Notes under the pieces: generated by a model | What the model was told of the DNA's origin: nothing | The model's input: the letters and a program-made list of their open reading frames with translations, nothing else | Database searches by the model: none | Shown: positions 1-64,000 of the stretch, piece by piece | Position numbering within the stretch: position 1 is the stretch's first letter | Layout of the letters: the number at the start of each line of letters is the position of its first letter | Made by a program: the position numbers and the translations under genes | Assembly: GCA_963707955.1 (NCBI GenBank) | Contig: OY970176.1 | Span: forward strand, 768,001-832,000 | DNA: 64,000 bases | From: Candidatus Bathyarchaeota archaeon | GTDB taxonomy: Archaea > Thermoproteota > Bathyarchaeia > Bathyarchaeales > Bathycorpusculaceae | Direction: 5' to 3'

Positions 1-1
1 G

Positions 2-577
2 AGAAACGCCTTCGGCACGTTTGTACGAGTCATACCATGCCCCACATGCGGCGGAAGAGGAAGAATCATAGACAAATCGTGCCCGAAGTGTAGAGGAAAC
101 GGTTTGATAGAGAGAGAACGAAGAATCACCGTGAAGGTGCCTTCAGGCATAGATGAAGGATACCAGCTCAGGCTCTCAGGAGAGGGAGAAATGTCTGCAG
201 GAGCAAGCTCTCCTGGGGACCTTTACGCTGTGATTCACATAGCCCCCCACCCGTACTTCAAGAGAGACGAAGACGATCTCCTCTACAGTCTAATAATAGG
301 CTTCCCTCAAGCGGCCTTAGGCACAGATGTTTCGATTCCGACCCTTGAAGGAAACACGAGCTTCACAATTCATCCTGGAACACAGCCAGGTGAAATAGTC
401 AGACTGAGAGGAAAAGGCATGCCGAGGTTCAGAGGATACGGCAGGGGCGACATGCTGGTACGAATCGAGATAGAAGTCCCTGAGAAGTTGACTCAGCAAC
501 AGAGAACCCTACTTGAACAGTTGGCCAAAGAATTCGAGCAGAGTGTGAAACCGAAGGGTCACAGGCTAAGGCTCTGA
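2..577 (+). CDS. dnaJ: Chaperone DnaJ, C-terminal part (5' end outside window)
   Basis: Frame open from base 2: CPTCGGRG and CPKCRGNG zinc-finger repeats, then the DnaJ C-domain (PGDLY, QAALG, RGKGMP...GDMLV). Confidence 0.95.
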   Translation, partial: RNAFGTFVRVIPCPTCGGRGRIIDKSCPKCRGNGLIERERRITVKVPSGIDEGYQLRLSGEGEMSAGASSPGDLYAVIHIAPHPYFKRDEDDLLYSLIIGFPQAALGTDVSIPTLEGNTSFTIHPGTQPGEIVRLRGKGMPRFRGYGRGDMLVRIEIEVPEKLTQQQRTLLEQLAKEFEQSVKPKGHRLRL

Positions 578-608
578 CGGTTTTAGCAACGGATTTTCCT
601 TTGCTTGT

Positions 609-1181
609 TCAGTAGTTTTCGCACCAAACCTCATAGAAGCTTCTCGGATGGTCGCAGACTGGGCACTTCTCTGGCGCTTCGGGTCCTTCGTGAACGTAGC
701 CGCAGTTTCTGCACTTCCATTTTATCGGAGTGTCTCTCTTGAAGACCTTTCCTTGCTCGACGTTTGCGAGCAGCTTCAAGTATCGTCGCTCATGGTAAGC
801 TTCGACTTTAGCTACTTGACGGAAAGTTCTGGCCGCATCCTTGAAACCTTCTTTTTCTGCGACTTCAGCAAACCCAGGGTACAGCGTTCCCCATTCGAGT
901 TTTTCTCCTTCTGCCGCAGCTTTGAGATTCTGTACAGTTGATCCGATGATGCCTGCAGGATACGTAGCCTTGATCTCAACAGGTCCACCCTTTAGCAGCC
1001 TGAAGAACAGCTGCGCGTGCTCCTTCTCGTTGTCAGACGTTTCTTGGAAGATGCTGGATATCTGTTCGAATCCTTCTTTTCTGGCAACGCTCGAGAAGAA
1101 GGTGTACCTAGTTCTGGCCTGACATTCGCCGGCAAAGGCTGCCAGCAGATTCTTTTCAGTTTGACTTTCTTTGAACTCCAT
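609..1181 (-). CDS. rbr: Rubrerythrin
   Basis: Start MEFKESQTEKNLLAAFAGE; ExxH diiron motifs (EKEH, EAYH); C-terminal rubredoxin CRNCG...CPVC. The ORF-track extension to 1364 is not protein-like. Confidence 0.93.
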   Translation of the reverse strand: MEFKESQTEKNLLAAFAGECQARTRYTFFSSVARKEGFEQISSIFQETSDNEKEHAQLFFRLLKGGPVEIKATYPAGIIGSTVQNLKAAAEGEKLEWGTLYPGFAEVAEKEGFKDAARTFRQVAKVEAYHERRYLKLLANVEQGKVFKRDTPIKWKCRNCGYVHEGPEAPEKCPVCDHPRSFYEVWCENY

Positions 1182-1400
1182 CTTGTTTGACCTTCCTTTT
1201 GGAAGGCATTTATTGGAGGAAGTGGATAATAAACGTTTGAAGCTGCTCAGGCTATGATTGTTATTTCCTGATTTTCCATCTGATCCGCCTGCGCCCCACC
1301 TCTTTGGATCAATACTTCGCCTAGGTAGTCGTGTGGGACTTTCTGAAGACGGATAGAAGACCACCTGAGCCGATGAACGCGCGCATATTCAGCGATGATT

Positions 1401-2157
1401 CTAATGAGAAGCCCGTTGAATCCTTCTCTGCACTTTTTTCCAAGAATCCGTCACCAAGAAACTCTTCCATATCCTCGACCATCCTCACAAACTTGCTCAT
1501 GGGCACCGAAAACGAGAGCACGTTCTCCTGAACAAAGGGGCGTGCAGAAACATCAAACAATCCTATGACGGCTCTCGGACGACTGGAATCTTTCTCAAGA
1601 TATGGATATTGCACAATCGAAGAACACCCCGAACCGCTCGGAGTAAAAACGACGTTCGGCTCAGCCTCGTCGAAATTGGCAAGTGTAAAGAGCCCTGAAA
1701 AGGTATCAGGCCGAGCAAAGAAGATCACAACGTCTGGCTCATCAGACTGGTCATGCAGATCCCATCTCTTGAACACTATAAACCGAGCAGGAGCCCTGAA
1801 CAATGGCGTGTACTTGATCGCCTCAGCTACAACTTGAGGCGCCTTTTTGTAACGTTCACCTTTAACCTTCCCAAGAATTCCGCATGACAGAAAATACTCA
1901 AAATCGTCCCTGATTTTTTCACGAAAACCTAAGTACCTTTTGCCGCCGCAGCAGCCAATCGACTCTGAGACGAAACACAAAGCTTTTCCTTTCCTCACTA
2001 AGGACAGGGCTGCGATTATGCACATAGGAACCGAACCATGCTTGACCAGTTCCGCGTGTCCTTCTTCATCTGTGTAATAGAAAACGATAGGAAGCTCCGC
2101 ATCATCGGAATATCTTTTCCAGAGGTCAATAAAGTCTTCTTTGAACTTTATGTCCAT
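1401..2157 (-). CDS. DUF169-family protein, frameshifted near 1462
   Basis: CxGGxxYLGF, PDVVIF, SGCSS and GLFDVSAR motifs. The family-like C-terminus FLVTDSWKKVQRRIQRASH* continues in another frame to TAG at 1401-1403. Confidence 0.7.
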
Positions 2158-2338
2158 AAACAGATCCTGCGCCTCCAGTGATGAGTTTCATGTCAGCAAT
2201 ACAACTTTCTGTAATGCATGGGCGCCTCGAATTTAAGCAAAATAGGCGGCAGCAACGGGATCGTTTTTTTGGGGTTACGCATGAATTCCTAAGCATACAG
2301 GGTTGCAGAAGTAAGCCTGCGCGCGCTCGCCGAGCCAG

Positions 2339-2382
2339 AATATGCAGTTCGGTACTATAGCTATCAATCCATATCCATTTAA
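2339..2382 (+). promoter_or_regulatory. 44-bp conserved operator plus TATA-like element, copy A
   Basis: AATATG-N7-GTACTATAGC-N8-CATA-N4-TTTAA; aligns without gaps to copies at 19201, 23362 (rc) and 24843. Confidence 0.65.
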
Positions 2383-2430
2383 TTAGTACTCGAGGTCCAT
2401 TTTCTACGCTGAAGGAGAAAGGAGAGAGAG

Positions 2431-3126
2431 ATGCTTCGATCATCCGTGTCAGTAGTCATTCCCGCGTACAACGAACAGAAAACCATAGGACACGTGATCG
2501 AAGAAACCATGTCAGTAATGGACAGCCTAGGAGTCCCCTACGAGATCATCATTGTGAACGACGGGTCCACGGACAGAACAGGACAGATAGCTACGACGTA
2601 CAAAGCAACCGTCTTAACGAACGAAAGAAACCGAGGAAAAGGCCACGCCATCAGAAAGGGCTTCCAACAAGCACAGGGCGACATCGTGGTAACCTTAGAC
2701 GCTGACGGAGCGCACAGCCCCAAGGAGATACCAGACCTACTCAGTCCGCTGTCCAACGGCATGGACATCGTTGGAGGTTCAAGGTTCATGGGCAACAGCG
2801 GCGACTCAACGACCAGACTCAACCGTCTCGGCAACTTCGTCTTCAACATGGCCATCACAACGTTAACAGGAAAACGCGTAACAGACAGCCAAACAGGCTT
2901 CAGAGCCTTCAAAAAAGAAGCTCTCCAGAAGCTCAAATTAGCCTCTTTAGGCTACGAAATAGAAACCGAGATCACGGTCAAAGGGTTGAAGAACGGCTTC
3001 GCATTCGAAGAAAGACCGATAACCTGTAAGCAGAGACAATACAGCGTCTCAAAGCTGAGATTGCTCTCAGACGGAACCAAAATCCTCCAAGCAATCCTAA
3101 AAGCCAACATTGCAAAGATCGACTAG
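2431..3126 (+). CDS. GT2 glycosyltransferase (DPM1-like)
   Basis: VVIPAYNE, VNDGSTD, NRGKG, DADG, GSRF and DSQTGFRA motifs. Confidence 0.92.
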   Translation: MLRSSVSVVIPAYNEQKTIGHVIEETMSVMDSLGVPYEIIIVNDGSTDRTGQIATTYKATVLTNERNRGKGHAIRKGFQQAQGDIVVTLDADGAHSPKEIPDLLSPLSNGMDIVGGSRFMGNSGDSTTRLNRLGNFVFNMAITTLTGKRVTDSQTGFRAFKKEALQKLKLASLGYEIETEITVKGLKNGFAFEERPITCKQRQYSVSKLRLLSDGTKILQAILKANIAKID

Positions 3127-3394
3127 TGTTCGCCCAGACCCCGTACGTTTTGTTAAACCGCATTTGAATCATATGTTTGACCGGCGGGAGGGGCTGTCAG
3201 ATCACTCGCACAACGAAAAGCGCGGTACCGCCACACTCAACCCGCAGATCACATTTGGCTCCAAATAGAGGGGCCTACGCCATTGCACGCACACGCGCAC
3301 TGAAAGCGCGGGCGAGAACACCCTTCTCTCATCACCACATGTGCTTAAGTGAGCACGCTTCCGCTATAAGCAAGTTTAGGGGGTGAAGCTGTTT

Positions 3395-3733
3395 ATGCCT
3401 GATATCAGCAACTTCAGGGTGAAAGAAGGCAAATTCAAGGAATTTCAAGAATGGATTAAGGCAAACGAGAAAACAATGGCCGAACACGCACAAAAAGCAG
3501 GATGAAAATATCTGGGCACATTCCTCTACGTCCTAGGGAGCGGAGGCCCAGCTCACGGCTGCATAATGTGGGAGATTTCCAAGTATGCCGACATGGACAC
3601 TATCCGCAGCCTCTTTGATGACCCAGTCTGGGAAAAGATAGGCAAAGAGCTAACAGTCCTTCTAACGTATGACCCACTGCCCGAACAGATACTGCGGCCA
3701 ATTGGAGAAGCAAAAATCTACAAGTTCGAGTAA
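3395..3733 (+). pseudogene. Small dimeric alpha/beta-barrel (NIPSNAP-like) protein interrupted by an in-frame TGA at 3503-3505
   Basis: GGGGTGA SD; reads MPDISNFRVKEGKFKEFQEWIKANEKTMAEHAQKAG*KYLGTFLYVLG...IMWEISKYADMD...KIYKFE*. Both halves look protein-like. Confidence 0.6.
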
Positions 3734-4219
3734 GTCCCTCGATTCCAAATGCAGGCGAAATTGGTTGCTGTTGTCCTAAGAAAGACTGCGTCAAAGAAGC
3801 GCAAAAGCTCATTGATGGCAAGCAACAAAACCTAACCAGAGCCCAACAGCATTCCATCTTCTCCGTTTTTCAGCGTGAGCGTTGACTTACCTCTTATAGT
3901 CGACTAGTTAATAGCGGACAGATGAAACGTGTTAACCTCGAGTTCTGCCCTATTTTATAGAACTCCAAAAAGGGAATTGCGTAGGAATTCGCCACTTGGG
4001 GTTGGGCTGAAGTCCCAGCGACCCCAACTCAATGGACTTTTAGCATTGGTCCAAGACACTTCTAATTCCTCTTTTGTAAGAGCTTGACGTCTTCAAGTCA
4101 CAAATGTCACGTGTGTGTGCGTAGTTTATTTTCTAAAAAATTCCATGCGATTTATATCATTGAATGTGTCTTAGAAAGGAATAACAAGAACTGAAGACAC
4201 TGCGCCAAGCAAGACTGAG

Positions 4220-4966
4220 ATGTACGGAATGCAGCTCAAACCCATGTTCACCAGCGTGGCGGATACATACGACTTGGCCAACAGAATTTTGACTCTCGGA
4301 TTCGATGAACGTTGGCGCGAAGCTTGCGCCAGAGAATCTGGTTCTGGGCGGTTTGTTGTTGACCTTTGCTGTGGAACAGGCGCTCTTTCTCTCAGGCTTT
4401 TGCCGAATCTTGGCTCGGAATCATATCTGATGGGGCTTGACTTCAACAAACAGATGCTGGACAGAGCAGCCAAGAAGAAATCTAAGTACCGACAGAAGAG
4501 ACAGCACAGGAATGTTCAAGATGCCAGCAACGGGACGGGCGTAGTTGATCTTGTATTCATGGTTACGGATGCTGCCCATCTTCCCTTGAAGGATGAGTGC
4601 ATTGACGGCATTAGTATCTCGTTCTCTTTCCGCAACCTCATATACAAGAATCCGAAAGCCTTAACGTACCTGAGAGAAGCGATCAGAACCCTGAAGAACA
4701 ATGGAAGGTTTGTGTGTGTCGAAACCAGCCAACCGAACAGCAACCTCGTCAGAGCCTTCTTCCGTTTCTACTGTTTAAGAATCGTGCCTCTCGTCGGCGG
4801 ACTCATATCCGGCCGAAAAGCCGCCTACAAGTATCTCGGAAAGTCTGCGGCAAACTTTCCGTTTCCGCAAGAAATTGTGGCGATGTTGAAAAAGGCAGGT
4901 TTTAGAAAAGCCACGTTCAAACCTCTTTACCTTGGAATAATCGCATTGTACGTCGCCGCAAAATAG
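4220..4966 (+). CDS. ubiE: UbiE/MenG demethylmenaquinone methyltransferase
   Basis: MFTSVADTYDLANRILTLG, VDLCCGTG, FSFRN and AYKYLGKS motifs. Confidence 0.9.
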   Translation: MYGMQLKPMFTSVADTYDLANRILTLGFDERWREACARESGSGRFVVDLCCGTGALSLRLLPNLGSESYLMGLDFNKQMLDRAAKKKSKYRQKRQHRNVQDASNGTGVVDLVFMVTDAAHLPLKDECIDGISISFSFRNLIYKNPKALTYLREAIRTLKNNGRFVCVETSQPNSNLVRAFFRFYCLRIVPLVGGLISGRKAAYKYLGKSAANFPFPQEIVAMLKKAGFRKATFKPLYLGIIALYVAAK

Positions 4967-5297
4967 ACCAAGCTGAGCATCTACCATGGCGCGATCCAGA
5001 TACGGATAAGAATGTTGGAGCATGCGCCATAGAAAAAAGAGAGGTTTTGTGGGTGACATCTCCATTTGTCCCACGTTCAAATCCCAGTTACCCGTGCCCT
5101 CATAGGCTATAGTGTGAGTTCGCGTATAGATGCGAGCGCGCGCAAGTCGATTTTCAGGGCTTGCAGATTTCGTTCCTGGTGAGACTTGAACCCTTTTGGT
5201 TATCTGCCTACCGAATGTGGTTTTTTTACCGGAAAAGTTGGGTTGGGTTCCATTCAGATGTTTTCAGCGTTCTCTTGTTGAGTTCAAGTCGAAGCTT

Positions 5298-5612
5298 CTA
5301 CAGGACTTCAAGTTGCCCTACAGTGTGATGCCCTACCTCGTAACCCTCTTTTTCGCAGAATTCCAGAATTCTCGCAACAGCTCTCAAATCAATTGCTTTT
5401 ATCCTCTCTTCTTCAGGTCCCACGATTTCGATGATTATCCCGACGCCTGCAACTCCGCAGCATGTGTGTACGTTTTTGTAGACTCTTATGTCATAGTCCT
5501 TTGGAACTCCTATTTCCTTTACAGATTTTTTTATTTCCCTCACTAAGAAGTCGATCTGGTATGGGTGGTTCGCATTGACGAAATAGATTTCCCTGCAGCT
5601 TACTTTGGACAT
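5298..5612 (-). CDS. Hypothetical protein with HTCCG motif
   Basis: 104-aa ORF directly abutting the Lrp-domain gene; GGGGAG SD. Confidence 0.7.
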   Translation of the reverse strand: MSKVSCREIYFVNANHPYQIDFLVREIKKSVKEIGVPKDYDIRVYKNVHTCCGVAGVGIIIEIVGPEEERIKAIDLRAVARILEFCEKEGYEVGHHTVGQLEVL

Positions 5613-5849
5613 TCATCTCCCCTTGAAAGTGATCAAAGTAATTGTCTCCTTTATCCCTTCAATAGTGCGCAGTTTGGCGAAGACGAACTCGTCTAGGTCT
5701 TCAATCGTGGCAAAAGAAACTTCAACGTGTAAATCATAGAGTCCATACGTGGGAACCGCACTGCAAATCCCAAGCAACTTCTTCACTTCTTTGAGTACTC
5801 TTTCATCCTTTCCGGCTTCGACTTTTGCCAACACGTATGCGGTAACCAA
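5613..5849 (-). CDS. Stand-alone Lrp/AsnC ligand-binding domain protein
   Basis: AYVLAKVEAG...TYGLYDL...LRTIEGIKETITLI pattern. Confidence 0.88.
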   Translation of the reverse strand: MVTAYVLAKVEAGKDERVLKEVKKLLGICSAVPTYGLYDLHVEVSFATIEDLDEFVFAKLRTIEGIKETITLITFKGR

Positions 5850-5913
5850 CTCTTACTCCCTTCCCACAACTACCTATGCTCACGTAGGGCTAAGATGGCG
5901 CGCTATGGTTCTA

Positions 5914-6492
5914 CTAACCGAGATGTGTTGGTGTCGTAGTACTTGCAAAGTAAAACCAAGCGCCTGCAAAAAGGAATGCAAAGATTGCAAAGACATACCT
6001 CGCCCACTTGTTCTGAATGTGCACTGCTGGAACCGAAAGTATCAGCGCGGTTGCGGGTGCCAAGTAGAGCAAAGTGCTTTTGGTGGCGTCACTCGTGAGG
6101 CTGTATTTGAATATTGAATAGGCGTCGGAGATCAGGTATAGGCCCAAGACAAAGGCGAAGTAGGAACATGCTTGTAGTCCTCTCCTGAGGAACAACGCCG
6201 CAGCGACCGACAGCAACACTAGACCCCCGAGTGAACTAACGCCTCCGAACAGAATGTTATATCCACCGCTGTAGGGATGGATAAACTGTATGGTTATGCC
6301 AGTGAGGAAGAGGTAGAACCCGGTGGCTCCCAAAGCAACCCCCAATCCAGACGCGATATTCTTCTGTTCTTCTTCAATGGAGTCTGAAGACGCCTTGTAA
6401 TGAAGTCTGAGCGCTGCGATCCCAAGCAGTACTCCGCTTGCAACGATGCTCCACATCATAGCATCCAGATAATCGTAACTCGGTGCGGTCAA
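5914..6492 (-). CDS. Integral membrane protein, DUF981-like
   Basis: About 6 hydrophobic segments, YNILFG motif, terminal HL. An SD-preceded ATG at 6499 is out of frame by one T of a T4 run. Confidence 0.7.
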   Translation of the reverse strand: MTAPSYDYLDAMMWSIVASGVLLGIAALRLHYKASSDSIEEEQKNIASGLGVALGATGFYLFLTGITIQFIHPYSGGYNILFGGVSSLGGLVLLSVAAALFLRRGLQACSYFAFVLGLYLISDAYSIFKYSLTSDATKSTLLYLAPATALILSVPAVHIQNKWARYVFAIFAFLFAGAWFYFASTTTPTHLG

Positions 6493-6572
6493 AATTCATC
6501 TCTCCACATTATTTCTTGCCTTTTCTATCATGTATATCTCATATATATAATTTAGCCAACGCGTTACTCAAG

Positions 6573-7517
6573 CTATCGGGAGAAAGGCCAAAGGTACTGC
6601 AAAATGTAGCCCACTATCAACAAAGCGCCGAAACTCAAGTGCATCTGTATTGTTGCCAAGTTGGCAGCTATCATCGCGTGTGAGTCATCGTAATGTCTCC
6701 GAGCCACGCTGATTGCCTTTATCGCCAAAGGCAAGGTAGCAAGAACGATTACTGAGCTGAGTGGCATTTGCTTCAGAGCAATCATAAAAGCGGTCCAGAT
6801 GTAAGCAACCACGACGATAGCGGCGTAAAAGTCAGCTGCACCTTTTCTGCCAACTCTAACCACAAGAGTCTTTTTGCCAACGGCTTTGTCTGCAGCGTAG
6901 TCGGGAACCTCATTTATCCACAATATTGCCGTTATAAGCAAACCCACCGGTATGGAAGCGACAAGAGCATCAAAAGTGAATCTTTGGGTTTGAACGTAGT
7001 TACTGCCCAAGACCATCAGCGGCCCGAAGTTCAGCCCCACGATTAGCTCGCCCACTCCTCGTGTTGCCAATTGTGACACGTAGAAATATCCAGAAATAAC
7101 GCCTACTACGCCCAGCAAAAGCACTCCCCACCCTGCCACAACAGACAGAGCAATTCCTATGATACTGGCTATTCCGAAAAAAGAAAGAGCGACGAAATAA
7201 GCGCTCTTCGGCTTAATCAAGTTCTCCAACAAGACCTGGCTACCGCCGCTTATCGGTGAGATGCCCTCAACGTTTATTGCGTCACAGCCACTCTTGAAAT
7301 CAAAGTAGTCGTTGATTATGTTTGTCCCTAAGTGAAGGCACATAGCGCCGAGAAGAGTTAGAATGAAAAGAATCGGGTTGAACGCTCTTACCGAAAACCA
7401 CGCTACAACGGCGCCCAGCGCGACCGGCACTATTGTTCCCGTCAAAAAGGGTATTCTTGCCAGCCTTATCCATGCCTTTAGCGAACGTGCGAATCCTGGG
7501 CCCTCAGTAGAATTCAA
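6573..7517 (-). CDS. menA: 1,4-dihydroxy-2-naphthoate prenyltransferase (UbiA family)
   Basis: NDYFDFKSGCD, NEVPDYAADKAVGKKTLVVRVG and GELIV motifs; multiple TM helices. Confidence 0.88.
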   Translation of the reverse strand: MNSTEGPGFARSLKAWIRLARIPFLTGTIVPVALGAVVAWFSVRAFNPILFILTLLGAMCLHLGTNIINDYFDFKSGCDAINVEGISPISGGSQVLLENLIKPKSAYFVALSFFGIASIIGIALSVVAGWGVLLLGVVGVISGYFYVSQLATRGVGELIVGLNFGPLMVLGSNYVQTQRFTFDALVASIPVGLLITAILWINEVPDYAADKAVGKKTLVVRVGRKGAADFYAAIVVVAYIWTAFMIALKQMPLSSVIVLATLPLAIKAISVARRHYDDSHAMIAANLATIQMHLSFGALLIVGYILQYLWPFSR

Positions 7518-8506
7518 CGCGACTGAGCCTCAGACTCGTCACTACACATGGAAAATCGCATCAGAAAATTTTTGAACGCCGAGTCTCTGATACCTTTCAG
7601 ACTCTCCTGCGATTTCCTTGAATAGTCGATTATCCTCCGTTGACAGTACGTGAAGGCTCCAATTTCTTCCATCCTATCCCTTATTTCCTGCGCGACTGAT
7701 AGCGTGACATGTTTGTTTCCAAAATTCTCTCTAAGCAACTTTCTCGAGAGGCTGTCTCCATGCTGATGCATGTAAAGAAATGGAAGCGTGACGTTTCCGT
7801 TCTTGAGATCTTGCGAGATTTGTTCTCCGTGGATTAGATCCTCTAAGTCATCCTTGAGTTGATACGCCATTCCGAAACACTGACCATAGTTCCCCAAGGC
7901 TTCAAGTTCTGATGATTCAGCTCCAGCTACCAATGCCCCGCAGAAGGTTGCCCCACGAAAAAGAGAAGCTGATTTTTTTCCTATTTTTACATAACAATCC
8001 TGCTCTGTTGCATTCTCCAAAGAAAGAGTCACATCAATGTACTCACCGTTACAAAGCTCTAGCCCAATGGAGGACAGATTTTTCACAATTCTGGACCCGT
8101 AGCCTGCGGCCAAGTTGACTGATAAGGCTATCAACGCGTCCCCTAACAGTATGGCTCCATTAGTCGACCATTTTGAGTGGACAGCTTCTCTCCCGCGCCG
8201 GAAAGTATCTTGATCTATAATGTCATCATGTACAAGCGTTGCAGTGTGCAGGAGCTCGAAGGACAAAGCGAGTTGTACTACTTTTTCCCGTACTCCTCCG
8301 ACACTTTGTGCACTCAAAATGGCAAGAACTGGTCGTAACCTCTTTCCCCTAAATAGGAGTGCATACTCTAGCAGAGGTAGAAGATCAGAGTCGGATACGT
8401 TTGAGAGAAGATTTTCAAGCTCGGTTTCTACAAGTTGCTTTGTATCGAGCACGTATGCTTGGAAGTCTTCGTTTGTGCAACCTGAAAAGGAGCTGACAGT
8501 TTTCAT
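7514..8506 (-). CDS. Polyprenyl diphosphate synthase
   Basis: GKRLRP, LVHDDIIDQDTFRRG (FARM) and YQLKDDLED (SARM); overlaps the menA start. Confidence 0.92.
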   Translation of the reverse strand: MKTVSSFSGCTNEDFQAYVLDTKQLVETELENLLSNVSDSDLLPLLEYALLFRGKRLRPVLAILSAQSVGGVREKVVQLALSFELLHTATLVHDDIIDQDTFRRGREAVHSKWSTNGAILLGDALIALSVNLAAGYGSRIVKNLSSIGLELCNGEYIDVTLSLENATEQDCYVKIGKKSASLFRGATFCGALVAGAESSELEALGNYGQCFGMAYQLKDDLEDLIHGEQISQDLKNGNVTLPFLYMHQHGDSLSRKLLRENFGNKHVTLSVAQEIRDRMEEIGAFTYCQRRIIDYSRKSQESLKGIRDSAFKNFLMRFSMCSDESEAQSR

Positions 8507-8646
8507 CTGTTAGTCTTTTTCCCCGTTGTTCTGAAACAGAGGGAGATGCGGATACATATATCCTTTTTTCTTAGAAGTTATTGGATTGATAAGAATAACA
8601 AATTCCATAAATAACGCATAAATAATAGGTCAGAGAACACGTTTCG

Positions 8647-9363
8647 ATGTGTGCAACATTGAATGAATCGACACTCTATCGAACTCTGGCAAGCTCGTCC
8701 AGAATTGAGATACTCAAGCTACTCCAGAGAGGGCCTCTAAGCGTTGAAGAGATGTCTCAGAAACTCAACCTCCAAGCCATAACGATTCGTCATCATCTGC
8801 AAGCTTTGACAGAATCCGGGATCGTGGAATACCATGAGGAGCGGTCAGGAACTGCTGGTAGACCGCGGGCTTATTATAGCTTAGTTAAGACATTTCCATC
8901 AACAAGTTTCCCAAAGCGACTGTACCAGTCTCTCTCGGAATATCTGATAAGCGGTATGGTTGAAGAGTTCGGCGTAGACAAGGCAAGGATTTTTCTAAGG
9001 AAGATAGGGATAGCTTCAGGAGAAGCTGCAATACGAGAATTGAAATCGAAACACAACATAAAATCCTGGTCGCTGGATGATTATGAGAGATACGTGATCG
9101 GAGAATTTCTCGAACGAGAGGGAAACGAACCAGAAATAGTCGAAACTACAAACAACAAAATTGTCTACAGACTGCATAACTGCCTCTTCCGAGAACTATC
9201 AGCTAAAATGCCTGAGATGATGTGCGACATTCTTCACGAAAGTTTCCACGAGGGAGTATCAAAGGCAATGGGAAAAGACGTGAAGATAACGCGATCCACA
9301 TGCATGGGACATGGCGACCAATACTGTGAGCATGTCTGCGTCTGGGGTCGACAAAAACGTTAG
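8647..9363 (+). CDS. ArsR-type HTH regulator with Cys-containing V4R-like sensor domain
   Basis: SRIEILKLL...IRHHLQAL...GRPR wHTH; C-terminal HNCLF, MMC..H and TCMGHGDQYC. Confidence 0.82.
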   Translation: MCATLNESTLYRTLASSSRIEILKLLQRGPLSVEEMSQKLNLQAITIRHHLQALTESGIVEYHEERSGTAGRPRAYYSLVKTFPSTSFPKRLYQSLSEYLISGMVEEFGVDKARIFLRKIGIASGEAAIRELKSKHNIKSWSLDDYERYVIGEFLEREGNEPEIVETTNNKIVYRLHNCLFRELSAKMPEMMCDILHESFHEGVSKAMGKDVKITRSTCMGHGDQYCEHVCVWGRQKR

Positions 9364-9544
9364 CACTTCCAACCCTTTAAGCGTCGAACATAGGCATCTG
9401 AGATAGCGAAATCGATCCCAACCCAATTTGAAGAAGTCAAATAGACTGTACGAAAGCCCGGGATGATTCCGAACCGAGCTAATGAACGCATAGTGTGTCT
9501 TCTCTACTCACTTATAGTGATTGGCATGCAACTTGAATTACAGA

Positions 9545-9695
9545 TCCGAGCTTTCAAGCGATTCTCGCTGAGGACGCCATTTCTGCCTAATCCAACTTCT
9601 GTTGGGCTAAGCCCAAAGACCACCATGCGTCGCGTGAAATAGAGGAACGTTAGGGCATTTTTCAGGCCAAAATGAGTTCCAATTGTCTTTTGTTC
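9545..9695 (-). pseudogene. Degraded duplicate of the hdrB 3' end
   Basis: Translates EQKTIGTHFGLKNALTFLYFTRRMVVFGLSPTEVGLGRNGV, versus HdrB KQKAVENRFDLKIDMPILYFTQLMGIAFGLNPKELGLGRNIV. Confidence 0.7.
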
Positions 9696-9846
9696 GCGCG
9701 CCTGAAGCTACACGAGTGGATTGACAGACTCTAAGCCTCAAACCTAGGGACGTCATTCAGACACCCAATCGGCGGGCTAAGAACGGGGCATTATGTGGGC
9801 GGATGACATTCCGTTGAGAAACTCTTAGCTATAAAGAAGTCGTCGA

Positions 9847-10749
9847 CTATGCCTTGGCTGTAACCTGAATTGGCGTTTCGAGCTTGTCAAGAATTTTTTT
9901 CAGTGACACTATGTTTCTGCCTAGGCCTAGCTCTTTTGGGTTCAGTCCGAAGGCGATCCCCATGAGTTGAGTGAAGTAGAGGATTGGCATATCAATCTTT
10001 AGGTCAAAACGGTTTTCTACCGCTTTTTGTTTAGCATCAAGATTGAAGTGACACATTGGACAAGGAGTGACTACGCAGTCAGCCCCTATCGCTTTCGCGC
10101 TCAACAGCAAGTCTTTGGTCATTTCAAGCATGACGCTTTCATCTGTCAGAACCAATGAAGCACCGCAACATCGCGTCTTGTCACGATAATCTAGGCTTTG
10201 AGCTCCAACGGCTTCAATAATTCTATCCATGGATTTAGGGTGTTCAGGGTCATCGAAACTTCTTACCTGCGGAGGTCTTACGAGCAGACAGCCATAGTAA
10301 GGTGCAACCTTCAAACCTTTCAAGGGTACTTTAACCTTTTCAGCTATCTTCAACGGTCCCACGTCGTTGATTAGCACGTCGAGATAGTGTCTAATTTTGA
10401 CGTCGCCTGTGAACTTCAACCCTGCGTCGTTGATTATTTTGTCAACTGCCCCTTTGAGGTTAGGATCTTCGTGAAGCATTTTGCTCGCTCTTGACAAAGT
10501 AAAAAAACAGGCGCTGCATAGGGTTACTATGTCCATGTTCATGGTTTCTGCGAGCGAAAAGTTTCTGGCAGATAGAGACAGAGACAGTTCTGGGTTGTAG
10601 GCGTGAACAGCGTCAATGGACCCGCAACAGTTCCAATCTGGTATTTCGATAAGTTCTATTCCGAGGACTTTGTTCACAGCCATGCATGACATTCCATATT
10701 CGTGTGCAGATGCCTCTACCGAGCATCCTGGAAAATACGCGTACTTCAT
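9847..10749 (-). CDS. hdrB: Heterodisulfide reductase subunit B
   Basis: YFPGC, WNCCG, YYGC, RCCG and CPMCHFNLD CCG-domain motifs. Confidence 0.95.
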   Translation of the reverse strand: MKYAYFPGCSVEASAHEYGMSCMAVNKVLGIELIEIPDWNCCGSIDAVHAYNPELSLSLSARNFSLAETMNMDIVTLCSACFFTLSRASKMLHEDPNLKGAVDKIINDAGLKFTGDVKIRHYLDVLINDVGPLKIAEKVKVPLKGLKVAPYYGCLLVRPPQVRSFDDPEHPKSMDRIIEAVGAQSLDYRDKTRCCGASLVLTDESVMLEMTKDLLLSAKAIGADCVVTPCPMCHFNLDAKQKAVENRFDLKIDMPILYFTQLMGIAFGLNPKELGLGRNIVSLKKILDKLETPIQVTAKA

Positions 10750-11337
10750 TTCTTTTTCTCCTCCTTTCTTAGAGCACTTCTAAAAATGGTCTTGATTTCT
10801 GTCTTTCCTCGCATCCTTGGAGGCCTCATCTTGACTTTGCCTTTTCGCCACATTTTTAAACCTAAACTGGCATTGTTGAAAAAGGCTTTTGGACTCGTTT
10901 TGTTCATTAGTCTAACCTGCAACTGAGGCTCGTGCATTCTACCGTATTTTCCAACGATTTCCGTGAAAGCCTTGTGAAACTTGGGTTTGGCCGGAATCTT
11001 GGCAGGCACATCATTTTCAATTGCCATATTCTTCAGTGAAGACATCAGAAGCGGAATGTCTATTCCTCTTGGACAGCGTGACGTGCAAGTGTAACAAGAA
11101 GCACAGATCCATATGGTTGAGCTTGAAAGCACATCTTCTTTCAGACCTAACTGCGCCATCTTGATGATCTGCATTGGACCGTAATCCATGGCAAATCTGG
11201 CGTGGCAAGAGACCTGCGCAGACTCCACACTGGATGCAGTCTAGTATTTTCTTGCCAGCTACAGTTTTCTTTACTTCCTCCAGAAAGGAGGGATCTACAT
11301 TCTTATTCATTACTACGTTTGCATGTGTGTGTTCCAT
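10746..11337 (-). CDS. hdrC: Heterodisulfide reductase subunit C, one extra base near 11211
   Basis: CIQCGVCAG joins SCHARF by a +1 shift; second cluster WICASCYTCTSRCP. Confidence 0.88.
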
Positions 11338-11338
11338 G

Positions 11339-13765
11339 TTAATCGCATCCGAGGTTTTCGGCGATTTTCTTCCTTTTTTCTTCGGGCAAGCGTCCTAGAG
11401 TGGATAGTCTCTGGTTTAGAGTTTCGAAAAGGTTAACTATTTTGTCATACTGGGGCAGAGTCGTTGTTGTTGAAGCTAGCCTAAGCGATTCAACCCCGTA
11501 CTTGCCTAATTCCTTCTTCAAATTGATTACGTGATCTCTGATGAGGTCTTCTCGGAAGGGACTATCATCGCCCTCTATGAAAATTACCCCGTCGGCTCCT
11601 GCCGCAAAGGCTTGCATTACGTGTCGGGTGCCTACTCGTCCTGCACTCGGCACGGTTATGATTCTGACATTCGGTGTGTAGTTCACTCTTGTTTGCCCAG
11701 CTAGGTCGGCTGAACCGTATGCGGTAGTCTTTTCAAGGAAAGCTAGAACTCTCGGCTCATCTCCCTCTCCTTGGCAAGTGGCTTGAATCTGAGCTGTCAA
11801 TTGCTCGTTCGTCAAGTTTTTGAGATCTATTGCCTCAGTGGGACACTTTGGCACACATATGCCGCAGCCATTGCAAAGGATCGAGTCAATTACGATGCCT
11901 TTGCGTTTGGCACTTATTGCCTTCGTCGGACAAGCTTGTATGCACACACCGCATGCGTCACATTTCTCGAGATTTACGTACGCTTTTTCCGGTGAAACAG
12001 CGATTTCACCTTTGCCCAAAAACGTAGCCACCTTGGATGCGCATGCCATAGATTCGATCGTGGTCTCTCTGATGTCTTTGGGTCCAACAGCACATCCGGC
12101 TAAGTATATGCCCTCCATCTTCGTGTCCACTGGTCTCAATTTATGATGTCTTTCCAGAAGGAAACCGTCTGGTCCAACGTCTATTCCGAGCTTTTTAGCC
12201 AGTTCATGGGAACCATAGTTGGGAAGCAGTGCTGGGCTAAGAACGACCATGTCGAATGTTTCCTCAATCTGCCTCCCCAGAACAGTGTCTTCAGCTCTCA
12301 CGGTCAAGTTTTCGCCGTTCGGAAAGACTTCGGCTGCCCGGCCTCGAATAAACTTGACACCAAGTTCTCTTGCATGCGAGTAAAATTCTTCATACCCTTT
12401 GCCATGCGCCCTTAGGTCCGTGTAGAATATCCAAGGCTCGGCTTCTGGGTTCGTCTTCAGAAGCAACAGAGAATGCTTAATGGCGTTCATACAGCCTATT
12501 TTACAGCAATAGTTTATCCCTTTGTCCATTCGGCTGCCGACGCAGAGTATGAAGGCGACTTTCTTCGGCATCTTCCCGTTTGAAGGTTGATGCAGACCTT
12601 GCAACATAAGACGCTCAAACTGCAGATTCGTCACAATGTCAGGGTGTAACCCGTAACTGTATGGACCGAAAACGTCGTGCCCATCAAAAACCTCTTTTGA
12701 GAGCTTCGGATCAAGCTGTTGATAGCCCGTGCACGCAATAATGGCTCCAACGTTCAACTCAATCATCTCCTCTTTTTGATCAAATGCTATGGCTCTGCCC
12801 TTGCAAAACCGTTCACAAACCCTGCAGACACCCTTGTTGAAAAAGAGACACGCATCTTTGTCTATCAAGTAAGTGTTAGGCACTGCTTGCTTGAAAGGCA
12901 CATAAATCGCCTTCTCCTGTTGCAGCCCTTCTTCGAACTTGCTCGTCTTTTTGGATGGACAAACTCTCGCGCATTCGCCGCACGATATGCACTTTTCTGC
13001 GTCAACGAATCGGGGCTCAACGCGCACTTGGACTTTGTAGTTACCAGGAGAACCTTCAATCGAGACGGGTTCCGCCATCGTGATAACGTCGATGTTTGGA
13101 TGTTGAGACACATAGACCATTTTTGGGGTCAAAATGCATTGGGAGCAGTCCAACGTTGGAAAGGTCTTGCTCAGTTGGGACATATGGCCGCCGATGCTGG
13201 GATTTCTTTCGACCAAGTGTACCTTGTATCCCTTGTCGGCTAATTCAATAGAAGTTAATATGCCAGCGATGCCACCTCCAATAACAAGAACATCGCCTGT
13301 AAGTGGAAGGCTTTTTGTTTCCAAAGGCTCCAGAAAACGAGCCCGTGCCACTAACCCGCTGATGAGAGCAATCGCCTTGTCTGTTGCCGATGCCTTCGTA
13401 TCATGAACCCAACTACATTGTTCACGAATATTTGCCATGTCCAGCAAGTAAGGATTAAGCCCGGCTGATTTGGCTGCTTCCCTAAAAGTCTCAAGATGCA
13501 TGCGTGGTGAGCATGAAGCTACGATAACTCGGTCGAGTTTGAGTTCCTTGATGTCTTTTTTTATCATGTCTTGTCCAGGTTTACTGCACATGTAATCATA
13601 ATTCTCGACGATTTTGACCCCGTCTAGTTTGGAAATAGCGTCCTTGACCTTTGTCACTGTCACGGTATCGCTTATGTTCCCCCCGCAGTGGCAAATGAAC
13701 ACTCCAATCGATGCATTCTTCGGCATAAATACACCAGCCATGTCGATAAGAGATTCTATCGACAT
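11339..13765 (-). CDS. hdrA: HdrA fused to a degenerate MvhD-like domain (start may be MPKNAS near 13726)
   Basis: GVFICHCG, SCSPRMH, GGGIAG, KTFPTLDCSQC, ferredoxin motifs, CVGSR..YCCKIGC; the C-terminal MvhD-like part lacks Cys. Confidence 0.92.
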   Translation of the reverse strand: MSIESLIDMAGVFMPKNASIGVFICHCGGNISDTVTVTKVKDAISKLDGVKIVENYDYMCSKPGQDMIKKDIKELKLDRVIVASCSPRMHLETFREAAKSAGLNPYLLDMANIREQCSWVHDTKASATDKAIALISGLVARARFLEPLETKSLPLTGDVLVIGGGIAGILTSIELADKGYKVHLVERNPSIGGHMSQLSKTFPTLDCSQCILTPKMVYVSQHPNIDVITMAEPVSIEGSPGNYKVQVRVEPRFVDAEKCISCGECARVCPSKKTSKFEEGLQQEKAIYVPFKQAVPNTYLIDKDACLFFNKGVCRVCERFCKGRAIAFDQKEEMIELNVGAIIACTGYQQLDPKLSKEVFDGHDVFGPYSYGLHPDIVTNLQFERLMLQGLHQPSNGKMPKKVAFILCVGSRMDKGINYCCKIGCMNAIKHSLLLLKTNPEAEPWIFYTDLRAHGKGYEEFYSHARELGVKFIRGRAAEVFPNGENLTVRAEDTVLGRQIEETFDMVVLSPALLPNYGSHELAKKLGIDVGPDGFLLERHHKLRPVDTKMEGIYLAGCAVGPKDIRETTIESMACASKVATFLGKGEIAVSPEKAYVNLEKCDACGVCIQACPTKAISAKRKGIVIDSILCNGCGICVPKCPTEAIDLKNLTNEQLTAQIQATCQGEGDEPRVLAFLEKTTAYGSADLAGQTRVNYTPNVRIITVPSAGRVGTRHVMQAFAAGADGVIFIEGDDSPFREDLIRDHVINLKKELGKYGVESLRLASTTTTLPQYDKIVNLFETLNQRLSTLGRLPEEKRKKIAENLGCD

Positions 13766-13807
13766 GCAACAACAACTGCCGAACTGAGGTTTATAAAGAT
13801 TTCATTT

Positions 13808-13828
13808 CTATAATATAATTCATAACAT
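13808..13828. promoter_or_regulatory. Imperfect palindromic operator upstream of the first hdrA
   Basis: rc ATGTTATGAA-TTAT-ATTATAG matches 17982 ATGTTATGAT-AAAT-ATCATAA. Confidence 0.5.
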
Positions 13829-13882
13829 TCAGCTCAACCTTTCGGCACCCCTCGGCACCGCTCACAAGGAGAGCATGAAGCT

Positions 13883-14791
13883 TTACTTACTTAACAACGA
13901 TCTAGCTAAGAGGAGGAAATTGCTTGGTTTCTCTCTCAGTCTTCTGATACTATAGGGCATCCAGTTTTGGCCGTAAGGTATATACTCAGTGACTCTGTAC
14001 CCCTTGTTCACAAGCTCAAGCTTAAGATTGTTTCTGATCCCCTTCAGAAAAGCAAACTCAAAGTTCTTTGCGTGCTCCTTGCTCATTCTCATTGCCTCGT
14101 AGATCAGTCTGTCGTCGTGAGTTGCAACAGAAAATAGGCTCTCGCTGTCTTTGAATAGATGCGCCATTAATTTCGCATAGCTCTTGTCTATCTCTTTTCT
14201 TGATTTGTACGCTATGGTTGCTGGTTCATCGTAGGCTCCTTTGACCAACCTGATTTTTCCGCCGATTCTTATCAATTCCCCAATGTCCTCTTCGCTTCTT
14301 CTCAGGTAGGATTGGATACATATTCCAACGTTTTTGCTCGTGGAAAACACGGTCCTATAAATGCTCATAGTGTCGTCGGTAAACTTCGAACTCTCCATGT
14401 CAATCCAAACGAACCTTCCCAGTCTGCTGGCGTAATCGACTATTTCCACAAGATTTTTTCTACAGTAATCTTTGCCTATTTTGAGGCCAAGCTGGGTGAG
14501 CTTTGCAGATACACACCCTTCAATTCTGTTTGGTTGTAATAAGTCGAGAAGATGCTCATACTCTGTTAGTGACTCTTGTACTTCTCTCGCAGTGTTGACT
14601 TCCTCTCCCAAGTAGTTCAAAATAACGCTAAACCCTCTGGCATTTGCAAGCTCGGAATAGTTTATTGCTTCTGAGATACTCTTGCCGGCTATCCAGTTCT
14701 TTGCTACTGGATAGACTAGAAGAGAGACTAAGGGCACATTCGTCATTCTGAAATGCTTCTTTCCTAGCCTGTTCAAGGCTGACTTTGACAT
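13883..14791 (-). CDS. Monofunctional proline dehydrogenase
   Basis: NYLGE, SAKLTQLG, IDMES, QSYLRRS, RLVKGAY, ATHD, and YIPYG..WMPY..RRLRE. Confidence 0.92.
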   Translation of the reverse strand: MSKSALNRLGKKHFRMTNVPLVSLLVYPVAKNWIAGKSISEAINYSELANARGFSVILNYLGEEVNTAREVQESLTEYEHLLDLLQPNRIEGCVSAKLTQLGLKIGKDYCRKNLVEIVDYASRLGRFVWIDMESSKFTDDTMSIYRTVFSTSKNVGICIQSYLRRSEEDIGELIRIGGKIRLVKGAYDEPATIAYKSRKEIDKSYAKLMAHLFKDSESLFSVATHDDRLIYEAMRMSKEHAKNFEFAFLKGIRNNLKLELVNKGYRVTEYIPYGQNWMPYSIRRLREKPSNFLLLARSLLSK

Positions 14792-14913
14792 TCAATTGCA
14801 GAAGTCCAGCTTAAGATTTTTGCACGTGCACGGTCTAATTCCGGACCAATCTTAATAAGCCAAAAGCGTGAGATTTTTTGCCTTTTTATAGGGCGTGCTA
14901 ATCTGTTTTGATC

Positions 14914-15447
14914 TTAAAAAGGATGCATGGTTTGTTCGTCCAGCTTGGCTTTTTCGTCTTTTGCGGCCATCTTCCTTACAAGCTCTCGCAGTTGCTCGCC
15001 CTCGCCGTGAACAAGTAAAAAACCTCCATTTTGAATGATGCACGAGAGATGCAATTCATCAGCAAACTTTTTGGAATCTTCGATTGAATGAGTCGAAGGG
15101 CTAATACGAATCCATTTTGCGCCTCGTGGAATGTTTGGGAGCAACTTTGGTTCCTCTTTCATTTCTTCGAAGGCCTCTTTCGCTTGGTCGAGCCGTGTCA
15201 ACCACTTGTTAACGTACTCAATTCCAAACATGATTTGCCCCTCAGAAGCAACGTAGGATTCCACGTTGAAAAGACATTTGTCAATCTCTTGACTAGTGTC
15301 GGCTCGACTGGGATCGGCTTCTAGAACGTGTATCAGGGTCTTTGCGGACTGCAATTCTGTCATAGTTTCAGATGGAATGATTATTCCTTTCCCCCGCAGA
15401 ACAGTAATCATTTCTTCAACAACTTTCCATTCATCTAGATGTCCCAT
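14914..15447 (-). CDS. Hypothetical protein, DUF2096-like, coupled to hdrA
   Basis: EWKVVEEMITVL...VESY...W pattern; 3 bp downstream of hdrA. Confidence 0.65.
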   Translation of the reverse strand: MGHLDEWKVVEEMITVLRGKGIIIPSETMTELQSAKTLIHVLEADPSRADTSQEIDKCLFNVESYVASEGQIMFGIEYVNKWLTRLDQAKEAFEEMKEEPKLLPNIPRGAKWIRISPSTHSIEDSKKFADELHLSCIIQNGGFLLVHGEGEQLRELVRKMAAKDEKAKLDEQTMHPF

Positions 15448-15450
15448 GGC

Positions 15451-17964
15451 CTATTCCTCGCTGCTTGAAGCCACAAGCATCGTGGACGCAATCTTGGGTG
15501 TCTCTCGCACGATTGGCTCTGCTTTTTTCTTCAACATGTTCTCCAATATTGGACGCAGTTTCTCGTTTTCTGCTTTGATCTTGTCCTTGCCTAATGCGTT
15601 CATCTGTGCGTTGACTTCTTTGACGAGTTCAGCAAACTTTACGCCTTCTGCAGCAGAAACGTACTCTACGCGAAGCCTCTCTGGACTCAGTCCAAGCTTC
15701 TCCAGCATCTTCGCCAAAGCCTCCATTCTGGCTTTCATCCTTCCGTTTCCGCTTATGTAGTGGCAATCGTAGGGTAGGTGGCATGCTCCAATCAAGACCA
15801 TTCCGACTCCCTGTCTGAAAGCTTCAAGAACGAAGTCTCGATCAACTCTTCCCGAGCACATGACGCGAACAGGTCTTATCGTTGGAGGATACTCAAACCT
15901 GCTCGTCCCCGCTAGGTCTGCGCCCGCGTAACTGCACCAGTTACACAAGAACGCCAAGATCTTTTCTTCCGGATTTGTCTCCAGGGCTGCTCCTATCTGA
16001 GCGAGTATTTGATCGTCTGTGAAGTGCATTTGTGTTATTGCGTTTGCTGGACATTCCGCAACGCATGTTCCACATCCATGGCACATGGCTGTTATTACTT
16101 GAGCTGGCTGTTTGTCATCGATTTTTATTGATTTGTGGGGGCATCTTTCCGCGCAAATGCCACATTTGGCTGTCAGGTTTCTGCACTTCAGTGGGTCCAC
16201 GACGGAAACTATGGGTTCGATCTTCCAAGTGGGCTTTGAGATTACGGTTGCTGCCCTTGACGCTGCACCACTGCCCTGCGAAACGCTGTATGGAATGTCC
16301 TTTAATCCTTGACATGCGCCTGCTAGGAATATTCCATCGGTAGGTGCATCCATCGGTTTGAGCTTAGGGTGGCTTTCCATGAAAAAGCCGTCAGCCCCAC
16401 GTGTTAAGCCTAATATTCGCGCAATTTCCTCTGTGCCTTTCTTAGGTGTGGCCGCTGATGCGAGAACAACCATCTCAGACTCAATTTCTATGGGTTGCCC
16501 CAGCATCATGTCCTCGGCGTGCAGAATCAAGTTCTTTGTCTCTGGAACCTCTACGATTCGGCTTACGCGTCCGTGAACAAAGGTTACGCCAAGTTCTCTT
16601 GCACGTTGATAGAATTCTTCATAACCTTTAGAGTTGCTCCGCATGTCCATGTAGAAAATGTAGACTTCAATGTCTTCCTTGTACTTCTCTTTAAGCTGAA
16701 TCGCATGTTTCAAAGTGTACATGCAACAGAAGTTTGAACAGTACGGATATTTCTTTACATCACGCGAACCGACGCATTGAATGAACGACACGGTGTGTGG
16801 TTTTTTTCCATCTGACGCCCTGATGACCTTCCCGCCTGTTGGACCAGCAGCCAGTATGAGCCTCTCAAACTCTAGCGACGTGATCACATTCGGGTATTTA
16901 CCATAGCCATAAAGCGGATTGTCGTACGGGAGGTACAAATCGTAGCCAGTCGCTACGATTATCGCACCTGCTTCGATCTCGATTTCTTCTGGTTTCTGCT
17001 CAAAATTTATGGCCTGCCTTGCTCCGCAAGCGTCAACGCACTTGTAGCATTCGATGCAGTAATCCCTGTTTATCGTGTAGACCAGCGGAACCGCTTGATC
17101 GAAAGGAGCGGATATTGCCTTTCTAACACCCAAGTTCATGTCCCACTCATTTGGATATTCAATGGGACAGGTTTCTTTGCACTCACCACATCCGGTGCAG
17201 TTGTGAGCGATCACGTATCGCGGGTTTTTCCGAATTTTGACTCTAAAATTACCAACGTAACCTTCTACGCTCAGCAAATCGGCATAATCTATTATTTCAA
17301 TGTTAGGATGTCTTTTTACGTCAACCATTTTGGGGCCTTCGATGCATATGCTGCAGTCAAGAGTTGGAAACGTCTTGTCCAGTTGCGCCATGTGACCCCC
17401 AATGCTTTCACTTTTCTCGAGCAAATACACTTTGAAGCCCATTTCAGCTAGGTCGAGCGAAGCATTCATTCCAGCTATGCCGCCGCCTATGACTAAGGCC
17501 TTGTGCGTTACAGGGACCTCTATCTTCTGCAGAGGCGATAGCAGTCTCACCTTCGCCACGGCCATTTTTATCAAGTCTTTGGCTTTCTCAGTTGCAGCTT
17601 CTGGAGTACTTGAGTGACACCAAGATGCGAATTCACGAATGTTTGCCATTTCAAAGAGAAACGGATTCAAGCCGGCATCTGAGACCGTCCTGCGAAATGT
17701 AGGTTCGTGCATTCGCGGTGAGCATGCTGCAACCACGACACGATTGAGCCTATGCTCCTTCACGGCCTTTTTGATCTCTTCTTGTCCGGGGTCAGCGCAT
17801 GTGTAGCGGTTGTCCTTCACATAAACAACGTCTGGTAGAGTCCCTGCAAATTGGACAAGTTCCTTTATGTTTAGAACTCCAGCTATGTTTAGACCGCAGT
17901 GGCAAACGAAAACCCCTATCTTCAGGTGTTCAAATTTCTTTTCGATGAGTTGGATACAAATCAC
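15451..17964 (-). CDS. hdrA: HdrA-MvhD fusion with intact MvhD cysteines (start approximate)
   Basis: GVFVCHCG, KTFPTLDCSIC, CVGSR..YCSNFCC; C-terminal FLCNWCSY, VMCSGRV and CHLPYDCHY. AGGTGA near 17961-17966; the ORF-track extension to 18207 is promoter DNA. Confidence 0.93.
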   Translation of the reverse strand: MICIQLIEKKFEHLKIGVFVCHCGLNIAGVLNIKELVQFAGTLPDVVYVKDNRYTCADPGQEEIKKAVKEHRLNRVVVAACSPRMHEPTFRRTVSDAGLNPFLFEMANIREFASWCHSSTPEAATEKAKDLIKMAVAKVRLLSPLQKIEVPVTHKALVIGGGIAGMNASLDLAEMGFKVYLLEKSESIGGHMAQLDKTFPTLDCSICIEGPKMVDVKRHPNIEIIDYADLLSVEGYVGNFRVKIRKNPRYVIAHNCTGCGECKETCPIEYPNEWDMNLGVRKAISAPFDQAVPLVYTINRDYCIECYKCVDACGARQAINFEQKPEEIEIEAGAIIVATGYDLYLPYDNPLYGYGKYPNVITSLEFERLILAAGPTGGKVIRASDGKKPHTVSFIQCVGSRDVKKYPYCSNFCCMYTLKHAIQLKEKYKEDIEVYIFYMDMRSNSKGYEEFYQRARELGVTFVHGRVSRIVEVPETKNLILHAEDMMLGQPIEIESEMVVLASAATPKKGTEEIARILGLTRGADGFFMESHPKLKPMDAPTDGIFLAGACQGLKDIPYSVSQGSGAASRAATVISKPTWKIEPIVSVVDPLKCRNLTAKCGICAERCPHKSIKIDDKQPAQVITAMCHGCGTCVAECPANAITQMHFTDDQILAQIGAALETNPEEKILAFLCNWCSYAGADLAGTSRFEYPPTIRPVRVMCSGRVDRDFVLEAFRQGVGMVLIGACHLPYDCHYISGNGRMKARMEALAKMLEKLGLSPERLRVEYVSAAEGVKFAELVKEVNAQMNALGKDKIKAENEKLRPILENMLKKKAEPIVRETPKIASTMLVASSSEE

Positions 17965-17981
17965 CTGCGTTCTAGAGTGTG

Positions 17982-18002
17982 ATGTTATGATAAATATCAT
18001 AA
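17982..18002. promoter_or_regulatory. Perfect palindrome TTATGAT-N4-ATCATAA in the second hdrA promoter
   Basis: Arms at 17985-17991 and 17996-18002, between a TATA-like TTAATATA (rc) and the SD. Confidence 0.55.
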
Positions 18003-18276
18003 AAAGTATATTAACGTTTACCCTAGCTTGGCTTAATTTAATGATTCTCCCGGTTCTCAAATGCCCCATACAATTGGTCACGGCGACGCAACAAAAACGC
18101 TCAAAAGAAACGCAAAAGCGGATTAATAACGTGCCAATTAAGCTTATGGTTAATCGCGGCCGTGCCAGTTCGCACGTAGGTGCGGACACCCTTGGAGGGT
18201 CAGGCATTTGCCCGCAAGACTTTCAAGGTGTGAAGGGTTAGCCATACTTTGAAAGGCATTTGGAGAACTGAAGGCT

Positions 18277-19146
18277 ATGAGGACAGAGGATCTTAAGAAG
18301 GTTGTACTGAAGATGTATGGAAGCAGGGAGTTTTATGGCTATGAGGTTCACAAGGAGCTTGCTTCTGAAAAGGTTGATGTTGGTATCAGTCGTTTGTACA
18401 GAGTTCTCACTGAGATGCTACGGGAAGGATTGCTTGAGGGTCGATGGGAGAAGGGTCAGCTTGGGCCTCGGAGAAGAGTGTACAGGATCGGCAGGAAAGG
18501 GAAGGAGGAGCGTAAGAAGCTTCTTTTAGAGGCGATTGACACTGTTCACGGGTTTTACAGCGAGTACCTGCTCAACCTACCTGCCGAGACCAATGTTCTC
18601 AATAGCGCGGTCAAACTACTGTCCAGCAACGTGGATAGAAAAGGAGAGATCGCATTCATTTCTCCTGCGTATTCGGTGATGCACGAGAAAATATTGCACA
18701 AACTGCACAACGAAATGCCCCAAGCGAAGATATACTTCGTGAAGCCCGCCTCATTAACCGTTGACTTGAACTTTGACAACCTATGGTTTTTGAATGGGAC
18801 TTGCGATAATATTCCGCTAAAAGATGGTTACGTTGATCTCGCGATCATAGCCGAAGCTCCAAAGAAGGATTGTCTGGAGGAATCCTTGACTGAAGTGCAC
18901 AGAGTGCTAAAGCAAGATGGCACGCTGACAATAGTAATACCAACAATTCTAGTGTGCAAAAACGAAGACCCTCTGTCAATAGGCAACTTCATCGAAAAAT
19001 ATGAGCATGAAGCGTCAGAAAAGCGTGATTACGTAGAGGCTGAGACTCTTAAGGCGCTAATGCAGAAACTATTCAACAATGTCGAAGAAAAAAGAATTGT
19101 CCACATGACATATTTCTTAGCCTCTCAACCGCGTCTTCTCCATTAA
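18277..19146 (+). CDS. PadR-family wHTH fused to a methyltransferase-like domain, paralog 1
   Basis: YGYEV, LYRVL..M...GLL, GPRRRVY.I...G (PadR); IPLKDGYVDL...EVHRVLKQDG (class I MTase C-terminal motifs). Confidence 0.8.
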   Translation: MRTEDLKKVVLKMYGSREFYGYEVHKELASEKVDVGISRLYRVLTEMLREGLLEGRWEKGQLGPRRRVYRIGRKGKEERKKLLLEAIDTVHGFYSEYLLNLPAETNVLNSAVKLLSSNVDRKGEIAFISPAYSVMHEKILHKLHNEMPQAKIYFVKPASLTVDLNFDNLWFLNGTCDNIPLKDGYVDLAIIAEAPKKDCLEESLTEVHRVLKQDGTLTIVIPTILVCKNEDPLSIGNFIEKYEHEASEKRDYVEAETLKALMQKLFNNVEEKRIVHMTYFLASQPRLLH

Positions 19147-19200
19147 TGATCAGGAAGGCCAAGGCGACTTTTGTTACTTGCGAATCTCAAACCGGCGGAC

Positions 19201-19244
19201 TATATGCCATTCAGTACTATAGCTATTATTCAATAGTTGCTTAA
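19201..19244 (+). promoter_or_regulatory. 44-bp conserved operator plus TATA-like element, copy B
   Basis: TATATG-N7-GTACTATAGC-N8-AATA-N4-CTTAA, followed by an SD and ATG AAC AAG at 19291. Confidence 0.65.
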
Positions 19245-19598
19245 GAGTGCGTTTTGCTTTCTTGAATACAAAACTTGGAGTTGAAAAAGAATGAACAAGC
19301 GCGCGCGCAAACAGAAGCCAAAAGTGGACACAAGCGGGTTGAGAGAGAGATCTGCTGGAAGAGATGCCGAGGGGCCGTTAAAATTCTTCTTGGATTGGCT
19401 GCACAGCCAAGAGCTAAGCTCGGAACAGCTTTGACTATGGCCCAGCAGCCGTAACTGTGAACATTCACTATGCCGCTGTGTGTTTGGCTGCGCGGCTTTC
19501 GCCAAATCAAGCAATGACTTTACTGCCTTTGAGATTTCCTACTTGAATAAGAATCACAACTTTCCTTAAGGCAAGGCTTGATCGATCGAGAGTCTTCA

Positions 19599-20219
19599 TC
19601 ACATGACGGCCAAGTAGGCCATTACGAATATCATTATGATTTGAAATATTGTCTGACTTCCGGCATAGTAGATGTTTCTCATGCCAAGTTTCACAACCTT
19701 CTCCGTGTTCGGGTTTGCCTTTCTCAGCTCCAATAGGACGCGAACTTCATTAGGCAATATAAGGGCAAAGCCTTGGACCGACAAGATAATGACGATGATG
19801 ATGGCAGCGATTATTGGTGTGGTGTAGAAACTTATCCCCATACGATTGGCCAGGGAGATTCCAGCGGTTATGCCCACCGCGGCCAACCCTGGCATGAAGA
19901 ACAGCATCATAGGCACAAGTTTCTTTATGACCTCAACGCGGCTTTGCGGCGAGAGACCACGCATCACCCTACTCATCACAAGACCCATGAACAGGTCTAT
20001 GCCCGTCCACGTTCCAGCGATAAGCACATGAACATAATTCAACAAAAGGAGACTTCCACTCAACAATGCCGCGATCAACGCGATTATGGGGACGGCCAAA
20101 GTCAGATAGCTACTCAGCCCCACGATTGCGCTGTCTTTGCTAGCTAAAGTTGTTGTATTCGGAGGTTTTGTCACGTATCCTTCCTCGTGCTGAGCTACCG
20201 ATATCTTGTTCCATCGCAA
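19599..20219 (-). CDS. Integral membrane protein (CopD/DUF2269-like helical bundle)
   Basis: YVHVLIAGTWTG motif and about 5 TM segments; start uncertain. Confidence 0.7.
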   Translation of the reverse strand: MRWNKISVAQHEEGYVTKPPNTTTLASKDSAIVGLSSYLTLAVPIIALIAALLSGSLLLLNYVHVLIAGTWTGIDLFMGLVMSRVMRGLSPQSRVEVIKKLVPMMLFFMPGLAAVGITAGISLANRMGISFYTTPIIAAIIIVIILSVQGFALILPNEVRVLLELRKANPNTEKVVKLGMRNIYYAGSQTIFQIIMIFVMAYLAVM

Positions 20220-20275
20220 CCCATATTTGGAATTTTCGATACCGACATATGGAGGAAAGTCTCATCCCTTGCTCG

Positions 20276-20821
20276 CTACCCCAACCAACCAAGAGATTGT
20301 GGGTGTGGTAGTTTTCGTTCTTTCCAGTAATATGTGTGATTGCAGTAGCCGTCTCCTTGCATCACAGTCTTTGTCCTTTTCAGTCTTATTTTTGGGTTGT
20401 AGGCTCTTGCCGTCGCAAAGTCACGGCGGCAGCATATGACGTAGCCAAGCTTTGTTGCATTCATTTCCTTGAAGGTCTTAGCCCATAAACACTCCGTTAT
20501 GTGGGCGCTCAATTTCACGGGCGTTTCTTCGGGATAGGTCACTGTCAACGCATGCGTCCAAAAGGGAGATTCGTTTTCCTCCTTTACGAAGCGTTTAAAG
20601 TCTTCAAACTTCTTAATTGGCTTCTTGGAGAGCTGGTTCTTGACAGATTCTACCCCAGACTTTTCAGCCCACTTTTTGATTATTCCGAAAGCTCTTTTTC
20701 TGCCCAGAGCATGCTCGAAAACCTCAGCCAATCCCACCGTGTCCCTGTATCGGTCCTGAAAAAACTGCTCATAAGTCAGCACCATTTTTCCTTGAAACTT
20801 GTGCGGAGTCTTCTTATTCAT
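20276..20821 (-). CDS. L-2-amino-thiazoline-4-carboxylate hydrolase-like (V4R-related) protein
   Basis: ITECLWA, GYVICC..DF and RTKTVMQGDGYCNH motifs. Confidence 0.8.
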   Translation of the reverse strand: MNKKTPHKFQGKMVLTYEQFFQDRYRDTVGLAEVFEHALGRKRAFGIIKKWAEKSGVESVKNQLSKKPIKKFEDFKRFVKEENESPFWTHALTVTYPEETPVKLSAHITECLWAKTFKEMNATKLGYVICCRRDFATARAYNPKIRLKRTKTVMQGDGYCNHTYYWKERKLPHPQSLGWLG

Positions 20822-20991
20822 GCCCCCTCAACAACCACATACTGGTTCTGATCTAGGGGATAAAACTTTACATCAACCGCGCGCGCCAAATTCTATCCTC
20901 TCTCTATCGTTCATGTTCTTGAACGCGCGATCACGATCATTTTATACGGCCACCGATGATACAGTATTAGCCAGAAAACGGGTGATATGGA

Positions 20992-21490
20992 TTGACGGAT
21001 CTTTGGCAGCTGGTGGGTCTGTCTATCTTGAATTTTCTGCATCTTTTGGCGACGGTTGTATGGGTTGGTGGAATGGCAACTAACATTCTGGTTACACTAC
21101 CATCTACTAGGGAAGTACTGGAGCCAGCAGTTTTTGGCAGGTTTATCGGAGCGATAATGAAAAGGTTTCGCCTTATCGCATACGTAAGTATCATAACTCT
21201 CCTTGTTTGCGGCGTTCTTTTGACACTGGTGAATGAGAATTTTGTAGGTGGGCCATTTGATAACGCTTGGAGTCAACTTATCTTAGCCAAACACTTATTT
21301 GTGGCCGCTTTGGTTCTGCTCACTGTCTACTCCTTCGAGGTGTTAGCTCCTAAAGTAGCCAAGTTAGCTGCGAAAGGACCTTCGCCCGAGACTGCTGAAG
21401 ACTCAAAAGCTTCAATTAAGACTGGCTTCCACTGGATTCGTGCTAGGCCTTGTCATTCTAATGCTGATAGCAATAGTGCTTTCTCTTTGA
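20992..21490 (+). CDS. CopD/DUF4149-like membrane protein, one extra base near 21391
   Basis: LHLLATVVWVGG and LILAKH motifs; the last helix LLKTQKLQLRLASTGFVLGLVILMLIAIVLSL* is in the shifted frame, ending TGA 21488-21490. Confidence 0.72.
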
Positions 21491-21849
21491 GCGCGCGCAG
21501 ATATTTGCTCAAAACCAGGAACGCGAATAATCATAAGTATGAAGAGCTAGTCGTCTTGCAGTTTGCCCGCGCTTGAACCTTTCCTGTGATTGGAACCAAC
21601 ATTCCTTGTTCAACTAGAAAGGCATGATTTGCATCTGGAAAAACTCATTTGTTATGAAGCCATATGTTTCACACTCAAGGACTATGAAGACTTTCTTGCT
21701 TCCTGAGTTTGGGCAGCTAAACTTGTTCAGTCTTCTCACCCATTTTCATTATCGTTGGTTTTCGCGGGCGTTAGTTTGCGATGGTTAATATGAGAGCAAA
21801 GCTTAATCTAGCGCCTTGTTCTAAGGCGATTAGGTTGGAGGTGGATTCT

Positions 21850-22335
21850 TTGAGTCTTTTTGGGCATAAGGCAGTACCTAAGGTTCAGTTGACTTATGAT
21901 GTGATGATGAAATGCAACTGCGGAATGTGTCCGGTCCAAGCCAATAGTGCGTGTGCCAAACCTAAGATAATGGCTAGAGACGAGATGATGAAGAACCCGA
22001 GCTCTGAAATAAAGAAGATCATGACCCCTGGAATGATGCAGAACCTGGAAATGATAAAGAACATGAGCCCTGAAACGATGAGGAGCATGTCAAGAGAACA
22101 GATGAAGAAAATGAGCGATGAAATGATGAAGAACACGCCAAAAGAACAGATTTCGGCGATGATGCTTAAAGTGGAAGATATGCCTGGGCCTTACTGTGCT
22201 AACGGCGTTGCAGTCTGTAAAGACCTAGATTTCAGCAAGATGTGCGTTTGCAGCGGATGCCAAGTTTTCAAGGACTTTAGTCTCATGAAAGGTAAACCAA
22301 TGAGCTACTATTGTAAAGACGGCAAGGCTACGTAG
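21850..22335 (+). CDS. DUF2769-like Cys-rich protein with a Met-rich insertion
   Basis: GGAGGTGG SD then TTG; CNCGMCPV..SAC, PYCANG..C...CVCSGCQV...YYCKDG; central segment very Met-rich. Confidence 0.72.
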   Translation: MSLFGHKAVPKVQLTYDVMMKCNCGMCPVQANSACAKPKIMARDEMMKNPSSEIKKIMTPGMMQNLEMIKNMSPETMRSMSREQMKKMSDEMMKNTPKEQISAMMLKVEDMPGPYCANGVAVCKDLDFSKMCVCSGCQVFKDFSLMKGKPMSYYCKDGKAT

Positions 22336-22393
22336 TTTTCTTAGCGCTCTTCACTTTGATTGCATATACTGCATTCCTGATTTTTATGTTTCG

Positions 22394-23317
22394 TCAACGA
22401 GCGCGCGCGCCATTGCTGGAGAAATGTGGTTCCGATGCCGAGAAGATGGTCATGTTAACAATCTCCGTTTCTTCAACCTTTCGGAAAAAATTCTCCAGCA
22501 ACGCCCGAAAGGCTTTCTTATTCGCACGTTTACCCAGTTCCAGTGCTTCATATTCATGTTTCTCTATAAAGTCGCTTATCGTCAACGGGTCCTCGTATTC
22601 GCGGACGAAAACTGTGGGCATCAAGATCACGAGCCTTCCACTTTCTTTTAGTACTCTGCCCCACTCTCTCAGTGCTGTCTGCACAAGATCGTTTTCGGGA
22701 ATGTTGGCGACCACTATCAGGTCGGCATAACCATCTTTTAATGGAACTTTCACGTAGTTGCCATCCAAGAAAAACAAGTTGTCCAGACGCCGGTACATCT
22801 CCACTAATCTTGGCTTCACCAGATAAATCTTTCCCCTACGTACTTTACTAATAAGACAGCATATCATTCTCTCGTGCATTGCGGAGTATTCAGGGACAAT
22901 GTACACGATGATGTGTTGGTCCATTAATTCCTCTCCAAGTAGCCTGCAGACGTTATCAAAAACGTTGATCTTTGAGGGAAGACCCAACAAGTATTCACCA
23001 TAGAAGGCGTCGATGGTCTCGATAGCGTCTAAGAAAATCCTGTTAAGCTCCTCCCTCCCCTTCCCGCTAAGCCTGTAAACCCTCTTCTCGGGTCCAAACT
23101 GGCTCTTCTGCCAACGACTCTGAAGCAAGTGCTCTCGCAGCATCTCGTTTAGAATCCTGTACAAACGGCTGATCTCAACTGTAACGCCTTCAGACGCAAG
23201 TTTCTTGTGAATTTCGTACCCGTAGAATTCTTTACCTCTAAACATCTTCAGGATATTCCTTTTAAGATCCTGAGCTCTCACGGCTGAAGTCTCCATACTA
23301 GAATTCGGGCTCTCCAT
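22394..23317 (-). CDS. PadR/methyltransferase-like fusion, paralog 2
   Basis: Clear similarity to 18277 and 23948 (FYGYEIHK, SRLYR, PLKDGYADL, DPLTI.DFIEKHE). Confidence 0.8.
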   Translation of the reverse strand: MESPNSSMETSAVRAQDLKRNILKMFRGKEFYGYEIHKKLASEGVTVEISRLYRILNEMLREHLLQSRWQKSQFGPEKRVYRLSGKGREELNRIFLDAIETIDAFYGEYLLGLPSKINVFDNVCRLLGEELMDQHIIVYIVPEYSAMHERMICCLISKVRRGKIYLVKPRLVEMYRRLDNLFFLDGNYVKVPLKDGYADLIVVANIPENDLVQTALREWGRVLKESGRLVILMPTVFVREYEDPLTISDFIEKHEYEALELGKRANKKAFRALLENFFRKVEETEIVNMTIFSASEPHFSSNGARAR

Positions 23318-23361
23318 CCGACGTCACCTAGATTCTACATTTTCAATGTTAAAGCCGCCGT

Positions 23362-23405
23362 TTAAGGACCTATGGAATCGCAACTATAGTACTAATTAGC
23401 ACATA
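23362..23405 (-). promoter_or_regulatory. 44-bp conserved operator plus TATA-like element, copy D
   Basis: rc TATGTG-N7-GTACTATAGT-N8-CATA-N4-CTTAA upstream of paralog 2. Confidence 0.65.
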
Positions 23406-23601
23406 GGCTAAAATTACAGCGCGCGCTTGAAAAAATGGGTGAACTATTTGCGGGCCGTCCGCTTAGAAGCCTTAACGTTAGAACCTGAAGCACCTTTTTG
23501 CTTGGCGGCTCCTGCTAGTATACAAGTAAACATAATTCACGCTCTTCCACGATTTTGTAAACACTTGCATCTAATAGATCAGTGCGGGACGTTTGACATG
23601 C

Positions 23602-23917
23602 ACACGCGCTATTACTAGACCGTGATTTGCACATGCTACTGAGAACATTGGTCTTGGAAGAGTATAGTGAGAAAGTACTCACTGTAGAACCTGCGGGCTG
23701 TCACAATCGCGTCCAAAAGAATCGTTTCACGTCCCTTCTTTCCTTTCTCGCCGACCCTGCACATCCTTTTTCGAGGCTCTTCTCCAACCAGCCTCAAGCA
23801 GGCAACATCTCAATAAGAACTTTAAGAACTCTACAAGTGACCGATGTCAACCTTAATCCTTTCTGAAGCAAGCTCCTTCTGAGCCGCATAACCACAAACT
23901 CTGCTTCCAAACATCCT
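23602..23917 (-). pseudogene. Degraded internal fragment of a fourth PadR/MTase-like paralog
   Basis: Reads MFGSRVCGYAAQKELASERIKVDIG...PRKRMCRVGEKGKKGRETILLDAIVTARRFYSEYFL...TNVLSSMCK with stops and indels; closest to paralog 1. Confidence 0.8.
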
Positions 23918-23947
23918 CGCGCTAACCTCAGTGGTTCGATTTCGATT

Positions 23948-24826
23948 TCATAGTGATAAACGGGGAGAGCGAGGTTCTGATGCTAAGAAGAGCACCATGT
24001 GAACAATCTTTGTTTTTTCAATCTTTTGGAAAAAATTTTTCAACGATGACTGAAGATATTTCCCATCGGCGTGCTCATTTATCTTCATAGTGTCATGTTC
24101 ATACTTCTCAATGAAGTTGCCGATTGTCAAAGGGTCTTTGTACTCCTCTACGAAAATCGCCGGAATCAAGATTGCCAATTTCCCATCTGCCCGTAACACC
24201 CTGCACCACTCTGTTAACGCTGTCTCCAGAAAATCCTTTTTGGGGATGTCTATAACCACCAAGAGATCGACAAAAGAGTCCTTTAATGGGATGTTTTCGT
24301 AGGTGCCGTCCATTAAGGTCAGGTTGTCAGGACACGGGTCAACGAGCACCGATCTCGGCTTCACGAAATAGATCTTCCCTTGAGAATCTCTTCTTTGAAG
24401 ATTGCAGATCATCCTCGCGTGCATCACGGAATAACTTGGGGTAACGAAGGCGATGTTGCCCCGTCCCCTGAGTTGACGGGCAAAGTGCCGCCGGACACTT
24501 TCGAAAACGCTGCGCTCAGCTGGAAGATTCAGCAGATACTCTTCGTAAGAGGCATGGATAGTCCTGATGGCGTCTTGAAGAATTCCGTCGAGCTTCTTCC
24601 TTCCCTTTTCACCAAGCCTGTACACTCTCTTCTTTGGTCCGAGTTGGCTTTTCTCCCAACGACTCTCAAGCAGTTTCTCTTTAAGCATCTCGTTCAGGAT
24701 CCTATAGAGGCGGCTGATTTCAACCTTGATGTCTTGAGACGCGAGCTTTTTGTGAACCTCATACCCGTAGAACTCTCTGCCTCTAAACATCTTCAAGATA
24801 TTCTTCTTAAGATCGTCCGTTTTCAT
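23948..24826 (-). CDS. PadR/methyltransferase-like fusion, paralog 3
   Basis: Start MKTDDLKK matches MRTEDLKK of paralog 1; same domain motifs. Confidence 0.8.
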   Translation of the reverse strand: MKTDDLKKNILKMFRGREFYGYEVHKKLASQDIKVEISRLYRILNEMLKEKLLESRWEKSQLGPKKRVYRLGEKGRKKLDGILQDAIRTIHASYEEYLLNLPAERSVFESVRRHFARQLRGRGNIAFVTPSYSVMHARMICNLQRRDSQGKIYFVKPRSVLVDPCPDNLTLMDGTYENIPLKDSFVDLLVVIDIPKKDFLETALTEWCRVLRADGKLAILIPAIFVEEYKDPLTIGNFIEKYEHDTMKINEHADGKYLQSSLKNFFQKIEKTKIVHMVLFLASEPRSPRLSL

Positions 24827-24842
24827 AGACTTTAAGCCTCGG

Positions 24843-24886
24843 TATATGTATTCGGGTACTATAGCTAAAAGTCCATATATGCTTAA
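24843..24886 (+). promoter_or_regulatory. 44-bp conserved operator plus TATA-like element, copy C
   Basis: TATATG-N7-GTACTATAGC-N8-CATA-N4-CTTAA in the divergent spacer between paralog 3 and the 24928 gene. Confidence 0.68.
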
Positions 24887-24927
24887 TACCGTCGCAGCAA
24901 TTATAAAAGAGTTACGGAGATAAAATA

Positions 24928-25998
24928 ATGAACAAACGAAATAATGCTGCAGTCTTACTTGTCTTCCTTGCAACCATCTTAGTATTGTCTATCGCCAATT
25001 TCAACGTCACAACCGTAAAGGCAGCGGCGCCGCCAAGCATCACGCTCCTCCCACCTGCTGGACCTGTCGGAATACCCATTACAGTTAACGGCAACGGTTT
25101 CGCGCCTGGAGCCGATATAAGCCTGACTTGGTTCGGAAACACTGTTGATGTTCCAGGCATCGCGGGCCACGTAGCCACGTACACTATAAAGAGCGGAATC
25201 ACAACTGATCAAAATGGCAACTTTACCACAACCATCATTTCACCAAGCGACTTCTCCGATATCCCACACCAAGTCAACGCCACCCAAAACGGCATCGGAA
25301 CAGGAATAATTAATGCAACTTTCACTACTGTGTCAACTATGCATCTAAGTCCCCAACCCGCCACTTACGCAAACGGACAGCAGATTTTCCTCAACATCAC
25401 TGGAGGACCACTTGGAGCGGCTGCTCTCCCGATAACTGGTGCGAGCGAGGCAGAAGTCTTAAAGTTCACTTATGACAACGTGATGTGGGGTTTCGACACT
25501 TCTCACTTGAGTACAGAAGGACCAGTTGCAACTGGCGGATTCATCGGATGGGACGTTGGAGGCAACATATCGATACGATTCACAGCAACCGGAGAAGTAG
25601 GCATACACACTATTAGAGCTTATGTAGGTAGGGAAACCGTGCCGATATGGTTATCTTGTGAAATCGGAGGCGAAGTAAGCTTCAACATAACGGGTCCCAG
25701 CTCGGACACACAGACAATCCTAAACGATTTGAGCAACATAGACGCCAAAATAGTCAGCATCCAAGGTGACGTAGCCACGATCACGACCAACGTAGGAACT
25801 ATAAGCGGTAATGTTACCAGCATAAGCAATGGCATGGCAACTGTTAATACAAGTCTCGGAACTCTAACTCTGTCAGTTGACGGAGTAAAAAGCTCAACGG
25901 ACAACAGTGTCAACTACGGCCTAGGCGCATTGATACTTTCTGTCATCGACCTTGTAATCCTGCTTGCCGTCGCTGCCCTTGTGCTAAGAAAGCATTAA
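24928..25998 (+). CDS. Secreted, C-terminally anchored surface protein (Ig/IPT-like domain)
   Basis: Signal peptide ending VKA; P..GPVG..ITVNGNGF; Thr/Asn-rich stalk; C-terminal TM plus RKH; T-run terminator at about 26013. Confidence 0.78.
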   Translation: MNKRNNAAVLLVFLATILVLSIANFNVTTVKAAAPPSITLLPPAGPVGIPITVNGNGFAPGADISLTWFGNTVDVPGIAGHVATYTIKSGITTDQNGNFTTTIISPSDFSDIPHQVNATQNGIGTGIINATFTTVSTMHLSPQPATYANGQQIFLNITGGPLGAAALPITGASEAEVLKFTYDNVMWGFDTSHLSTEGPVATGGFIGWDVGGNISIRFTATGEVGIHTIRAYVGRETVPIWLSCEIGGEVSFNITGPSSDTQTILNDLSNIDAKIVSIQGDVATITTNVGTISGNVTSISNGMATVNTSLGTLTLSVDGVKSSTDNSVNYGLGALILSVIDLVILLAVAALVLRKH

Positions 25999-26519
25999 AC
26001 CCCAAGAATCCCTTTTTTTATCATTCTGTCCTGTTTAACGCATTATGTGCTGAAACTGCTACCACTAATACGTCAGAAACTGGAGGCGCCTAGCGGGTTC
26101 CTAAATTCCTTCGGGAAGCAGCTTGCGCTTACGCATTCTGCTCTTCAATCATGTTTGGATCATGTAGGATACCGGAGGGAGTGTGTGAGCAAGCGAGAAC
26201 CCAGCCGAACCGTGACAGTAACCATCGAGAAAAGACATGCCTCCCTCTTGAACGGAATCTGGGAATTCAGGAACAAGCATGCGCTCTAAACCACTGCGGA
26301 GGCAGTCCTGATTTCTGCTGTCTCCAGGACAAGCAGCAAATGATTGATTCATGGGGATTTGATGTGGAAGCCCATCATTAATCGTTCCAACCGTCTCGTC
26401 TTTCACAGCAGGATTCTTGTCATTCTTTATTTCCCTCTTGCTATCGGCACAAAAATCAGCACTACGCAGAAAGACAGACTATATTAAATACTTCCGCGGT
26501 CCATAAGGCTGCAAACTAG

Positions 26520-26735
26520 GTGAGGAGCAAAATGATTAAAGGGCCTTTCTACGTTGGCATTGTTTTGATAGTTATCGCATTAATACTGGGTGGAGTGCAA
26601 GATCTCCATGTCCACAGCATTTACGGTAGTGGAGCAAACAAATGGTATTTCTACAGTTTTATCGGAATCGTTTTCTTGATTGGCATTGCATTCGTAGTAT
26701 GGTCTTACATGAAAAGGCAAAAGCCTCAAAAGTGA
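26520..26735 (+). CDS. Small two-TM membrane protein
   Basis: Two hydrophobic helices, basic tail; GGTGAGG SD before ATG 26532. Confidence 0.65.
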   Translation: MRSKMIKGPFYVGIVLIVIALILGGVQDLHVHSIYGSGANKWYFYSFIGIVFLIGIAFVVWSYMKRQKPQK

Positions 26736-26891
26736 CTATTATTCTGTAATCTCACGGGCACCGATTTCAATTGACCAGCTGTTGGGTACATCAATTAGAA
26801 TTGCGTACATTGCGCGCGTCGGCTCTAGAAATTGCAAATGGATTCTTGGAGTTGAGATTATCAGCTATGAGAAGAAAGAGAAGGAAGAATC

Positions 26892-28187
26892 TTGCAAATG
26901 GATGAGTATACTTCAAAAACTCGGACTTCGAGGACTCTTTATGACCGTGCAAAGAAAGTTCTTCCCGCTGGTGTTTCCTACGGGATACGTTATTTTGAGC
27001 CATACCCTTTTTACACTGTCAAAGCGCACGGAAGTAAGCTTTGGGACGTTGACGGAAACGAGTACATCGATTTTTGGCTCGGACATGCTGCGCTTATCCT
27101 GGGACACAGCCCGAGGGAAGTTGTGAAAGTCGTCAAGAAACAACTGGAAAACGGAACTCACTACGGAACATCACACGAACTGGAAATTGCTCTAGCTGAA
27201 CAGGTTGTCAAAATGATTCCGAGCGCCGAAATGGTTCGCTTCACCAATTCTGGAACAGAAGCAAACATGTATGCCACCAGACTGGCACGTACGTTCACGG
27301 GCAAAGACGTGATTGCCAAATTTGAAGGCGGATGGCATGGAGGTTACGATGCACTCCACGTAGGGGTCAAACAGCCCTTCGACCTTCCCGAATCGGCAGG
27401 CCTAACGCATGGAGCTCTTCAAGACACTGTTCTATTGCCTTTCAACGACCTCGAAGGGGTTGAGAAGAGACTGAAAAACAAGCAGCCTGCCTCCATCGTT
27501 ATCGAACCCGTATTAGGAGCAGGAGGAGCAGTGCCAGCTGAAAAGGAGTTCCTGAAAGGCTTGAGAGAATTCTGTGACCGAAAGAATATCCTGCTGATCT
27601 TTGACGAAGTGATCACAGGGTTCCGATTGGCCCCCGGAGGGGGACAACAGTTCTACGGCGTAAACGCTGACATAACCGTTCTAGGAAAGATTCTGGGAGG
27701 AGGTTTCCCTGTTGGTGCTTTCTGCGGGTCGAAGAAGATAATGGAGAGGATAGACAACGTCGCCTACGAGCGTCCGCACTACTCTTTTCACGGAGGAACT
27801 TTCGCTGGAAACCCGATGACAATGACTGCGGGACTGACGACGCTGAAAATCCTAGAAGATGGCAGGGTAATAAGCCGTCTCAACAGGCAGGGCGACGAAA
27901 TCAGGGAGAGACTGCGACGAATCTTTGAGAAGCGTAATGTAGACGCGCAAGTTGTCGGCTTAGGGTCCTTGTTTAATGTTCACTTTACAAAGGAGCCGAT
28001 AAGAGATGCCCTCGCCGTCTTCAGAGCCGACAAAAAGAGGCTTCTCGAATACAACTTGACGCTGATGACAAATGGAATCTTCTTCCTACCAACGCACTGC
28101 GGAGCATTGAGCACTGCCCACTCAGAGGCAGACCTGCAGAAACTATTCAAAGAAACGGAGGACTATTTAGAACATTATGAAAAGTAG
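26892..28187 (+). CDS. hemL: Glutamate-1-semialdehyde aminomutase-like class III aminotransferase
   Basis: DVDGNEYID, NSGTEA, FEGGWHG, FDEVITGFR, GKILGGGFPVGA and GTFAGNP motifs. Confidence 0.8.
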   Translation: MQMDEYTSKTRTSRTLYDRAKKVLPAGVSYGIRYFEPYPFYTVKAHGSKLWDVDGNEYIDFWLGHAALILGHSPREVVKVVKKQLENGTHYGTSHELEIALAEQVVKMIPSAEMVRFTNSGTEANMYATRLARTFTGKDVIAKFEGGWHGGYDALHVGVKQPFDLPESAGLTHGALQDTVLLPFNDLEGVEKRLKNKQPASIVIEPVLGAGGAVPAEKEFLKGLREFCDRKNILLIFDEVITGFRLAPGGGQQFYGVNADITVLGKILGGGFPVGAFCGSKKIMERIDNVAYERPHYSFHGGTFAGNPMTMTAGLTTLKILEDGRVISRLNRQGDEIRERLRRIFEKRNVDAQVVGLGSLFNVHFTKEPIRDALAVFRADKKRLLEYNLTLMTNGIFFLPTHCGALSTAHSEADLQKLFKETEDYLEHYEK

Positions 28188-28305
28188 CACGAATGCGCGC
28201 AGCCTCCGCGCAGCCAGCCTCCACTTGTTGATATTCAATAATTGGGGGCGTTCTGAAAATCTTTATATTGATTTGAGGCGTTTGGGCTAACCTAAGAAGA
28301 TCACA

Positions 28306-30150
28306 ATGAGCATAGCAAAGCCTCTTCTCGATTATGCTAAGTCGCTTAAACCGCAGAAGGGTTTCGCGCAGTCCTATTCGGCTTTCAAAAGACTCTTGCA
28401 GTATCACAGGAAATACCCTTGGTACATCTCGGCAATAGTTGTTCTTGCACTGATAAGATCCATTCTGTTCTCGATCGAACCATTGTACACCTCCTATATC
28501 ATCATCTACGTCATAGGACCCGGACCCCCCATTAACACCAGTCTGTTGTTGTTCGATTTACTCGTTATCGTACTGGCCGGAATAGGCTACGCCATAACAA
28601 ACTTCATTCTGACTTACGTGCACGGGGTAATGTCCCAGTACATATTGCGAGACATAAGATCCGACTATTACCGTTCGCTTCAGACCAAATCCTTCAGTTT
28701 TTACGATTCTGTAGGCGTTGGAGATTTAACGTCAAGAGCCACAGTGGACCTTCAATTGGTCGACATGTTTCTGAGAACGTGGCTGGGCACCGTTCTCAAC
28801 GCCGTCTTCACAACAATTATCATCATTGTGATAATCCTCCCAATAAGCCCAATCATGACCCTGATCTCCATGGCCACGATGCCGCTCATCTTCTATTTCA
28901 CAATGCGCCTATGGGTAGACACGATGCCCCTGTTCAGAAACATGCAGCTAATCATGGGGAGATTAACTTCATACATACAGCAAAACATCGTCGGAATGAA
29001 AACAATCAGGATATTCCGCCGAGAAAGAGACGTCGTTGACGGATTCAAAGGGGTAGAAGACATATACGTCAACACCGCAATCACCGCGGGCAAAATTCAG
29101 TCAATCTACATGCCACTCGGTCCAGCAATACTCACGCTTGGAGCAGCCTTGGTCTACGTGTACGCAGGAATTACGCTGGGTGTCCCCGCCTTGGCGGTTG
29201 TCCAAATTGGCTACTTGATTCTCTTTGTCAGATACATGTTGAGAATGACCTTTCCCATAAGGGACGCGAGCCAGACGTTGGGCACGTGGGTTGCGGCTTC
29301 CGCTGGACTGGAAAGAGTCCAAGAAATGATTGATGCTCCAAGAAACGTTGAAGACTTGCCTAACGCCAGAGACGTTAGGATAGAAAAAGGAAAACTTGAG
29401 CTGGAAAACGTCACGTTTGGGTATGTGAAAGACAAGCCTGTGCTAAATAACGTCACTTTTACGGTGCAGCCAGGTGAAAAAATAGCGATACTGGGCGCAA
29501 CAGGGTCCGGAAAGAGTTCTTTGATATACCTAATCCCAAGGTTTTACGACATTCAGGCGGGCAGCATAAGGATAGATGGCAAGGACATCCGCGAATTCAA
29601 GCTGACTTCCCTTAGGCGGCAGATAGGCGTAGTGCTGCAGGACGTTTTCCTGTTTTCTGGAACGATGAGGGAGAATATTGCCTTCGGTAAGCCTGACGCC
29701 TCGATGGATGAAATAGTGCAAGCTGCTAAGTCAGCCAAAATACACGATTTCATTGAATCCCTTCCATCTGGTTACGACACACCTGTTGGGGAAAGGGGGG
29801 TCACGCTTTCGGGGGGCCAGAAGCAGAGGATAACCATAGCGAGAGCACTCGTGGGCAACCCGAGGATGCTGATAATGGACGATTCGCTCTCCTTTGTGGA
29901 CGCAAAGACTGAGCAAGAAATTCAATCTGCAATAGAAGAAGCAACAAAGACAAGGACAACCCTCATAATAGCGCAGAGATTCTCAACGATAAAAACGGCT
30001 AAGAAGATACTGGTCCTTGAGAACGGTTCAGTAGCGGAATTTGGCACACATGAGGAGCTGATGGCAAGAGATGGCGTTTACAAGAAGGTCTATGAAACCC
30101 AGTTTGTCCAAAAAGCTTCACCCATCCTACGGGAAGCAGGTGGTTCCTAG
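28306..30150 (+). CDS. ABC exporter, TMD-NBD half transporter
   Basis: GATGSGKS, LSGGQKQR; degenerate Walker B (MDDS) and Q in place of the switch His. Confidence 0.92.
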   Translation: MSIAKPLLDYAKSLKPQKGFAQSYSAFKRLLQYHRKYPWYISAIVVLALIRSILFSIEPLYTSYIIIYVIGPGPPINTSLLLFDLLVIVLAGIGYAITNFILTYVHGVMSQYILRDIRSDYYRSLQTKSFSFYDSVGVGDLTSRATVDLQLVDMFLRTWLGTVLNAVFTTIIIIVIILPISPIMTLISMATMPLIFYFTMRLWVDTMPLFRNMQLIMGRLTSYIQQNIVGMKTIRIFRRERDVVDGFKGVEDIYVNTAITAGKIQSIYMPLGPAILTLGAALVYVYAGITLGVPALAVVQIGYLILFVRYMLRMTFPIRDASQTLGTWVAASAGLERVQEMIDAPRNVEDLPNARDVRIEKGKLELENVTFGYVKDKPVLNNVTFTVQPGEKIAILGATGSGKSSLIYLIPRFYDIQAGSIRIDGKDIREFKLTSLRRQIGVVLQDVFLFSGTMRENIAFGKPDASMDEIVQAAKSAKIHDFIESLPSGYDTPVGERGVTLSGGQKQRITIARALVGNPRMLIMDDSLSFVDAKTEQEIQSAIEEATKTRTTLIIAQRFSTIKTAKKILVLENGSVAEFGTHEELMARDGVYKKVYETQFVQKASPILREAGGS

Positions 30151-31963
30151 TGTCAGGTTCGTACGGAACTTTCTCGACGAAAGAGGAAGAGAGAAGAAAA
30201 AGAACTGTCCCTGATCGGGTGTTGATCAGAAGAGTGTACGAGTACGCTCAAGCCAACAAACGAAACCTGCGAATCGGCGTTGCCGCTACGATAGCCGGCG
30301 CCTTCACCGGCCTAGCTGCCCCCTACATGCACGCGATAGCCATCGACAATATAATAACGCTGAAGAACCTTTCGGCCTTCATATGGTGGATCCCCCTGTT
30401 CGCCGCTATCATTCTAGGCAACTATCTGTTCCAGTACATCCAAACCTATCAAATGCGTGTAGTGGGAGAAAAAGTGGTTGCAAAGATGCGGGACGACATG
30501 ATGGAAAAACTGCAGGTCATCTCCCTCAAGTATTTTTCAGAAGGCGAAGCTGGAAGAATCATCTCCCGCCCGACCAACGACGCCAACACCGTCAGAATAT
30601 TCATCAGAGTTGGATTAACGAGCATTCTGGTAGACATCTCCTCGATACTAGGCGCCTTCGCAATTATGTTTTATCTTGACCTTCGACTGTCACTTCTGGC
30701 CATCTCGGTTCTGCCCGTGGCCATAGTGCTGGTCTGGTACCTCGGAAAATACTCAAGAGCTGCTTACAGGAGAACGTTAATCACGACTTCAGGGTTGACG
30801 GCAAGGTTACAGGAAGACTTGGCAGGCATGAAAGTCACCCAAGCTTACGCGCAGGAGAAAGAGACAGAAAAGAAGTTCCTAAGAAGTCAAGACGAAAACG
30901 TCAAGGCTACGATTAGAGCCATCCTCATAGGCTCGTCGTACACGCCGTTTGTGATGGCACTGAGGCTGGCTGGAACTATGATAATCCTGTTCTTCGGCGT
31001 CTACGCTTTGTTGGCCGGAACGATCTCGTTGGGAATTCTTGTAGCCTTTATCGAGTATCAGTTCTCATATTTCATGCCGCTGGTTGACCTTGTGACCATG
31101 TACGACCAGTACCAGTCGACGATGTCTGCGATTGAAAGAATGTTCGATGTGATAGATACGAAAGTCGAAGTCGTGGACGCACCGCCTGAAAGGAGTATCG
31201 CATTGCAATGATAGAAGAAGTGGTATTTGAAAACGTCAATTTCGCGTACGATGTCGATGTCCCAGTTTTAAAGAACATCAACTTCACCCTGAAACGCAAC
31301 ATGAAACTCGCGATCGTCGGCCAGACAGGCGCGGGAAAAAGCACGATAATCAACCTGCTCGCCAGATTCTACGACCCAGGCGAAGGCAGAATCCTCATCA
31401 ATGGGCATGACATAAGAGACATCCCGCTTGCTTCGTTGAGAAGCCACATTAGCATAGTGCTGCAGGACTCGTTTCTCTTTTCACTTTCCATAAAGGAAAA
31501 CATAAGGTTCGGGAAACTTGAAGCGTCAGACCAAGAAGTCGTAGAAGCAGCAAAATCCATCGGTGCCCACGATTTCATAATGAAACTTCCCAACGACTAC
31601 GACTACGTCATACAGGAAGGGTCTTCAAACATATCCATAGGTCAAAGACAACTAATAAGCTTCGCCAGAACACTACTCGCAAATCCCGAAATCCTAGTGC
31701 TGGACGAGGCAACATCTTCAGTTGACGCCTACACCGAACTGGTGATCCAGAGAGCCTTAAAGAGACTGATGCAAAACAGAATGACGATAATAATCGCGCA
31801 TCGACTCTCAACAATCAGACTGTGCGACGAAATCCTAACGATCGATCACGGCGAAATCGTGGAAAGAGGCACGCATGAACAGCTCATGCACCAGAAAGGA
31901 TTGTACAGCTCATTCTACAGACTGCAATTCAGAGAAGAAACAGGAGCCGCCACACCACAATAG
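30150..31963 (+). CDS. Partner ABC exporter half transporter, split between TMD (30150-31211) and NBD (31208-31963)
   Basis: TMD then GQTGAGKS, ISIGQRQ, LDEATS and AHRLST; one-base frame change in the linker. Confidence 0.85.
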
Positions 31964-32067
31964 TCTATGCGGGCAATTGAAGAGATAAGCGTGAGGCCAT
32001 GACAAATCATAATGCGTTTTAATGTGGGATACGAGGTAGAGTGCTTCCGCTTTTTCAGAGGTTTATT

Positions 32068-32508
32068 TTAACCCTCTTGGGGAAGATAGCGAGGCGTCCA
32101 CAAATTTCCTAGAATGTCTCGTATCTCCTTATCCATGTAGTTTTCTAGGTTGCGGGCAACATCGTTGGCTGTTAAGACGCCGTGAAGGGCCCCTTCTCTA
32201 ACCACTGCTAGTCTTCGGATCTTCTGTTTTTTCATTATCTTAGCTGCTTCTGTTAAGTCCGCGTTCGGATCGATCGTTATCAAAGGTGTCGACATTACTT
32301 CGGCGACTCTCACATTCTTCGGGTCAAGCCCTTTTGCAGCAACTTTCCAAGTCACATCGCGTTCAGTTACTATGCCAAACGGTTTGCCTTGCCTCAAAAC
32401 AATAGCGCATCCCTCTCCTTTTTTGTACATGTCTAGAGAGGCTTCAGCAACAGACACGCCTTCTTCAACGGTGACTATGCTTGTTCTCATAGCTTCGGCC
32501 GCCCTCAA
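32068..32508 (-). CDS. CBS-domain pair protein
   Basis: GIVTERD, VMSTPLITI, IRRLAVV and GVLTAND motifs; the rest of the 366-aa ORF is antisense to the ABC gene. Confidence 0.88.
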   Translation of the reverse strand: MRAAEAMRTSIVTVEEGVSVAEASLDMYKKGEGCAIVLRQGKPFGIVTERDVTWKVAAKGLDPKNVRVAEVMSTPLITIDPNADLTEAAKIMKKQKIRRLAVVREGALHGVLTANDVARNLENYMDKEIRDILGNLWTPRYLPQEG

Positions 32509-32655
32509 AAACTTCCCCTTCCTACTGTTCAGAACAACTCGAATACATTCTAGTGAATCCCAATAATTAAGCAATACTGTGGCCAGGCTAACTCTGCTGA
32601 AACTTGAGGAGAACTTAAAAGAAGAGCCTGACGCACATTTCTTGAGTGGAACGGT

Positions 32656-33612
32656 TTGATTTCTGACTATACCATTTTGGTTGATGGGCTCGTTAGAGTT
32701 TACGGTGAAAAGGCTGCCGTTGACGGCGTTTCTTTTGGTGTAAGAAAAGGCGAGATTTTTGGTTTCTTGGGTCCTAATGGTGCTGGGAAGACGACCACGA
32801 TAAAGGTGCTTACAACTTTGATTCCCCCTACACGCGGCAAAGCCATCGTCCTTGGCCACGATGTCACTGAGGAGCCTTTGAAGATTAGACGCAGGATCGG
32901 AGTGGTTCAGCAGCAGCCGAGTCTCGAAATGTTCATGACGGTTGAGCAGAATCTGGATAGCTCTGGTTTCCTTTGGGATATCCCTAAAGAGGAGAGGCGG
33001 AAGAAGATCAAGTTCTTGAGTGAGCTTTTCGGGTTGAAGGATTGCTTGAAAACGAAAGGTCCGGAGCTTTCGATTGGTCAAAGAAGGAGAGTTCAAATTG
33101 CCCGCGAGCTGATGCACGACATGGACATCCTTTTCCTGGATGAACCTACTCTTGGTCTCGACCCTCAAGTGCGAAGAACGCTATTGGACTACGTGAAGAA
33201 ACGTGCTTCGGAAGGCTTGACGGTTTTCTTCACAACCCACATCATGGAAGAAGCTGAATACCTGTGCGACAGGGTGGCGATAATAGACCACGGCAAGATC
33301 TTGGCTGATGACACTGTTGATAGACTTCGGTCAAGGTTTGGAACGGGAGAGATCATAGAGTTTACACTTGCTGAGAAGGGTGCAGAACTGAGAAGAATCT
33401 TGACGCCTATTGAGGGGATTAACGCTTTCTATGAACCGCAAGAAGAGGATGAGTTTTTCAGGATATTCACAGACAACCCATCAGCCGTGCTGCCCAGATT
33501 ACTTCAAGCTCTGTTTGCAAATGGACAGCACGTCACAACAATCAACATTAAAGAGTCAACCCTCGAAGAGGCTTTCTTGAGATTGACTTCAAAGAAGGAG
33601 GGAGAAGCATGA
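32656..33612 (+). CDS. ABC-2 (DrrA-like) ATP-binding protein
   Basis: GPNGAGKTT, LSIGQRRR, LDEPTLGLD, TTH and TLEEAF motifs. Confidence 0.93.
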   Translation: MISDYTILVDGLVRVYGEKAAVDGVSFGVRKGEIFGFLGPNGAGKTTTIKVLTTLIPPTRGKAIVLGHDVTEEPLKIRRRIGVVQQQPSLEMFMTVEQNLDSSGFLWDIPKEERRKKIKFLSELFGLKDCLKTKGPELSIGQRRRVQIARELMHDMDILFLDEPTLGLDPQVRRTLLDYVKKRASEGLTVFFTTHIMEEAEYLCDRVAIIDHGKILADDTVDRLRSRFGTGEIIEFTLAEKGAELRRILTPIEGINAFYEPQEEDEFFRIFTDNPSAVLPRLLQALFANGQHVTTINIKESTLEEAFLRLTSKKEGEA

Positions 33613-34373
33613 ACAGCATGCTCAAGCTGCTCGTTCGGGATATCCGAGGAAGTTTTCTCATGTCACCCCTGTTCTTAGCATCGATGCTTGTTTCTCCTCT
33701 CATCTACATTTTTGTTTTGGGATTTGCCTTCAGTGGCTTTATTCCCAGCATCGTTTTAGGCCGAGTCAGCATGAGCTACGTCCTGTTCCTCGCCCCAGGC
33801 ATAATTGTAAGTCAGTTTCTCACGGGAGGAGTCTATGCAGGAGCGTCGATTTGGTTCGACAGAAGATTCGGCATGTTTGAACAGATTCTCGTTGGACCAT
33901 TCACGAAAACACAGTACATAGCAAGCAAGATCCTCTCAGTGGCCCTTCAGGGTCTTGCGATGGCCTTTCTAGTTCTTCTATTAACATCTCCACTTCTATC
34001 TGGTTTAACGGTCAACGCTCTTGGAGTCTTATTCATTGTGGCGGCTTGGATGCTCGGGTCTCTATTGTTCGGCTCATTTTCCATGGTAGTCACAACAGCC
34101 GTGAAAACTGACCAAGTCTTGAACGTGGTGTTCAACATTATCATGCCTCCGCTGCTTTTTCTAAGTTCGATTTTTTATCCACTTGAAACCGTTCCTGCTT
34201 TCATACGCGCATTGGCTTTGGTCAACCCGTTGACTTACGCCGCGGATATGTTCAGATTTGGACTCCTGGGTCTTCAAACCAGCTATCTTGGCTACGAAGT
34301 CTTGTTGCTCGTAATTGAGAGCGCAGGTATGTTTCTTCTGGCGACCAAGAGCTTCAAAAGAATCCAAATGTGA
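33609..34373 (+). CDS. ABC-2 type permease
   Basis: FLAPG, FLSSIFYP and NPLTY motifs; ATGA overlap with the ATPase gene. Confidence 0.92.
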   Translation: MNSMLKLLVRDIRGSFLMSPLFLASMLVSPLIYIFVLGFAFSGFIPSIVLGRVSMSYVLFLAPGIIVSQFLTGGVYAGASIWFDRRFGMFEQILVGPFTKTQYIASKILSVALQGLAMAFLVLLLTSPLLSGLTVNALGVLFIVAAWMLGSLLFGSFSMVVTTAVKTDQVLNVVFNIIMPPLLFLSSIFYPLETVPAFIRALALVNPLTYAADMFRFGLLGLQTSYLGYEVLLLVIESAGMFLLATKSFKRIQM

Positions 34374-34702
34374 GTCGTGCCCACCGTGGAAAGACGAACT
34401 TCTCAAAAGCTCCTGTAACCGTGTACCCGATCCTAGAGGCCAAGTCCTTGAACCCGCCGTACAGCCCCAGATCCAGCCTGAACAGCTTCAGTGTCTTCAG
34501 CAATGCGCCTCACGTATAGGCTTCTACGCACCATTCCGCAACTGGAACACAGAGCTCGCCGGCCCTGTGCCTGTCACATCAAAACGATTCAACGACCCAC
34601 AACACGCTTATCTCGAAAACCTATTCACATGACGAGAATACTTCCAAAATTCACTCTGTTTACGAGCAGCGCACACAACGTGCTGCACTCTTGGTCTTTG
34701 CT

Positions 34703-34951
34703 CTATTCTCTCACAGGAGGCGGAATGGCTATCAGAGACTGTGTTCGGATCACGCCTTTAAGGCGCTGGATTTTCTCTATTATTTTTCCCAAGTCATCCA
34801 TCTTGGCAAAATCCACTGAAGCTATTGCGTCGAATTGTCCTGTCACTGCGTCCGCCGTCTTGACACCTTCAATTCTAAGCGCCGCTTCCGCAACACTCCA
34901 CAGTTCACTGGCTTCCGTGCTCATGAGAATGTAGGCCTTCAAAACATTCAC
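34703..34951 (-). CDS. Stand-alone Lrp/AsnC ligand-binding domain protein
   Basis: KAYIL...VTGQFDAIA...IQRLKGVIRTQSLI. Confidence 0.88.
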   Translation of the reverse strand: MNVLKAYILMSTEASELWSVAEAALRIEGVKTADAVTGQFDAIASVDFAKMDDLGKIIEKIQRLKGVIRTQSLIAIPPPVRE

Positions 34952-35058
34952 CTCAACATGAACAATTTGGAAAGTCTTGGAATAAAAAGCTTAAGATGCT
35001 CCTCGAACAGCAAATCCAGTCAGTTGCCAAAGCTTGCACGAGCGGTTCCCCTCCAAGA

Positions 35059-35808
35059 TCAGCATTGGTCTTTACTTTCTTCCGCTCGAACGATTAATGG
35101 AACCTCACGTAAGGACTTAATATTATAGTCCGCCTGAAATGCTCCCCTTTCTCCGCGAGCTCGCTTGTTTTCCCTCAGAATCTCCGGTAGGCTCCTGAAG
35201 AGATCTTGGGAATCTGATTTCTCAAGGTCTCTTGTAACCATTATTGCTACACCATTTGCACCTTTGGCAGCCAACACGTCAAGCACCAAGTCGCCGACGA
35301 CAACGAAGCGTTTGGCGCCGAGTTTTCTTGTGGCCACAAGAACGCCTTCAGGATCAGGCTTCAACTTTGTAACATCTTCCCTCGTTACTACAACATCGAA
35401 ATATTCTTTCAAACCATGAATTTTAAAGACAACGTCCACCGCTCGTCTCGAAGTGTTAGTGACCAGCCCTATTTTCGCCCCGAGTTCTCTAAGTGTTTGT
35501 AGCGTGGAAATGGTCTCGGGGAAAAGCCTTGACTTCTTTGCTGAATCCAGTTCGTAATGGTTGAGAAACATCTCCATTTCTCGCCGGTATATTCTGGCCC
35601 TTTCTTCACCAAAATGCCGTTGAACGTATTCCGATGCAATGTTACGCATGATGGTGGCCCGTTTTATTCCTTCAAGGACTGTTTTTGGAATTCCAAGATC
35701 AATGAGCTTCCGTCTCGTATCACGCCTGAATTCCAGCACGTGCTGACGAACTGACCATGGAGTCTTAACCAGTGTGTCCTCCAGATCAAACAGTACCGCG
35801 ACATTCAT
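35059..35808 (-). CDS. HAD-superfamily hydrolase
   Basis: FDLEDTL, VTN, KPDP and VGD...D motifs. Confidence 0.88.
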   Translation of the reverse strand: MNVAVLFDLEDTLVKTPWSVRQHVLEFRRDTRRKLIDLGIPKTVLEGIKRATIMRNIASEYVQRHFGEERARIYRREMEMFLNHYELDSAKKSRLFPETISTLQTLRELGAKIGLVTNTSRRAVDVVFKIHGLKEYFDVVVTREDVTKLKPDPEGVLVATRKLGAKRFVVVGDLVLDVLAAKGANGVAIMVTRDLEKSDSQDLFRSLPEILRENKRARGERGAFQADYNIKSLREVPLIVRAEESKDQC

Positions 35809-36052
35809 TGCTGTTCACGCTAGTCTTGACATTCAGTTTATCTTCTTGCTTCTGCCATGGCTGCTATTTAGCTCCTGTCTTTTCACGTTTCCACATTTTT
35901 GCTCTTAGCATTTGCTCATCAACTGGTCTTAGCGCAGGGTTCAGGCTGAAGATTGCCAGATGACACCTGTTGGGCACATTTGACGGAGTCAGCTTCGTTT
36001 CGGTGTATCGCATGCTTTCAGGCATAAACTCTTAAAGACTGGAAGTGGCTTA

Positions 36053-38521
36053 ATGCGCGGCATGGAAGGCTCGAGTGAAGAGTCAAAGGGACTTTCTCAG
36101 GCGGAAGCTCAAAGAAGGCTCGAACAGGTCGGGCCGAACCAGTTTGTTAAACCCCTGAAGATAAGCTTCCTCGGTATCGCTAAAGAAGAAGTAGTTGAAC
36201 CCATGATTCTGCTGCTACTTGTCGTTGGTGTGCTCTACACGACATTCACGTGGCCGAATCTGCAAGACGCCCTGACGATTTTCAGCATCATCTTCGTGTT
36301 GGTTTCCGTTGAAATCTGGAACGAGTATCGAGCCAAGAAGGCCATATCTGCGCTCTCTGAGCTTGCAGCTCCGAAAACGAGGGTTGTGCGGGATGGCAGG
36401 ATAGTTGAAGTTGAAACTGAGAAAGTGGTTCCTGGCGATCTTTTGGTCTTCACCGATGGCACTCGAATTGCAGCTGACTGTAAGCTTAACGTGGCATATG
36501 ACGTTCAAGTCGATGAGTCGGTTTTGACGGGTGAATCCTTTCCTCGAGAGAAGGGGGTTGGGGACGAAGTTTATGCTGGAACACTGGTACTTTCTGGCGA
36601 AGGAAAAGGAGAAACCTACGCCACTGGCAAGAACAGTAGATTCGGCAAGATTTCAGCTATGGCGCAGGCGATTAAGCCTCCGAAAACACCATTACAATTG
36701 GCAATGAAGTCGCTTTCGAAGACACTTGCGTACGTTGCCATATTCTTCAGTGTAATCATCCCTGTTCTCGGCTTCGTCCGCTTTGGGTACCAAGATCTGG
36801 CTAAGGACAAGGATTTAATCTTGACCGGACTGGCACTTGCCTTTGCAGCCATTCCAGAGGAACTGCCAATAATAATCACCATGATATTGGGATTGGGCTC
36901 CTACAGGCTCTCACAGAAAGGTTTTCTGGTCAAGAAACTCAAAGCTGCCGAGACTCTGGGGGACGCAACCGTTATCCTTACCGATAAGACAGGCACGATC
37001 ACTGAGAACAAGATGCGAGTTGCTCAGGTCTATCCGCGAAAACAAGAAGCCAGAACACTCGCTGCGGCAACCGCAGCGTTGACCGAAATGTCACTGTCCC
37101 CCACGGACAAGGCTGTTCTTGAGAAAGCAGGCGAACTCGGAATCGCACAGGGTTTCGGAAGCGTTATTCGCGAACGTGGTTTTGAAATCAACAAACGAAC
37201 CAAAGCTGTCCTTCGCGCGAGAAACGGTGGTCTCATGCTTTCGACCATTGGTGCACCGGAGGAAATTCTTGGCTCCGAGGGCAGTGATGGGCCTCTTGAC
37301 GAAGAACTGAAAGAGGAAGCAGCGAAGGGAAGGAGAGTAATCGGCGTTGCAGAAAAAGCCGTTTCAACTGAAGAAGCAGATCTGCCCTTTTCAGAGCTAG
37401 AGGGAAACTGGGACTTCATCGGGTTGATCTCGATTGAAGACCCCCCGCGTCAAGGCGTCAAGGAAACCATAGAGGCAATCAGCAGAGCGGGGATCAGAAC
37501 GATCATGGTCACTGGTGACTATCCGCAAACAGCCGCCTACATCGCAATGAGCGTCAGCATCCCCTCAAAAAACGTGCTCACCGGCGAAGACCTCCAAAGG
37601 CTTTCTGACGAGGATCTACAGAAAGTCGTGAAGGAAACATCCGTTTTCGCAAGAACCACGCCCGAGGACAAGTATCGACTCGTTAAGGCGCTGCACGCAA
37701 ACAACGAAGTTGTCGCAGTGACCGGCGACGGTGTCAACGACACATTGGCCCTCAAGGGAGCAGACGTCGGCATTGCCATGGGCGTGAAAGGCACCGACGC
37801 GGCTAAGGAAGCGGCAGATGTCATTTTGACTGACGATAATTTTGTAAGCATCGGACACGCAGTCTTTGAAGGCCGCACGTTCTTTGACAACCTGAGAAAA
37901 GGACTCAAGTACTATCTAGCAATCAAAGCTGCACTGATCTCCATCTTCCTTCTGCCCCTGGCGCTAGGCACACCTTTACCATTTGCTCCAATACAGATAA
38001 TCGTCCTCGAACTCTTCATGGACCTCGCTGCCTCTGCCGGATTTGTCACCGAACCCGCTGAAAAAACTATTTACAGCCGAAAACCAAGAGACCCCAAAGC
38101 AAAGTTCCCCGATTCAAGAATGATAAAGGACCTAGCAGTCTCCGCGGCAAGCCTTTTCTCAGCTGTGATGCTCGCATACTTCTACGCACGTTGGCAGGGT
38201 CTTTCACCTCTTGAAGTACAGACTTTCGCCTTCTCGGCCTGGATGATGGGACACATAATTCTCGCGTTCGTCACACGTTCAGAAAACGAACCGCTCTACA
38301 TTCTAGGCCCCCTGTCAAACAAGGTGATGGACCTGTGGGCAGTTCTCGCCGTGTCCTTCCTACTTGTAGCAGTCGCCGTTCCCTCAGTAGGTGTCCAGCT
38401 GAAGCTTTCCACACTCTCGGCCGGTCAGCTTGGCTTGATCTTTGCCTTCGCTTTTCTCACTATCGTTTGGCAGGAAATTGCGAAGCTCTTGTTGTTCAAA
38501 CCGAATTCGAAAAAGGAATGA
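36053..38521 (+). CDS. Cation-transporting P-type ATPase (P2-like)
   Basis: LTGES, IPEEL, DKTGT, MVTGD and GDGVND motifs. Confidence 0.95.
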   Translation: MRGMEGSSEESKGLSQAEAQRRLEQVGPNQFVKPLKISFLGIAKEEVVEPMILLLLVVGVLYTTFTWPNLQDALTIFSIIFVLVSVEIWNEYRAKKAISALSELAAPKTRVVRDGRIVEVETEKVVPGDLLVFTDGTRIAADCKLNVAYDVQVDESVLTGESFPREKGVGDEVYAGTLVLSGEGKGETYATGKNSRFGKISAMAQAIKPPKTPLQLAMKSLSKTLAYVAIFFSVIIPVLGFVRFGYQDLAKDKDLILTGLALAFAAIPEELPIIITMILGLGSYRLSQKGFLVKKLKAAETLGDATVILTDKTGTITENKMRVAQVYPRKQEARTLAAATAALTEMSLSPTDKAVLEKAGELGIAQGFGSVIRERGFEINKRTKAVLRARNGGLMLSTIGAPEEILGSEGSDGPLDEELKEEAAKGRRVIGVAEKAVSTEEADLPFSELEGNWDFIGLISIEDPPRQGVKETIEAISRAGIRTIMVTGDYPQTAAYIAMSVSIPSKNVLTGEDLQRLSDEDLQKVVKETSVFARTTPEDKYRLVKALHANNEVVAVTGDGVNDTLALKGADVGIAMGVKGTDAAKEAADVILTDDNFVSIGHAVFEGRTFFDNLRKGLKYYLAIKAALISIFLLPLALGTPLPFAPIQIIVLELFMDLAASAGFVTEPAEKTIYSRKPRDPKAKFPDSRMIKDLAVSAASLFSAVMLAYFYARWQGLSPLEVQTFAFSAWMMGHIILAFVTRSENEPLYILGPLSNKVMDLWAVLAVSFLLVAVAVPSVGVQLKLSTLSAGQLGLIFAFAFLTIVWQEIAKLLLFKPNSKKE

Positions 38522-38604
38522 GAGCAAAAAGTCAACATCTGCCTAAATGGAAAATCGATAAGCGTAAATATGCGGGACTTTTAATATGTTCCGAGAAATG
38601 TATT

Positions 38605-38709
38605 ATGGTTAATTGCGCAAAGTGTGGTAAAGATATTCCTTCGGGGCAAGAAGTGAAGAAAGGCTTCCTAATAAAGAAAAGCTATCATAAGGAATGTGCT
38701 CCCAAGTAG
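38605..38709 (+). CDS. 34-aa CxxC...HxxC zinc-finger micro-protein
   Basis: MVNCAKCGKDIPSGQEVKKGFLIKKSYHKECAPK*; TTTTAATA about 25 bp upstream (leaderless layout). Confidence 0.65.
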   Translation: MVNCAKCGKDIPSGQEVKKGFLIKKSYHKECAPK

Positions 38710-38929
38710 ACTCAATGCTTATCAGTATTTGCACAAGCATCAATCCACCCTTTATCTTCTGAAGGAAATTATTTTCTTTTCTTTTTTCTTTAGCGCGCGC
38801 ACAGATTAAGCTAGGCTTTCCTTTTGCAACGCTGTGCAGAAAACCAAGATAAGGTTCAAACTTCGCCGCGCGCGCTTTCGTGGGGTGAAATGCCTCTAGG
38901 GAAAAATCTAAGGCCAATCAATACTAGTT

Positions 38930-39154
38930 ATGATTCGCATGAACATCTCTGCACAGAGATTTTGGGTGGGAGAAATGCGGAAAGTTCAGAAGTCTAGGGT
39001 GGCCCCGGCCCTGTTCATGTTTGCCGTGCTTCTGGGCGGCTCTGTGGTGATAGCGGTCGCTGAGGCAGGGATCGAGTTCGTGGTCGTAATAGTGATTATC
39101 GTGGGAATAGTGATACTTTTATCCGTTGGATCTCAGTTCAAGAAAAAAAATTAG
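38930..39154 (+). CDS. Small membrane protein (start may be 38974)
   Basis: Two hydrophobic helices and a KKKN tail. Confidence 0.55.
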   Translation: MIRMNISAQRFWVGEMRKVQKSRVAPALFMFAVLLGGSVVIAVAEAGIEFVVVIVIIVGIVILLSVGSQFKKKN

Positions 39155-39387
39155 CGAGCCCGCTCATTTCTGCGCGCGCGCCTTTGCTCTCGGGGTTTGT
39201 GGAGATAAGGTTTTGTTTGTTTTGTTTTTTCGTCGTTGTTAATGCGGCGTTGTTTTAGAATTATGCGTGGTTTTCTGCGTTTTATTTTTAGCGTTTTTGT
39301 AGCGTATTCTGTTTGTTCTTGTTTTTGGTTTTATAATTACTTACTTCGGTTGTTTCGGTTTGCTTAAGCGCGCGCAGAAAACTTTTT

Positions 39388-39615
39388 CTATCCTTCATGC
39401 GCGATCATCGTTATTGTTGATTTAACTCTCTCCAGTCTCCTTATCTTGTCATGTATTTCTTTGAGCCTGTCCATAGTATCCGCTCTTGTTCTTACAATGA
39501 TGTCATAGACGCCGTAGACAGGATAAGCTTCTTCAACTCCCTTAATCTCCCTCAATGCTTTCATCAACATCGGGTGATATTCTTCTGAATTTATCAACAA
39601 ATATGCCGTAGGCAT
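39388..39615 (-). CDS. Stand-alone Lrp/AsnC ligand-binding domain protein
   Basis: MPTAYLLIN...VYGVYDIIV...IRRLERVKSTITMI; AGGTGA SD. Confidence 0.88.
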   Translation of the reverse strand: MPTAYLLINSEEYHPMLMKALREIKGVEEAYPVYGVYDIIVRTRADTMDRLKEIHDKIRRLERVKSTITMIAHEG

Positions 39616-39673
39616 CCAAATCACCTTTTACTCTCTCTGAACACTTCGCTTTTAGCTTTTGGGCGCGCGCTAG

Positions 39674-39823
39674 TGGGGTCGTGCGGATTTGAACCGCAGA
39701 CCTACGGGTTTCTTCAGGTGACAGCTCCAGAATTCTGTCATCACCGTTTACGCATCGGCTCCACTTCTTTACGCATTGTGGATTTCTGGAGCCCGTCGTC
39801 ATACCTGCCTAGACTACGACCCC
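39674..39823 (-). tRNA. tRNA-Trp(CCA) with a 76-nt intron at 37/38 (39710-39785)
   Basis: Acceptor GGGGTCG/CGACCCC, anticodon arm ACGGG-CTCCAG^A-CCCGT, T-arm TGCGG-TTCAAAT-CCGCA. Confidence 0.93.
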
Positions 39824-39966
39824 ACGGCTACACTGAGAAGGACTTGCCAGATTTTAAATATATGCATTGTTGCGCCAGAAACAGAATCTGTGCACATGCC
39901 TAAGATTCGAGAAGACACATCAGCCTAGAGCGATAAGCTTATGAGCACAGGGTTGTCGTCTAGTTT

Positions 39967-40092
39967 GGGGTTTGCCGGTCATAGGGCGCGGGTCCCACCT
40001 GATCCCATACCGAACTCAGAAGTTAAACCGCGCTCCGTTTCTGGCTGTAATGTGGTCTTCGGCCATGTGAACCCGGAAAAGCTGGTAACCCC
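39967..40092 (+). rRNA. rrf: 5S rRNA (stand-alone)
   Basis: GGTCATAG...CACCTGATCCCATACCGAACTCAGAAGTTAA core; terminal helix GGGGTTTGCCGG/CTGGTAACCCC. Confidence 0.92.
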
Positions 40093-40154
40093 ACTTCAAA
40101 ATAGTCGGTGAATTTGGAGGAAAATTACCCAAAACTTATAACTCAGCATCTATA

Positions 40155-41321
40155 GTGTGTTCGGAAGGTGAGTTCGTGAGCATAACGGCGGCAATACTAG
40201 GCTTATACAGCCGGATCATGCCAGCACAGTTTGGCGATACCAGTGTAACCTTGGTTCTGAACCTGCTTTTCTACGTCGTTTTCATCGTCTTCATTTTCTA
40301 TGGGCAGAGACTTCAGACGTACGTGATGATCAGGGAAGTAGAGGGGTCACTCTACAAACTGAAGTACATAAAGGAAGAGGGACGTAAGATAACGATAGAA
40401 ACGATAAAGGAGATTGGAAAGCCGCAGACGGACCCAACGGGAAGGGTTGACAGGTTCCTGGAATATTTCACGATATCTCCTCAGTCTCTTGACCCGGCGG
40501 GCATAGTCTGGAAGCTTGAACACATACTGGACGTAAGGGACACGCGCTTCAAGGATGAGGTCAAGTTCATGGCTCCGTCAGCAGATGAAACCCAGGCAAA
40601 CAACCTGGAGAACACCCTTGAGGCAGCGATGGCCCTCAATTTCATTTACAAAGTGATAAGACACTTCTACCTGCTGGGCAAGAAAACACTCAGCCTTTAC
40701 GTCATAATGCAGATACAGATGATCTTGCCGATGATTATGAAAGAGGCAGAAGCCTACGCAAGCGCGTTAAAAGCCTTCGCCTACGGTCAGCCAATAGGTG
40801 ACGGGGCAGGTGCACTCGTCGCGGCAAAGCTCATGCATGGACACGAGACGAGGAAAATAGCCAAGGACTGCGTTGTCGCATCCGTTCCCTTCGAAGGACG
40901 AACAGCCTTCGTCATAAAGGCTGAAGGGCCAGGAGGAAACGTGGGCAAACCAGGAGACGCGGTAAAAGCGGTCATCGACGAAAACGAGGGGAAGATTGCC
41001 ATGGTCGTCATGATCGATGCTGCTCTGAAGCTTGAAGGAGAGGGATTGGGCGAGTTGGCTGAAGGTGTCGGTGCGGCTATCGGAGGCCCCGGAGTTGACC
41101 AGTACAAGATCGAGGATGCGATTCTGAAATATCACATTCCCGTAAACGCCGTCGTAATAAAGGAAGACATAGGAGACGCTGTTTCACCCTTGCGCAAAGA
41201 AGTTTTCGACTCGATCGATGGCGTCATAGAAAGGATAAAAACGGTCGTATTGGAGAGGACGAAGGAAGGAGACAAAATAGTAATCGCCGGCGTGGGGAAC
41301 AGCATCGGAATCGGACAGTAG
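40155..41321 (+). CDS. DUF1512-family archaeal membrane-anchored protein
   Basis: PIGDGAG, KAEGPGG, IDAALKLEGE, AEGVGAAIGG and GVGNSIGIGQ motifs; true start probably slightly downstream. Confidence 0.8.
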   Translation: MCSEGEFVSITAAILGLYSRIMPAQFGDTSVTLVLNLLFYVVFIVFIFYGQRLQTYVMIREVEGSLYKLKYIKEEGRKITIETIKEIGKPQTDPTGRVDRFLEYFTISPQSLDPAGIVWKLEHILDVRDTRFKDEVKFMAPSADETQANNLENTLEAAMALNFIYKVIRHFYLLGKKTLSLYVIMQIQMILPMIMKEAEAYASALKAFAYGQPIGDGAGALVAAKLMHGHETRKIAKDCVVASVPFEGRTAFVIKAEGPGGNVGKPGDAVKAVIDENEGKIAMVVMIDAALKLEGEGLGELAEGVGAAIGGPGVDQYKIEDAILKYHIPVNAVVIKEDIGDAVSPLRKEVFDSIDGVIERIKTVVLERTKEGDKIVIAGVGNSIGIGQ

Positions 41322-41333
41322 GAGACAAACGAA

Positions 41334-41747
41334 ATGACTGAAACCCAAGCATCAGGCCCAACACCCCGAATAGCGTCCTCCGTGATAATAGCCGTGTTCT
41401 TAGCCCTTGCACTCTCGTTCATAGCCCTCATATACGCGCTCAGCATCCTTGATCAAGACATTGAAACTGCATCGATCTTCCTAATAATGGGATTCCTGGG
41501 AGTAGCGTTGTCCACGTACGTTTTGTTCCAGACGCGGAGACGACTTTCAAAGCTAAAGATCGTGCCTGCCCCCGTGACAACCACTATAGAATGCAAGAAA
41601 TGTGGCTTCAAGAACGTCAGAGAGTTCCAGCGAGGAGACTACATTTTCAAAGAAGGCGAACCATGCCAAAAATGCAATGAAAAGATGCTAATAACAGCGA
41701 TCTACAGGGAAGTCAAAGAGAAAGAGAGAGAAAAAATGTCTTTCTAG
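41334..41747 (+). CDS. Membrane protein with a C-terminal zinc ribbon
   Basis: Two TMs then CKKCG..REFQRGDYIF..CQKC. Confidence 0.8.
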   Translation: MTETQASGPTPRIASSVIIAVFLALALSFIALIYALSILDQDIETASIFLIMGFLGVALSTYVLFQTRRRLSKLKIVPAPVTTTIECKKCGFKNVREFQRGDYIFKEGEPCQKCNEKMLITAIYREVKEKEREKMSF

Positions 41748-42648
41748 GTTAACACCGAACAGCCGTCCGCAACGATCAAAACAGTGTGCTCTGCTTGGGC
41801 AACTGTTTTTCCGCTCGCTTCGACGAAAATCGGATACTTCATCAAGGTCTTCGATGCCAACAGTTCGTCGAAGGTTCTCTGTAATGTTGTTGAGGCACGA
41901 CATTCTGCAGCCAACGTTCCGTAAAGGGTAAAGTTCTGAAGTTGTCCTCAATGTACTTTTGAAGTTCTCTCGCATGTGGGTTTTTCGCAGACCTCGACCT
42001 GAGAAAACGGAAAATCGTGGCTTCGTCACCGTTTTCAACTCTACCCGCAGCGTTTGGAACGGTTACGAAAGGTTCGATAGCATACACGCCGCCTAACTTG
42101 ATTTTTGTTGAAAAAAGCTGTGAAACGTTTGGCAACGACGTGCCAGTGTGCACAACGTACCGACCGACCTGATGACCCGTCAAGTTAGAAATGGGTTTGA
42201 AACCGCGAGACTTGATTACACCCTCTATCATCGTCCCAAGCTTTGACGTGGACGTTCCTGGGTGAATGTTTTCGACGGCAGTCTTCAAGGCGCGTTCTGC
42301 CGTTTCTACCAAGCTTTCGTATTCGATGTCAAAACACACCGTAACTGCGGTGTCAGTCAGGTAGCCGTCGATGTGGGCGCCGATGTCCACCTTGACCAGG
42401 GACTTCTCGGGGATTCTTCTTTTGTCATTCGGTGGAGACGTGTAATGCGCAGCAACCTCATTCACGGAAACGTTACATGGAAACGCTGGTTTTGCTCCCT
42501 TCTGCCTTATCAGGCCCTCCGCTTTCTCGCAGATGTCAATGATCGGCATGCCCTCACGTACATAGTTTTTCATTTCTTCTCGCGTCTCGCGCAGAATCTT
42601 CCCTGAGAGGCGAAGCTTTTCAAACGCTTCCTTTTCAGATTCGCTCAT
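41744..42648 (-). CDS. map: Type II methionine aminopeptidase, one base missing near 41875
   Basis: AFPCN, AAHY, DIGAHIDG..D, NLTGH and AIEPF motifs; the C-terminal YP...AQAEHTV lies in the shifted frame ending TAG 41744-41746. Confidence 0.92.
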
Positions 42649-42682
42649 CAAAGTCACTTTTCCAGACATGTGATCTTGCACT

Positions 42683-43813
42683 TTACCTTTTTATGTGGAA
42701 TTTTCCTATTACGTCTCTTGCTTTTTCACGCTTCTTCTGATGCCCAGCAAGAAACTTGTTGACTCTTTCAGCGAGTTCTTTCTTGCACTCGCCGCACAAG
42801 ACTTCGCCAGCCTTGCAGCGTCTCTTCCTTTCTGCAAGTTTCTCGTCATCCTCCTCGAATAGATAGAGGAAATATTGAAAGACTGTGCAGACATCGGGGT
42901 CGGCGCCCTCTTTTCTTTGTTCAGCGACTGTTCCTTTCCCACCTGTAAATGCCTTCCAGATCTTCTGCGCGACCAGTTCAGGCGGGTCTGTAGTGAATAT
43001 GGCTGTCTCAGGCTCTGAAGCGTTCATCTTTCCACCAACGCCCAATCCTGGCAAGAAGCGGTTGTGGATTTGGGCTGGCTTGTAGTACCCAAGCTTCTGG
43101 GCGATGTCTCGTGTGATCCTCCAGTAAGGGTCCTGGTCAATCGCTGCGGGTATAAGAGCGGGAACGTTTTCACCAGTTAGTTTCTTATGTATGAAACAGG
43201 GCACTGCTTGGACAGCTGGCCAGAACACCCAGCCGAGGTTTGTGCTGTCCTGAAAACCAAAGGTCGCTCTTGCCGTGGAATATGTTATGCGCTTGGCAAC
43301 TTCCAACGCAATGTCGTAGAGAAGATCGATGTCATCAACATCGTAGATGATGAAAGTGTTCTTCGGTTCGAAGCCCAGCGCAACGAGGTCCAAAGCGTTC
43401 TCATAGCCCAACCTCGTGGTTTCAGACAGGATGCGATCGTCGTCTACCACGAACTTTTCATCGTCGGTCATCTGGAAGTAGAGCCTCGCGTTAAACGCGT
43501 CTTGCAGGTGCTTCGTGAAAATCCAAGGGACGAGATGTCCAATGTGAACAGGGCCCGAAGGGCCTCGGCCCGTGTAAAGCACGAACTTGACCCCTTTGTC
43601 GTACAAGTCAAGAACAACGTCCAGGTCCCTGTGAGAAAAGAACAGTTCCCTGCGCAGCTGAAGATGAACGCCGCCCGTGTACTTGGCAAGTCTTCGTCGA
43701 AGCCCTTCGGTTAAGGGCTCGGTTCCAAACTCTCGGATCAAACGTTCATAGTCGACCTTGCCCTTCACTTCCCAAGGAGTAACGACCATTTCGTTTTTTT
43801 CTTCATCAGTCAA
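42683..43813 (-). CDS. trpS: Tryptophanyl-tRNA synthetase (eukaryote-like archaeal type)
   Basis: VTPWEV, YTGRGPS..HIGH, TDDEKF, IDQDPYWR, KMNAS and AFTGG motifs. Confidence 0.93.
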   Translation of the reverse strand: MTDEEKNEMVVTPWEVKGKVDYERLIREFGTEPLTEGLRRRLAKYTGGVHLQLRRELFFSHRDLDVVLDLYDKGVKFVLYTGRGPSGPVHIGHLVPWIFTKHLQDAFNARLYFQMTDDEKFVVDDDRILSETTRLGYENALDLVALGFEPKNTFIIYDVDDIDLLYDIALEVAKRITYSTARATFGFQDSTNLGWVFWPAVQAVPCFIHKKLTGENVPALIPAAIDQDPYWRITRDIAQKLGYYKPAQIHNRFLPGLGVGGKMNASEPETAIFTTDPPELVAQKIWKAFTGGKGTVAEQRKEGADPDVCTVFQYFLYLFEEDDEKLAERKRRCKAGEVLCGECKKELAERVNKFLAGHQKKREKARDVIGKFHIKR

Positions 43814-44051
43814 GCCTTATGCCGCCTGCGCAGTCAGCTTCCTTATACAATCTATGGAAACATATTAAATCTTGCGTGAACGAAAGCTCGTAGCAATGCG
43901 GCTGCGCCTTTAACAAGAGCAACCATGCTATGCATTCCAGAAAGCTTCAAAAAGTTTAAACATGTCCATTCACTCATTTATGTTGGGTAATGCGTTGGAC
44001 TGGCACTAGTCTCCATCAATGAGTCGCCTATTTTTCTAGTAGTTCCTCTGA

Positions 44052-45215
44052 ATGTTGTCAGTTTTGCGCCACAGAATTCTCTTGAAAGAAAAGGAGGAAA
44101 GATACCTGCAGTCAAATTCTGATAAGAAAGCAGTGGTTGATCCGTTTGGAACAAGTTCAGTCACAGATTATGAGCGGCTAAGCGAAGAATTTGGGATCGA
44201 ACCGTTTGCAACAGCCTTGCCAAGAGTGCCTGATCCATCATTTCACATGAGACGCGGAGTGATCTTCGGCCACAGAGACTTCGGCAGAATCCTGGATGCA
44301 ATGAATGCGAATGATAATTTTGCTGTTTTGAGCGGGATAAAACCGACAGGTGAATTTCACTTAGGCACGTTGATGACGGCGAAGGAGATTATCTACTTTC
44401 AGCAGCACGGTGCTCAGACATTTTACTGCATTGCTGACATAGAAGCCTATGAAGATAACAAAATCCCCTTTGAAAAAAGTGAAAAAATAGCTGTAGAAAA
44501 CGTTGCAGACATGCTTGCACTTGGACTAGATCCAGAAAGAGCATACATTTACCGGCAGTCTAGAGAAAACAGGGTCAAGGACTTAGCTGTGATCCTTGGC
44601 AGACCTTTAACTTTGGCCACGATGAAAGCGATATACGGTGAACGACACATCGGTCTATACCTTGCGGCTTTGATTCAAGCCGGAGACATTCTCCTTCCTC
44701 AGCTCGAAGATTTCGGAGGTCCTAAACCCACTGTGGTTCCTGTGGGTGTTGATCAGGATCCGCACCTTCGCTTCACCAGAGACTTGGCTCGGGTTTTTCA
44801 TCGGAAATACGGTTTCATCCCTCCCTCCTCAACATATCATAAGCTTATAAGAGGACTAGACGGCTCCCCGAAAATGAGCAAACGGCAAATGAATTACTTC
44901 ACTTTGCATGACAAGCCCGAAGTCATTGTGCGGAGAATATCTAATGCTTTTATCGGCGGAAGACCAACTGTCAAAGAACAACGTGAGCTCGGCGGGGTTC
45001 CAGAGGCGTGCCCGATCTATGAGATGTGTCTTTTCCATTTTACGAAGGACGATCGGAAAATCGCCGAAACCTATCATGACTGCAAGACTGGAAGACTGCT
45101 GTGCGGAGACCATAAGAAGCAGGCGATTGATGCAGTGCTGAAGTTTGTGAAGGAACACGCACGGAAAAGTAAGAGGTTTATTGACGAGGAATATGAAGTA
45201 CTTGGAATAGACTAG
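44052..45215 (+). CDS. trpS: Second, divergent tryptophanyl-tRNA synthetase (start possibly CTG 44106 after GGAGG)
   Basis: FGHRD, SGIKPTGEFHLG, QAGDIL.PQ, PVGVDQDPH, KMSK and CGDHK motifs. Confidence 0.88.
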   Translation: MLSVLRHRILLKEKEERYLQSNSDKKAVVDPFGTSSVTDYERLSEEFGIEPFATALPRVPDPSFHMRRGVIFGHRDFGRILDAMNANDNFAVLSGIKPTGEFHLGTLMTAKEIIYFQQHGAQTFYCIADIEAYEDNKIPFEKSEKIAVENVADMLALGLDPERAYIYRQSRENRVKDLAVILGRPLTLATMKAIYGERHIGLYLAALIQAGDILLPQLEDFGGPKPTVVPVGVDQDPHLRFTRDLARVFHRKYGFIPPSSTYHKLIRGLDGSPKMSKRQMNYFTLHDKPEVIVRRISNAFIGGRPTVKEQRELGGVPEACPIYEMCLFHFTKDDRKIAETYHDCKTGRLLCGDHKKQAIDAVLKFVKEHARKSKRFIDEEYEVLGID

Positions 45216-45307
45216 CGCGCACTATGATTAAAAGGGTTTGTTAATTCCTCGTGGGATTTGAGTCCTTGTTAACTGTCGTGGGATGAAGCGATACTGTTGG
45301 CTTTTTC

Positions 45308-45440
45308 ATGACGACTAGCCTCGTTTACCATCAAATCTTTCAACATTGTTAGGTTGAAAAAGCAGGATTCAGAAACCGCTCTCACGCTATTGAGCTTGCC
45401 TTGATGAAACTTATGGAAAACGAAAAGAAGGAAATGGCCC
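45308..45440 (+). pseudogene. Ribbon-helix-helix (CopG-like) remnant
   Basis: After an in-frame TAG reads VEKAGFRNRSHAIELALMKLMENEKKE. Confidence 0.45.
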
Positions 45441-45535
45441 CGCGTGCGCTTGCTTTCTTCTTCTGCCAAACGGTGCCCAATTCTGGTTTCTTAGCGCGAG
45501 TGCTAGAGCCTATGAACATTGCGCAACGCGCGAAA

Positions 45536-46033
45536 TCAATATGATTCTAGTAGTCCGAAGGTTTTTAAACGGTCTCTCAGATTTCTGATTCTGTCACTAG
45601 CTTCGGTAATATCTCCAAGTAGTCTTTCAAAGTTGCGGACGTTTAGGTTTATGAGCTCATGGAGGGCTACGGGGTTGTCTGGTAAATCGTACAAGCTTGG
45701 GCTGGTTCCAGCCTCTCTAGAAGCTTCAACAATCCACTCTTCGAGCCTTGGGCACAATATGAGTAAGTGATTGTTTAGCCATCTATATTGCAACAGTCTT
45801 ATCTTATGTGCCTCATCGATCTCAGTTGCTTGAAATTTCTTCAAGTCTGGCAATTGAAGGCTTCTGGGGTCTTCATCAACCATTCCCACCGAATTTTCGT
45901 AATTAGTATGTCTCACACCTCTAATCAGCTTCCTAACCACACCTGACTTGTTCCCAGCATGTTCAATCCTTTCTGTGGGAACACCCAAGATGCTGAGCAG
46001 TGTTAAGTCCGCTTTGCATTCCACGAAGAGCAT
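45536..46033 (-). CDS. TOPRIM-like protein partnered with the ATPase
   Basis: FVECKAD and MVDEDP (E...DxD); LEEWI motif. Confidence 0.65.
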   Translation of the reverse strand: MLFVECKADLTLLSILGVPTERIEHAGNKSGVVRKLIRGVRHTNYENSVGMVDEDPRSLQLPDLKKFQATEIDEAHKIRLLQYRWLNNHLLILCPRLEEWIVEASREAGTSPSLYDLPDNPVALHELINLNVRNFERLLGDITEASDRIRNLRDRLKTFGLLESY

Positions 46034-46038
46034 CTACT

Positions 46039-47049
46039 TCAGTCCTTTGCGCCCAACAATTTTTGGAGGTTAAAGAAAACATCCGATCCCATCCTGAGGA
46101 TGTCTTGTTTTTGGCTGTCATCTAATTCTCTTGCCTTTGTCTGATAGTGATCGAGATAGGTTACAAATGCAGACAGATCATCCTTTTCTGTTTTTTCCAG
46201 CAAAGATACCAGAAAATAGGGGTTGTGCGTTGCGATGAAATACTGATTCTTGTTTGGATCTACTGCTATTCTTTCGGCAAGATACTTCGTATAGTATGGA
46301 AAGGCATGTGCCTCTGGCTCCTCAAATGAAATCACACAATTCTTGTTTGAGTAGATTGCAGCGAGGTAGAATGCTATTCTTTGCAGAGTTTCCGAAGACA
46401 GAGAATAGGGAAACGAGATTATTACGTCCTCAAACTCCTTTTGAATTTCTATTTTCCCTTCTGGAGGTTTGAAAACCATTCTGTAACCAAATGCTCCGAA
46501 CATCTCTCCGAAGATTTTTTTTAGATCTTTCCGCGTTAGAATCACATGTAGTAGGTTATCGCCATCTGGTGGCATAAGGAACTCTGCTTGGGGATCCTGA
46601 AAACTAACTTTTTTGTTGAATCGATAAAACCTAAAAGGTGTCACTTGTGTGCTAAGTTGAGGCATGAGTTGCGATTGGCCGCCCCCATAACCATACTGAA
46701 ATACTTGTGTTCGGAAAGCCAATGGTGAGTCAGCAGGGCCAAGCCTAAAAGTTCCAACGAACGTCCCGTTGCTGAATTCCATCTTCAAATAGTTGAGCCC
46801 AAATTCCACTTCAACAGGATTTTCTAAGACATGATCGTAGAACAAATCAATCATGGTTTCAAATCTGATAAATTGCCCAATGTTGCGGAGCCTGCCCTGA
46901 CACAGGTGAGACATTAGACCTATTGCTTCCAATATGTTGGATTTTCCGGTATTGGGTTCGCCGATAAAGACGTTTACACGTCTGCATTCGAGAGTCAGTT
47001 CTTTGACTGATTTGAAGTTGCTTATTCTCAGTTTTGTGGTAACTATCAT
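46039..47049 (-). CDS. ABC-type ATPase (AAA_15/AAA_21; OLD/AbiEii/AriA-like)
   Basis: ISNFKS, GEPNTGKSNILEA, LSS signature, FEEPEAH and ATHNPY motifs. Confidence 0.85.
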   Translation of the reverse strand: MIVTTKLRISNFKSVKELTLECRRVNVFIGEPNTGKSNILEAIGLMSHLCQGRLRNIGQFIRFETMIDLFYDHVLENPVEVEFGLNYLKMEFSNGTFVGTFRLGPADSPLAFRTQVFQYGYGGGQSQLMPQLSTQVTPFRFYRFNKKVSFQDPQAEFLMPPDGDNLLHVILTRKDLKKIFGEMFGAFGYRMVFKPPEGKIEIQKEFEDVIISFPYSLSSETLQRIAFYLAAIYSNKNCVISFEEPEAHAFPYYTKYLAERIAVDPNKNQYFIATHNPYFLVSLLEKTEKDDLSAFVTYLDHYQTKARELDDSQKQDILRMGSDVFFNLQKLLGAKD

Positions 47050-47321
47050 CTAGTTTTCAGCCTCTCTCGTTTAGAATAGTTGCTTCGGACCTAATATGAA
47101 GGTTTGTGTCGCTTGTAGATATGCTGTGTATTTCCGCGCACGCTCGCGCTAATACAAATCCACAGTGGTGCGTCGTAATTCTAGTCAAAGACACCAAAAG
47201 GTGAGTGCGCGCTTTAGCGTTTTCCAGTATCTTCATTCTCTTCGTCATTCTTATTACCGCTCCTCAGCTCCTAGAATCCCAGTGATGTTTAGGGCGCGCG
47301 CTTGAGTCTCAGAATGTCAAT

Positions 47322-48251
47322 CTATATTGGCTTCACTGCTCTAAGCTTTCCATATGCCCTGGCTTTAGGGTTGTCCACTTTTTTGTAAGAACCTGAAGTT
47401 CTATCATATTCAGTCTCAAGCAGATAAACGTCCATTCCAACTCTTAGATTATGTCGATCCAGATTTCCGACTGAACCCAAATAGGGATTGGGTTGCTTTG
47501 GAAAATATTTATCTACGTTTCCTTTGTACCAGAAAACAATAATTGCTTCAATTTGACCGTTTTTCCGAGAGTATATGGCACCCCGACGAGCGTCGTAATT
47601 TGAAATACCATGCCTCTTGTCGAAACTCGCTCGGCTTTCATTCAACGGCTGTACGTCTTTGAGGTACAGTCTGTAACGTACTTTTGGCATGCGAAATTCT
47701 CTAGTTTTTGTGACGCCTTTGGCATGAGCGCCACAGATTTTCTGATAATACTTAATGTAATCGTCTATCAGAGGTTCTGATTTAGGCAAGACTTCATTGT
47801 CAAAGAAACTCACGATATCTCTGATAATTTGCTGCTTCGTATTTCCCTCAACGAGTATGTTCGCCTCGATATTGTTGCCCGTTCCCCCAGAGGTCAAATT
47901 AGAACTTCCCATAATCACTCTTACACTATCCCCATTTTGGAAAACGAATAATTTTGGGTGAAAATCAGCCTTGCGAAATAAGCCTAAATTAAAGTTCACA
48001 TAGTTGTTATCCAACTTCTTGAGGTCGAATAAAACTTTAGGGTCGGTTATGTGGTACTCTGGACACGCTCCAACCAAGAAGTCTACACTTTTGCCATCGT
48101 CGAGCGCCGTTTGTAGGTTTTTCTCTATTTCACTGTAACCACCCTCTTTCAGAAAGGCAACTGCAATTTTGATTTTTTCTGCAGTAGTTATGCCGTTTCG
48201 AAGTTCCTCAGCTATCTGCGATCCTCTCAGGAATCTCCGAACATCTGTCAC
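47322..48251 (-). CDS. PLD-family (HKD) nuclease with an unknown C-terminal domain
   Basis: IAVAFL, FHPKLFVF, GSSNLT.GG..NIEAN motifs. Confidence 0.8.
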   Translation of the reverse strand: MTDVRRFLRGSQIAEELRNGITTAEKIKIAVAFLKEGGYSEIEKNLQTALDDGKSVDFLVGACPEYHITDPKVLFDLKKLDNNYVNFNLGLFRKADFHPKLFVFQNGDSVRVIMGSSNLTSGGTGNNIEANILVEGNTKQQIIRDIVSFFDNEVLPKSEPLIDDYIKYYQKICGAHAKGVTKTREFRMPKVRYRLYLKDVQPLNESRASFDKRHGISNYDARRGAIYSRKNGQIEAIIVFWYKGNVDKYFPKQPNPYLGSVGNLDRHNLRVGMDVYLLETEYDRTSGSYKKVDNPKARAYGKLRAVKPI

Positions 48252-48435
48252 GGTTTGACCAGCTCAGGCGCGCGCTAGAAATCTTCTCTTGCCATTTGTT
48301 GACCATAGGTCAGCAATGACTTAATAAAATCTACTGTGTTAGTAGCGCGCGCTTTAAGCTCCTAAGAGTTAACAAAACCTCCACCCGCTAAGTTTATGGG
48401 CTTGTCCGCGCGCTCGCTAGATATAGAGGAGTAAC

Positions 48436-50010
48436 ATGAGCGACCAAGCAATTGCCGAATTGACAAAACTGCTCAACGAATCAACAGAGGTAAGCCGCCA
48501 GAGAATCTTTTATGTCCTAGATTATGCCGTGAATTATTTCAAAGGTGAACGCAGAATCCCCAAAATAACACACGAATTTCCGACTGAAGTGCAGAAACTC
48601 AAAGAAATGGAGGTAGTCGAAGAAGCCCCGTTATACTGGAAAGGGAACAAATATCTTAGGATCTTTGTAAAGGCTGAAGCCGCTGTCGAGATCTCAAGAT
48701 TGTTGAAAGAGCGATATTATCCAATTTTCACTCTAGATGCTGTGACCGTAAGAATACGAGAGTCAGTCATAAGCGCATTTCCAGCCGCAGCAAGATTGTG
48801 GAGCGGAGTGCAACAGTTCAAGATTGACGAGTATACACTTTCGGAGCCAAGCCTCTACAACCAAGAAGCTATGAACTTCGGCGAAAAATTGATGGCTGCT
48901 GGACTTTGCTATCTGATTGGATATTGGTCGGTAAGCTGGATAAGCTATTCCGACGAGATCATTTTCAGGAAAGAGCCCATTGACGTACGCGATGTCTTCT
49001 TAGAAATCGTTGAGAATGAGATGACAACTGCACTTTCCTCATTTTCAGCAGAGATGAAGTGGTGTCTCTTTCTCAAACACGTCAATCCAAAAGCAGATGA
49101 AAGGTTCTTCTTGAAAAATTCAACGACCTCTTTCTTGCCTAATCAGATAAAGAATGCGCTGGCCAAGCTGCCTTCCCCAGAAATCGCAAAATCCAAGGAG
49201 GCTGTAGAAAGCATCCTAACAGAACAAAGAAAAAGGCTATCAGAAACAATAAGAAGTCTTATTAATCGTGATCCAACAACTGTTGCCGTTCTTGGAACAT
49301 TGTTCACATTGAGCAGGGAAGAGGAGAAATATCGTAAGGTAGATTCATTTTCGTTGGGCAAGATCAAAGAGACCTTGAGGAATTACGACGATTTTGAACA
49401 ATACATTGCATACTTCAAGAGTCTGGGAATTGTCCTGGAATCAACCAACGGCGAAATTCTCATTCCAAAAATAACATGGGAAATTTTCTGTGATGAGATC
49501 AAAGGACGAGCAGTTGAGGTTAAAATTTTCGAAAGCGAACTGGATGGTCAAAGCTTCCTGGAAGAAACCATGAGCAAGGCGACTTCTAGCGTCAAAATCT
49601 GGGATCCATATCTTTCGACGAAAACGCTGACTATACTTGAGAGATCGATCAGATCAAACAAAGTGCAAATAGATATTCTGTCTTCTCATCCAGAGGTTAT
49701 TCCAGATATCATTCATTTGCTGAAAGAAGGAGTTAAAATTGCAGGCAGGTTTGTCTACACCAAGAAAGAAAAGAGTTATTGGTCTCCATGGCACGACAGG
49801 TACTTGATGATTGATACTGACAATGTTTGGCACATTGGTCCATCTCTTCATGCAGCAGGTCAGAAAAAATGGGAAAGTGCTGAACTCTTTGCAAGGGATC
49901 TTGGAAGGCTCATAGCAGATGCATTTAAGTTCAATTTTCGGAAGAACAAAGAGGACTGGGACAGCGAAGGATACACTATCGATAAAGTCGGTCTTGAGGG
50001 TAGTTTCTGA
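48436..50010 (+). CDS. Large protein with a C-terminal PLD-like (HDR) domain
   Basis: IWDPYL, WHDRYLMID and WHIGPSL motifs; GAGGAG SD. Confidence 0.7.
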   Translation: MSDQAIAELTKLLNESTEVSRQRIFYVLDYAVNYFKGERRIPKITHEFPTEVQKLKEMEVVEEAPLYWKGNKYLRIFVKAEAAVEISRLLKERYYPIFTLDAVTVRIRESVISAFPAAARLWSGVQQFKIDEYTLSEPSLYNQEAMNFGEKLMAAGLCYLIGYWSVSWISYSDEIIFRKEPIDVRDVFLEIVENEMTTALSSFSAEMKWCLFLKHVNPKADERFFLKNSTTSFLPNQIKNALAKLPSPEIAKSKEAVESILTEQRKRLSETIRSLINRDPTTVAVLGTLFTLSREEEKYRKVDSFSLGKIKETLRNYDDFEQYIAYFKSLGIVLESTNGEILIPKITWEIFCDEIKGRAVEVKIFESELDGQSFLEETMSKATSSVKIWDPYLSTKTLTILERSIRSNKVQIDILSSHPEVIPDIIHLLKEGVKIAGRFVYTKKEKSYWSPWHDRYLMIDTDNVWHIGPSLHAAGQKKWESAELFARDLGRLIADAFKFNFRKNKEDWDSEGYTIDKVGLEGSF

Positions 50011-50023
50011 CTTTAGCGCGCGG

Positions 50024-50197
50024 TTATTGAAGTTTTGCGCCACACTTTGGGCACTTAAGAGGATAGTTTTCTTTGCTTATCATTTTCAATCCACAGCCGA
50101 AGCAGATACAAATCTTGCACGTTGGGCAATAGTAGTTGCCGCCTTGAATGCGAGTGCCGCACATGCTGCAAAGCTTGGTTAAGCAGTCATCAGGCAT
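50024..50197 (-). CDS. 57-aa RING-like zinc-binding protein (absent from the ORF track)
   Basis: MPDDCLTKLCSMCGTRIQGGNYYCPTCKICICFGCGLKMISKENYPLKCPKCGAKLQ*; four CxxC pairs. Confidence 0.75.
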   Translation of the reverse strand: MPDDCLTKLCSMCGTRIQGGNYYCPTCKICICFGCGLKMISKENYPLKCPKCGAKLQ

Positions 50198-50420
50198 TTG
50201 TTACGCCCGGTGAAAGCAAGATTGGCTATATTGAAGAACGCATGGCTTGAAGGTTAAAGGCGGTTCGTTGATGCAACATTCTTGAGAAATGGTGAGAGTA
50301 GAGTAAAAGTGAACTACTTTCTAACTTGAATGAGTTTGTCTCTGACCGCCTCTGCGCGCGCTTGAGATTAAGATTCGGAATTCACAACCATATTATGTGT
50401 GTGGTCAGTAAACGCTAGGC

Positions 50421-51419
50421 ATGAAAACAGTCGCAACCATTACCATTGGGATTTTACTGGTTGCCGTCGGGGTGCTCGCAGGCTTTCTTGCTGCTCCAAT
50501 TTTCCAATCAAACACTTCGACATATACAGGTCCCGAGTACTTGATAATATCCAACATGGATGGTGTTGTCGGACCCGATGAATGGATTGCAGTGACAGTT
50601 AACAATACAGGGATTGCTGCGTCGACAATAGCCAAGGTCTTGGTGAACAACGTTACGCAGATGTCAGTCAACCCATCGCTTCCGCTGACAGTTGCAGAAG
50701 ACGGCGGCGTCGTCCTCAACATCACGATGAATGTTGCTGAAGAAAGTTATCAGATAGAGCTGCTAACATCGAGGGGAAATTCGTTTTCAATTTCCACTCA
50801 AGTCACTTCTGGCGTCATACTGACCCCGGCAAACGTCAATTTCTACGGAACCGCAAATGACAAAATAGATATTGACATAGAAAACACGGGAACTTCTGAC
50901 GCACACCTAATCCAGGTCTACGTTGGGACATCATCGTCAACGTTGCAGAATGAAACGAACTCATCTCTTCCGGTAACGTGCGCGGCAGGCCACGTAGTGA
51001 GAATTACGGTGGACTATAACTGGACGTCAGGCGGAACGTACTACTTCAAAGTCATAGCTCAAGAGCAGATCCTAGGACCATGGGCAGAGCAAGCACCAGT
51101 AACATACGACTTTATAGGAACCACATCTATAACAATCACCGACGTCAGTTTTACAGGAAACAGCGGCCAAGGCAACAACACGATCGTCCTAACTCTGAAG
51201 AACACTGGAACTGAGCAGGTGACTGTCGGCCAAATAAAAGTTAACAACATCATAGCATCCTTTGACACAACCAATGCGACATTACTTTCAGGAGCCAATA
51301 ATGTGTTGCTAACAGTCTACAACGTCGGTTGGTCAAATGGAAACCCGTACAAGATTGACTTGTTTGATGCTAGTGGTAACGGAGTGGGTTCCACTCAGCA
51401 GAACGCGCCTGGAGCATAG
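50421..51419 (+). CDS. Membrane-anchored surface protein with three pilin/archaellin-like Ig repeats
   Basis: N-terminal TM; repeated V.NTG...I..V.VN and Y.I...T..GN patterns. Confidence 0.75.
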   Translation: MKTVATITIGILLVAVGVLAGFLAAPIFQSNTSTYTGPEYLIISNMDGVVGPDEWIAVTVNNTGIAASTIAKVLVNNVTQMSVNPSLPLTVAEDGGVVLNITMNVAEESYQIELLTSRGNSFSISTQVTSGVILTPANVNFYGTANDKIDIDIENTGTSDAHLIQVYVGTSSSTLQNETNSSLPVTCAAGHVVRITVDYNWTSGGTYYFKVIAQEQILGPWAEQAPVTYDFIGTTSITITDVSFTGNSGQGNNTIVLTLKNTGTEQVTVGQIKVNNIIASFDTTNATLLSGANNVLLTVYNVGWSNGNPYKIDLFDASGNGVGSTQQNAPGA

Positions 51420-51663
51420 ACTTGGCATGAGTGTAGAAGACTACAGAAGGAAACTTTCAAGCGCGTCCTAATGGATTCGTCGTTCACGCGCGCGCTCGCA
51501 ATGGGCTCGACCATTGAGCAGTCCTATGGAGAATTGAGAAAACCAAGTATATAATATAGAATTGGTTTGCCCTGTTTTCCATAGGACAGTCTAAGCAGGC
51601 TAAGACGTTGATGCAAGGGCGTGTGCAAGAGAGCAAAATCGTTGCGTTCGCTCAGCGAGCGAT

Positions 51664-51777
51664 TTAGTATTCTTCCCTCTTCCAGATGTTGTACGGGCAC
51701 TGTCTCCAGCAGTACGTGCTGCCCTTGTAAATGCAACCCTGACATTCAAGTCTGTCAAACCGCCTACGCCTGCTCAT
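51664..51777 (-). CDS. 37-aa Cys-rich micro-protein
   Basis: MSRRRRFDRLECQGCIYKGSTYCWRQCPYNIWKREEY*; CCTTAAT upstream. Confidence 0.55.
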   Translation of the reverse strand: MSRRRRFDRLECQGCIYKGSTYCWRQCPYNIWKREEY

Positions 51778-51932
51778 AAACAGACTCTCAATACCCTAAT
51801 GAACTTCTTTCTCATTAAGGCTTAGATTTTGTCGGAGCGTGTAGTCCTGGCGCGCGCTCTGAATGGGAACGAAAACAACGGCGTAACTCATTTATTTCTC
51901 ATCACGCTTTTAACCCTTTTACTATTCGCGCG

Positions 51933-52424
51933 CTAGCTCCTTAACATTGCAGTTTGAGCGCCAGATTTTTCGATAGCCAAGACTAAGGCATACCCTATAA
52001 TGTTCATTGAGATTATTGAACCCAACAGGACTCCAATGAACCCTACCTCCAAAGGAACGCCGAAAAGCAAGGCCAAATAGGAACCAACGATGCCTGAGAC
52101 TATTATGTTCTGCGCAACTGTAGCAGCAAACCGAGAACCAGCGAAGTTTCTGGAGGCAATTCTCCAGCCGACGTACGCAGCAAGGAAGTTTGCTATTGAG
52201 CCTCCAATGATGTCGATGTAGCCTAGCCCGCCATATATATTTGCTACAATGTTCCCTAACGTCACTCCCAAGACTACGGGCATTCCGAACACAATGGATA
52301 GGGGGATCAAAGCATCTGCAACTCTCACCTGAAACAGCAGAAAACTTATGGGAGCAAGGAGAATGACACCGGCGGCATACAAAGCAGCGATGACACATCC
52401 TAATGTTATCTTTCTAGTTTCCAA
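51933..52424 (-). CDS. queT: QueT-family transporter
   Basis: IAALY...PISF..FQVRVADAL, GVTLG..AN and D...G motifs; GGGAGGTGG SD. Confidence 0.88.
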   Translation of the reverse strand: METRKITLGCVIAALYAAGVILLAPISFLLFQVRVADALIPLSIVFGMPVVLGVTLGNIVANIYGGLGYIDIIGGSIANFLAAYVGWRIASRNFAGSRFAATVAQNIIVSGIVGSYLALLFGVPLEVGFIGVLLGSIISMNIIGYALVLAIEKSGAQTAMLRS

Positions 52425-52487
52425 TCTACCACCTCCCGACCGGGGTTTCTAAAGCGGAACGTTGGGAGGCCCCACCACCCGCTAAAT
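52425..52487 (-). promoter_or_regulatory. Structured GC-rich 5' leader of queT (riboswitch-like candidate)
   Basis: AGCGG/CCGCT stem enclosing CCTCCC, which is complementary to the GGGAGG SD; CTTTATTT box at about 52509-52516. Confidence 0.4.
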
Positions 52488-52528
52488 AGGGCATTTTCAG
52501 TCTTCTACAAATAAAGCTTTGGCAGTCA

Positions 52529-52936
52529 TTACCTTACTTTGCTAAGCGAATCTATGAGTTCATCCATACTTTTGCAGATTTTAATCAGCGCAACTTCCAA
52601 CATAAGATTCACCTCTTCCATTTCTGAAAAGGTGCGGTAATCCGTCTTAAGCCCAACAATAGGCTTGCCCAACGCCGTGGCATAGCCCATTTCATATGCC
52701 ACACCCGCGTCGACTTCCACGCCGTCTAGGACTGCTGCTATCGCGTCGCTTGCCTTCAAGGCCGAGATGTCACCTTCGTAGATCCTCTTCTTCTCTTTGT
52801 GAGTGCCCTGCTGAATGAAGGGAGCTTCTTGGGCAAGCCAGACCTCAAACCCATTTTCTCTCAGTCTCTTGGCTATTTTGGAATTGAACTCTCGCTCAGC
52901 CTCGCTAAACAATGGTGCAGCAAGAAAAACTTTCAT
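52529..52936 (-). CDS. Nucleoside 2-deoxyribosyltransferase / N-glycosidase family
   Basis: FLAAPLF..AE, D...L..SD, DAGVAYEMGYA.ALGKP and NLML motifs. Confidence 0.88.
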   Translation of the reverse strand: MKVFLAAPLFSEAEREFNSKIAKRLRENGFEVWLAQEAPFIQQGTHKEKKRIYEGDISALKASDAIAAVLDGVEVDAGVAYEMGYATALGKPIVGLKTDYRTFSEMEEVNLMLEVALIKICKSMDELIDSLSKVR

Positions 52937-53065
52937 TTCTACAAGTCACCTCACTCTACATGCGTAGCAATGTACCTACGTACATAAGGATATAATGCAC
53001 GCGCTTTCAGCGATTAGAGAGACTGTTGCCGTTGTTCATTATAGTTGGGGCAAGGCGCGCGCGCT

Positions 53066-53945
53066 CTATTTCGTAAGAATGGGTTTAGCGATGTTTTCCA
53101 CGACTAAACGAGCCATCTTATCAATGTTGCTGAGGGTATCTGCTCCTAAGGATGCAAAGCTCTTCGGAATCATGTCAAGCAACCGCGTAGAATATTCTGT
53201 AGGAAGGTAGGAAAGGCTCTCAGCCAGAAGCCTCTTCATCTTCCCACATAATCTTTTATCAGACAGAAGAGGAGCGGCGCAGCCTGCGGGTTTTAGGCAC
53301 GAAACTAAGCAAAGAATCTCGGCGAGTGGTTTCTCTCTTGACACTTCCCACGAACGTTCGTCGCTTTCAGTAACTGTGAGCAAGTGCTTTGTAAAGGCTA
53401 ATTGGTCTTCAACGTAGCCTCGCCCGTAAAGGAGACGAGAGACCTCATAATCTTTCACCGCTATGGATATCAGGTAAAACAGGTTGGTTGCATATTGTCT
53501 TGAAACGTTGAAACGGCCAATAAAGTCTAAGAGTGGGAGTGGAAGCGGTAGAAGATAGTAGCTTGGGCTGCCGTGCAAAACTGAATGCCCAACCTCGTGT
53601 CGGATTCCTCCCACTTGAACCAGCTTCGGCAGCTTCCATTCTTTCGAGGCAGAGAATGATGCGGGAAATGCCTCTATAAGCGTCATGCATAGCAAAAAAC
53701 AGCTCGTCAAAGGATGACGAACTGACTCCAACTTCCTTAGATTCTTTTGCAGTGAAAGCCTCCATTGATGAGGAATACTTAAAAATGTATAAGTCTACTA
53801 GGGCAACCTCATGGGGCTCAAGTCTACTGTAGCATTCCTTCATGACCTTAATGATGTAATCTGCTTCTTCATCCTTGATGTTGCCAAACTTTGACATAAC
53901 GATTCTCGGGTCTTTCACAGTATTGGTTATATCACGATAAGCCAT
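53066..53945 (-). CDS. HExxH-containing hypothetical protein, frameshifted near 53638
   Basis: The 53445-53945 frame (...IILCLERM) continues as KLPKLVQVGGIRHEVGHSVLHG in the 53066 frame. Confidence 0.65.
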
Positions 53946-54067
53946 TTATGTTCCATCCGTGAATCTTCGTTGAATCTTTCTAGATACAGTGATAGTCAAA
54001 TCTATTCCAGATTTCAAACTCTTTTATAGATCTCGGCTCTCAGCTGTGATTAAAGTCTGGTGGTAAA

Positions 54068-54205
54068 ATGGTTAGAATACTGGGCATTGTTGGAAGCCCG
54101 AGGAAGGGTGGAAACACTGAGACTGCGGTAAGAGAGGCTTTGACGGCGGCTGAGCGTGAAGGAGCCGAAACAGAACTTTTGCAGCTTGTTGATTTTTGCC
54201 TTTGA
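54068..54205 (+). pseudogene. N-terminal fragment of an iron-sulfur flavoprotein / flavodoxin-family gene
   Basis: [45 protein letters not shown]; stops just before the expected Cys cluster. Confidence 0.78.
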
Positions 54206-54462
54206 TTGGTCTCTGCATCGATCGATCTGTTTTTTCTTCTGCTTTTTTTCTGCAGACTTCAGCGGGAGTTTTCCTTCAAAACCAATGTCTTTCTCTCCTT
54301 TCCCTCTGTATGTGCTCGTGTGCGCCTGCGTGCGCTAGTGAGGCTTACAAGGCTAACCTGGCTAATCAGGCTTATACAGCGCGCGCACGAAGAAAAAATA
54401 GGGAAAATTATGTGTATAACCATTCCCTCAATCAATAATGACTCAACAATTTAGTAATAGAG

Positions 54463-54543
54463 TTACTTCTTTTCCTCTGGCTTTTTCTCTGCGGGTTTCT
54501 TTTCCTCTTTTTTCTCTTCTTTCTTCTTTCGCTTCAAGGGCAC
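54463..54543 (-). CDS. 26-aa Lys/Glu-rich peptide
   Basis: GGGGGTGA SD then GTG; MPLKRKKKEEKKEEKKPAEKKPEEKK*. Confidence 0.5.
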   Translation of the reverse strand: MPLKRKKKEEKKEEKKPAEKKPEEKK

Positions 54544-54682
54544 GTCAATCACCCCCCGCTTATTCCTTTGATGCTTTCTTAAAAGGCCTTGGTTAGGAGA
54601 GCGCGCGTGGATTTTTCAGGAATCTCTCCTCTCTTAGTGCGCGCGAGCTGAAGGAGATACTCCTGAAAAGCATGCGCAGCTC

Positions 54683-54820
54683 CTAAACCTTCTTTCCATA
54701 TTCACGGAACTTTTTCCCGCAACACTCGTACTGCTTAACATGTATCTTTTTGTTCCTGCCCATATTCCACTCCTTTATCGGCGTTTCAACTTCTTTTCCA
54801 CAGGTCGGACACTTGGCCAT
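54683..54820 (-). CDS. 45-aa Cren7-like zinc-ribbon chromatin protein
   Basis: GGAGGTGA SD; MAKCPTCGKEVETPIKEWNMGRNKKIHVKQYECCGKKFREYGKKV* with the Cren7-like P.K.W...GK.FR pattern. Confidence 0.72.
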   Translation of the reverse strand: MAKCPTCGKEVETPIKEWNMGRNKKIHVKQYECCGKKFREYGKKV

Positions 54821-54892
54821 TTGTCTGTCACCTCCTTCAAAGGTTTTAAGATTAAAAAACAGGGTATTAAAAACAAGGCGTTATTTCCGCGT

Positions 54893-54997
54893 CTATAGGG
54901 CTCCGTAGAGCTTGGTTCCACACCTAATGCCCCATTCTTCTTCTTCCTCTGGTTCCTCTTCCTCTTCTTCTCCCTCTTCTTCTTCCTCTTCGCTCAT
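54893..54997 (-). CDS. 34-aa poly-Glu acidic peptide
   Basis: MSEEEEEEGEEEEEEPEEEEEWGIRCGTKLYGAL*; mixed GAA/GAG codons argue for coding. Confidence 0.5.
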   Translation of the reverse strand: MSEEEEEEGEEEEEEPEEEEEWGIRCGTKLYGAL

Positions 54998-55247
54998 AGC
55001 GTTGTGTCCCAAAATTAGCGCCCTTAGGTCAAGGCTATAGCGCTGTTAATAAGCGTGTTGATAGTCAAGCACGCTCCTTAAAAATACTATATACGAGGAT
55101 GCATAGCGCGCGCTAGCTTGTCCCTAAATTAGTTAATGCTTATTTTGGTACGTGGGGTCTCGTATTTTGTGGCTTACGTCCAAGCCTAGGAGGTGACGCG
55201 CGCGCCCTACCAATCTTCTTCCTCTAGTTAAAACTATAAGCCCACTT

Positions 55248-55844
55248 TTAAATGGCGTTCTTATATCCTTTCGCCACCAACCTTTTGTGGATGGAGTTCT
55301 TCAAAGCGCCCAATCCTGCTCCTGTCTTTGCGCTCACTGGGAATACGTGCTCTCCAACAGCAAATGGATAACCCTTGCCTATTTGATGTATGAACGCTTC
55401 ACTGTTGACCTTTAACTCCTCCTTATTCACCTTATCTATCTTGTTAGCCGCCACCAAAGGAAACTCACCTGAAGTCTCCGTCAAAAACTGAACCATCTCC
55501 ACGTCCACTGAGATAAAACCCTTCTTCTCCAAACGCCACGTTACCTCCGAGAACGTGGATATGTCTAAAACATGGACGGCCAAAGCTATGTTCTGAGCAT
55601 AGGACTCCAGAAACTCGATGATCTGATCATTTTTCTTATCCTCCAAACGTTTGGAAGCTCTCATCATCCTACCAAACCCTGGCATATCTACAAGCACCAA
55701 ATCGCCACTCAAGGGATATTTTGAAATCCGTCGCGTAGTTCCTGGACGTTTACCGACTGCCACATCCAAGCCTACGACTTCTCTGATGATGCTACTCTTG
55801 CCCGCATTAGGCCTTCCAGTGAAAACCAAATACCTCTCACGCAT
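55248..55844 (-). CDS. engB: EngB/YihA-family GTPase
   Basis: GRPNAGKSS, PGTTR, DMPGFG, NKID and SAK motifs. Confidence 0.9.
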   Translation of the reverse strand: MRERYLVFTGRPNAGKSSIIREVVGLDVAVGKRPGTTRRISKYPLSGDLVLVDMPGFGRMMRASKRLEDKKNDQIIEFLESYAQNIALAVHVLDISTFSEVTWRLEKKGFISVDVEMVQFLTETSGEFPLVAANKIDKVNKEELKVNSEAFIHQIGKGYPFAVGEHVFPVSAKTGAGLGALKNSIHKRLVAKGYKNAI

Positions 55845-56167
55845 ACTGAATATTACATAAGACGCAGTATACTTGAATGTATCCTAGCCCACAATTTCCG
55901 AGTTACAAAAACTACGGCAAACAGTTTGGTCTTTCTTTAACACAGCTCCATCTCAAGGTCTTTAATGAACGCTATGCAGTCTTTTCTTGGAATACTTGCT
56001 CCCCCTAGTATTTTTCTGTGCTTCAAACAGTCTCCCTGTCGAAGTTTAAAAGTCCGCAGAGAGCGCGCGCTATTTTTGCAGCAAGGAAACTAATCACCGA
56101 TGATGAGCCAGAACCTGACCCATCGGAAGGTTTATCCAAGTGTACAATGTAACCACCAGAGGTCTTA

Positions 56168-56914
56168 ATGCAGATACAAGAGATGCAAATTGAAGTCAAT
56201 AAGTTTTTAGAGTCTTTGAATGTTGACATGCGAGTTATCATTGTTACCAATTGTCGGGACGACATAGCAAAGGCTATCGGACTATATATTAACGACACGA
56301 TTCCTGTCGTGAATCTGAAAGTCAACGTAGCTTTCGGAAACGTGTCCGTAAACAAGGATTATTTGAACAGAACTCTAACCTACGATGAACAAAGGTTCAT
56401 GTTGGCACATGAAACTTCCCACATCTATCTTAATCATGTTGTACCTCGCGCTATTGATGGATTCATCGATGAACTCATAAGAAACTGCAACCGCGATGTT
56501 CACGCCTTTCTAAATGGGGCAAAAGTGTTTTTGTATCTACTCAATATCCCTCTCCCTTTGTCTGTCATCGCTAAAGAGCAAGAAATAGCTGCCGATGTCA
56601 GAGCAATATCTCTAACAGGAAATGAGAATGCTGCTATCAGTTGTTTAACCAAACTTGTCAATGGAAATCTAGATGACACCTCCCATACTTGGGAAGCACT
56701 CGGTGTCAAAATGCCCGTCATGACTATGAAAGAACGTATCCAAGAGATACAGCGAAGATTATCCAGTCTATGTCAATATGGCTCCAAACCATCTTCATGT
56801 CTGAAATCATCCGAAATTTCACAGGGAAAACCATTCGACGCAGACTTCACAGAACCTCAAAAAGCAATACCGCAAAAAATCAAATCATCACCCGACTTGC
56901 ACCACGAAGACTAA
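56168..56914 (+). CDS. M48-like zinc metallopeptidase
   Basis: LAHETSH, QEIAAD and a SH...ERI motif; the C-terminal tail may be read-through. Confidence 0.75.
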   Translation: MQIQEMQIEVNKFLESLNVDMRVIIVTNCRDDIAKAIGLYINDTIPVVNLKVNVAFGNVSVNKDYLNRTLTYDEQRFMLAHETSHIYLNHVVPRAIDGFIDELIRNCNRDVHAFLNGAKVFLYLLNIPLPLSVIAKEQEIAADVRAISLTGNENAAISCLTKLVNGNLDDTSHTWEALGVKMPVMTMKERIQEIQRRLSSLCQYGSKPSSCLKSSEISQGKPFDADFTEPQKAIPQKIKSSPDLHHED

Positions 56915-57154
56915 TCACCCGACGATAGACCAGAACCCAGAGCGCGCGCTAAGTTCGCTCAGTCTTCAACGCTCCACTGAATATATTTCTGATAGAAGCA
57001 CTAATCCTTTCTCCAAATATAAGTAGAGGACCATTAAAGTGACCCTGAAACTTAGCGCACGCTATCATTTGTAACAACTACTCGCGCTTTTGGAATGACC
57101 AGTGATGAGAGTTGAGTGTGCGAGGTGTGAAATTGGTCGAGCTGAAAAGAGCGT

Positions 57155-57412
57155 TTAAGTGCTAGTGACTATTTCTGCTCCTGCGGCTACAGGTCCTGGT
57201 GTCGTGATTTTGATTCTTAAATGGTCTCCGAGCTTTGCGTTACCAATGAAAACTGGGAAACCGTTGATTCTGGCTATGCCTTCCCCTTGAGGGCTTGTTT
57301 CGGTTATATCCACTTCGTATTCTTTTCCAGTCTCAACTGGGCAGTTTTCAATGCCTCTGCCACGTTTGCTCTTGGCATTTCTCGGGCTTCTTTTTCGCGG
57401 ACTCATCGGCAT
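57155..57412 (-). CDS. Single TRAM-domain RNA-binding protein
   Basis: PVETGKEYEVDI....GEGIARINGFPVFI..AKLGD. Confidence 0.88.
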   Translation of the reverse strand: MPMSPRKRSPRNAKSKRGRGIENCPVETGKEYEVDITETSPQGEGIARINGFPVFIGNAKLGDHLRIKITTPGPVAAGAEIVTST

Positions 57413-57668
57413 CTTCCTTTTTCTGCTTTTTTGATGATGTGATTATCGTCCCTCAGTGGCTTAAGTGTTCCGCATTTTACTGCTCGCGCTAACCCAATTG
57501 AAAGTGCGATAATCTATAGCCGCGCGCGCTACCTCTTTGTTGTCTCAAAACCCGAAACAAGCAAAGTCTGCCTATTTCTAACCTCTTAGTTCTCTCAAGA
57601 CTCTTTGCTATGGCAGTCTGAGCCCCATGGGTTTCATATAATAGGAATGGAAGAACAATAGTCGGAGT

Positions 57669-58256
57669 GTGGTTGCCGTGTCAGATGATGATTGGTCTGT
57701 AGCAGTTTTCAAATGTGCACCAGAGAATGTCAGAAGCGTTCTTCTTGAATTCTATGGTTTTTTGGTAGACCTTGTAGGGGTTAAGAATCTTCACTTTTTG
57801 GTCAGAGATCGCGTTGAAGACGAGGTTGTTGTCAGTTTTCGCGTGTTGACAGAAAAGAAGTACCACGAAGTTGTTAAGAGCAAGATGAACTACAAACTCG
57901 GAATTCTTGTTCCCGACAAGTTCGCAGTCAATCCTGACTCACAGAACCCGTTGAACAAATACGTTGCTTGGGGCGCCGAAAAAAGAATATCCAAATCGGG
58001 TCTTGACAAGTTTCCAGAATTCTGTAATCTTCTCAGCAAGATGAGTGGTTTGGTCATAGAGATGCTGAAGAACGACTATTTCGGTTCCACTGAGAGAGTT
58101 GAAATTGCTCATGTGATGTCTTGGATGCTTGGTTGTACTGAGTACGGGAAGATGAGCCCAACTCACTGGGAACTTGGGTATTATGACCGCATAGAAGACA
58201 AGTGTCGTCCATACCTGAGACAAAACTTTCCACAGACCCAGAAATCTGAAACATAG
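57669..58256 (+). CDS. Hypothetical protein
   Basis: 195-aa ORF with SD (GGAG) and normal codon usage; no family recognised. Confidence 0.7.
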   Translation: MVAVSDDDWSVAVFKCAPENVRSVLLEFYGFLVDLVGVKNLHFLVRDRVEDEVVVSFRVLTEKKYHEVVKSKMNYKLGILVPDKFAVNPDSQNPLNKYVAWGAEKRISKSGLDKFPEFCNLLSKMSGLVIEMLKNDYFGSTERVEIAHVMSWMLGCTEYGKMSPTHWELGYYDRIEDKCRPYLRQNFPQTQKSET

Positions 58257-58927
58257 CTTCTTGGACAATTGTGCGACGGCTCAGGATTCCAGCATTTTTT
58301 ACCCCTTTTTTCAGCTTTAATGAGGCCAGAAGTTCCGTAGAAGAGCACTATGCGAGGCTGATGCAGATCAATTTGCTTATCCAAGAATTTGTTTTTTATT
58401 TTTTGGCAATTATCCCAGACCTTTTTTCCATCGGCACCCATAACAAAGCCCATCCATGCCTTTCTTGTCGGACACTTTATAGCGTCTACAAAGCAAACAT
58501 CACCTGAACTAAAAGAGATGGGTTGACCTTCCACTTTCATTCCTTCAAGTAGTTTGACGAAGACGAGAAAGTAAGGATGCCACCTGCTTTTGGGTTCCCT
58601 AAAGTAGTTGCATTGTAAACGGAAAATCTCTTCAATATCGCTGTCTTTGAGTAGACTCCGGCTCGTTGCTCCGAACTTATCTAAAGATAGGCCAACGAGC
58701 GCATCTGCCCTGTCTGACCCATCAGGGTTAGTTGCAACCACCCAGATTTTCGCCTTTATAACATCACCAAAATTCCCAACAGGAATTGTTATGGGTAAAT
58801 ATTCGGTTGATGAAAGATTGCCTTTACCATTAACAAAATAATAGACTCCATCTGGGTCTCTGATCTTGCGACAATCTTCGCATTTGTAAATCTGAGAGTA
58901 TAACTCAATTGGAAATTGTCCATCCAA
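58181..58927 (-). CDS. Uracil-DNA glycosylase-superfamily-like protein (3' end uncertain)
   Basis: VVATNP, FVDAIKCPT and FLDKQIDLHQPRIVLFYG motifs; N-terminal CEDC. Confidence 0.6.
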   Translation of the reverse strand: MDGQFPIELYSQIYKCEDCRKIRDPDGVYYFVNGKGNLSSTEYLPITIPVGNFGDVIKAKIWVVATNPDGSDRADALVGLSLDKFGATSRSLLKDSDIEEIFRLQCNYFREPKSRWHPYFLVFVKLLEGMKVEGQPISFSSGDVCFVDAIKCPTRKAWMGFVMGADGKKVWDNCQKIKNKFLDKQIDLHQPRIVLFYGTSGLIKAEKRGKKCWNPEPSHNCPRSYVSDFWVCGKFCLRYGRHLSSMRS

Positions 58928-59162
58928 GTTACCACATCCGTCAGCCTTTTACCGTGAGATTTCTTTAATACCATCGAAATGCTATTCAGGTTTTTGGTTG
59001 TTGTCAAGTTCCTGAGGGGTTTTAGCGCGCGCAAGGCCTAATCCCTCCTTTTTTTGCGTCTTGGATGTATTGGAAGTGGTTGGATTTACCGTTGGGTTTT
59101 TATTAAAAATAGAACAACTACATTACCCACTGCTGTTGACGCCATCTGTGAAGGGAAAAACG

Positions 59163-60675
59163 ATGGTTGACCTCAGAGAACACGAACAAAAAACACTCTC
59201 AACCTTGGCCAAGCTAGGCGGAAAAACATCAGCTGAAAACTTGATAAGTCAAAGTGGACTCTCCGACGCTGCAGTGATGCGCTCAGCGTTAACGCTGCAG
59301 GACAAGAAACTGGTACAGATCAATGAAGAGGAAGAGACAATCGCGAGACTTAACGCGGAAGGAAAAATGTACGCAGCAAACGGACTGCCGGAAAGGCAAG
59401 TCATACGCGCTTTAAGCAGATTAGGCGGCAAAGCACCTCTTGGAGGAATCTTTGAGAAAGCTGAGCTTGGGAAGGAGACTTGTTCCTATCGCGTTAGGCT
59501 GGATTCAAAGAAAGAAATGGGCAACTCTGGACTCGAAAGCAAACACTCTGCAGTTGCAGGGAAAACAAGAAGAGGAGAACGATGAGAAACTCGTGAAGTT
59601 TTTGGCCGAACGGAAAGAAGCCAGAGTTGAAAATCTGAGTCCTGACCTTCAAGAAGCTTTTCGACTTCTGAAGAGGAGAAAACTCCTTGATGTCGAAGAG
59701 AAGACGAAGAGAATAATCGAATTGACAGAAGCGGGTAATGCCATAGTCAGGAGAGGTATGAAAGCTGCTGCGGAAGTGACGCAGCTCACCCCTCAACTCA
59801 TAATTACTGGTAAATGGCGGAAGGTAAGCCTTCAAAAGTACAACATACGAGCCCCAGTTGCAAAGACGTGGCCCGGCAAGAAGCATCCCTATCTCCAGTT
59901 CATCGACAGGGTGAAGGAAAAACTCATCAACCTAGGATTTGAAGAGATGACTGGCACGAACGTCGAAACGTCCTTCTTTAACTTCGATGCTCTGTACATG
60001 CCTCAGGACCATCCGGCCCGCGAGATCATGGACATATACCTGGTGAAGTCTCCAAAGTACGGCAGCATAGGCGCCCCGAAGCATGTCCTGCAAAACGTCA
60101 AGCAAACCCATGAGAACGGCTGGAAAACAGGCTCAACCGGGTGGCGGTACAGATACTCCATCAAAGATGCAAAACGTCTGATCCTGCGAGGTCATGGAAC
60201 TTGCCTCAGCGCCAGAACCCTTCTGAGCAAAGAATTACACATCCCAGGCCGGTATTTCTCGATCGCCCGCTGCTATAGACCAGACGTGCTTGACCAAACT
60301 CATCTCACCGAGTTCAACCAGGTTGAAGGCATCGTCGTTGACGAGAACCTGAACCTTCGAGACCTTTTGGGAATTCTGCTGACTTTCGCCACTGAAATAG
60401 CCGAGGCTGACAAAGTCAGGCTGAAGCCAGACTACTATCCATTCACAGAGCCCAGCGTAGAACTCAGCGCCTACAAGAAAGGATACGGATGGATCGAGTT
60501 CGGAGGCTCCGGCATCTTCAGGCCCGAAGTCACCCTGCCCCTGGGCATCAAGCTTCCTGTTATCGCGTGGGGTTTGGGTATAGACCGTTTGTTCATGATG
60601 AAGGCAGGAATAGACGACATACGCAGCATCTTCTCTAATGACCTGCTGTGGTTGAGGACCAAGGAGGTCGCATAG
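59163..60675 (+). CDS. pheS: Phenylalanyl-tRNA synthetase alpha subunit, one extra base near 59478
   Basis: N-terminal EG..Y...GLPER in one frame; GKKHP, FNFDAL..PQDHPAR, YPFTEPS and GSGIFRPE in the next. Confidence 0.93.
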
Positions 60676-60676
60676 C

Positions 60677-62371
60677 ATGCCCACCATAGATGTCGACTAC
60701 GCAGAATTCGAGAAACTGCTAGGGGCAGAGCTGCACAAAGACCCTGAAAAAATCAATGAAGTCTTAGCCTTAGCCAAGTGCGAAATGAAACTTTTCGATG
60801 AAAAATCAGGCGCGATGACCATTGAGGTCAAGGACACAAACCGAGCAGATCTGTGGAACATTGAAGGATTAGTCAGGACTCTGCGCTTGCTCTTAGGATT
60901 GGATAGAGGCTTGAAACGGTACAAGACAGTCAAAGAAATAGCAGACGTGTACGTTGACAAGAGATTAGCCAATATCAGACCGTACATAGGCTGTTCCATA
61001 ATCAAGAACCTCAAATTGACAGACCCGATGATTCGAGCAGTGATGCAGCTTCAGGACAAGCTGGATCACACTTATGGAAGAAACAGGCGCCGAATGTCCA
61101 TCGGCCTGTACAACTTTGACCTCATGACACCTCCATTCAGGTATACCGTTGCCAAGCCAACAGAAGTCAGTTTTGTGCCACTTGGCTTTGAGAAAGAGAT
61201 GAATCTGAAGGAGATTCTAAAGCAGCATCCTAAAGGGTTAGAGTACGGTTCGATCGTAACGGGAAACAGCGTCTACCCGATACTTCTTGACAGTGAGAAG
61301 AGGGTACTGTCATTCCCACCGATCATAAACTCAAACGATCTTGGAAGAGTGACCGAGGATACTAGGAACGTTCTTGTCGAAGTCACGGGCACGGTTCATG
61401 ACACTGTGCTCAACACGCTCAAGATAGTAACCTTGTCCCTGATTGACAGAGGAGGAAAGGCTTACTCCACCACGGTTCATTATCCGGATGACAGCTTGAC
61501 AGTTGTGACGCCGAGTTTTGAAACGGGGCAGATGGACCTGGACGTTGGATACGCCAACAAGGTACTAGGCCTTCAGCTGAAAGCCCGACGGATCGTTGAA
61601 CTACTTGAGAAAGCTGGCTTCGGAGTTGCAAGACTCGAACGGGACAAGATGACCGTGGAGATCCCTTGTTACCGAATTGACATAATGCATCCGATAGACC
61701 TGATTGAAGATGTTGCCATAGCCTATGGATATGATAATATCAAACCTTTCTGGCGCAAACTGTCGACGAGAGGTGGCGCCAAGCCATGGCAAGCCTTTTT
61801 TGACGTTGCCAGAGAGTTAATGGTGGGTCTGGGCTTCCAAGAAGTTCTCACGTTCAACATGACAAACCCAGAAGACTTGTTCACTAAAATGAACGTGAAG
61901 AAACAGAGAATAGTGGAGTTGGCGAACCCGAAGGTTCAAACGTTGACGTGCCTCAGAAACTGGATGCTGCCGAGCCTTCTGGAGTTCTTGAGCCACAACC
62001 TTCACATTGAATATCCCCAGAAAGTGTTTGAACTTGGCACAGTCACGGTTTTGGATGAGAAAGCAGAGACAAAAACGAGAGACGTACACACTCTTGCAGC
62101 GGTCATTTCCCACGCAAACGCGAGCTTCACGGAAACAAAGTCGGCTCTAGACGCGCTTCTCATGAACCTTGGTCTCCAATGGCAGATAAGAGAGACAGAG
62201 CATCCAAGCTTCATAGATGGAAGAGTGGGAACAGTCATCGTCAACAGAATAGAAGTCGGATTGCTGGGCGAAATCCATCCAAAAGTTCTAGAAACGTGGA
62301 CGCTTGAGAACCCCGTGGCTGTCTTCGAACTAAACATGGATAGGATAGGCAGAATCAGGCATCAATACTGA
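60677..62371 (+). CDS. pheT: Phenylalanyl-tRNA synthetase beta subunit
   Basis: MPTI, NRADL, QDKL..GRNR, SFPPIINS, YRIDIMH..D..ED and GEIHP motifs. Confidence 0.95.
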   Translation: MPTIDVDYAEFEKLLGAELHKDPEKINEVLALAKCEMKLFDEKSGAMTIEVKDTNRADLWNIEGLVRTLRLLLGLDRGLKRYKTVKEIADVYVDKRLANIRPYIGCSIIKNLKLTDPMIRAVMQLQDKLDHTYGRNRRRMSIGLYNFDLMTPPFRYTVAKPTEVSFVPLGFEKEMNLKEILKQHPKGLEYGSIVTGNSVYPILLDSEKRVLSFPPIINSNDLGRVTEDTRNVLVEVTGTVHDTVLNTLKIVTLSLIDRGGKAYSTTVHYPDDSLTVVTPSFETGQMDLDVGYANKVLGLQLKARRIVELLEKAGFGVARLERDKMTVEIPCYRIDIMHPIDLIEDVAIAYGYDNIKPFWRKLSTRGGAKPWQAFFDVARELMVGLGFQEVLTFNMTNPEDLFTKMNVKKQRIVELANPKVQTLTCLRNWMLPSLLEFLSHNLHIEYPQKVFELGTVTVLDEKAETKTRDVHTLAAVISHANASFTETKSALDALLMNLGLQWQIRETEHPSFIDGRVGTVIVNRIEVGLLGEIHPKVLETWTLENPVAVFELNMDRIGRIRHQY

Positions 62372-62716
62372 GGCAAGCACAATAACCTTTAACTTTCTTG
62401 ACACGCTTATTTCTGGTTGGCGATGAGACAGTTGAGCCATTCCTAATCCCGTCGATACATCCACGCAGACGGACCCAACAGAAGAGAGCAAGTTATGTGC
62501 TTGCCTATTCTTATGACGACGGGTTTACCCAAACGTGGGACACGACGGGCGCGGGCAAAATTCCCTCGACGGAGAGAGCTTAGCTTAGAGGAGCGCATCG
62601 CCCCACAATGAAGTTAAGTGTTAGGTTACGTGGGAGACACTTGCCCGCGACAAAACAACATTCAGAAACGTGCTCTATCGCGCGCGCTCGAGCGCATGGA
62701 GCAGGTTCGCGCGCGC

Positions 62717-62884
62717 CAGCCACATTCAGATTACATTAAGACACTGCTCCAACATGAGTTCATGATCACAGATTTTGAGGAACCAACGCCATCAAAGAAG
62801 GTCATTGAAAAACACTACAGAGAATTCGGTGACGAATACTAGCGCGTCCCATGGTTCCTAGTCATAGGCAGCAAGAAACAATAG
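62717..62884 (+). pseudogene. 3' fragment of a class I SAM-dependent methyltransferase
   Basis: SDYIKTLLQHEFMITDFEEPTPSKKVIEKHYREFGDEY*RVPWFLVIGSKKQ*; begins right after GCGCGCGC. Confidence 0.6.
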
Positions 62885-63085
62885 ACGTCGAGCTCTTGGT
62901 TCATATTTGGATCATATCGTTGACCGGGGGTAGGGTGTGTCAGAGCGAGAGAAGAAGAGGTCGGCAAGTCTTGAAAGCCTCATCGAGGATGAATGGGAAA
63001 AGACCGTCGCGCTGCGTCGGAAGCAACTCTTAAGTTTCACTCATACATAGAAGCTAGGAAGAAAACCGCATAGGTAAGGTTGAAC

Positions 63086-64000
63086 TTGGACATCGAAACG
63101 AAGATAGAACTTGTCTGCAGACCGCCGACTGAAGAGGTCATAACACCAGAAGACTTGAGGGACCTTCTAGAAGTAGAGGAGCATCCGATAGCTTACAATG
63201 GATGGGAACCATCCGGCCTGGTTCACCTCGGAACAGGCTTGATCTGTGCTTACATGATCAAGGACTTCATAGAGGCTGGAATACGTTACAAGGCGTACCT
63301 TTCCACGTGGCACGCATGGCTGAACAACAAGATGGGCGGAGACCTCAAACTCATCAGAAAAGCAGCGGAACTCTTCAAGCACTCGTGGATAGCCCTAGGC
63401 GTGCCTCCGGAAAGGGTTGAGTTCATCTACTCAGACGAGCTGTACGACGATTTAGACTATTGGGCTAAAGTAGTCATGATTGCGAAGAACCTGTCCATAG
63501 CCAGGGTGACTAGGACGCTGGAGGTTGCTGGAAGAAAAGAATCAGAGGCAAGACGCGTCTCAGACTACATGTACACACCGATGCAGGTTGCCGACATATT
63601 CCACATGGAAGTGAAGATATGTCAGTTAGGCATGGACCAGCGAAAAGCGAACGTCGTCGCCAGAGAACTGGGCGAACGCCTCGGATACTGGAAGCCAGTG
63701 TGCGTGCACCACAGCTACCTTCAAGGACTTGTGAGACCTCCCGTCTGGCCAATCCCGAAAGAAAAAGAGAGAGAGATCCTGTCATCGATAAAAATGTCAA
63801 AAAGCAGGCCGGCCACTTGCATTTTCATCTACGACTCGCCTGAAGAGATAAAGAAAAAGATTTCAATGGCCTTCTGTCCGGAAAAAGCCGTTGAGTATAA
63901 CCCGATACTGGAAATCTGCAAGTACATAATCTTCAAAGAAAAGAAGACATTCACGATAGAAAGGCCTGCCAAGTACGGAGGAAGAGTTGAGTTCCACAGT
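63086..64000 (+). CDS. tyrS: Tyrosyl-tRNA synthetase (runs off the window end)
   Basis: TTG start; PTEEVIT, AYNGWEPSGLVHLG, WHAWLNNK, YTPMQVADIF, GMDQRKA and KMSKS motifs. Confidence 0.95.
   Translation, partial: MDIETKIELVCRPPTEEVITPEDLRDLLEVEEHPIAYNGWEPSGLVHLGTGLICAYMIKDFIEAGIRYKAYLSTWHAWLNNKMGGDLKLIRKAAELFKHSWIALGVPPERVEFIYSDELYDDLDYWAKVVMIAKNLSIARVTRTLEVAGRKESEARRVSDYMYTPMQVADIFHMEVKICQLGMDQRKANVVARELGERLGYWKPVCVHHSYLQGLVRPPVWPIPKEKEREILSSIKMSKSRPATCIFIYDSPEEIKKKISMAFCPEKAVEYNPILEICKYIIFKEKKTFTIERPAKYGGRVEFHS

Follow-up and report, generated by a model that had tools for sequence, protein, structure and literature searches.

A short palindrome of alternating G and C, (GC)4, marks gene-module junctions, breakpoints and strain-variable DNA in a genus of uncultured Bathyarchaeia, and lies at indel junctions to the base. 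Its abundance is restricted to that genus. We tentatively place first the explanation that illegitimate end joining left the motif behind as a plug or scar.

Abundance, form and range of the palindrome

We analyzed a 64,000-nucleotide stretch of one of these genomes (the window). A preliminary description of this DNA had counted about 28 (GC)4 sites by eye and estimated that fewer than one copy was expected. Both figures held. The 32 overlapping GCGCGCGC matches merge into 28 distinct tracts of alternating G and C, each 8-10 bp long, and 100 dinucleotide-preserving shuffles of the window gave an expectation of 0.66 matches (sd 0.87, largest 5), with none of the 100 reaching 32. The observation of an iterated motif is therefore confirmed. 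GC content is 43.5-49.2% per 4-kb bin in the window and 47.9% in the whole genome (G000; 2,346,764 bp), where GCGCGCGC occurs 464 times compared with 25-34 expected from Markov models of order 0-3. The genome holds 455 alternating-GC tracts of at least 8 nt, and its most frequent 8-mer is AGCGCGCG/CGCGCGCT (n = 577). On a crude ORF map (2,416 ORFs covering 84% of the genome), 351 of the 464 copies lie outside ORFs, 100 inside and 13 across an ORF end. The excess survived composition correction, with 351 copies in non-ORF DNA versus 2.4-76 expected (Markov order 0-3). Those window tracts that scored as intra-ORF lie in short, doubtful ORFs or in the final codons of a gene.

The genome-wide consensus is tA(GC)4Ta. 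Among 231 exact 8-mers, A precedes the core in 166 and T follows it in 162, and conservation ends at ±2. Non-ORF DNA has 218 tracts of 6 nt, 109 of 7, 213 of 8, 92 of 9 and 40 of 10, and none reaches 11 nt, whereas other dinucleotide alternations fall off geometrically with length, with 6-13 tracts at length 8. A 400-kb sample of a second genome of the genus, G009, had the same length distribution and flanks. All 11 members of the genus, counting G000, carry AGCGCGCGCT in 7-114 copies each, and 20 genomes of other genera from the same family and order carry 0-1 copies. The motif recurs in metagenome-assembled genomes from several other record series, and our literature search found no published description of it.

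Within the window (tracts are given without strand), (GC)4 tracts occupy 2319-2326, 5136-5143 and 23419-23426, a (GC)5 tract 19299-19308 and a C(GC)4 tract 20878-20886. The (GC)4 tract at 21491-21498 lies near the end of a CopD-like ORF (20992-21576), and the (GC)5 tract at 22401-22410 lies in the final codons of a PadR-like ORF (22394-23317, minus strand). There is no perfect (GC)4 at 9695 or at 23595/23918, where the preliminary description had placed copies. A variable block at 38546-39782, for which we found no alignment to the related sequences L001 or L002, contains five tracts: (GC)4 at 38793-38800, C(GC)4 at 38867-38875, (GC)5 at 39172-39181, and (GC)4 at 39368-39375 and 39663-39670. 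The last of these had been reported at the 3' end of a tRNA-Trp, and it does lie 3 nt beyond the end of a CCA-anticodon tRNA with a long intron, read by eye at 39674-39823 on the minus strand and not called there by ARAGORN or Rfam. Homology to two other related sequences, L003 and L051, restarts at 39673, 3 nt from the same tract.

The densest region is a 15.2-kb strain-variable island (43882-59084) with 14 tracts between gene-sized units; the same locus measures ~140-150 bp in L002 and L003 and 2.7 kb in L001. Two (GC)4 tracts bracket a PLD-nuclease-like ORF (47322-48251, minus strand), one 21 nt from its 3' end (47294-47301) and one 17 nt upstream (48268-48275), and a (GC)5 tract at 53055-53064 adjoins another minus-strand ORF (53066-53731). 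Further (GC)4 tracts lie at 48345-48352, 50354-50361, 51850-51857, 54379-54386, 56063-56070, 56942-56949 and, 53 nt within the right edge of the island, 59025-59032; C(GC)4 tracts lie at 51487-51495, 55197-55205 and 57521-57529. The perfect 12-nt palindrome TAGCGCGCGCTA noted earlier is present at 55104-55115, and contigs of the runs X1 and X4 diverge from the window at 55104. The preliminary description had raised the worry that the sites are chimeric assembly joins. They are not: each of the 14 tracts between 43000 and 60500 is spanned by X1 contigs, and the spanning pieces differ by 0-2 letters each across their full length, although X1 may be the source sample and is thus an independent assembly rather than an independent sample.

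Rearrangement junctions between close relatives

We compared G000 with two relatives at ~92-95% identity, covering about half of G001 (1.16 Mb) and about a third of G007. Against G001, collinear gaps contained 110 of 162 tracts and aligned DNA 27, and the other 25 were no more than 5 bp from the edge of an alignment; the density of non-ORF tracts was 1.28 per kb in gaps and 0.23 per kb in aligned DNA. With 150-bp flanks, the share of positions at which homology broke was 61.5% for mapped tracts (64 of 104) and 31% for non-coding positions chosen at random (304 of 977). Among positions whose two flanks both mapped, 16 of 40 tracts and 14 of 673 controls had an indel of >30 bp precisely there. 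In the G007 comparison, the broken share was 74% at tracts and 34% at controls. Breakpoints between close relatives thus fall at the motif much more frequently than at random non-coding positions, as the preliminary description had proposed.

We next consider which allele carries the motif. Among 65 clean indels (short allele at most 30 bp, long allele at least 100 bp), the short allele had a perfect motif in 18, one with a single mismatch in 11, one with two mismatches in 5 and none in 31. The long alleles mostly lacked the motif, or half of it, at either end, and their deletion end points had no common sequence. A single site can exist in several states: at G000 position 1376924, one genome has the motif, another 9 unrelated bp and a third 2,563 bp, and elsewhere 6-18 unrelated bp stand in its place.

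Five events could be polarized: three deletions, one of them weakly, and two insertions. Five genomes (G001, G007, G003, G009 and G002) have all 295 aa of one gene; in G000 only residues 1-87/105 are left, stop codons are present, and the relic runs up to a motif (2223455). Similarly, a DUF996 gene crosses one junction in G001, while its last 48 codons alone are left in G000, beside the motif. In both cases the motif-bearing allele is a gene-truncating deletion. A third case is weaker: the motif stands in place of a UbiA-family gene in G000 and G007, and a weak G005 match across the junction hints that the gene is ancestral. The two insertions are one of 15 bp in G001, which G000 and G007 lack, and one of 10 bp in the window, where it made the C(GC)4 tract at 62679-62687 and is absent from L001, L002 and L003. 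At the neighboring C(GC)4 tract (62708-62716), L003 has a shorter GC run, L002 a version with two substitutions and L001 a 13-bp insertion. In these polarized cases the motif allele is a derived deletion or a de novo insertion of 10-15 bp, to which a scar or filler is better suited than a recombination site. The preliminary description had read the motifs as crossover sites; as markers of module junctions and breakpoints they stand, but a crossover role is less easily reconciled with long alleles that are mostly motif-free and polarized motif alleles that are derived.

Function, methylation and transposition

A palindrome that is intergenic and often lies directly beyond stop codons (of 177 tracts in tandem spacers, 8 have the upstream stop no more than 5 bp away, and none has the downstream start that close) could be a functional cis-element, such as a transcription terminator, an insulator or a binding site for a nucleoid or regulatory protein. 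The terminator and binding-site options had been raised for this DNA before, and we now consider them very improbable. Tract density is similar in tandem, convergent and divergent spacers (0.93, 1.17 and 0.83 per kb), and core divergence in three genome pairs (0.088, 0.176 and 0.068) keeps pace with that of the flanks (0.079, 0.106 and 0.133). The motif therefore evolves no more slowly than its surroundings and has no preference for gene orientation. Furthermore, its density in non-coding DNA is 5.6-fold higher where the sequence varies between strains than where it is conserved, orthologous spacers in close relatives often lack it entirely, and archaeal termination depends on T-runs.

The preliminary description had also suggested a methylation-linked mutational drive in unselected DNA. 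In the form considered here, a substitution drive linked to methylation or repair would turn near-cognate words there into runs of GCGC. GCGC and CGCG are indeed 2.3-2.5 times denser outside than inside ORFs, 6-mer counts predict the 8-mer count at Markov order 5-6, and the genome has five N6/N4-methyltransferase loci. However, G000 has no match to C5 methyltransferase (PF00145) or Vsr (PF03852). At internal positions of the core, transition neighbors number 26-33 each and transversion neighbors 9-21 each, an excess that is the pattern of decay rather than of consumption by a drive. New copies come from indels and not from substitutions, as 8-15-bp insertions and at deletion junctions, and a length mode at 8 with a maximum of 10 is a misfit. 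We regard such a drive as scarcely credible.

A third possibility is that solo motifs are footprints of cut-and-paste transposons, or are themselves minimal mobile palindromes, with GC-alternating tips or a GCGC target duplication such that excision would leave (GC)4. An IS5-like element (DUF772 plus DDE_Tnp_1; G000 ~389082-390165) and MITEs of ~163 and ~190 bp sit between (T)AGCGCGC and GCGCGCT(A); a terminal inverted repeat of this family, GCGCATGCTTGTTCC, lies in the window at 26270-26284 on the minus strand (G000 794270-794284). Filled alleles have the form (GC)3-element-(GC)3 and empty alleles (GC)4, and of the empty alleles at seven polymorphic sites, 4 were perfect tracts and the other 3 were tracts of 7 nt or with one mismatch. 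Two de novo insertions have flanking duplications of 5 bp (TATTA/TATTT) and 3 bp (TCG). Despite this association, we judge a transposon origin distinctly unlikely. Transposon ends number 39 in G000, 73 in G001, 24 in G003 and 10 in G007, but only 1, 0 and 2 in the motif-rich G009, G004 and G008, and no sequence beside the GC tracts recurs more than twice in the 400-kb G009 sample. Of the 534 sequences that flank 8-nt tracts, just one starts with the terminal repeat, and there is no clear excess of direct repeats on the two sides of the 455 tracts (k = 3, 15 versus 9.2 ± 2.8; k = 4, 5 versus 2.3; k = 5, 1 versus 0.6). Excision that kept both duplications would yield (GC)6, which is never seen, and a transposon origin does not account for cases in which kilobases of native genes have given way to a motif. 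Finally, at G000 1559001 both relatives have an empty (GC)4, indicating that the element entered a pre-existing motif. The IS5-like element and its MITEs use the motif center as a target and are secondary to it.

Scar or cause of rearrangement

Two readings give the motif a direct part in rearrangement. According to the one that we tentatively prefer, it is a junction plug: tA(GC)4Ta would be a short, self-complementary filler at the join of two DNA ends without shared homology, whether from deletion, capture of foreign DNA or plain resealing of a break. Plugs would persist only where harmless and so pile up in spacers, gene relics, strain-variable islands and past stop codons. A finished plug would have no detectable function and be eroded by ordinary substitutions. 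The 31 of 65 clean indels without a motif count against this reading, as do the strong A...T flanks, for which simple pairing of GC tails does not account. In a two-step version that fits the data like a one-step filler, the motif may have been inserted first, with deletions later spreading from it.

The joiner would be the Ku, LigD primase-polymerase and ligase-phosphoesterase operon of the genus. G000 has it complete (LigD primase-polymerase, Ku, and a ligase fused to a 3'-phosphoesterase). Self-complementary GC tails could be made or copied at the ends and then pair, and 8-10 G:C base pairs may be stable enough for sealing, which would account for the length mode of 8 and the maximum of 10. 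We infer this chemistry because, to our knowledge, no known enzyme makes a constant GC palindrome at junctions. Ku was found in G000 and 7 of the other 10 genomes from its genus, compared with 1 of 20 from outside; the three genomes of the genus in which it was not found are 65-89% complete, and one has a primase-polymerase fragment. Motif-rich G033 (121 copies) has both Ku and primase-polymerase. G016 also has both, with only 1 copy of the 10-mer, and neither was found in G035 (69 copies), a possibly incomplete genome. The ratio of perfect copies to transition neighbors is 0.61 in G035, but only 0.71 in the sample of Ku-bearing G007. Thus, the operon tracks the motif with exceptions, is insufficient for it and not clearly necessary, and since related genomes are not independent the correlation is weak evidence.

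Alternatively, the motif could be the cause: DNA would break at the palindrome, either cut by a nuclease or recombinase peculiar to the genus or through a non-B structure that the GC run adopts, and repair would then delete, replace or insert adjacent DNA, in essence the earlier crossover site. Sites with repeated events, such as the three states at 1376924 and the 6-18-bp replacements, are consistent with this idea, and homology on one flank only is twice as frequent at tracts as at controls. An IS5-like transposase recognizes the motif site, almost every spacer between gene-sized units in the window island has one or two copies, and long CG repeats are reported to induce breaks and large deletions. 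Against it, long-allele ends lack motifs and half-sites, deletion end points share no sequence, no candidate enzyme was found, and 4-5 GC units are short for Z-DNA. In addition, in the two polarized insertions the motif arrives as 10-15 bp where relatives have nothing, so its origin would still need explanation. We hold a causal role to be possible but rather doubtful.

A junction plug, too, would stay a weak point, prone to repeated indels or replacement by other sequence, and the motif center is the target at which IS5-family elements and MITEs duplicate GCGC. Collectively, these observations suggest that in this genus the motif is either left behind by genome rearrangement as a scar or sets it off.

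Abundance, form and placement of the palindrome

Across the 64-kb window we counted 32 matches to GCGCGCGC, overlaps included, compared with a mean of 0.66 and a maximum of 5 in 100 dinucleotide-preserving shuffles. These matches merge into 28 separate alternating-GC tracts of 8-10 nt each, one of which is a perfect TAGCGCGCGCTA at 55104-55115; the preliminary description had arrived at about 28 sites by eye and had singled out the same 12-mer, and both observations held. In the whole genome (G000, a single contig of 2,346,764 bp with 47.9% G+C, in which the window occupies bases 768001-832000), GCGCGCGC occurs 464 times versus 25-34 expected under Markov models of order 0-3, so the excess persists after correction for composition. 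Similarly, 351 copies were observed in non-ORF DNA versus 2.4-76 expected from the same range of models, and AGCGCGCG/CGCGCGCT is the top 8-mer of the genome (n=577). The concern that the sites are chimeric assembly joins was not borne out: contigs of metagenome run X1, which may be the source sample, span 14 of the 14 tracts between window positions 43000 and 60500, with each spanning piece differing by 0-2 letters, and the motif is also present in assemblies from several other record series. Among the matches listed, contigs of runs X1, X3 and X4 also diverge into unlike sequence at, or no more than 7 nt from, GC tracts (window 55104, 54393 and 56954), which points to alternative junctions among strains of the population.

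The conserved unit is tA(GC)4Ta. Among 231 exact 8-mer tracts, A precedes the core in 166 and T follows it in 162, and nothing is conserved past 2 nt outside the 8-nt core. The motif is thus not the tip of a longer repeat, and a longer repeat or MITE around it can be ruled out. The only recurrent flank was the terminal repeat of an IS/MITE family (see below), found in 32 of 696 flanks of 6-nt tracts and in 1 of 534 flanks of 8-nt tracts. In non-ORF DNA there are 218, 109, 213, 92 and 40 tracts of 6, 7, 8, 9 and 10 nt, respectively, and none longer, whereas other dinucleotide alternations drop geometrically, to 6-13 tracts at length 8. Microsatellite slippage, as an account of the alternating core, is rejected on the length mode at 8 nt and the lack of any tract of at least 11 nt outside ORFs.

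We then placed the 464 matches on a crude ORF map (greedy ORFs of at least 80 aa; n=2,416, covering 84% of the genome): 351 fall outside ORFs, 100 within them and 13 across one of their ends, making the motif about 19-fold denser outside ORFs than inside. Tracts are clustered along the chromosome (index of dispersion 3.1 in 20-kb bins), and 2 of the ten tract-richest bins fall in the window. Also in the window, GC tracts are interspersed among three paralogous ORFs with an N-terminal PadR domain (18277-19146 on the plus strand, 22394-23317 and 23948-24973 on the minus strand), two of which have a weak methyltransferase-domain match as well.

A terminator or protein-binding signal had been offered in the preliminary description as one explanation of the motif. 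In tandem spacers, 8 of 177 tracts are no more than 5 bp from the upstream stop codon and 0 of 177 that close to the downstream start, and density per kb is 1.17 in convergent, 0.93 in tandem and 0.83 in divergent spacers. At sites of conserved length the core differed by 0.088, 0.176 and 0.068 in three genome pairs and the flanks (20+20 nt) by 0.079, 0.106 and 0.133, the core values being somewhat inflated because sites were picked as perfect in one genome. One-off variants of the motif are mostly transitions, which is a pattern of decay. This pattern and the indifference to gene orientation argue against a terminator or binding site, and a promoter or terminator role is rejected on the spacer densities. 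The same description had proposed a methylation-linked mutational drive. G000 does encode five N6/N4-methyltransferase loci; neither C5 methyltransferase (PF00145) nor Vsr (PF03852) was matched in this genome. With both families missing from the matches and transition neighbours of the motif enriched rather than depleted, a word bias driven by methylation or very-short-patch repair is not supported.

Homology breaks and indel alleles at GC tracts

Loci related to the window in G001 (L001), in G007 (L002) and at L003 align to it with 91-95% identity, and the alignment is broken at two places. The first, 43882-59084, spans 15.2 kb with 14 tracts; L001 has 2.7 kb in its place, and L002 and L003 have about 140-150 bp. 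This variable island includes an ORF for a PLD-family, NgoFVII-like nuclease (47322-48251, minus strand) flanked on its two sides by GC tracts, at distances of 21 and 17 nt; its neighbour at 48436-50010 had zero Pfam matches. The second, 38546-39782 (5 tracts), is unaligned, and homology with L003 and the related locus L051 restarts at 39673, three bases off the tract at 39663-39670. Next to this point lies an apparent tRNA-Trp with anticodon CCA and a long intron (39674-39823, minus strand), adjoining a 5S rRNA gene (39971-40090); the tRNA was called neither by ARAGORN nor by Rfam, at the gathering threshold or at E values up to 1.

Genome-wide comparison covered 1.16 Mb of G001 and 0.80 Mb of G007. 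The part of G000 comparable with G001 holds 162 tracts, of which 110 are in collinear gaps, 25 within 5 bp of an alignment edge and 27 in aligned DNA. Restricted to non-ORF DNA, tract density was 1.28 per kb in gaps versus 0.23 per kb in aligned sequence, and several alignments stop exactly on a tract's first or last base. We also placed the 150-bp flanks of every tract on G001, with 3,000 random non-coding positions as the control. Homology broke at the site for 64 of 104 mapped tracts (61.5%) versus 304 of 977 mapped random positions (31%); where both flanks mapped, an indel of more than 30 bp fell exactly at the site in 16 of 40 cases for tracts versus 14 of 673 for random positions. Against G007, breaks occurred at 74% of tracts and 34% of random positions.

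Next, we analyzed clean indels, defined as a short allele of at most 30 bp opposite a long allele of at least 100 bp. Among 65 such indels between G000 and G001, the short allele carried a perfect tract in 18, a one-mismatch tract in 11, a two-mismatch tract in 5 and none in 31; the motif therefore stands on the empty side in 28% of cases, or 45% with one-mismatch copies. In the motif-bearing class the short allele is often only A(GC)3-4T between conserved flanks, sometimes with 2-3 nt common to a flank. The corresponding long alleles measure 0.16-2.6 kb, in many cases amount to one or two complete ORFs, and usually have no motif at either end. The motif-free class takes in two other kinds of event. 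Those with a 9-bp overlap, of which six indels of 1.5-6.9 kb were seen, probably stem from a different IS family that duplicates 9 bp. Those with 17-57-bp overlaps, seen at three insertions of 12.6-38 kb, are probably elements integrated at integrase att sites; in one of them (G000 1318920-1332231) a GC tract adjoins the right att copy.

The best-supported account of these alleles sees the palindrome as a plug or scar where non-homologous DNA was joined. The preliminary description had seen the tracts as marking breakpoints and had taken them for crossover sites. Its first claim agrees with the mapped breaks; its second does not fit the long alleles, most of which had no motif at either end when checked for site-specific recombination. 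Furthermore, in 140 gaps there were zero cases of a long allele with tracts at both edges opposite a motif-free short allele. In the main rival account, the motif is itself the place where DNA breaks. A two-step history is also possible, with insertion of the motif followed by deletions that extended outward from it.

Several individual loci bear on polarity. A gene for a 295-aa protein is full length in G001, G007 (79% identity) and three further related genomes (G002, G003 and G009). G000 retains a relic of it, residues 1-87 or 105 with stop codons, that ends at the motif at 2223455-2223462; the event is a deletion of 1,469 bp whose junction carries the motif. Similarly, a DUF996 gene crosses the junction in G001 (domain residues 2-141 of 167), and G000 keeps its last 48 codons beside the motif at 2174899. 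A UbiA-family gene of G001 has the motif in its place in both G000 and G007, and a weak match in G005 (E 1.9e-5) crosses the left junction of this gene, which hints that the gene may be ancestral. Small insertions can be polarised as well. In the conserved spacer at 62.6 kb of the window, the tract at 62679 came with a 10-bp insertion that none of L001, L002 and L003 shares. Elsewhere, a polarised gain of 15 bp in G001 left TATTA-(GC)5-TATTT where G000 (TGTTT) and G007 (TATTT) have a single 5-mer. At some sites there are three states in three genomes, or 6-18 unrelated bp stand in the motif's place.

Mobile elements at the motif

An IS5-like family also uses these sites. The IS is about 1.08 kb (G000 ~389082-390165; L166:82-1165), and its transposase, which has DUF772 and DDE_Tnp_1 domains, is divided between two ORFs. 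Related MITEs, about 163 or 190 bp long (for example, G000 123076-123274 and 626576-626774) have the same terminal repeat, ATGCNTGTTCCTAAATTC, which is found in the window at 26270-26284. All are bordered by (T)AGCGCGC ... GCGCGCT(A). At seven polymorphic IS/MITE copies, the empty allele was a perfect tract in four and a 7-nt or one-mismatch tract in three, indicating that the elements insert at the motif centre and duplicate GCGC; six or seven further copies were uninformative, as homology stops before the flank. At G000 1559001, both relatives have an empty site. Here, a 1.75-kb segment (1559003-1560752; L165) lies between terminal repeats of the same type and encodes a MEDS-domain regulator as well as a small ORF that is zinc-finger-like; G001 and G007 lack the segment and have the empty motif instead. 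With these genes in place of a transposase, the segment looks like a non-autonomous element carrying cargo. Near the right end of the window, about 105 bp (62896-63000) are missing at this place in L001 and L002 and have copies elsewhere in G000 and G001, several of them inside ~190-bp MITEs; this insertion has no GC flanks.

The borders of these elements raise the possibility that transposition is the general source of the motif. Across the genus, a genome has between 0 and 73 element ends, with 39 in G000, 73 in G001, 24 in G003 and 10 in G007. The element-poor genomes G009, G004 and G008 have 1, 0 and 2 ends, respectively, and nonetheless contain 82, 39 and 56 motif 10-mers. In 400 kb of G009, no sequence beside GC tracts recurred more than twice. 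Direct repeats of 2-7 nt around 455 tracts were not clearly above shuffled pairs, a TA duplication being indistinguishable from the palindromic flank. The IS and MITEs are therefore rejected as the general source of the motif.

Known systems and the end-joining machinery

HIP1 (GCGATCGC), which occurs inside genes in cyanobacteria, resembles the present motif in several respects. It is described as a hyper-abundant, lineage-specific, 8-bp G+C-rich palindrome with palindromic flanks to 10-12 nt and common one-off variants (PMC4390886; PMC5861425), tied to cognate methyltransferases that recognise internal sequences (PMC4390886). Over-representation after composition correction likewise characterises the archaeal motif. 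Unlike HIP1, however, the latter is ~19-fold denser outside ORFs, lies at variable DNA and indel junctions and has no C5 methyltransferase match; rather than being spread over coding and non-coding DNA under selection, 351 of 464 copies are outside ORFs and the core diverges as its flanks do.

REP palindromes are 20-40 nt long and imperfect, and serve as insertion sites for IS elements such as IS1397 and IS621. REP/BIME sequences are also plentiful extragenic palindromes of spacers, described as linked to RAYT tyrosine transposases (PMC2817692). By contrast, the present unit is a perfect palindrome of 8-12 nt with copies at deletion junctions, and instead of a conserved head or flank its conservation stops 2 nt outside the core. 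GC clusters of yeast and fungal mitochondria measure tens of bp and are associated with deletion hot spots. Two reports describe them as short G+C-rich palindromes, inserted in non-coding DNA, polymorphic between strains and regarded as mobile (PMC4478555; PMC7218506), all of which recalls the present motif; they are, however, longer and belong to organelle genomes, whereas the unit here is 8-10 bp and lies in a cellular archaeal chromosome.

Filler DNA and templated insertions of end joining are closer in context, with deletions at non-homologous junctions, small insertions and 1-3 nt of microhomology; the variable short duplications, too, are expected from fill-in of staggered ends. Gap filling, extension of ends and annealing at microhomologies are reported for archaeal NHEJ polymerases and the replicative primase (PMC4797286; PMC12019639). 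The fillers described so far either vary or are copies of sequence close by, whereas the putative filler here would be constant, palindromic and common to hundreds of junctions. Neisseria has short palindromic-ended repeats (dRS3/NIME, 'minimal mobile elements'), 20-bp units with a variable core, that border strain-variable cassettes and synteny breaks and are targets of mobile elements. The present motif is like them in both position and use as a target; to our knowledge, dRS3/NIME repeats have not been reported in place of deleted DNA. In the literature outside supplementary files (where k-mer tables could bear on this), we found no account of this motif in archaea, as the preliminary description had supposed, or of a constant palindromic filler.

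The motif is narrowly distributed. AGCGCGCGCT has 7-114 copies in 11 of 11 genomes of the window's genus, G000 included, and 0-1 in each of 20 genomes from other genera of the same family and order. Among genomes reached through related loci, G033 has 121 copies, G035 69 and three more 0-1. One genus holds hundreds of alternating G-C runs, against a general suppression of such runs in prokaryotes reported by a survey (PMC4060949).

In agreement with a junction scar, the motif stands at non-homologous junctions, of deletions and insertions alike, with little or no homology between end points, and G000 encodes a complete end-joining operon (957178-960233; L170:7178-10233). Its genes specify a LigD primase-polymerase, Ku and a fusion of an ATP-dependent ligase with a 3'-phosphoesterase, and a DUF72 gene comes next. 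Few archaea have Ku: one count in OrthoDB gave 19 archaeal sequences (PMC11936186). Here it was found in G000, in 7 of 10 further genomes of the genus and in 1 of 20 genomes outside it; the three members of the genus with no match are 65-89% complete, and one of these (G002) has a primase-polymerase fragment. G033 has Ku and primase-polymerase along with the motif. G016, however, has both proteins but no motif (AGCGCGCGCT 0-1), and in G035 the motif is present, yet neither protein was found; Ku is therefore ruled out as a strict correlate. The correlation across genomes is suggestive, confounded by kinship and not free of exceptions.

On the plug or scar account, the palindrome would be made during the joining of ends after deletion, capture or resealing, perhaps by the Ku/LigD system through pairing of self-complementary GC tails. 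Once made, it would be neutral, liable to repeat hits and a target of the IS5-like family. A more specific and rather doubtful proposal is that broken ends are joined in this genus by means of a sequence-specific adaptor: A(GC)nT tails, made or copied by Ku/LigD-type machinery or by a partner enzyme, would be paired end to end and sealed, so that every illegitimate junction is stamped and the stamp in turn seeds breaks and hosts transposons. If so, the genome would keep a legible record of the DNA it had deleted, the genes it had captured and the breaks it had resealed. If the motif is a break site, it would be a recombination hot spot of a new kind, and one that shapes the accessory genome in a lineage of archaea that is abundant and uncultured. 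A repair scar, on the other hand, would be the first sequence tag of natural origin known to mark illegitimate joining in a cellular genome, would allow gene gain and loss to be read from one genome, and would point to a new activity of the rare archaeal end-joining system.
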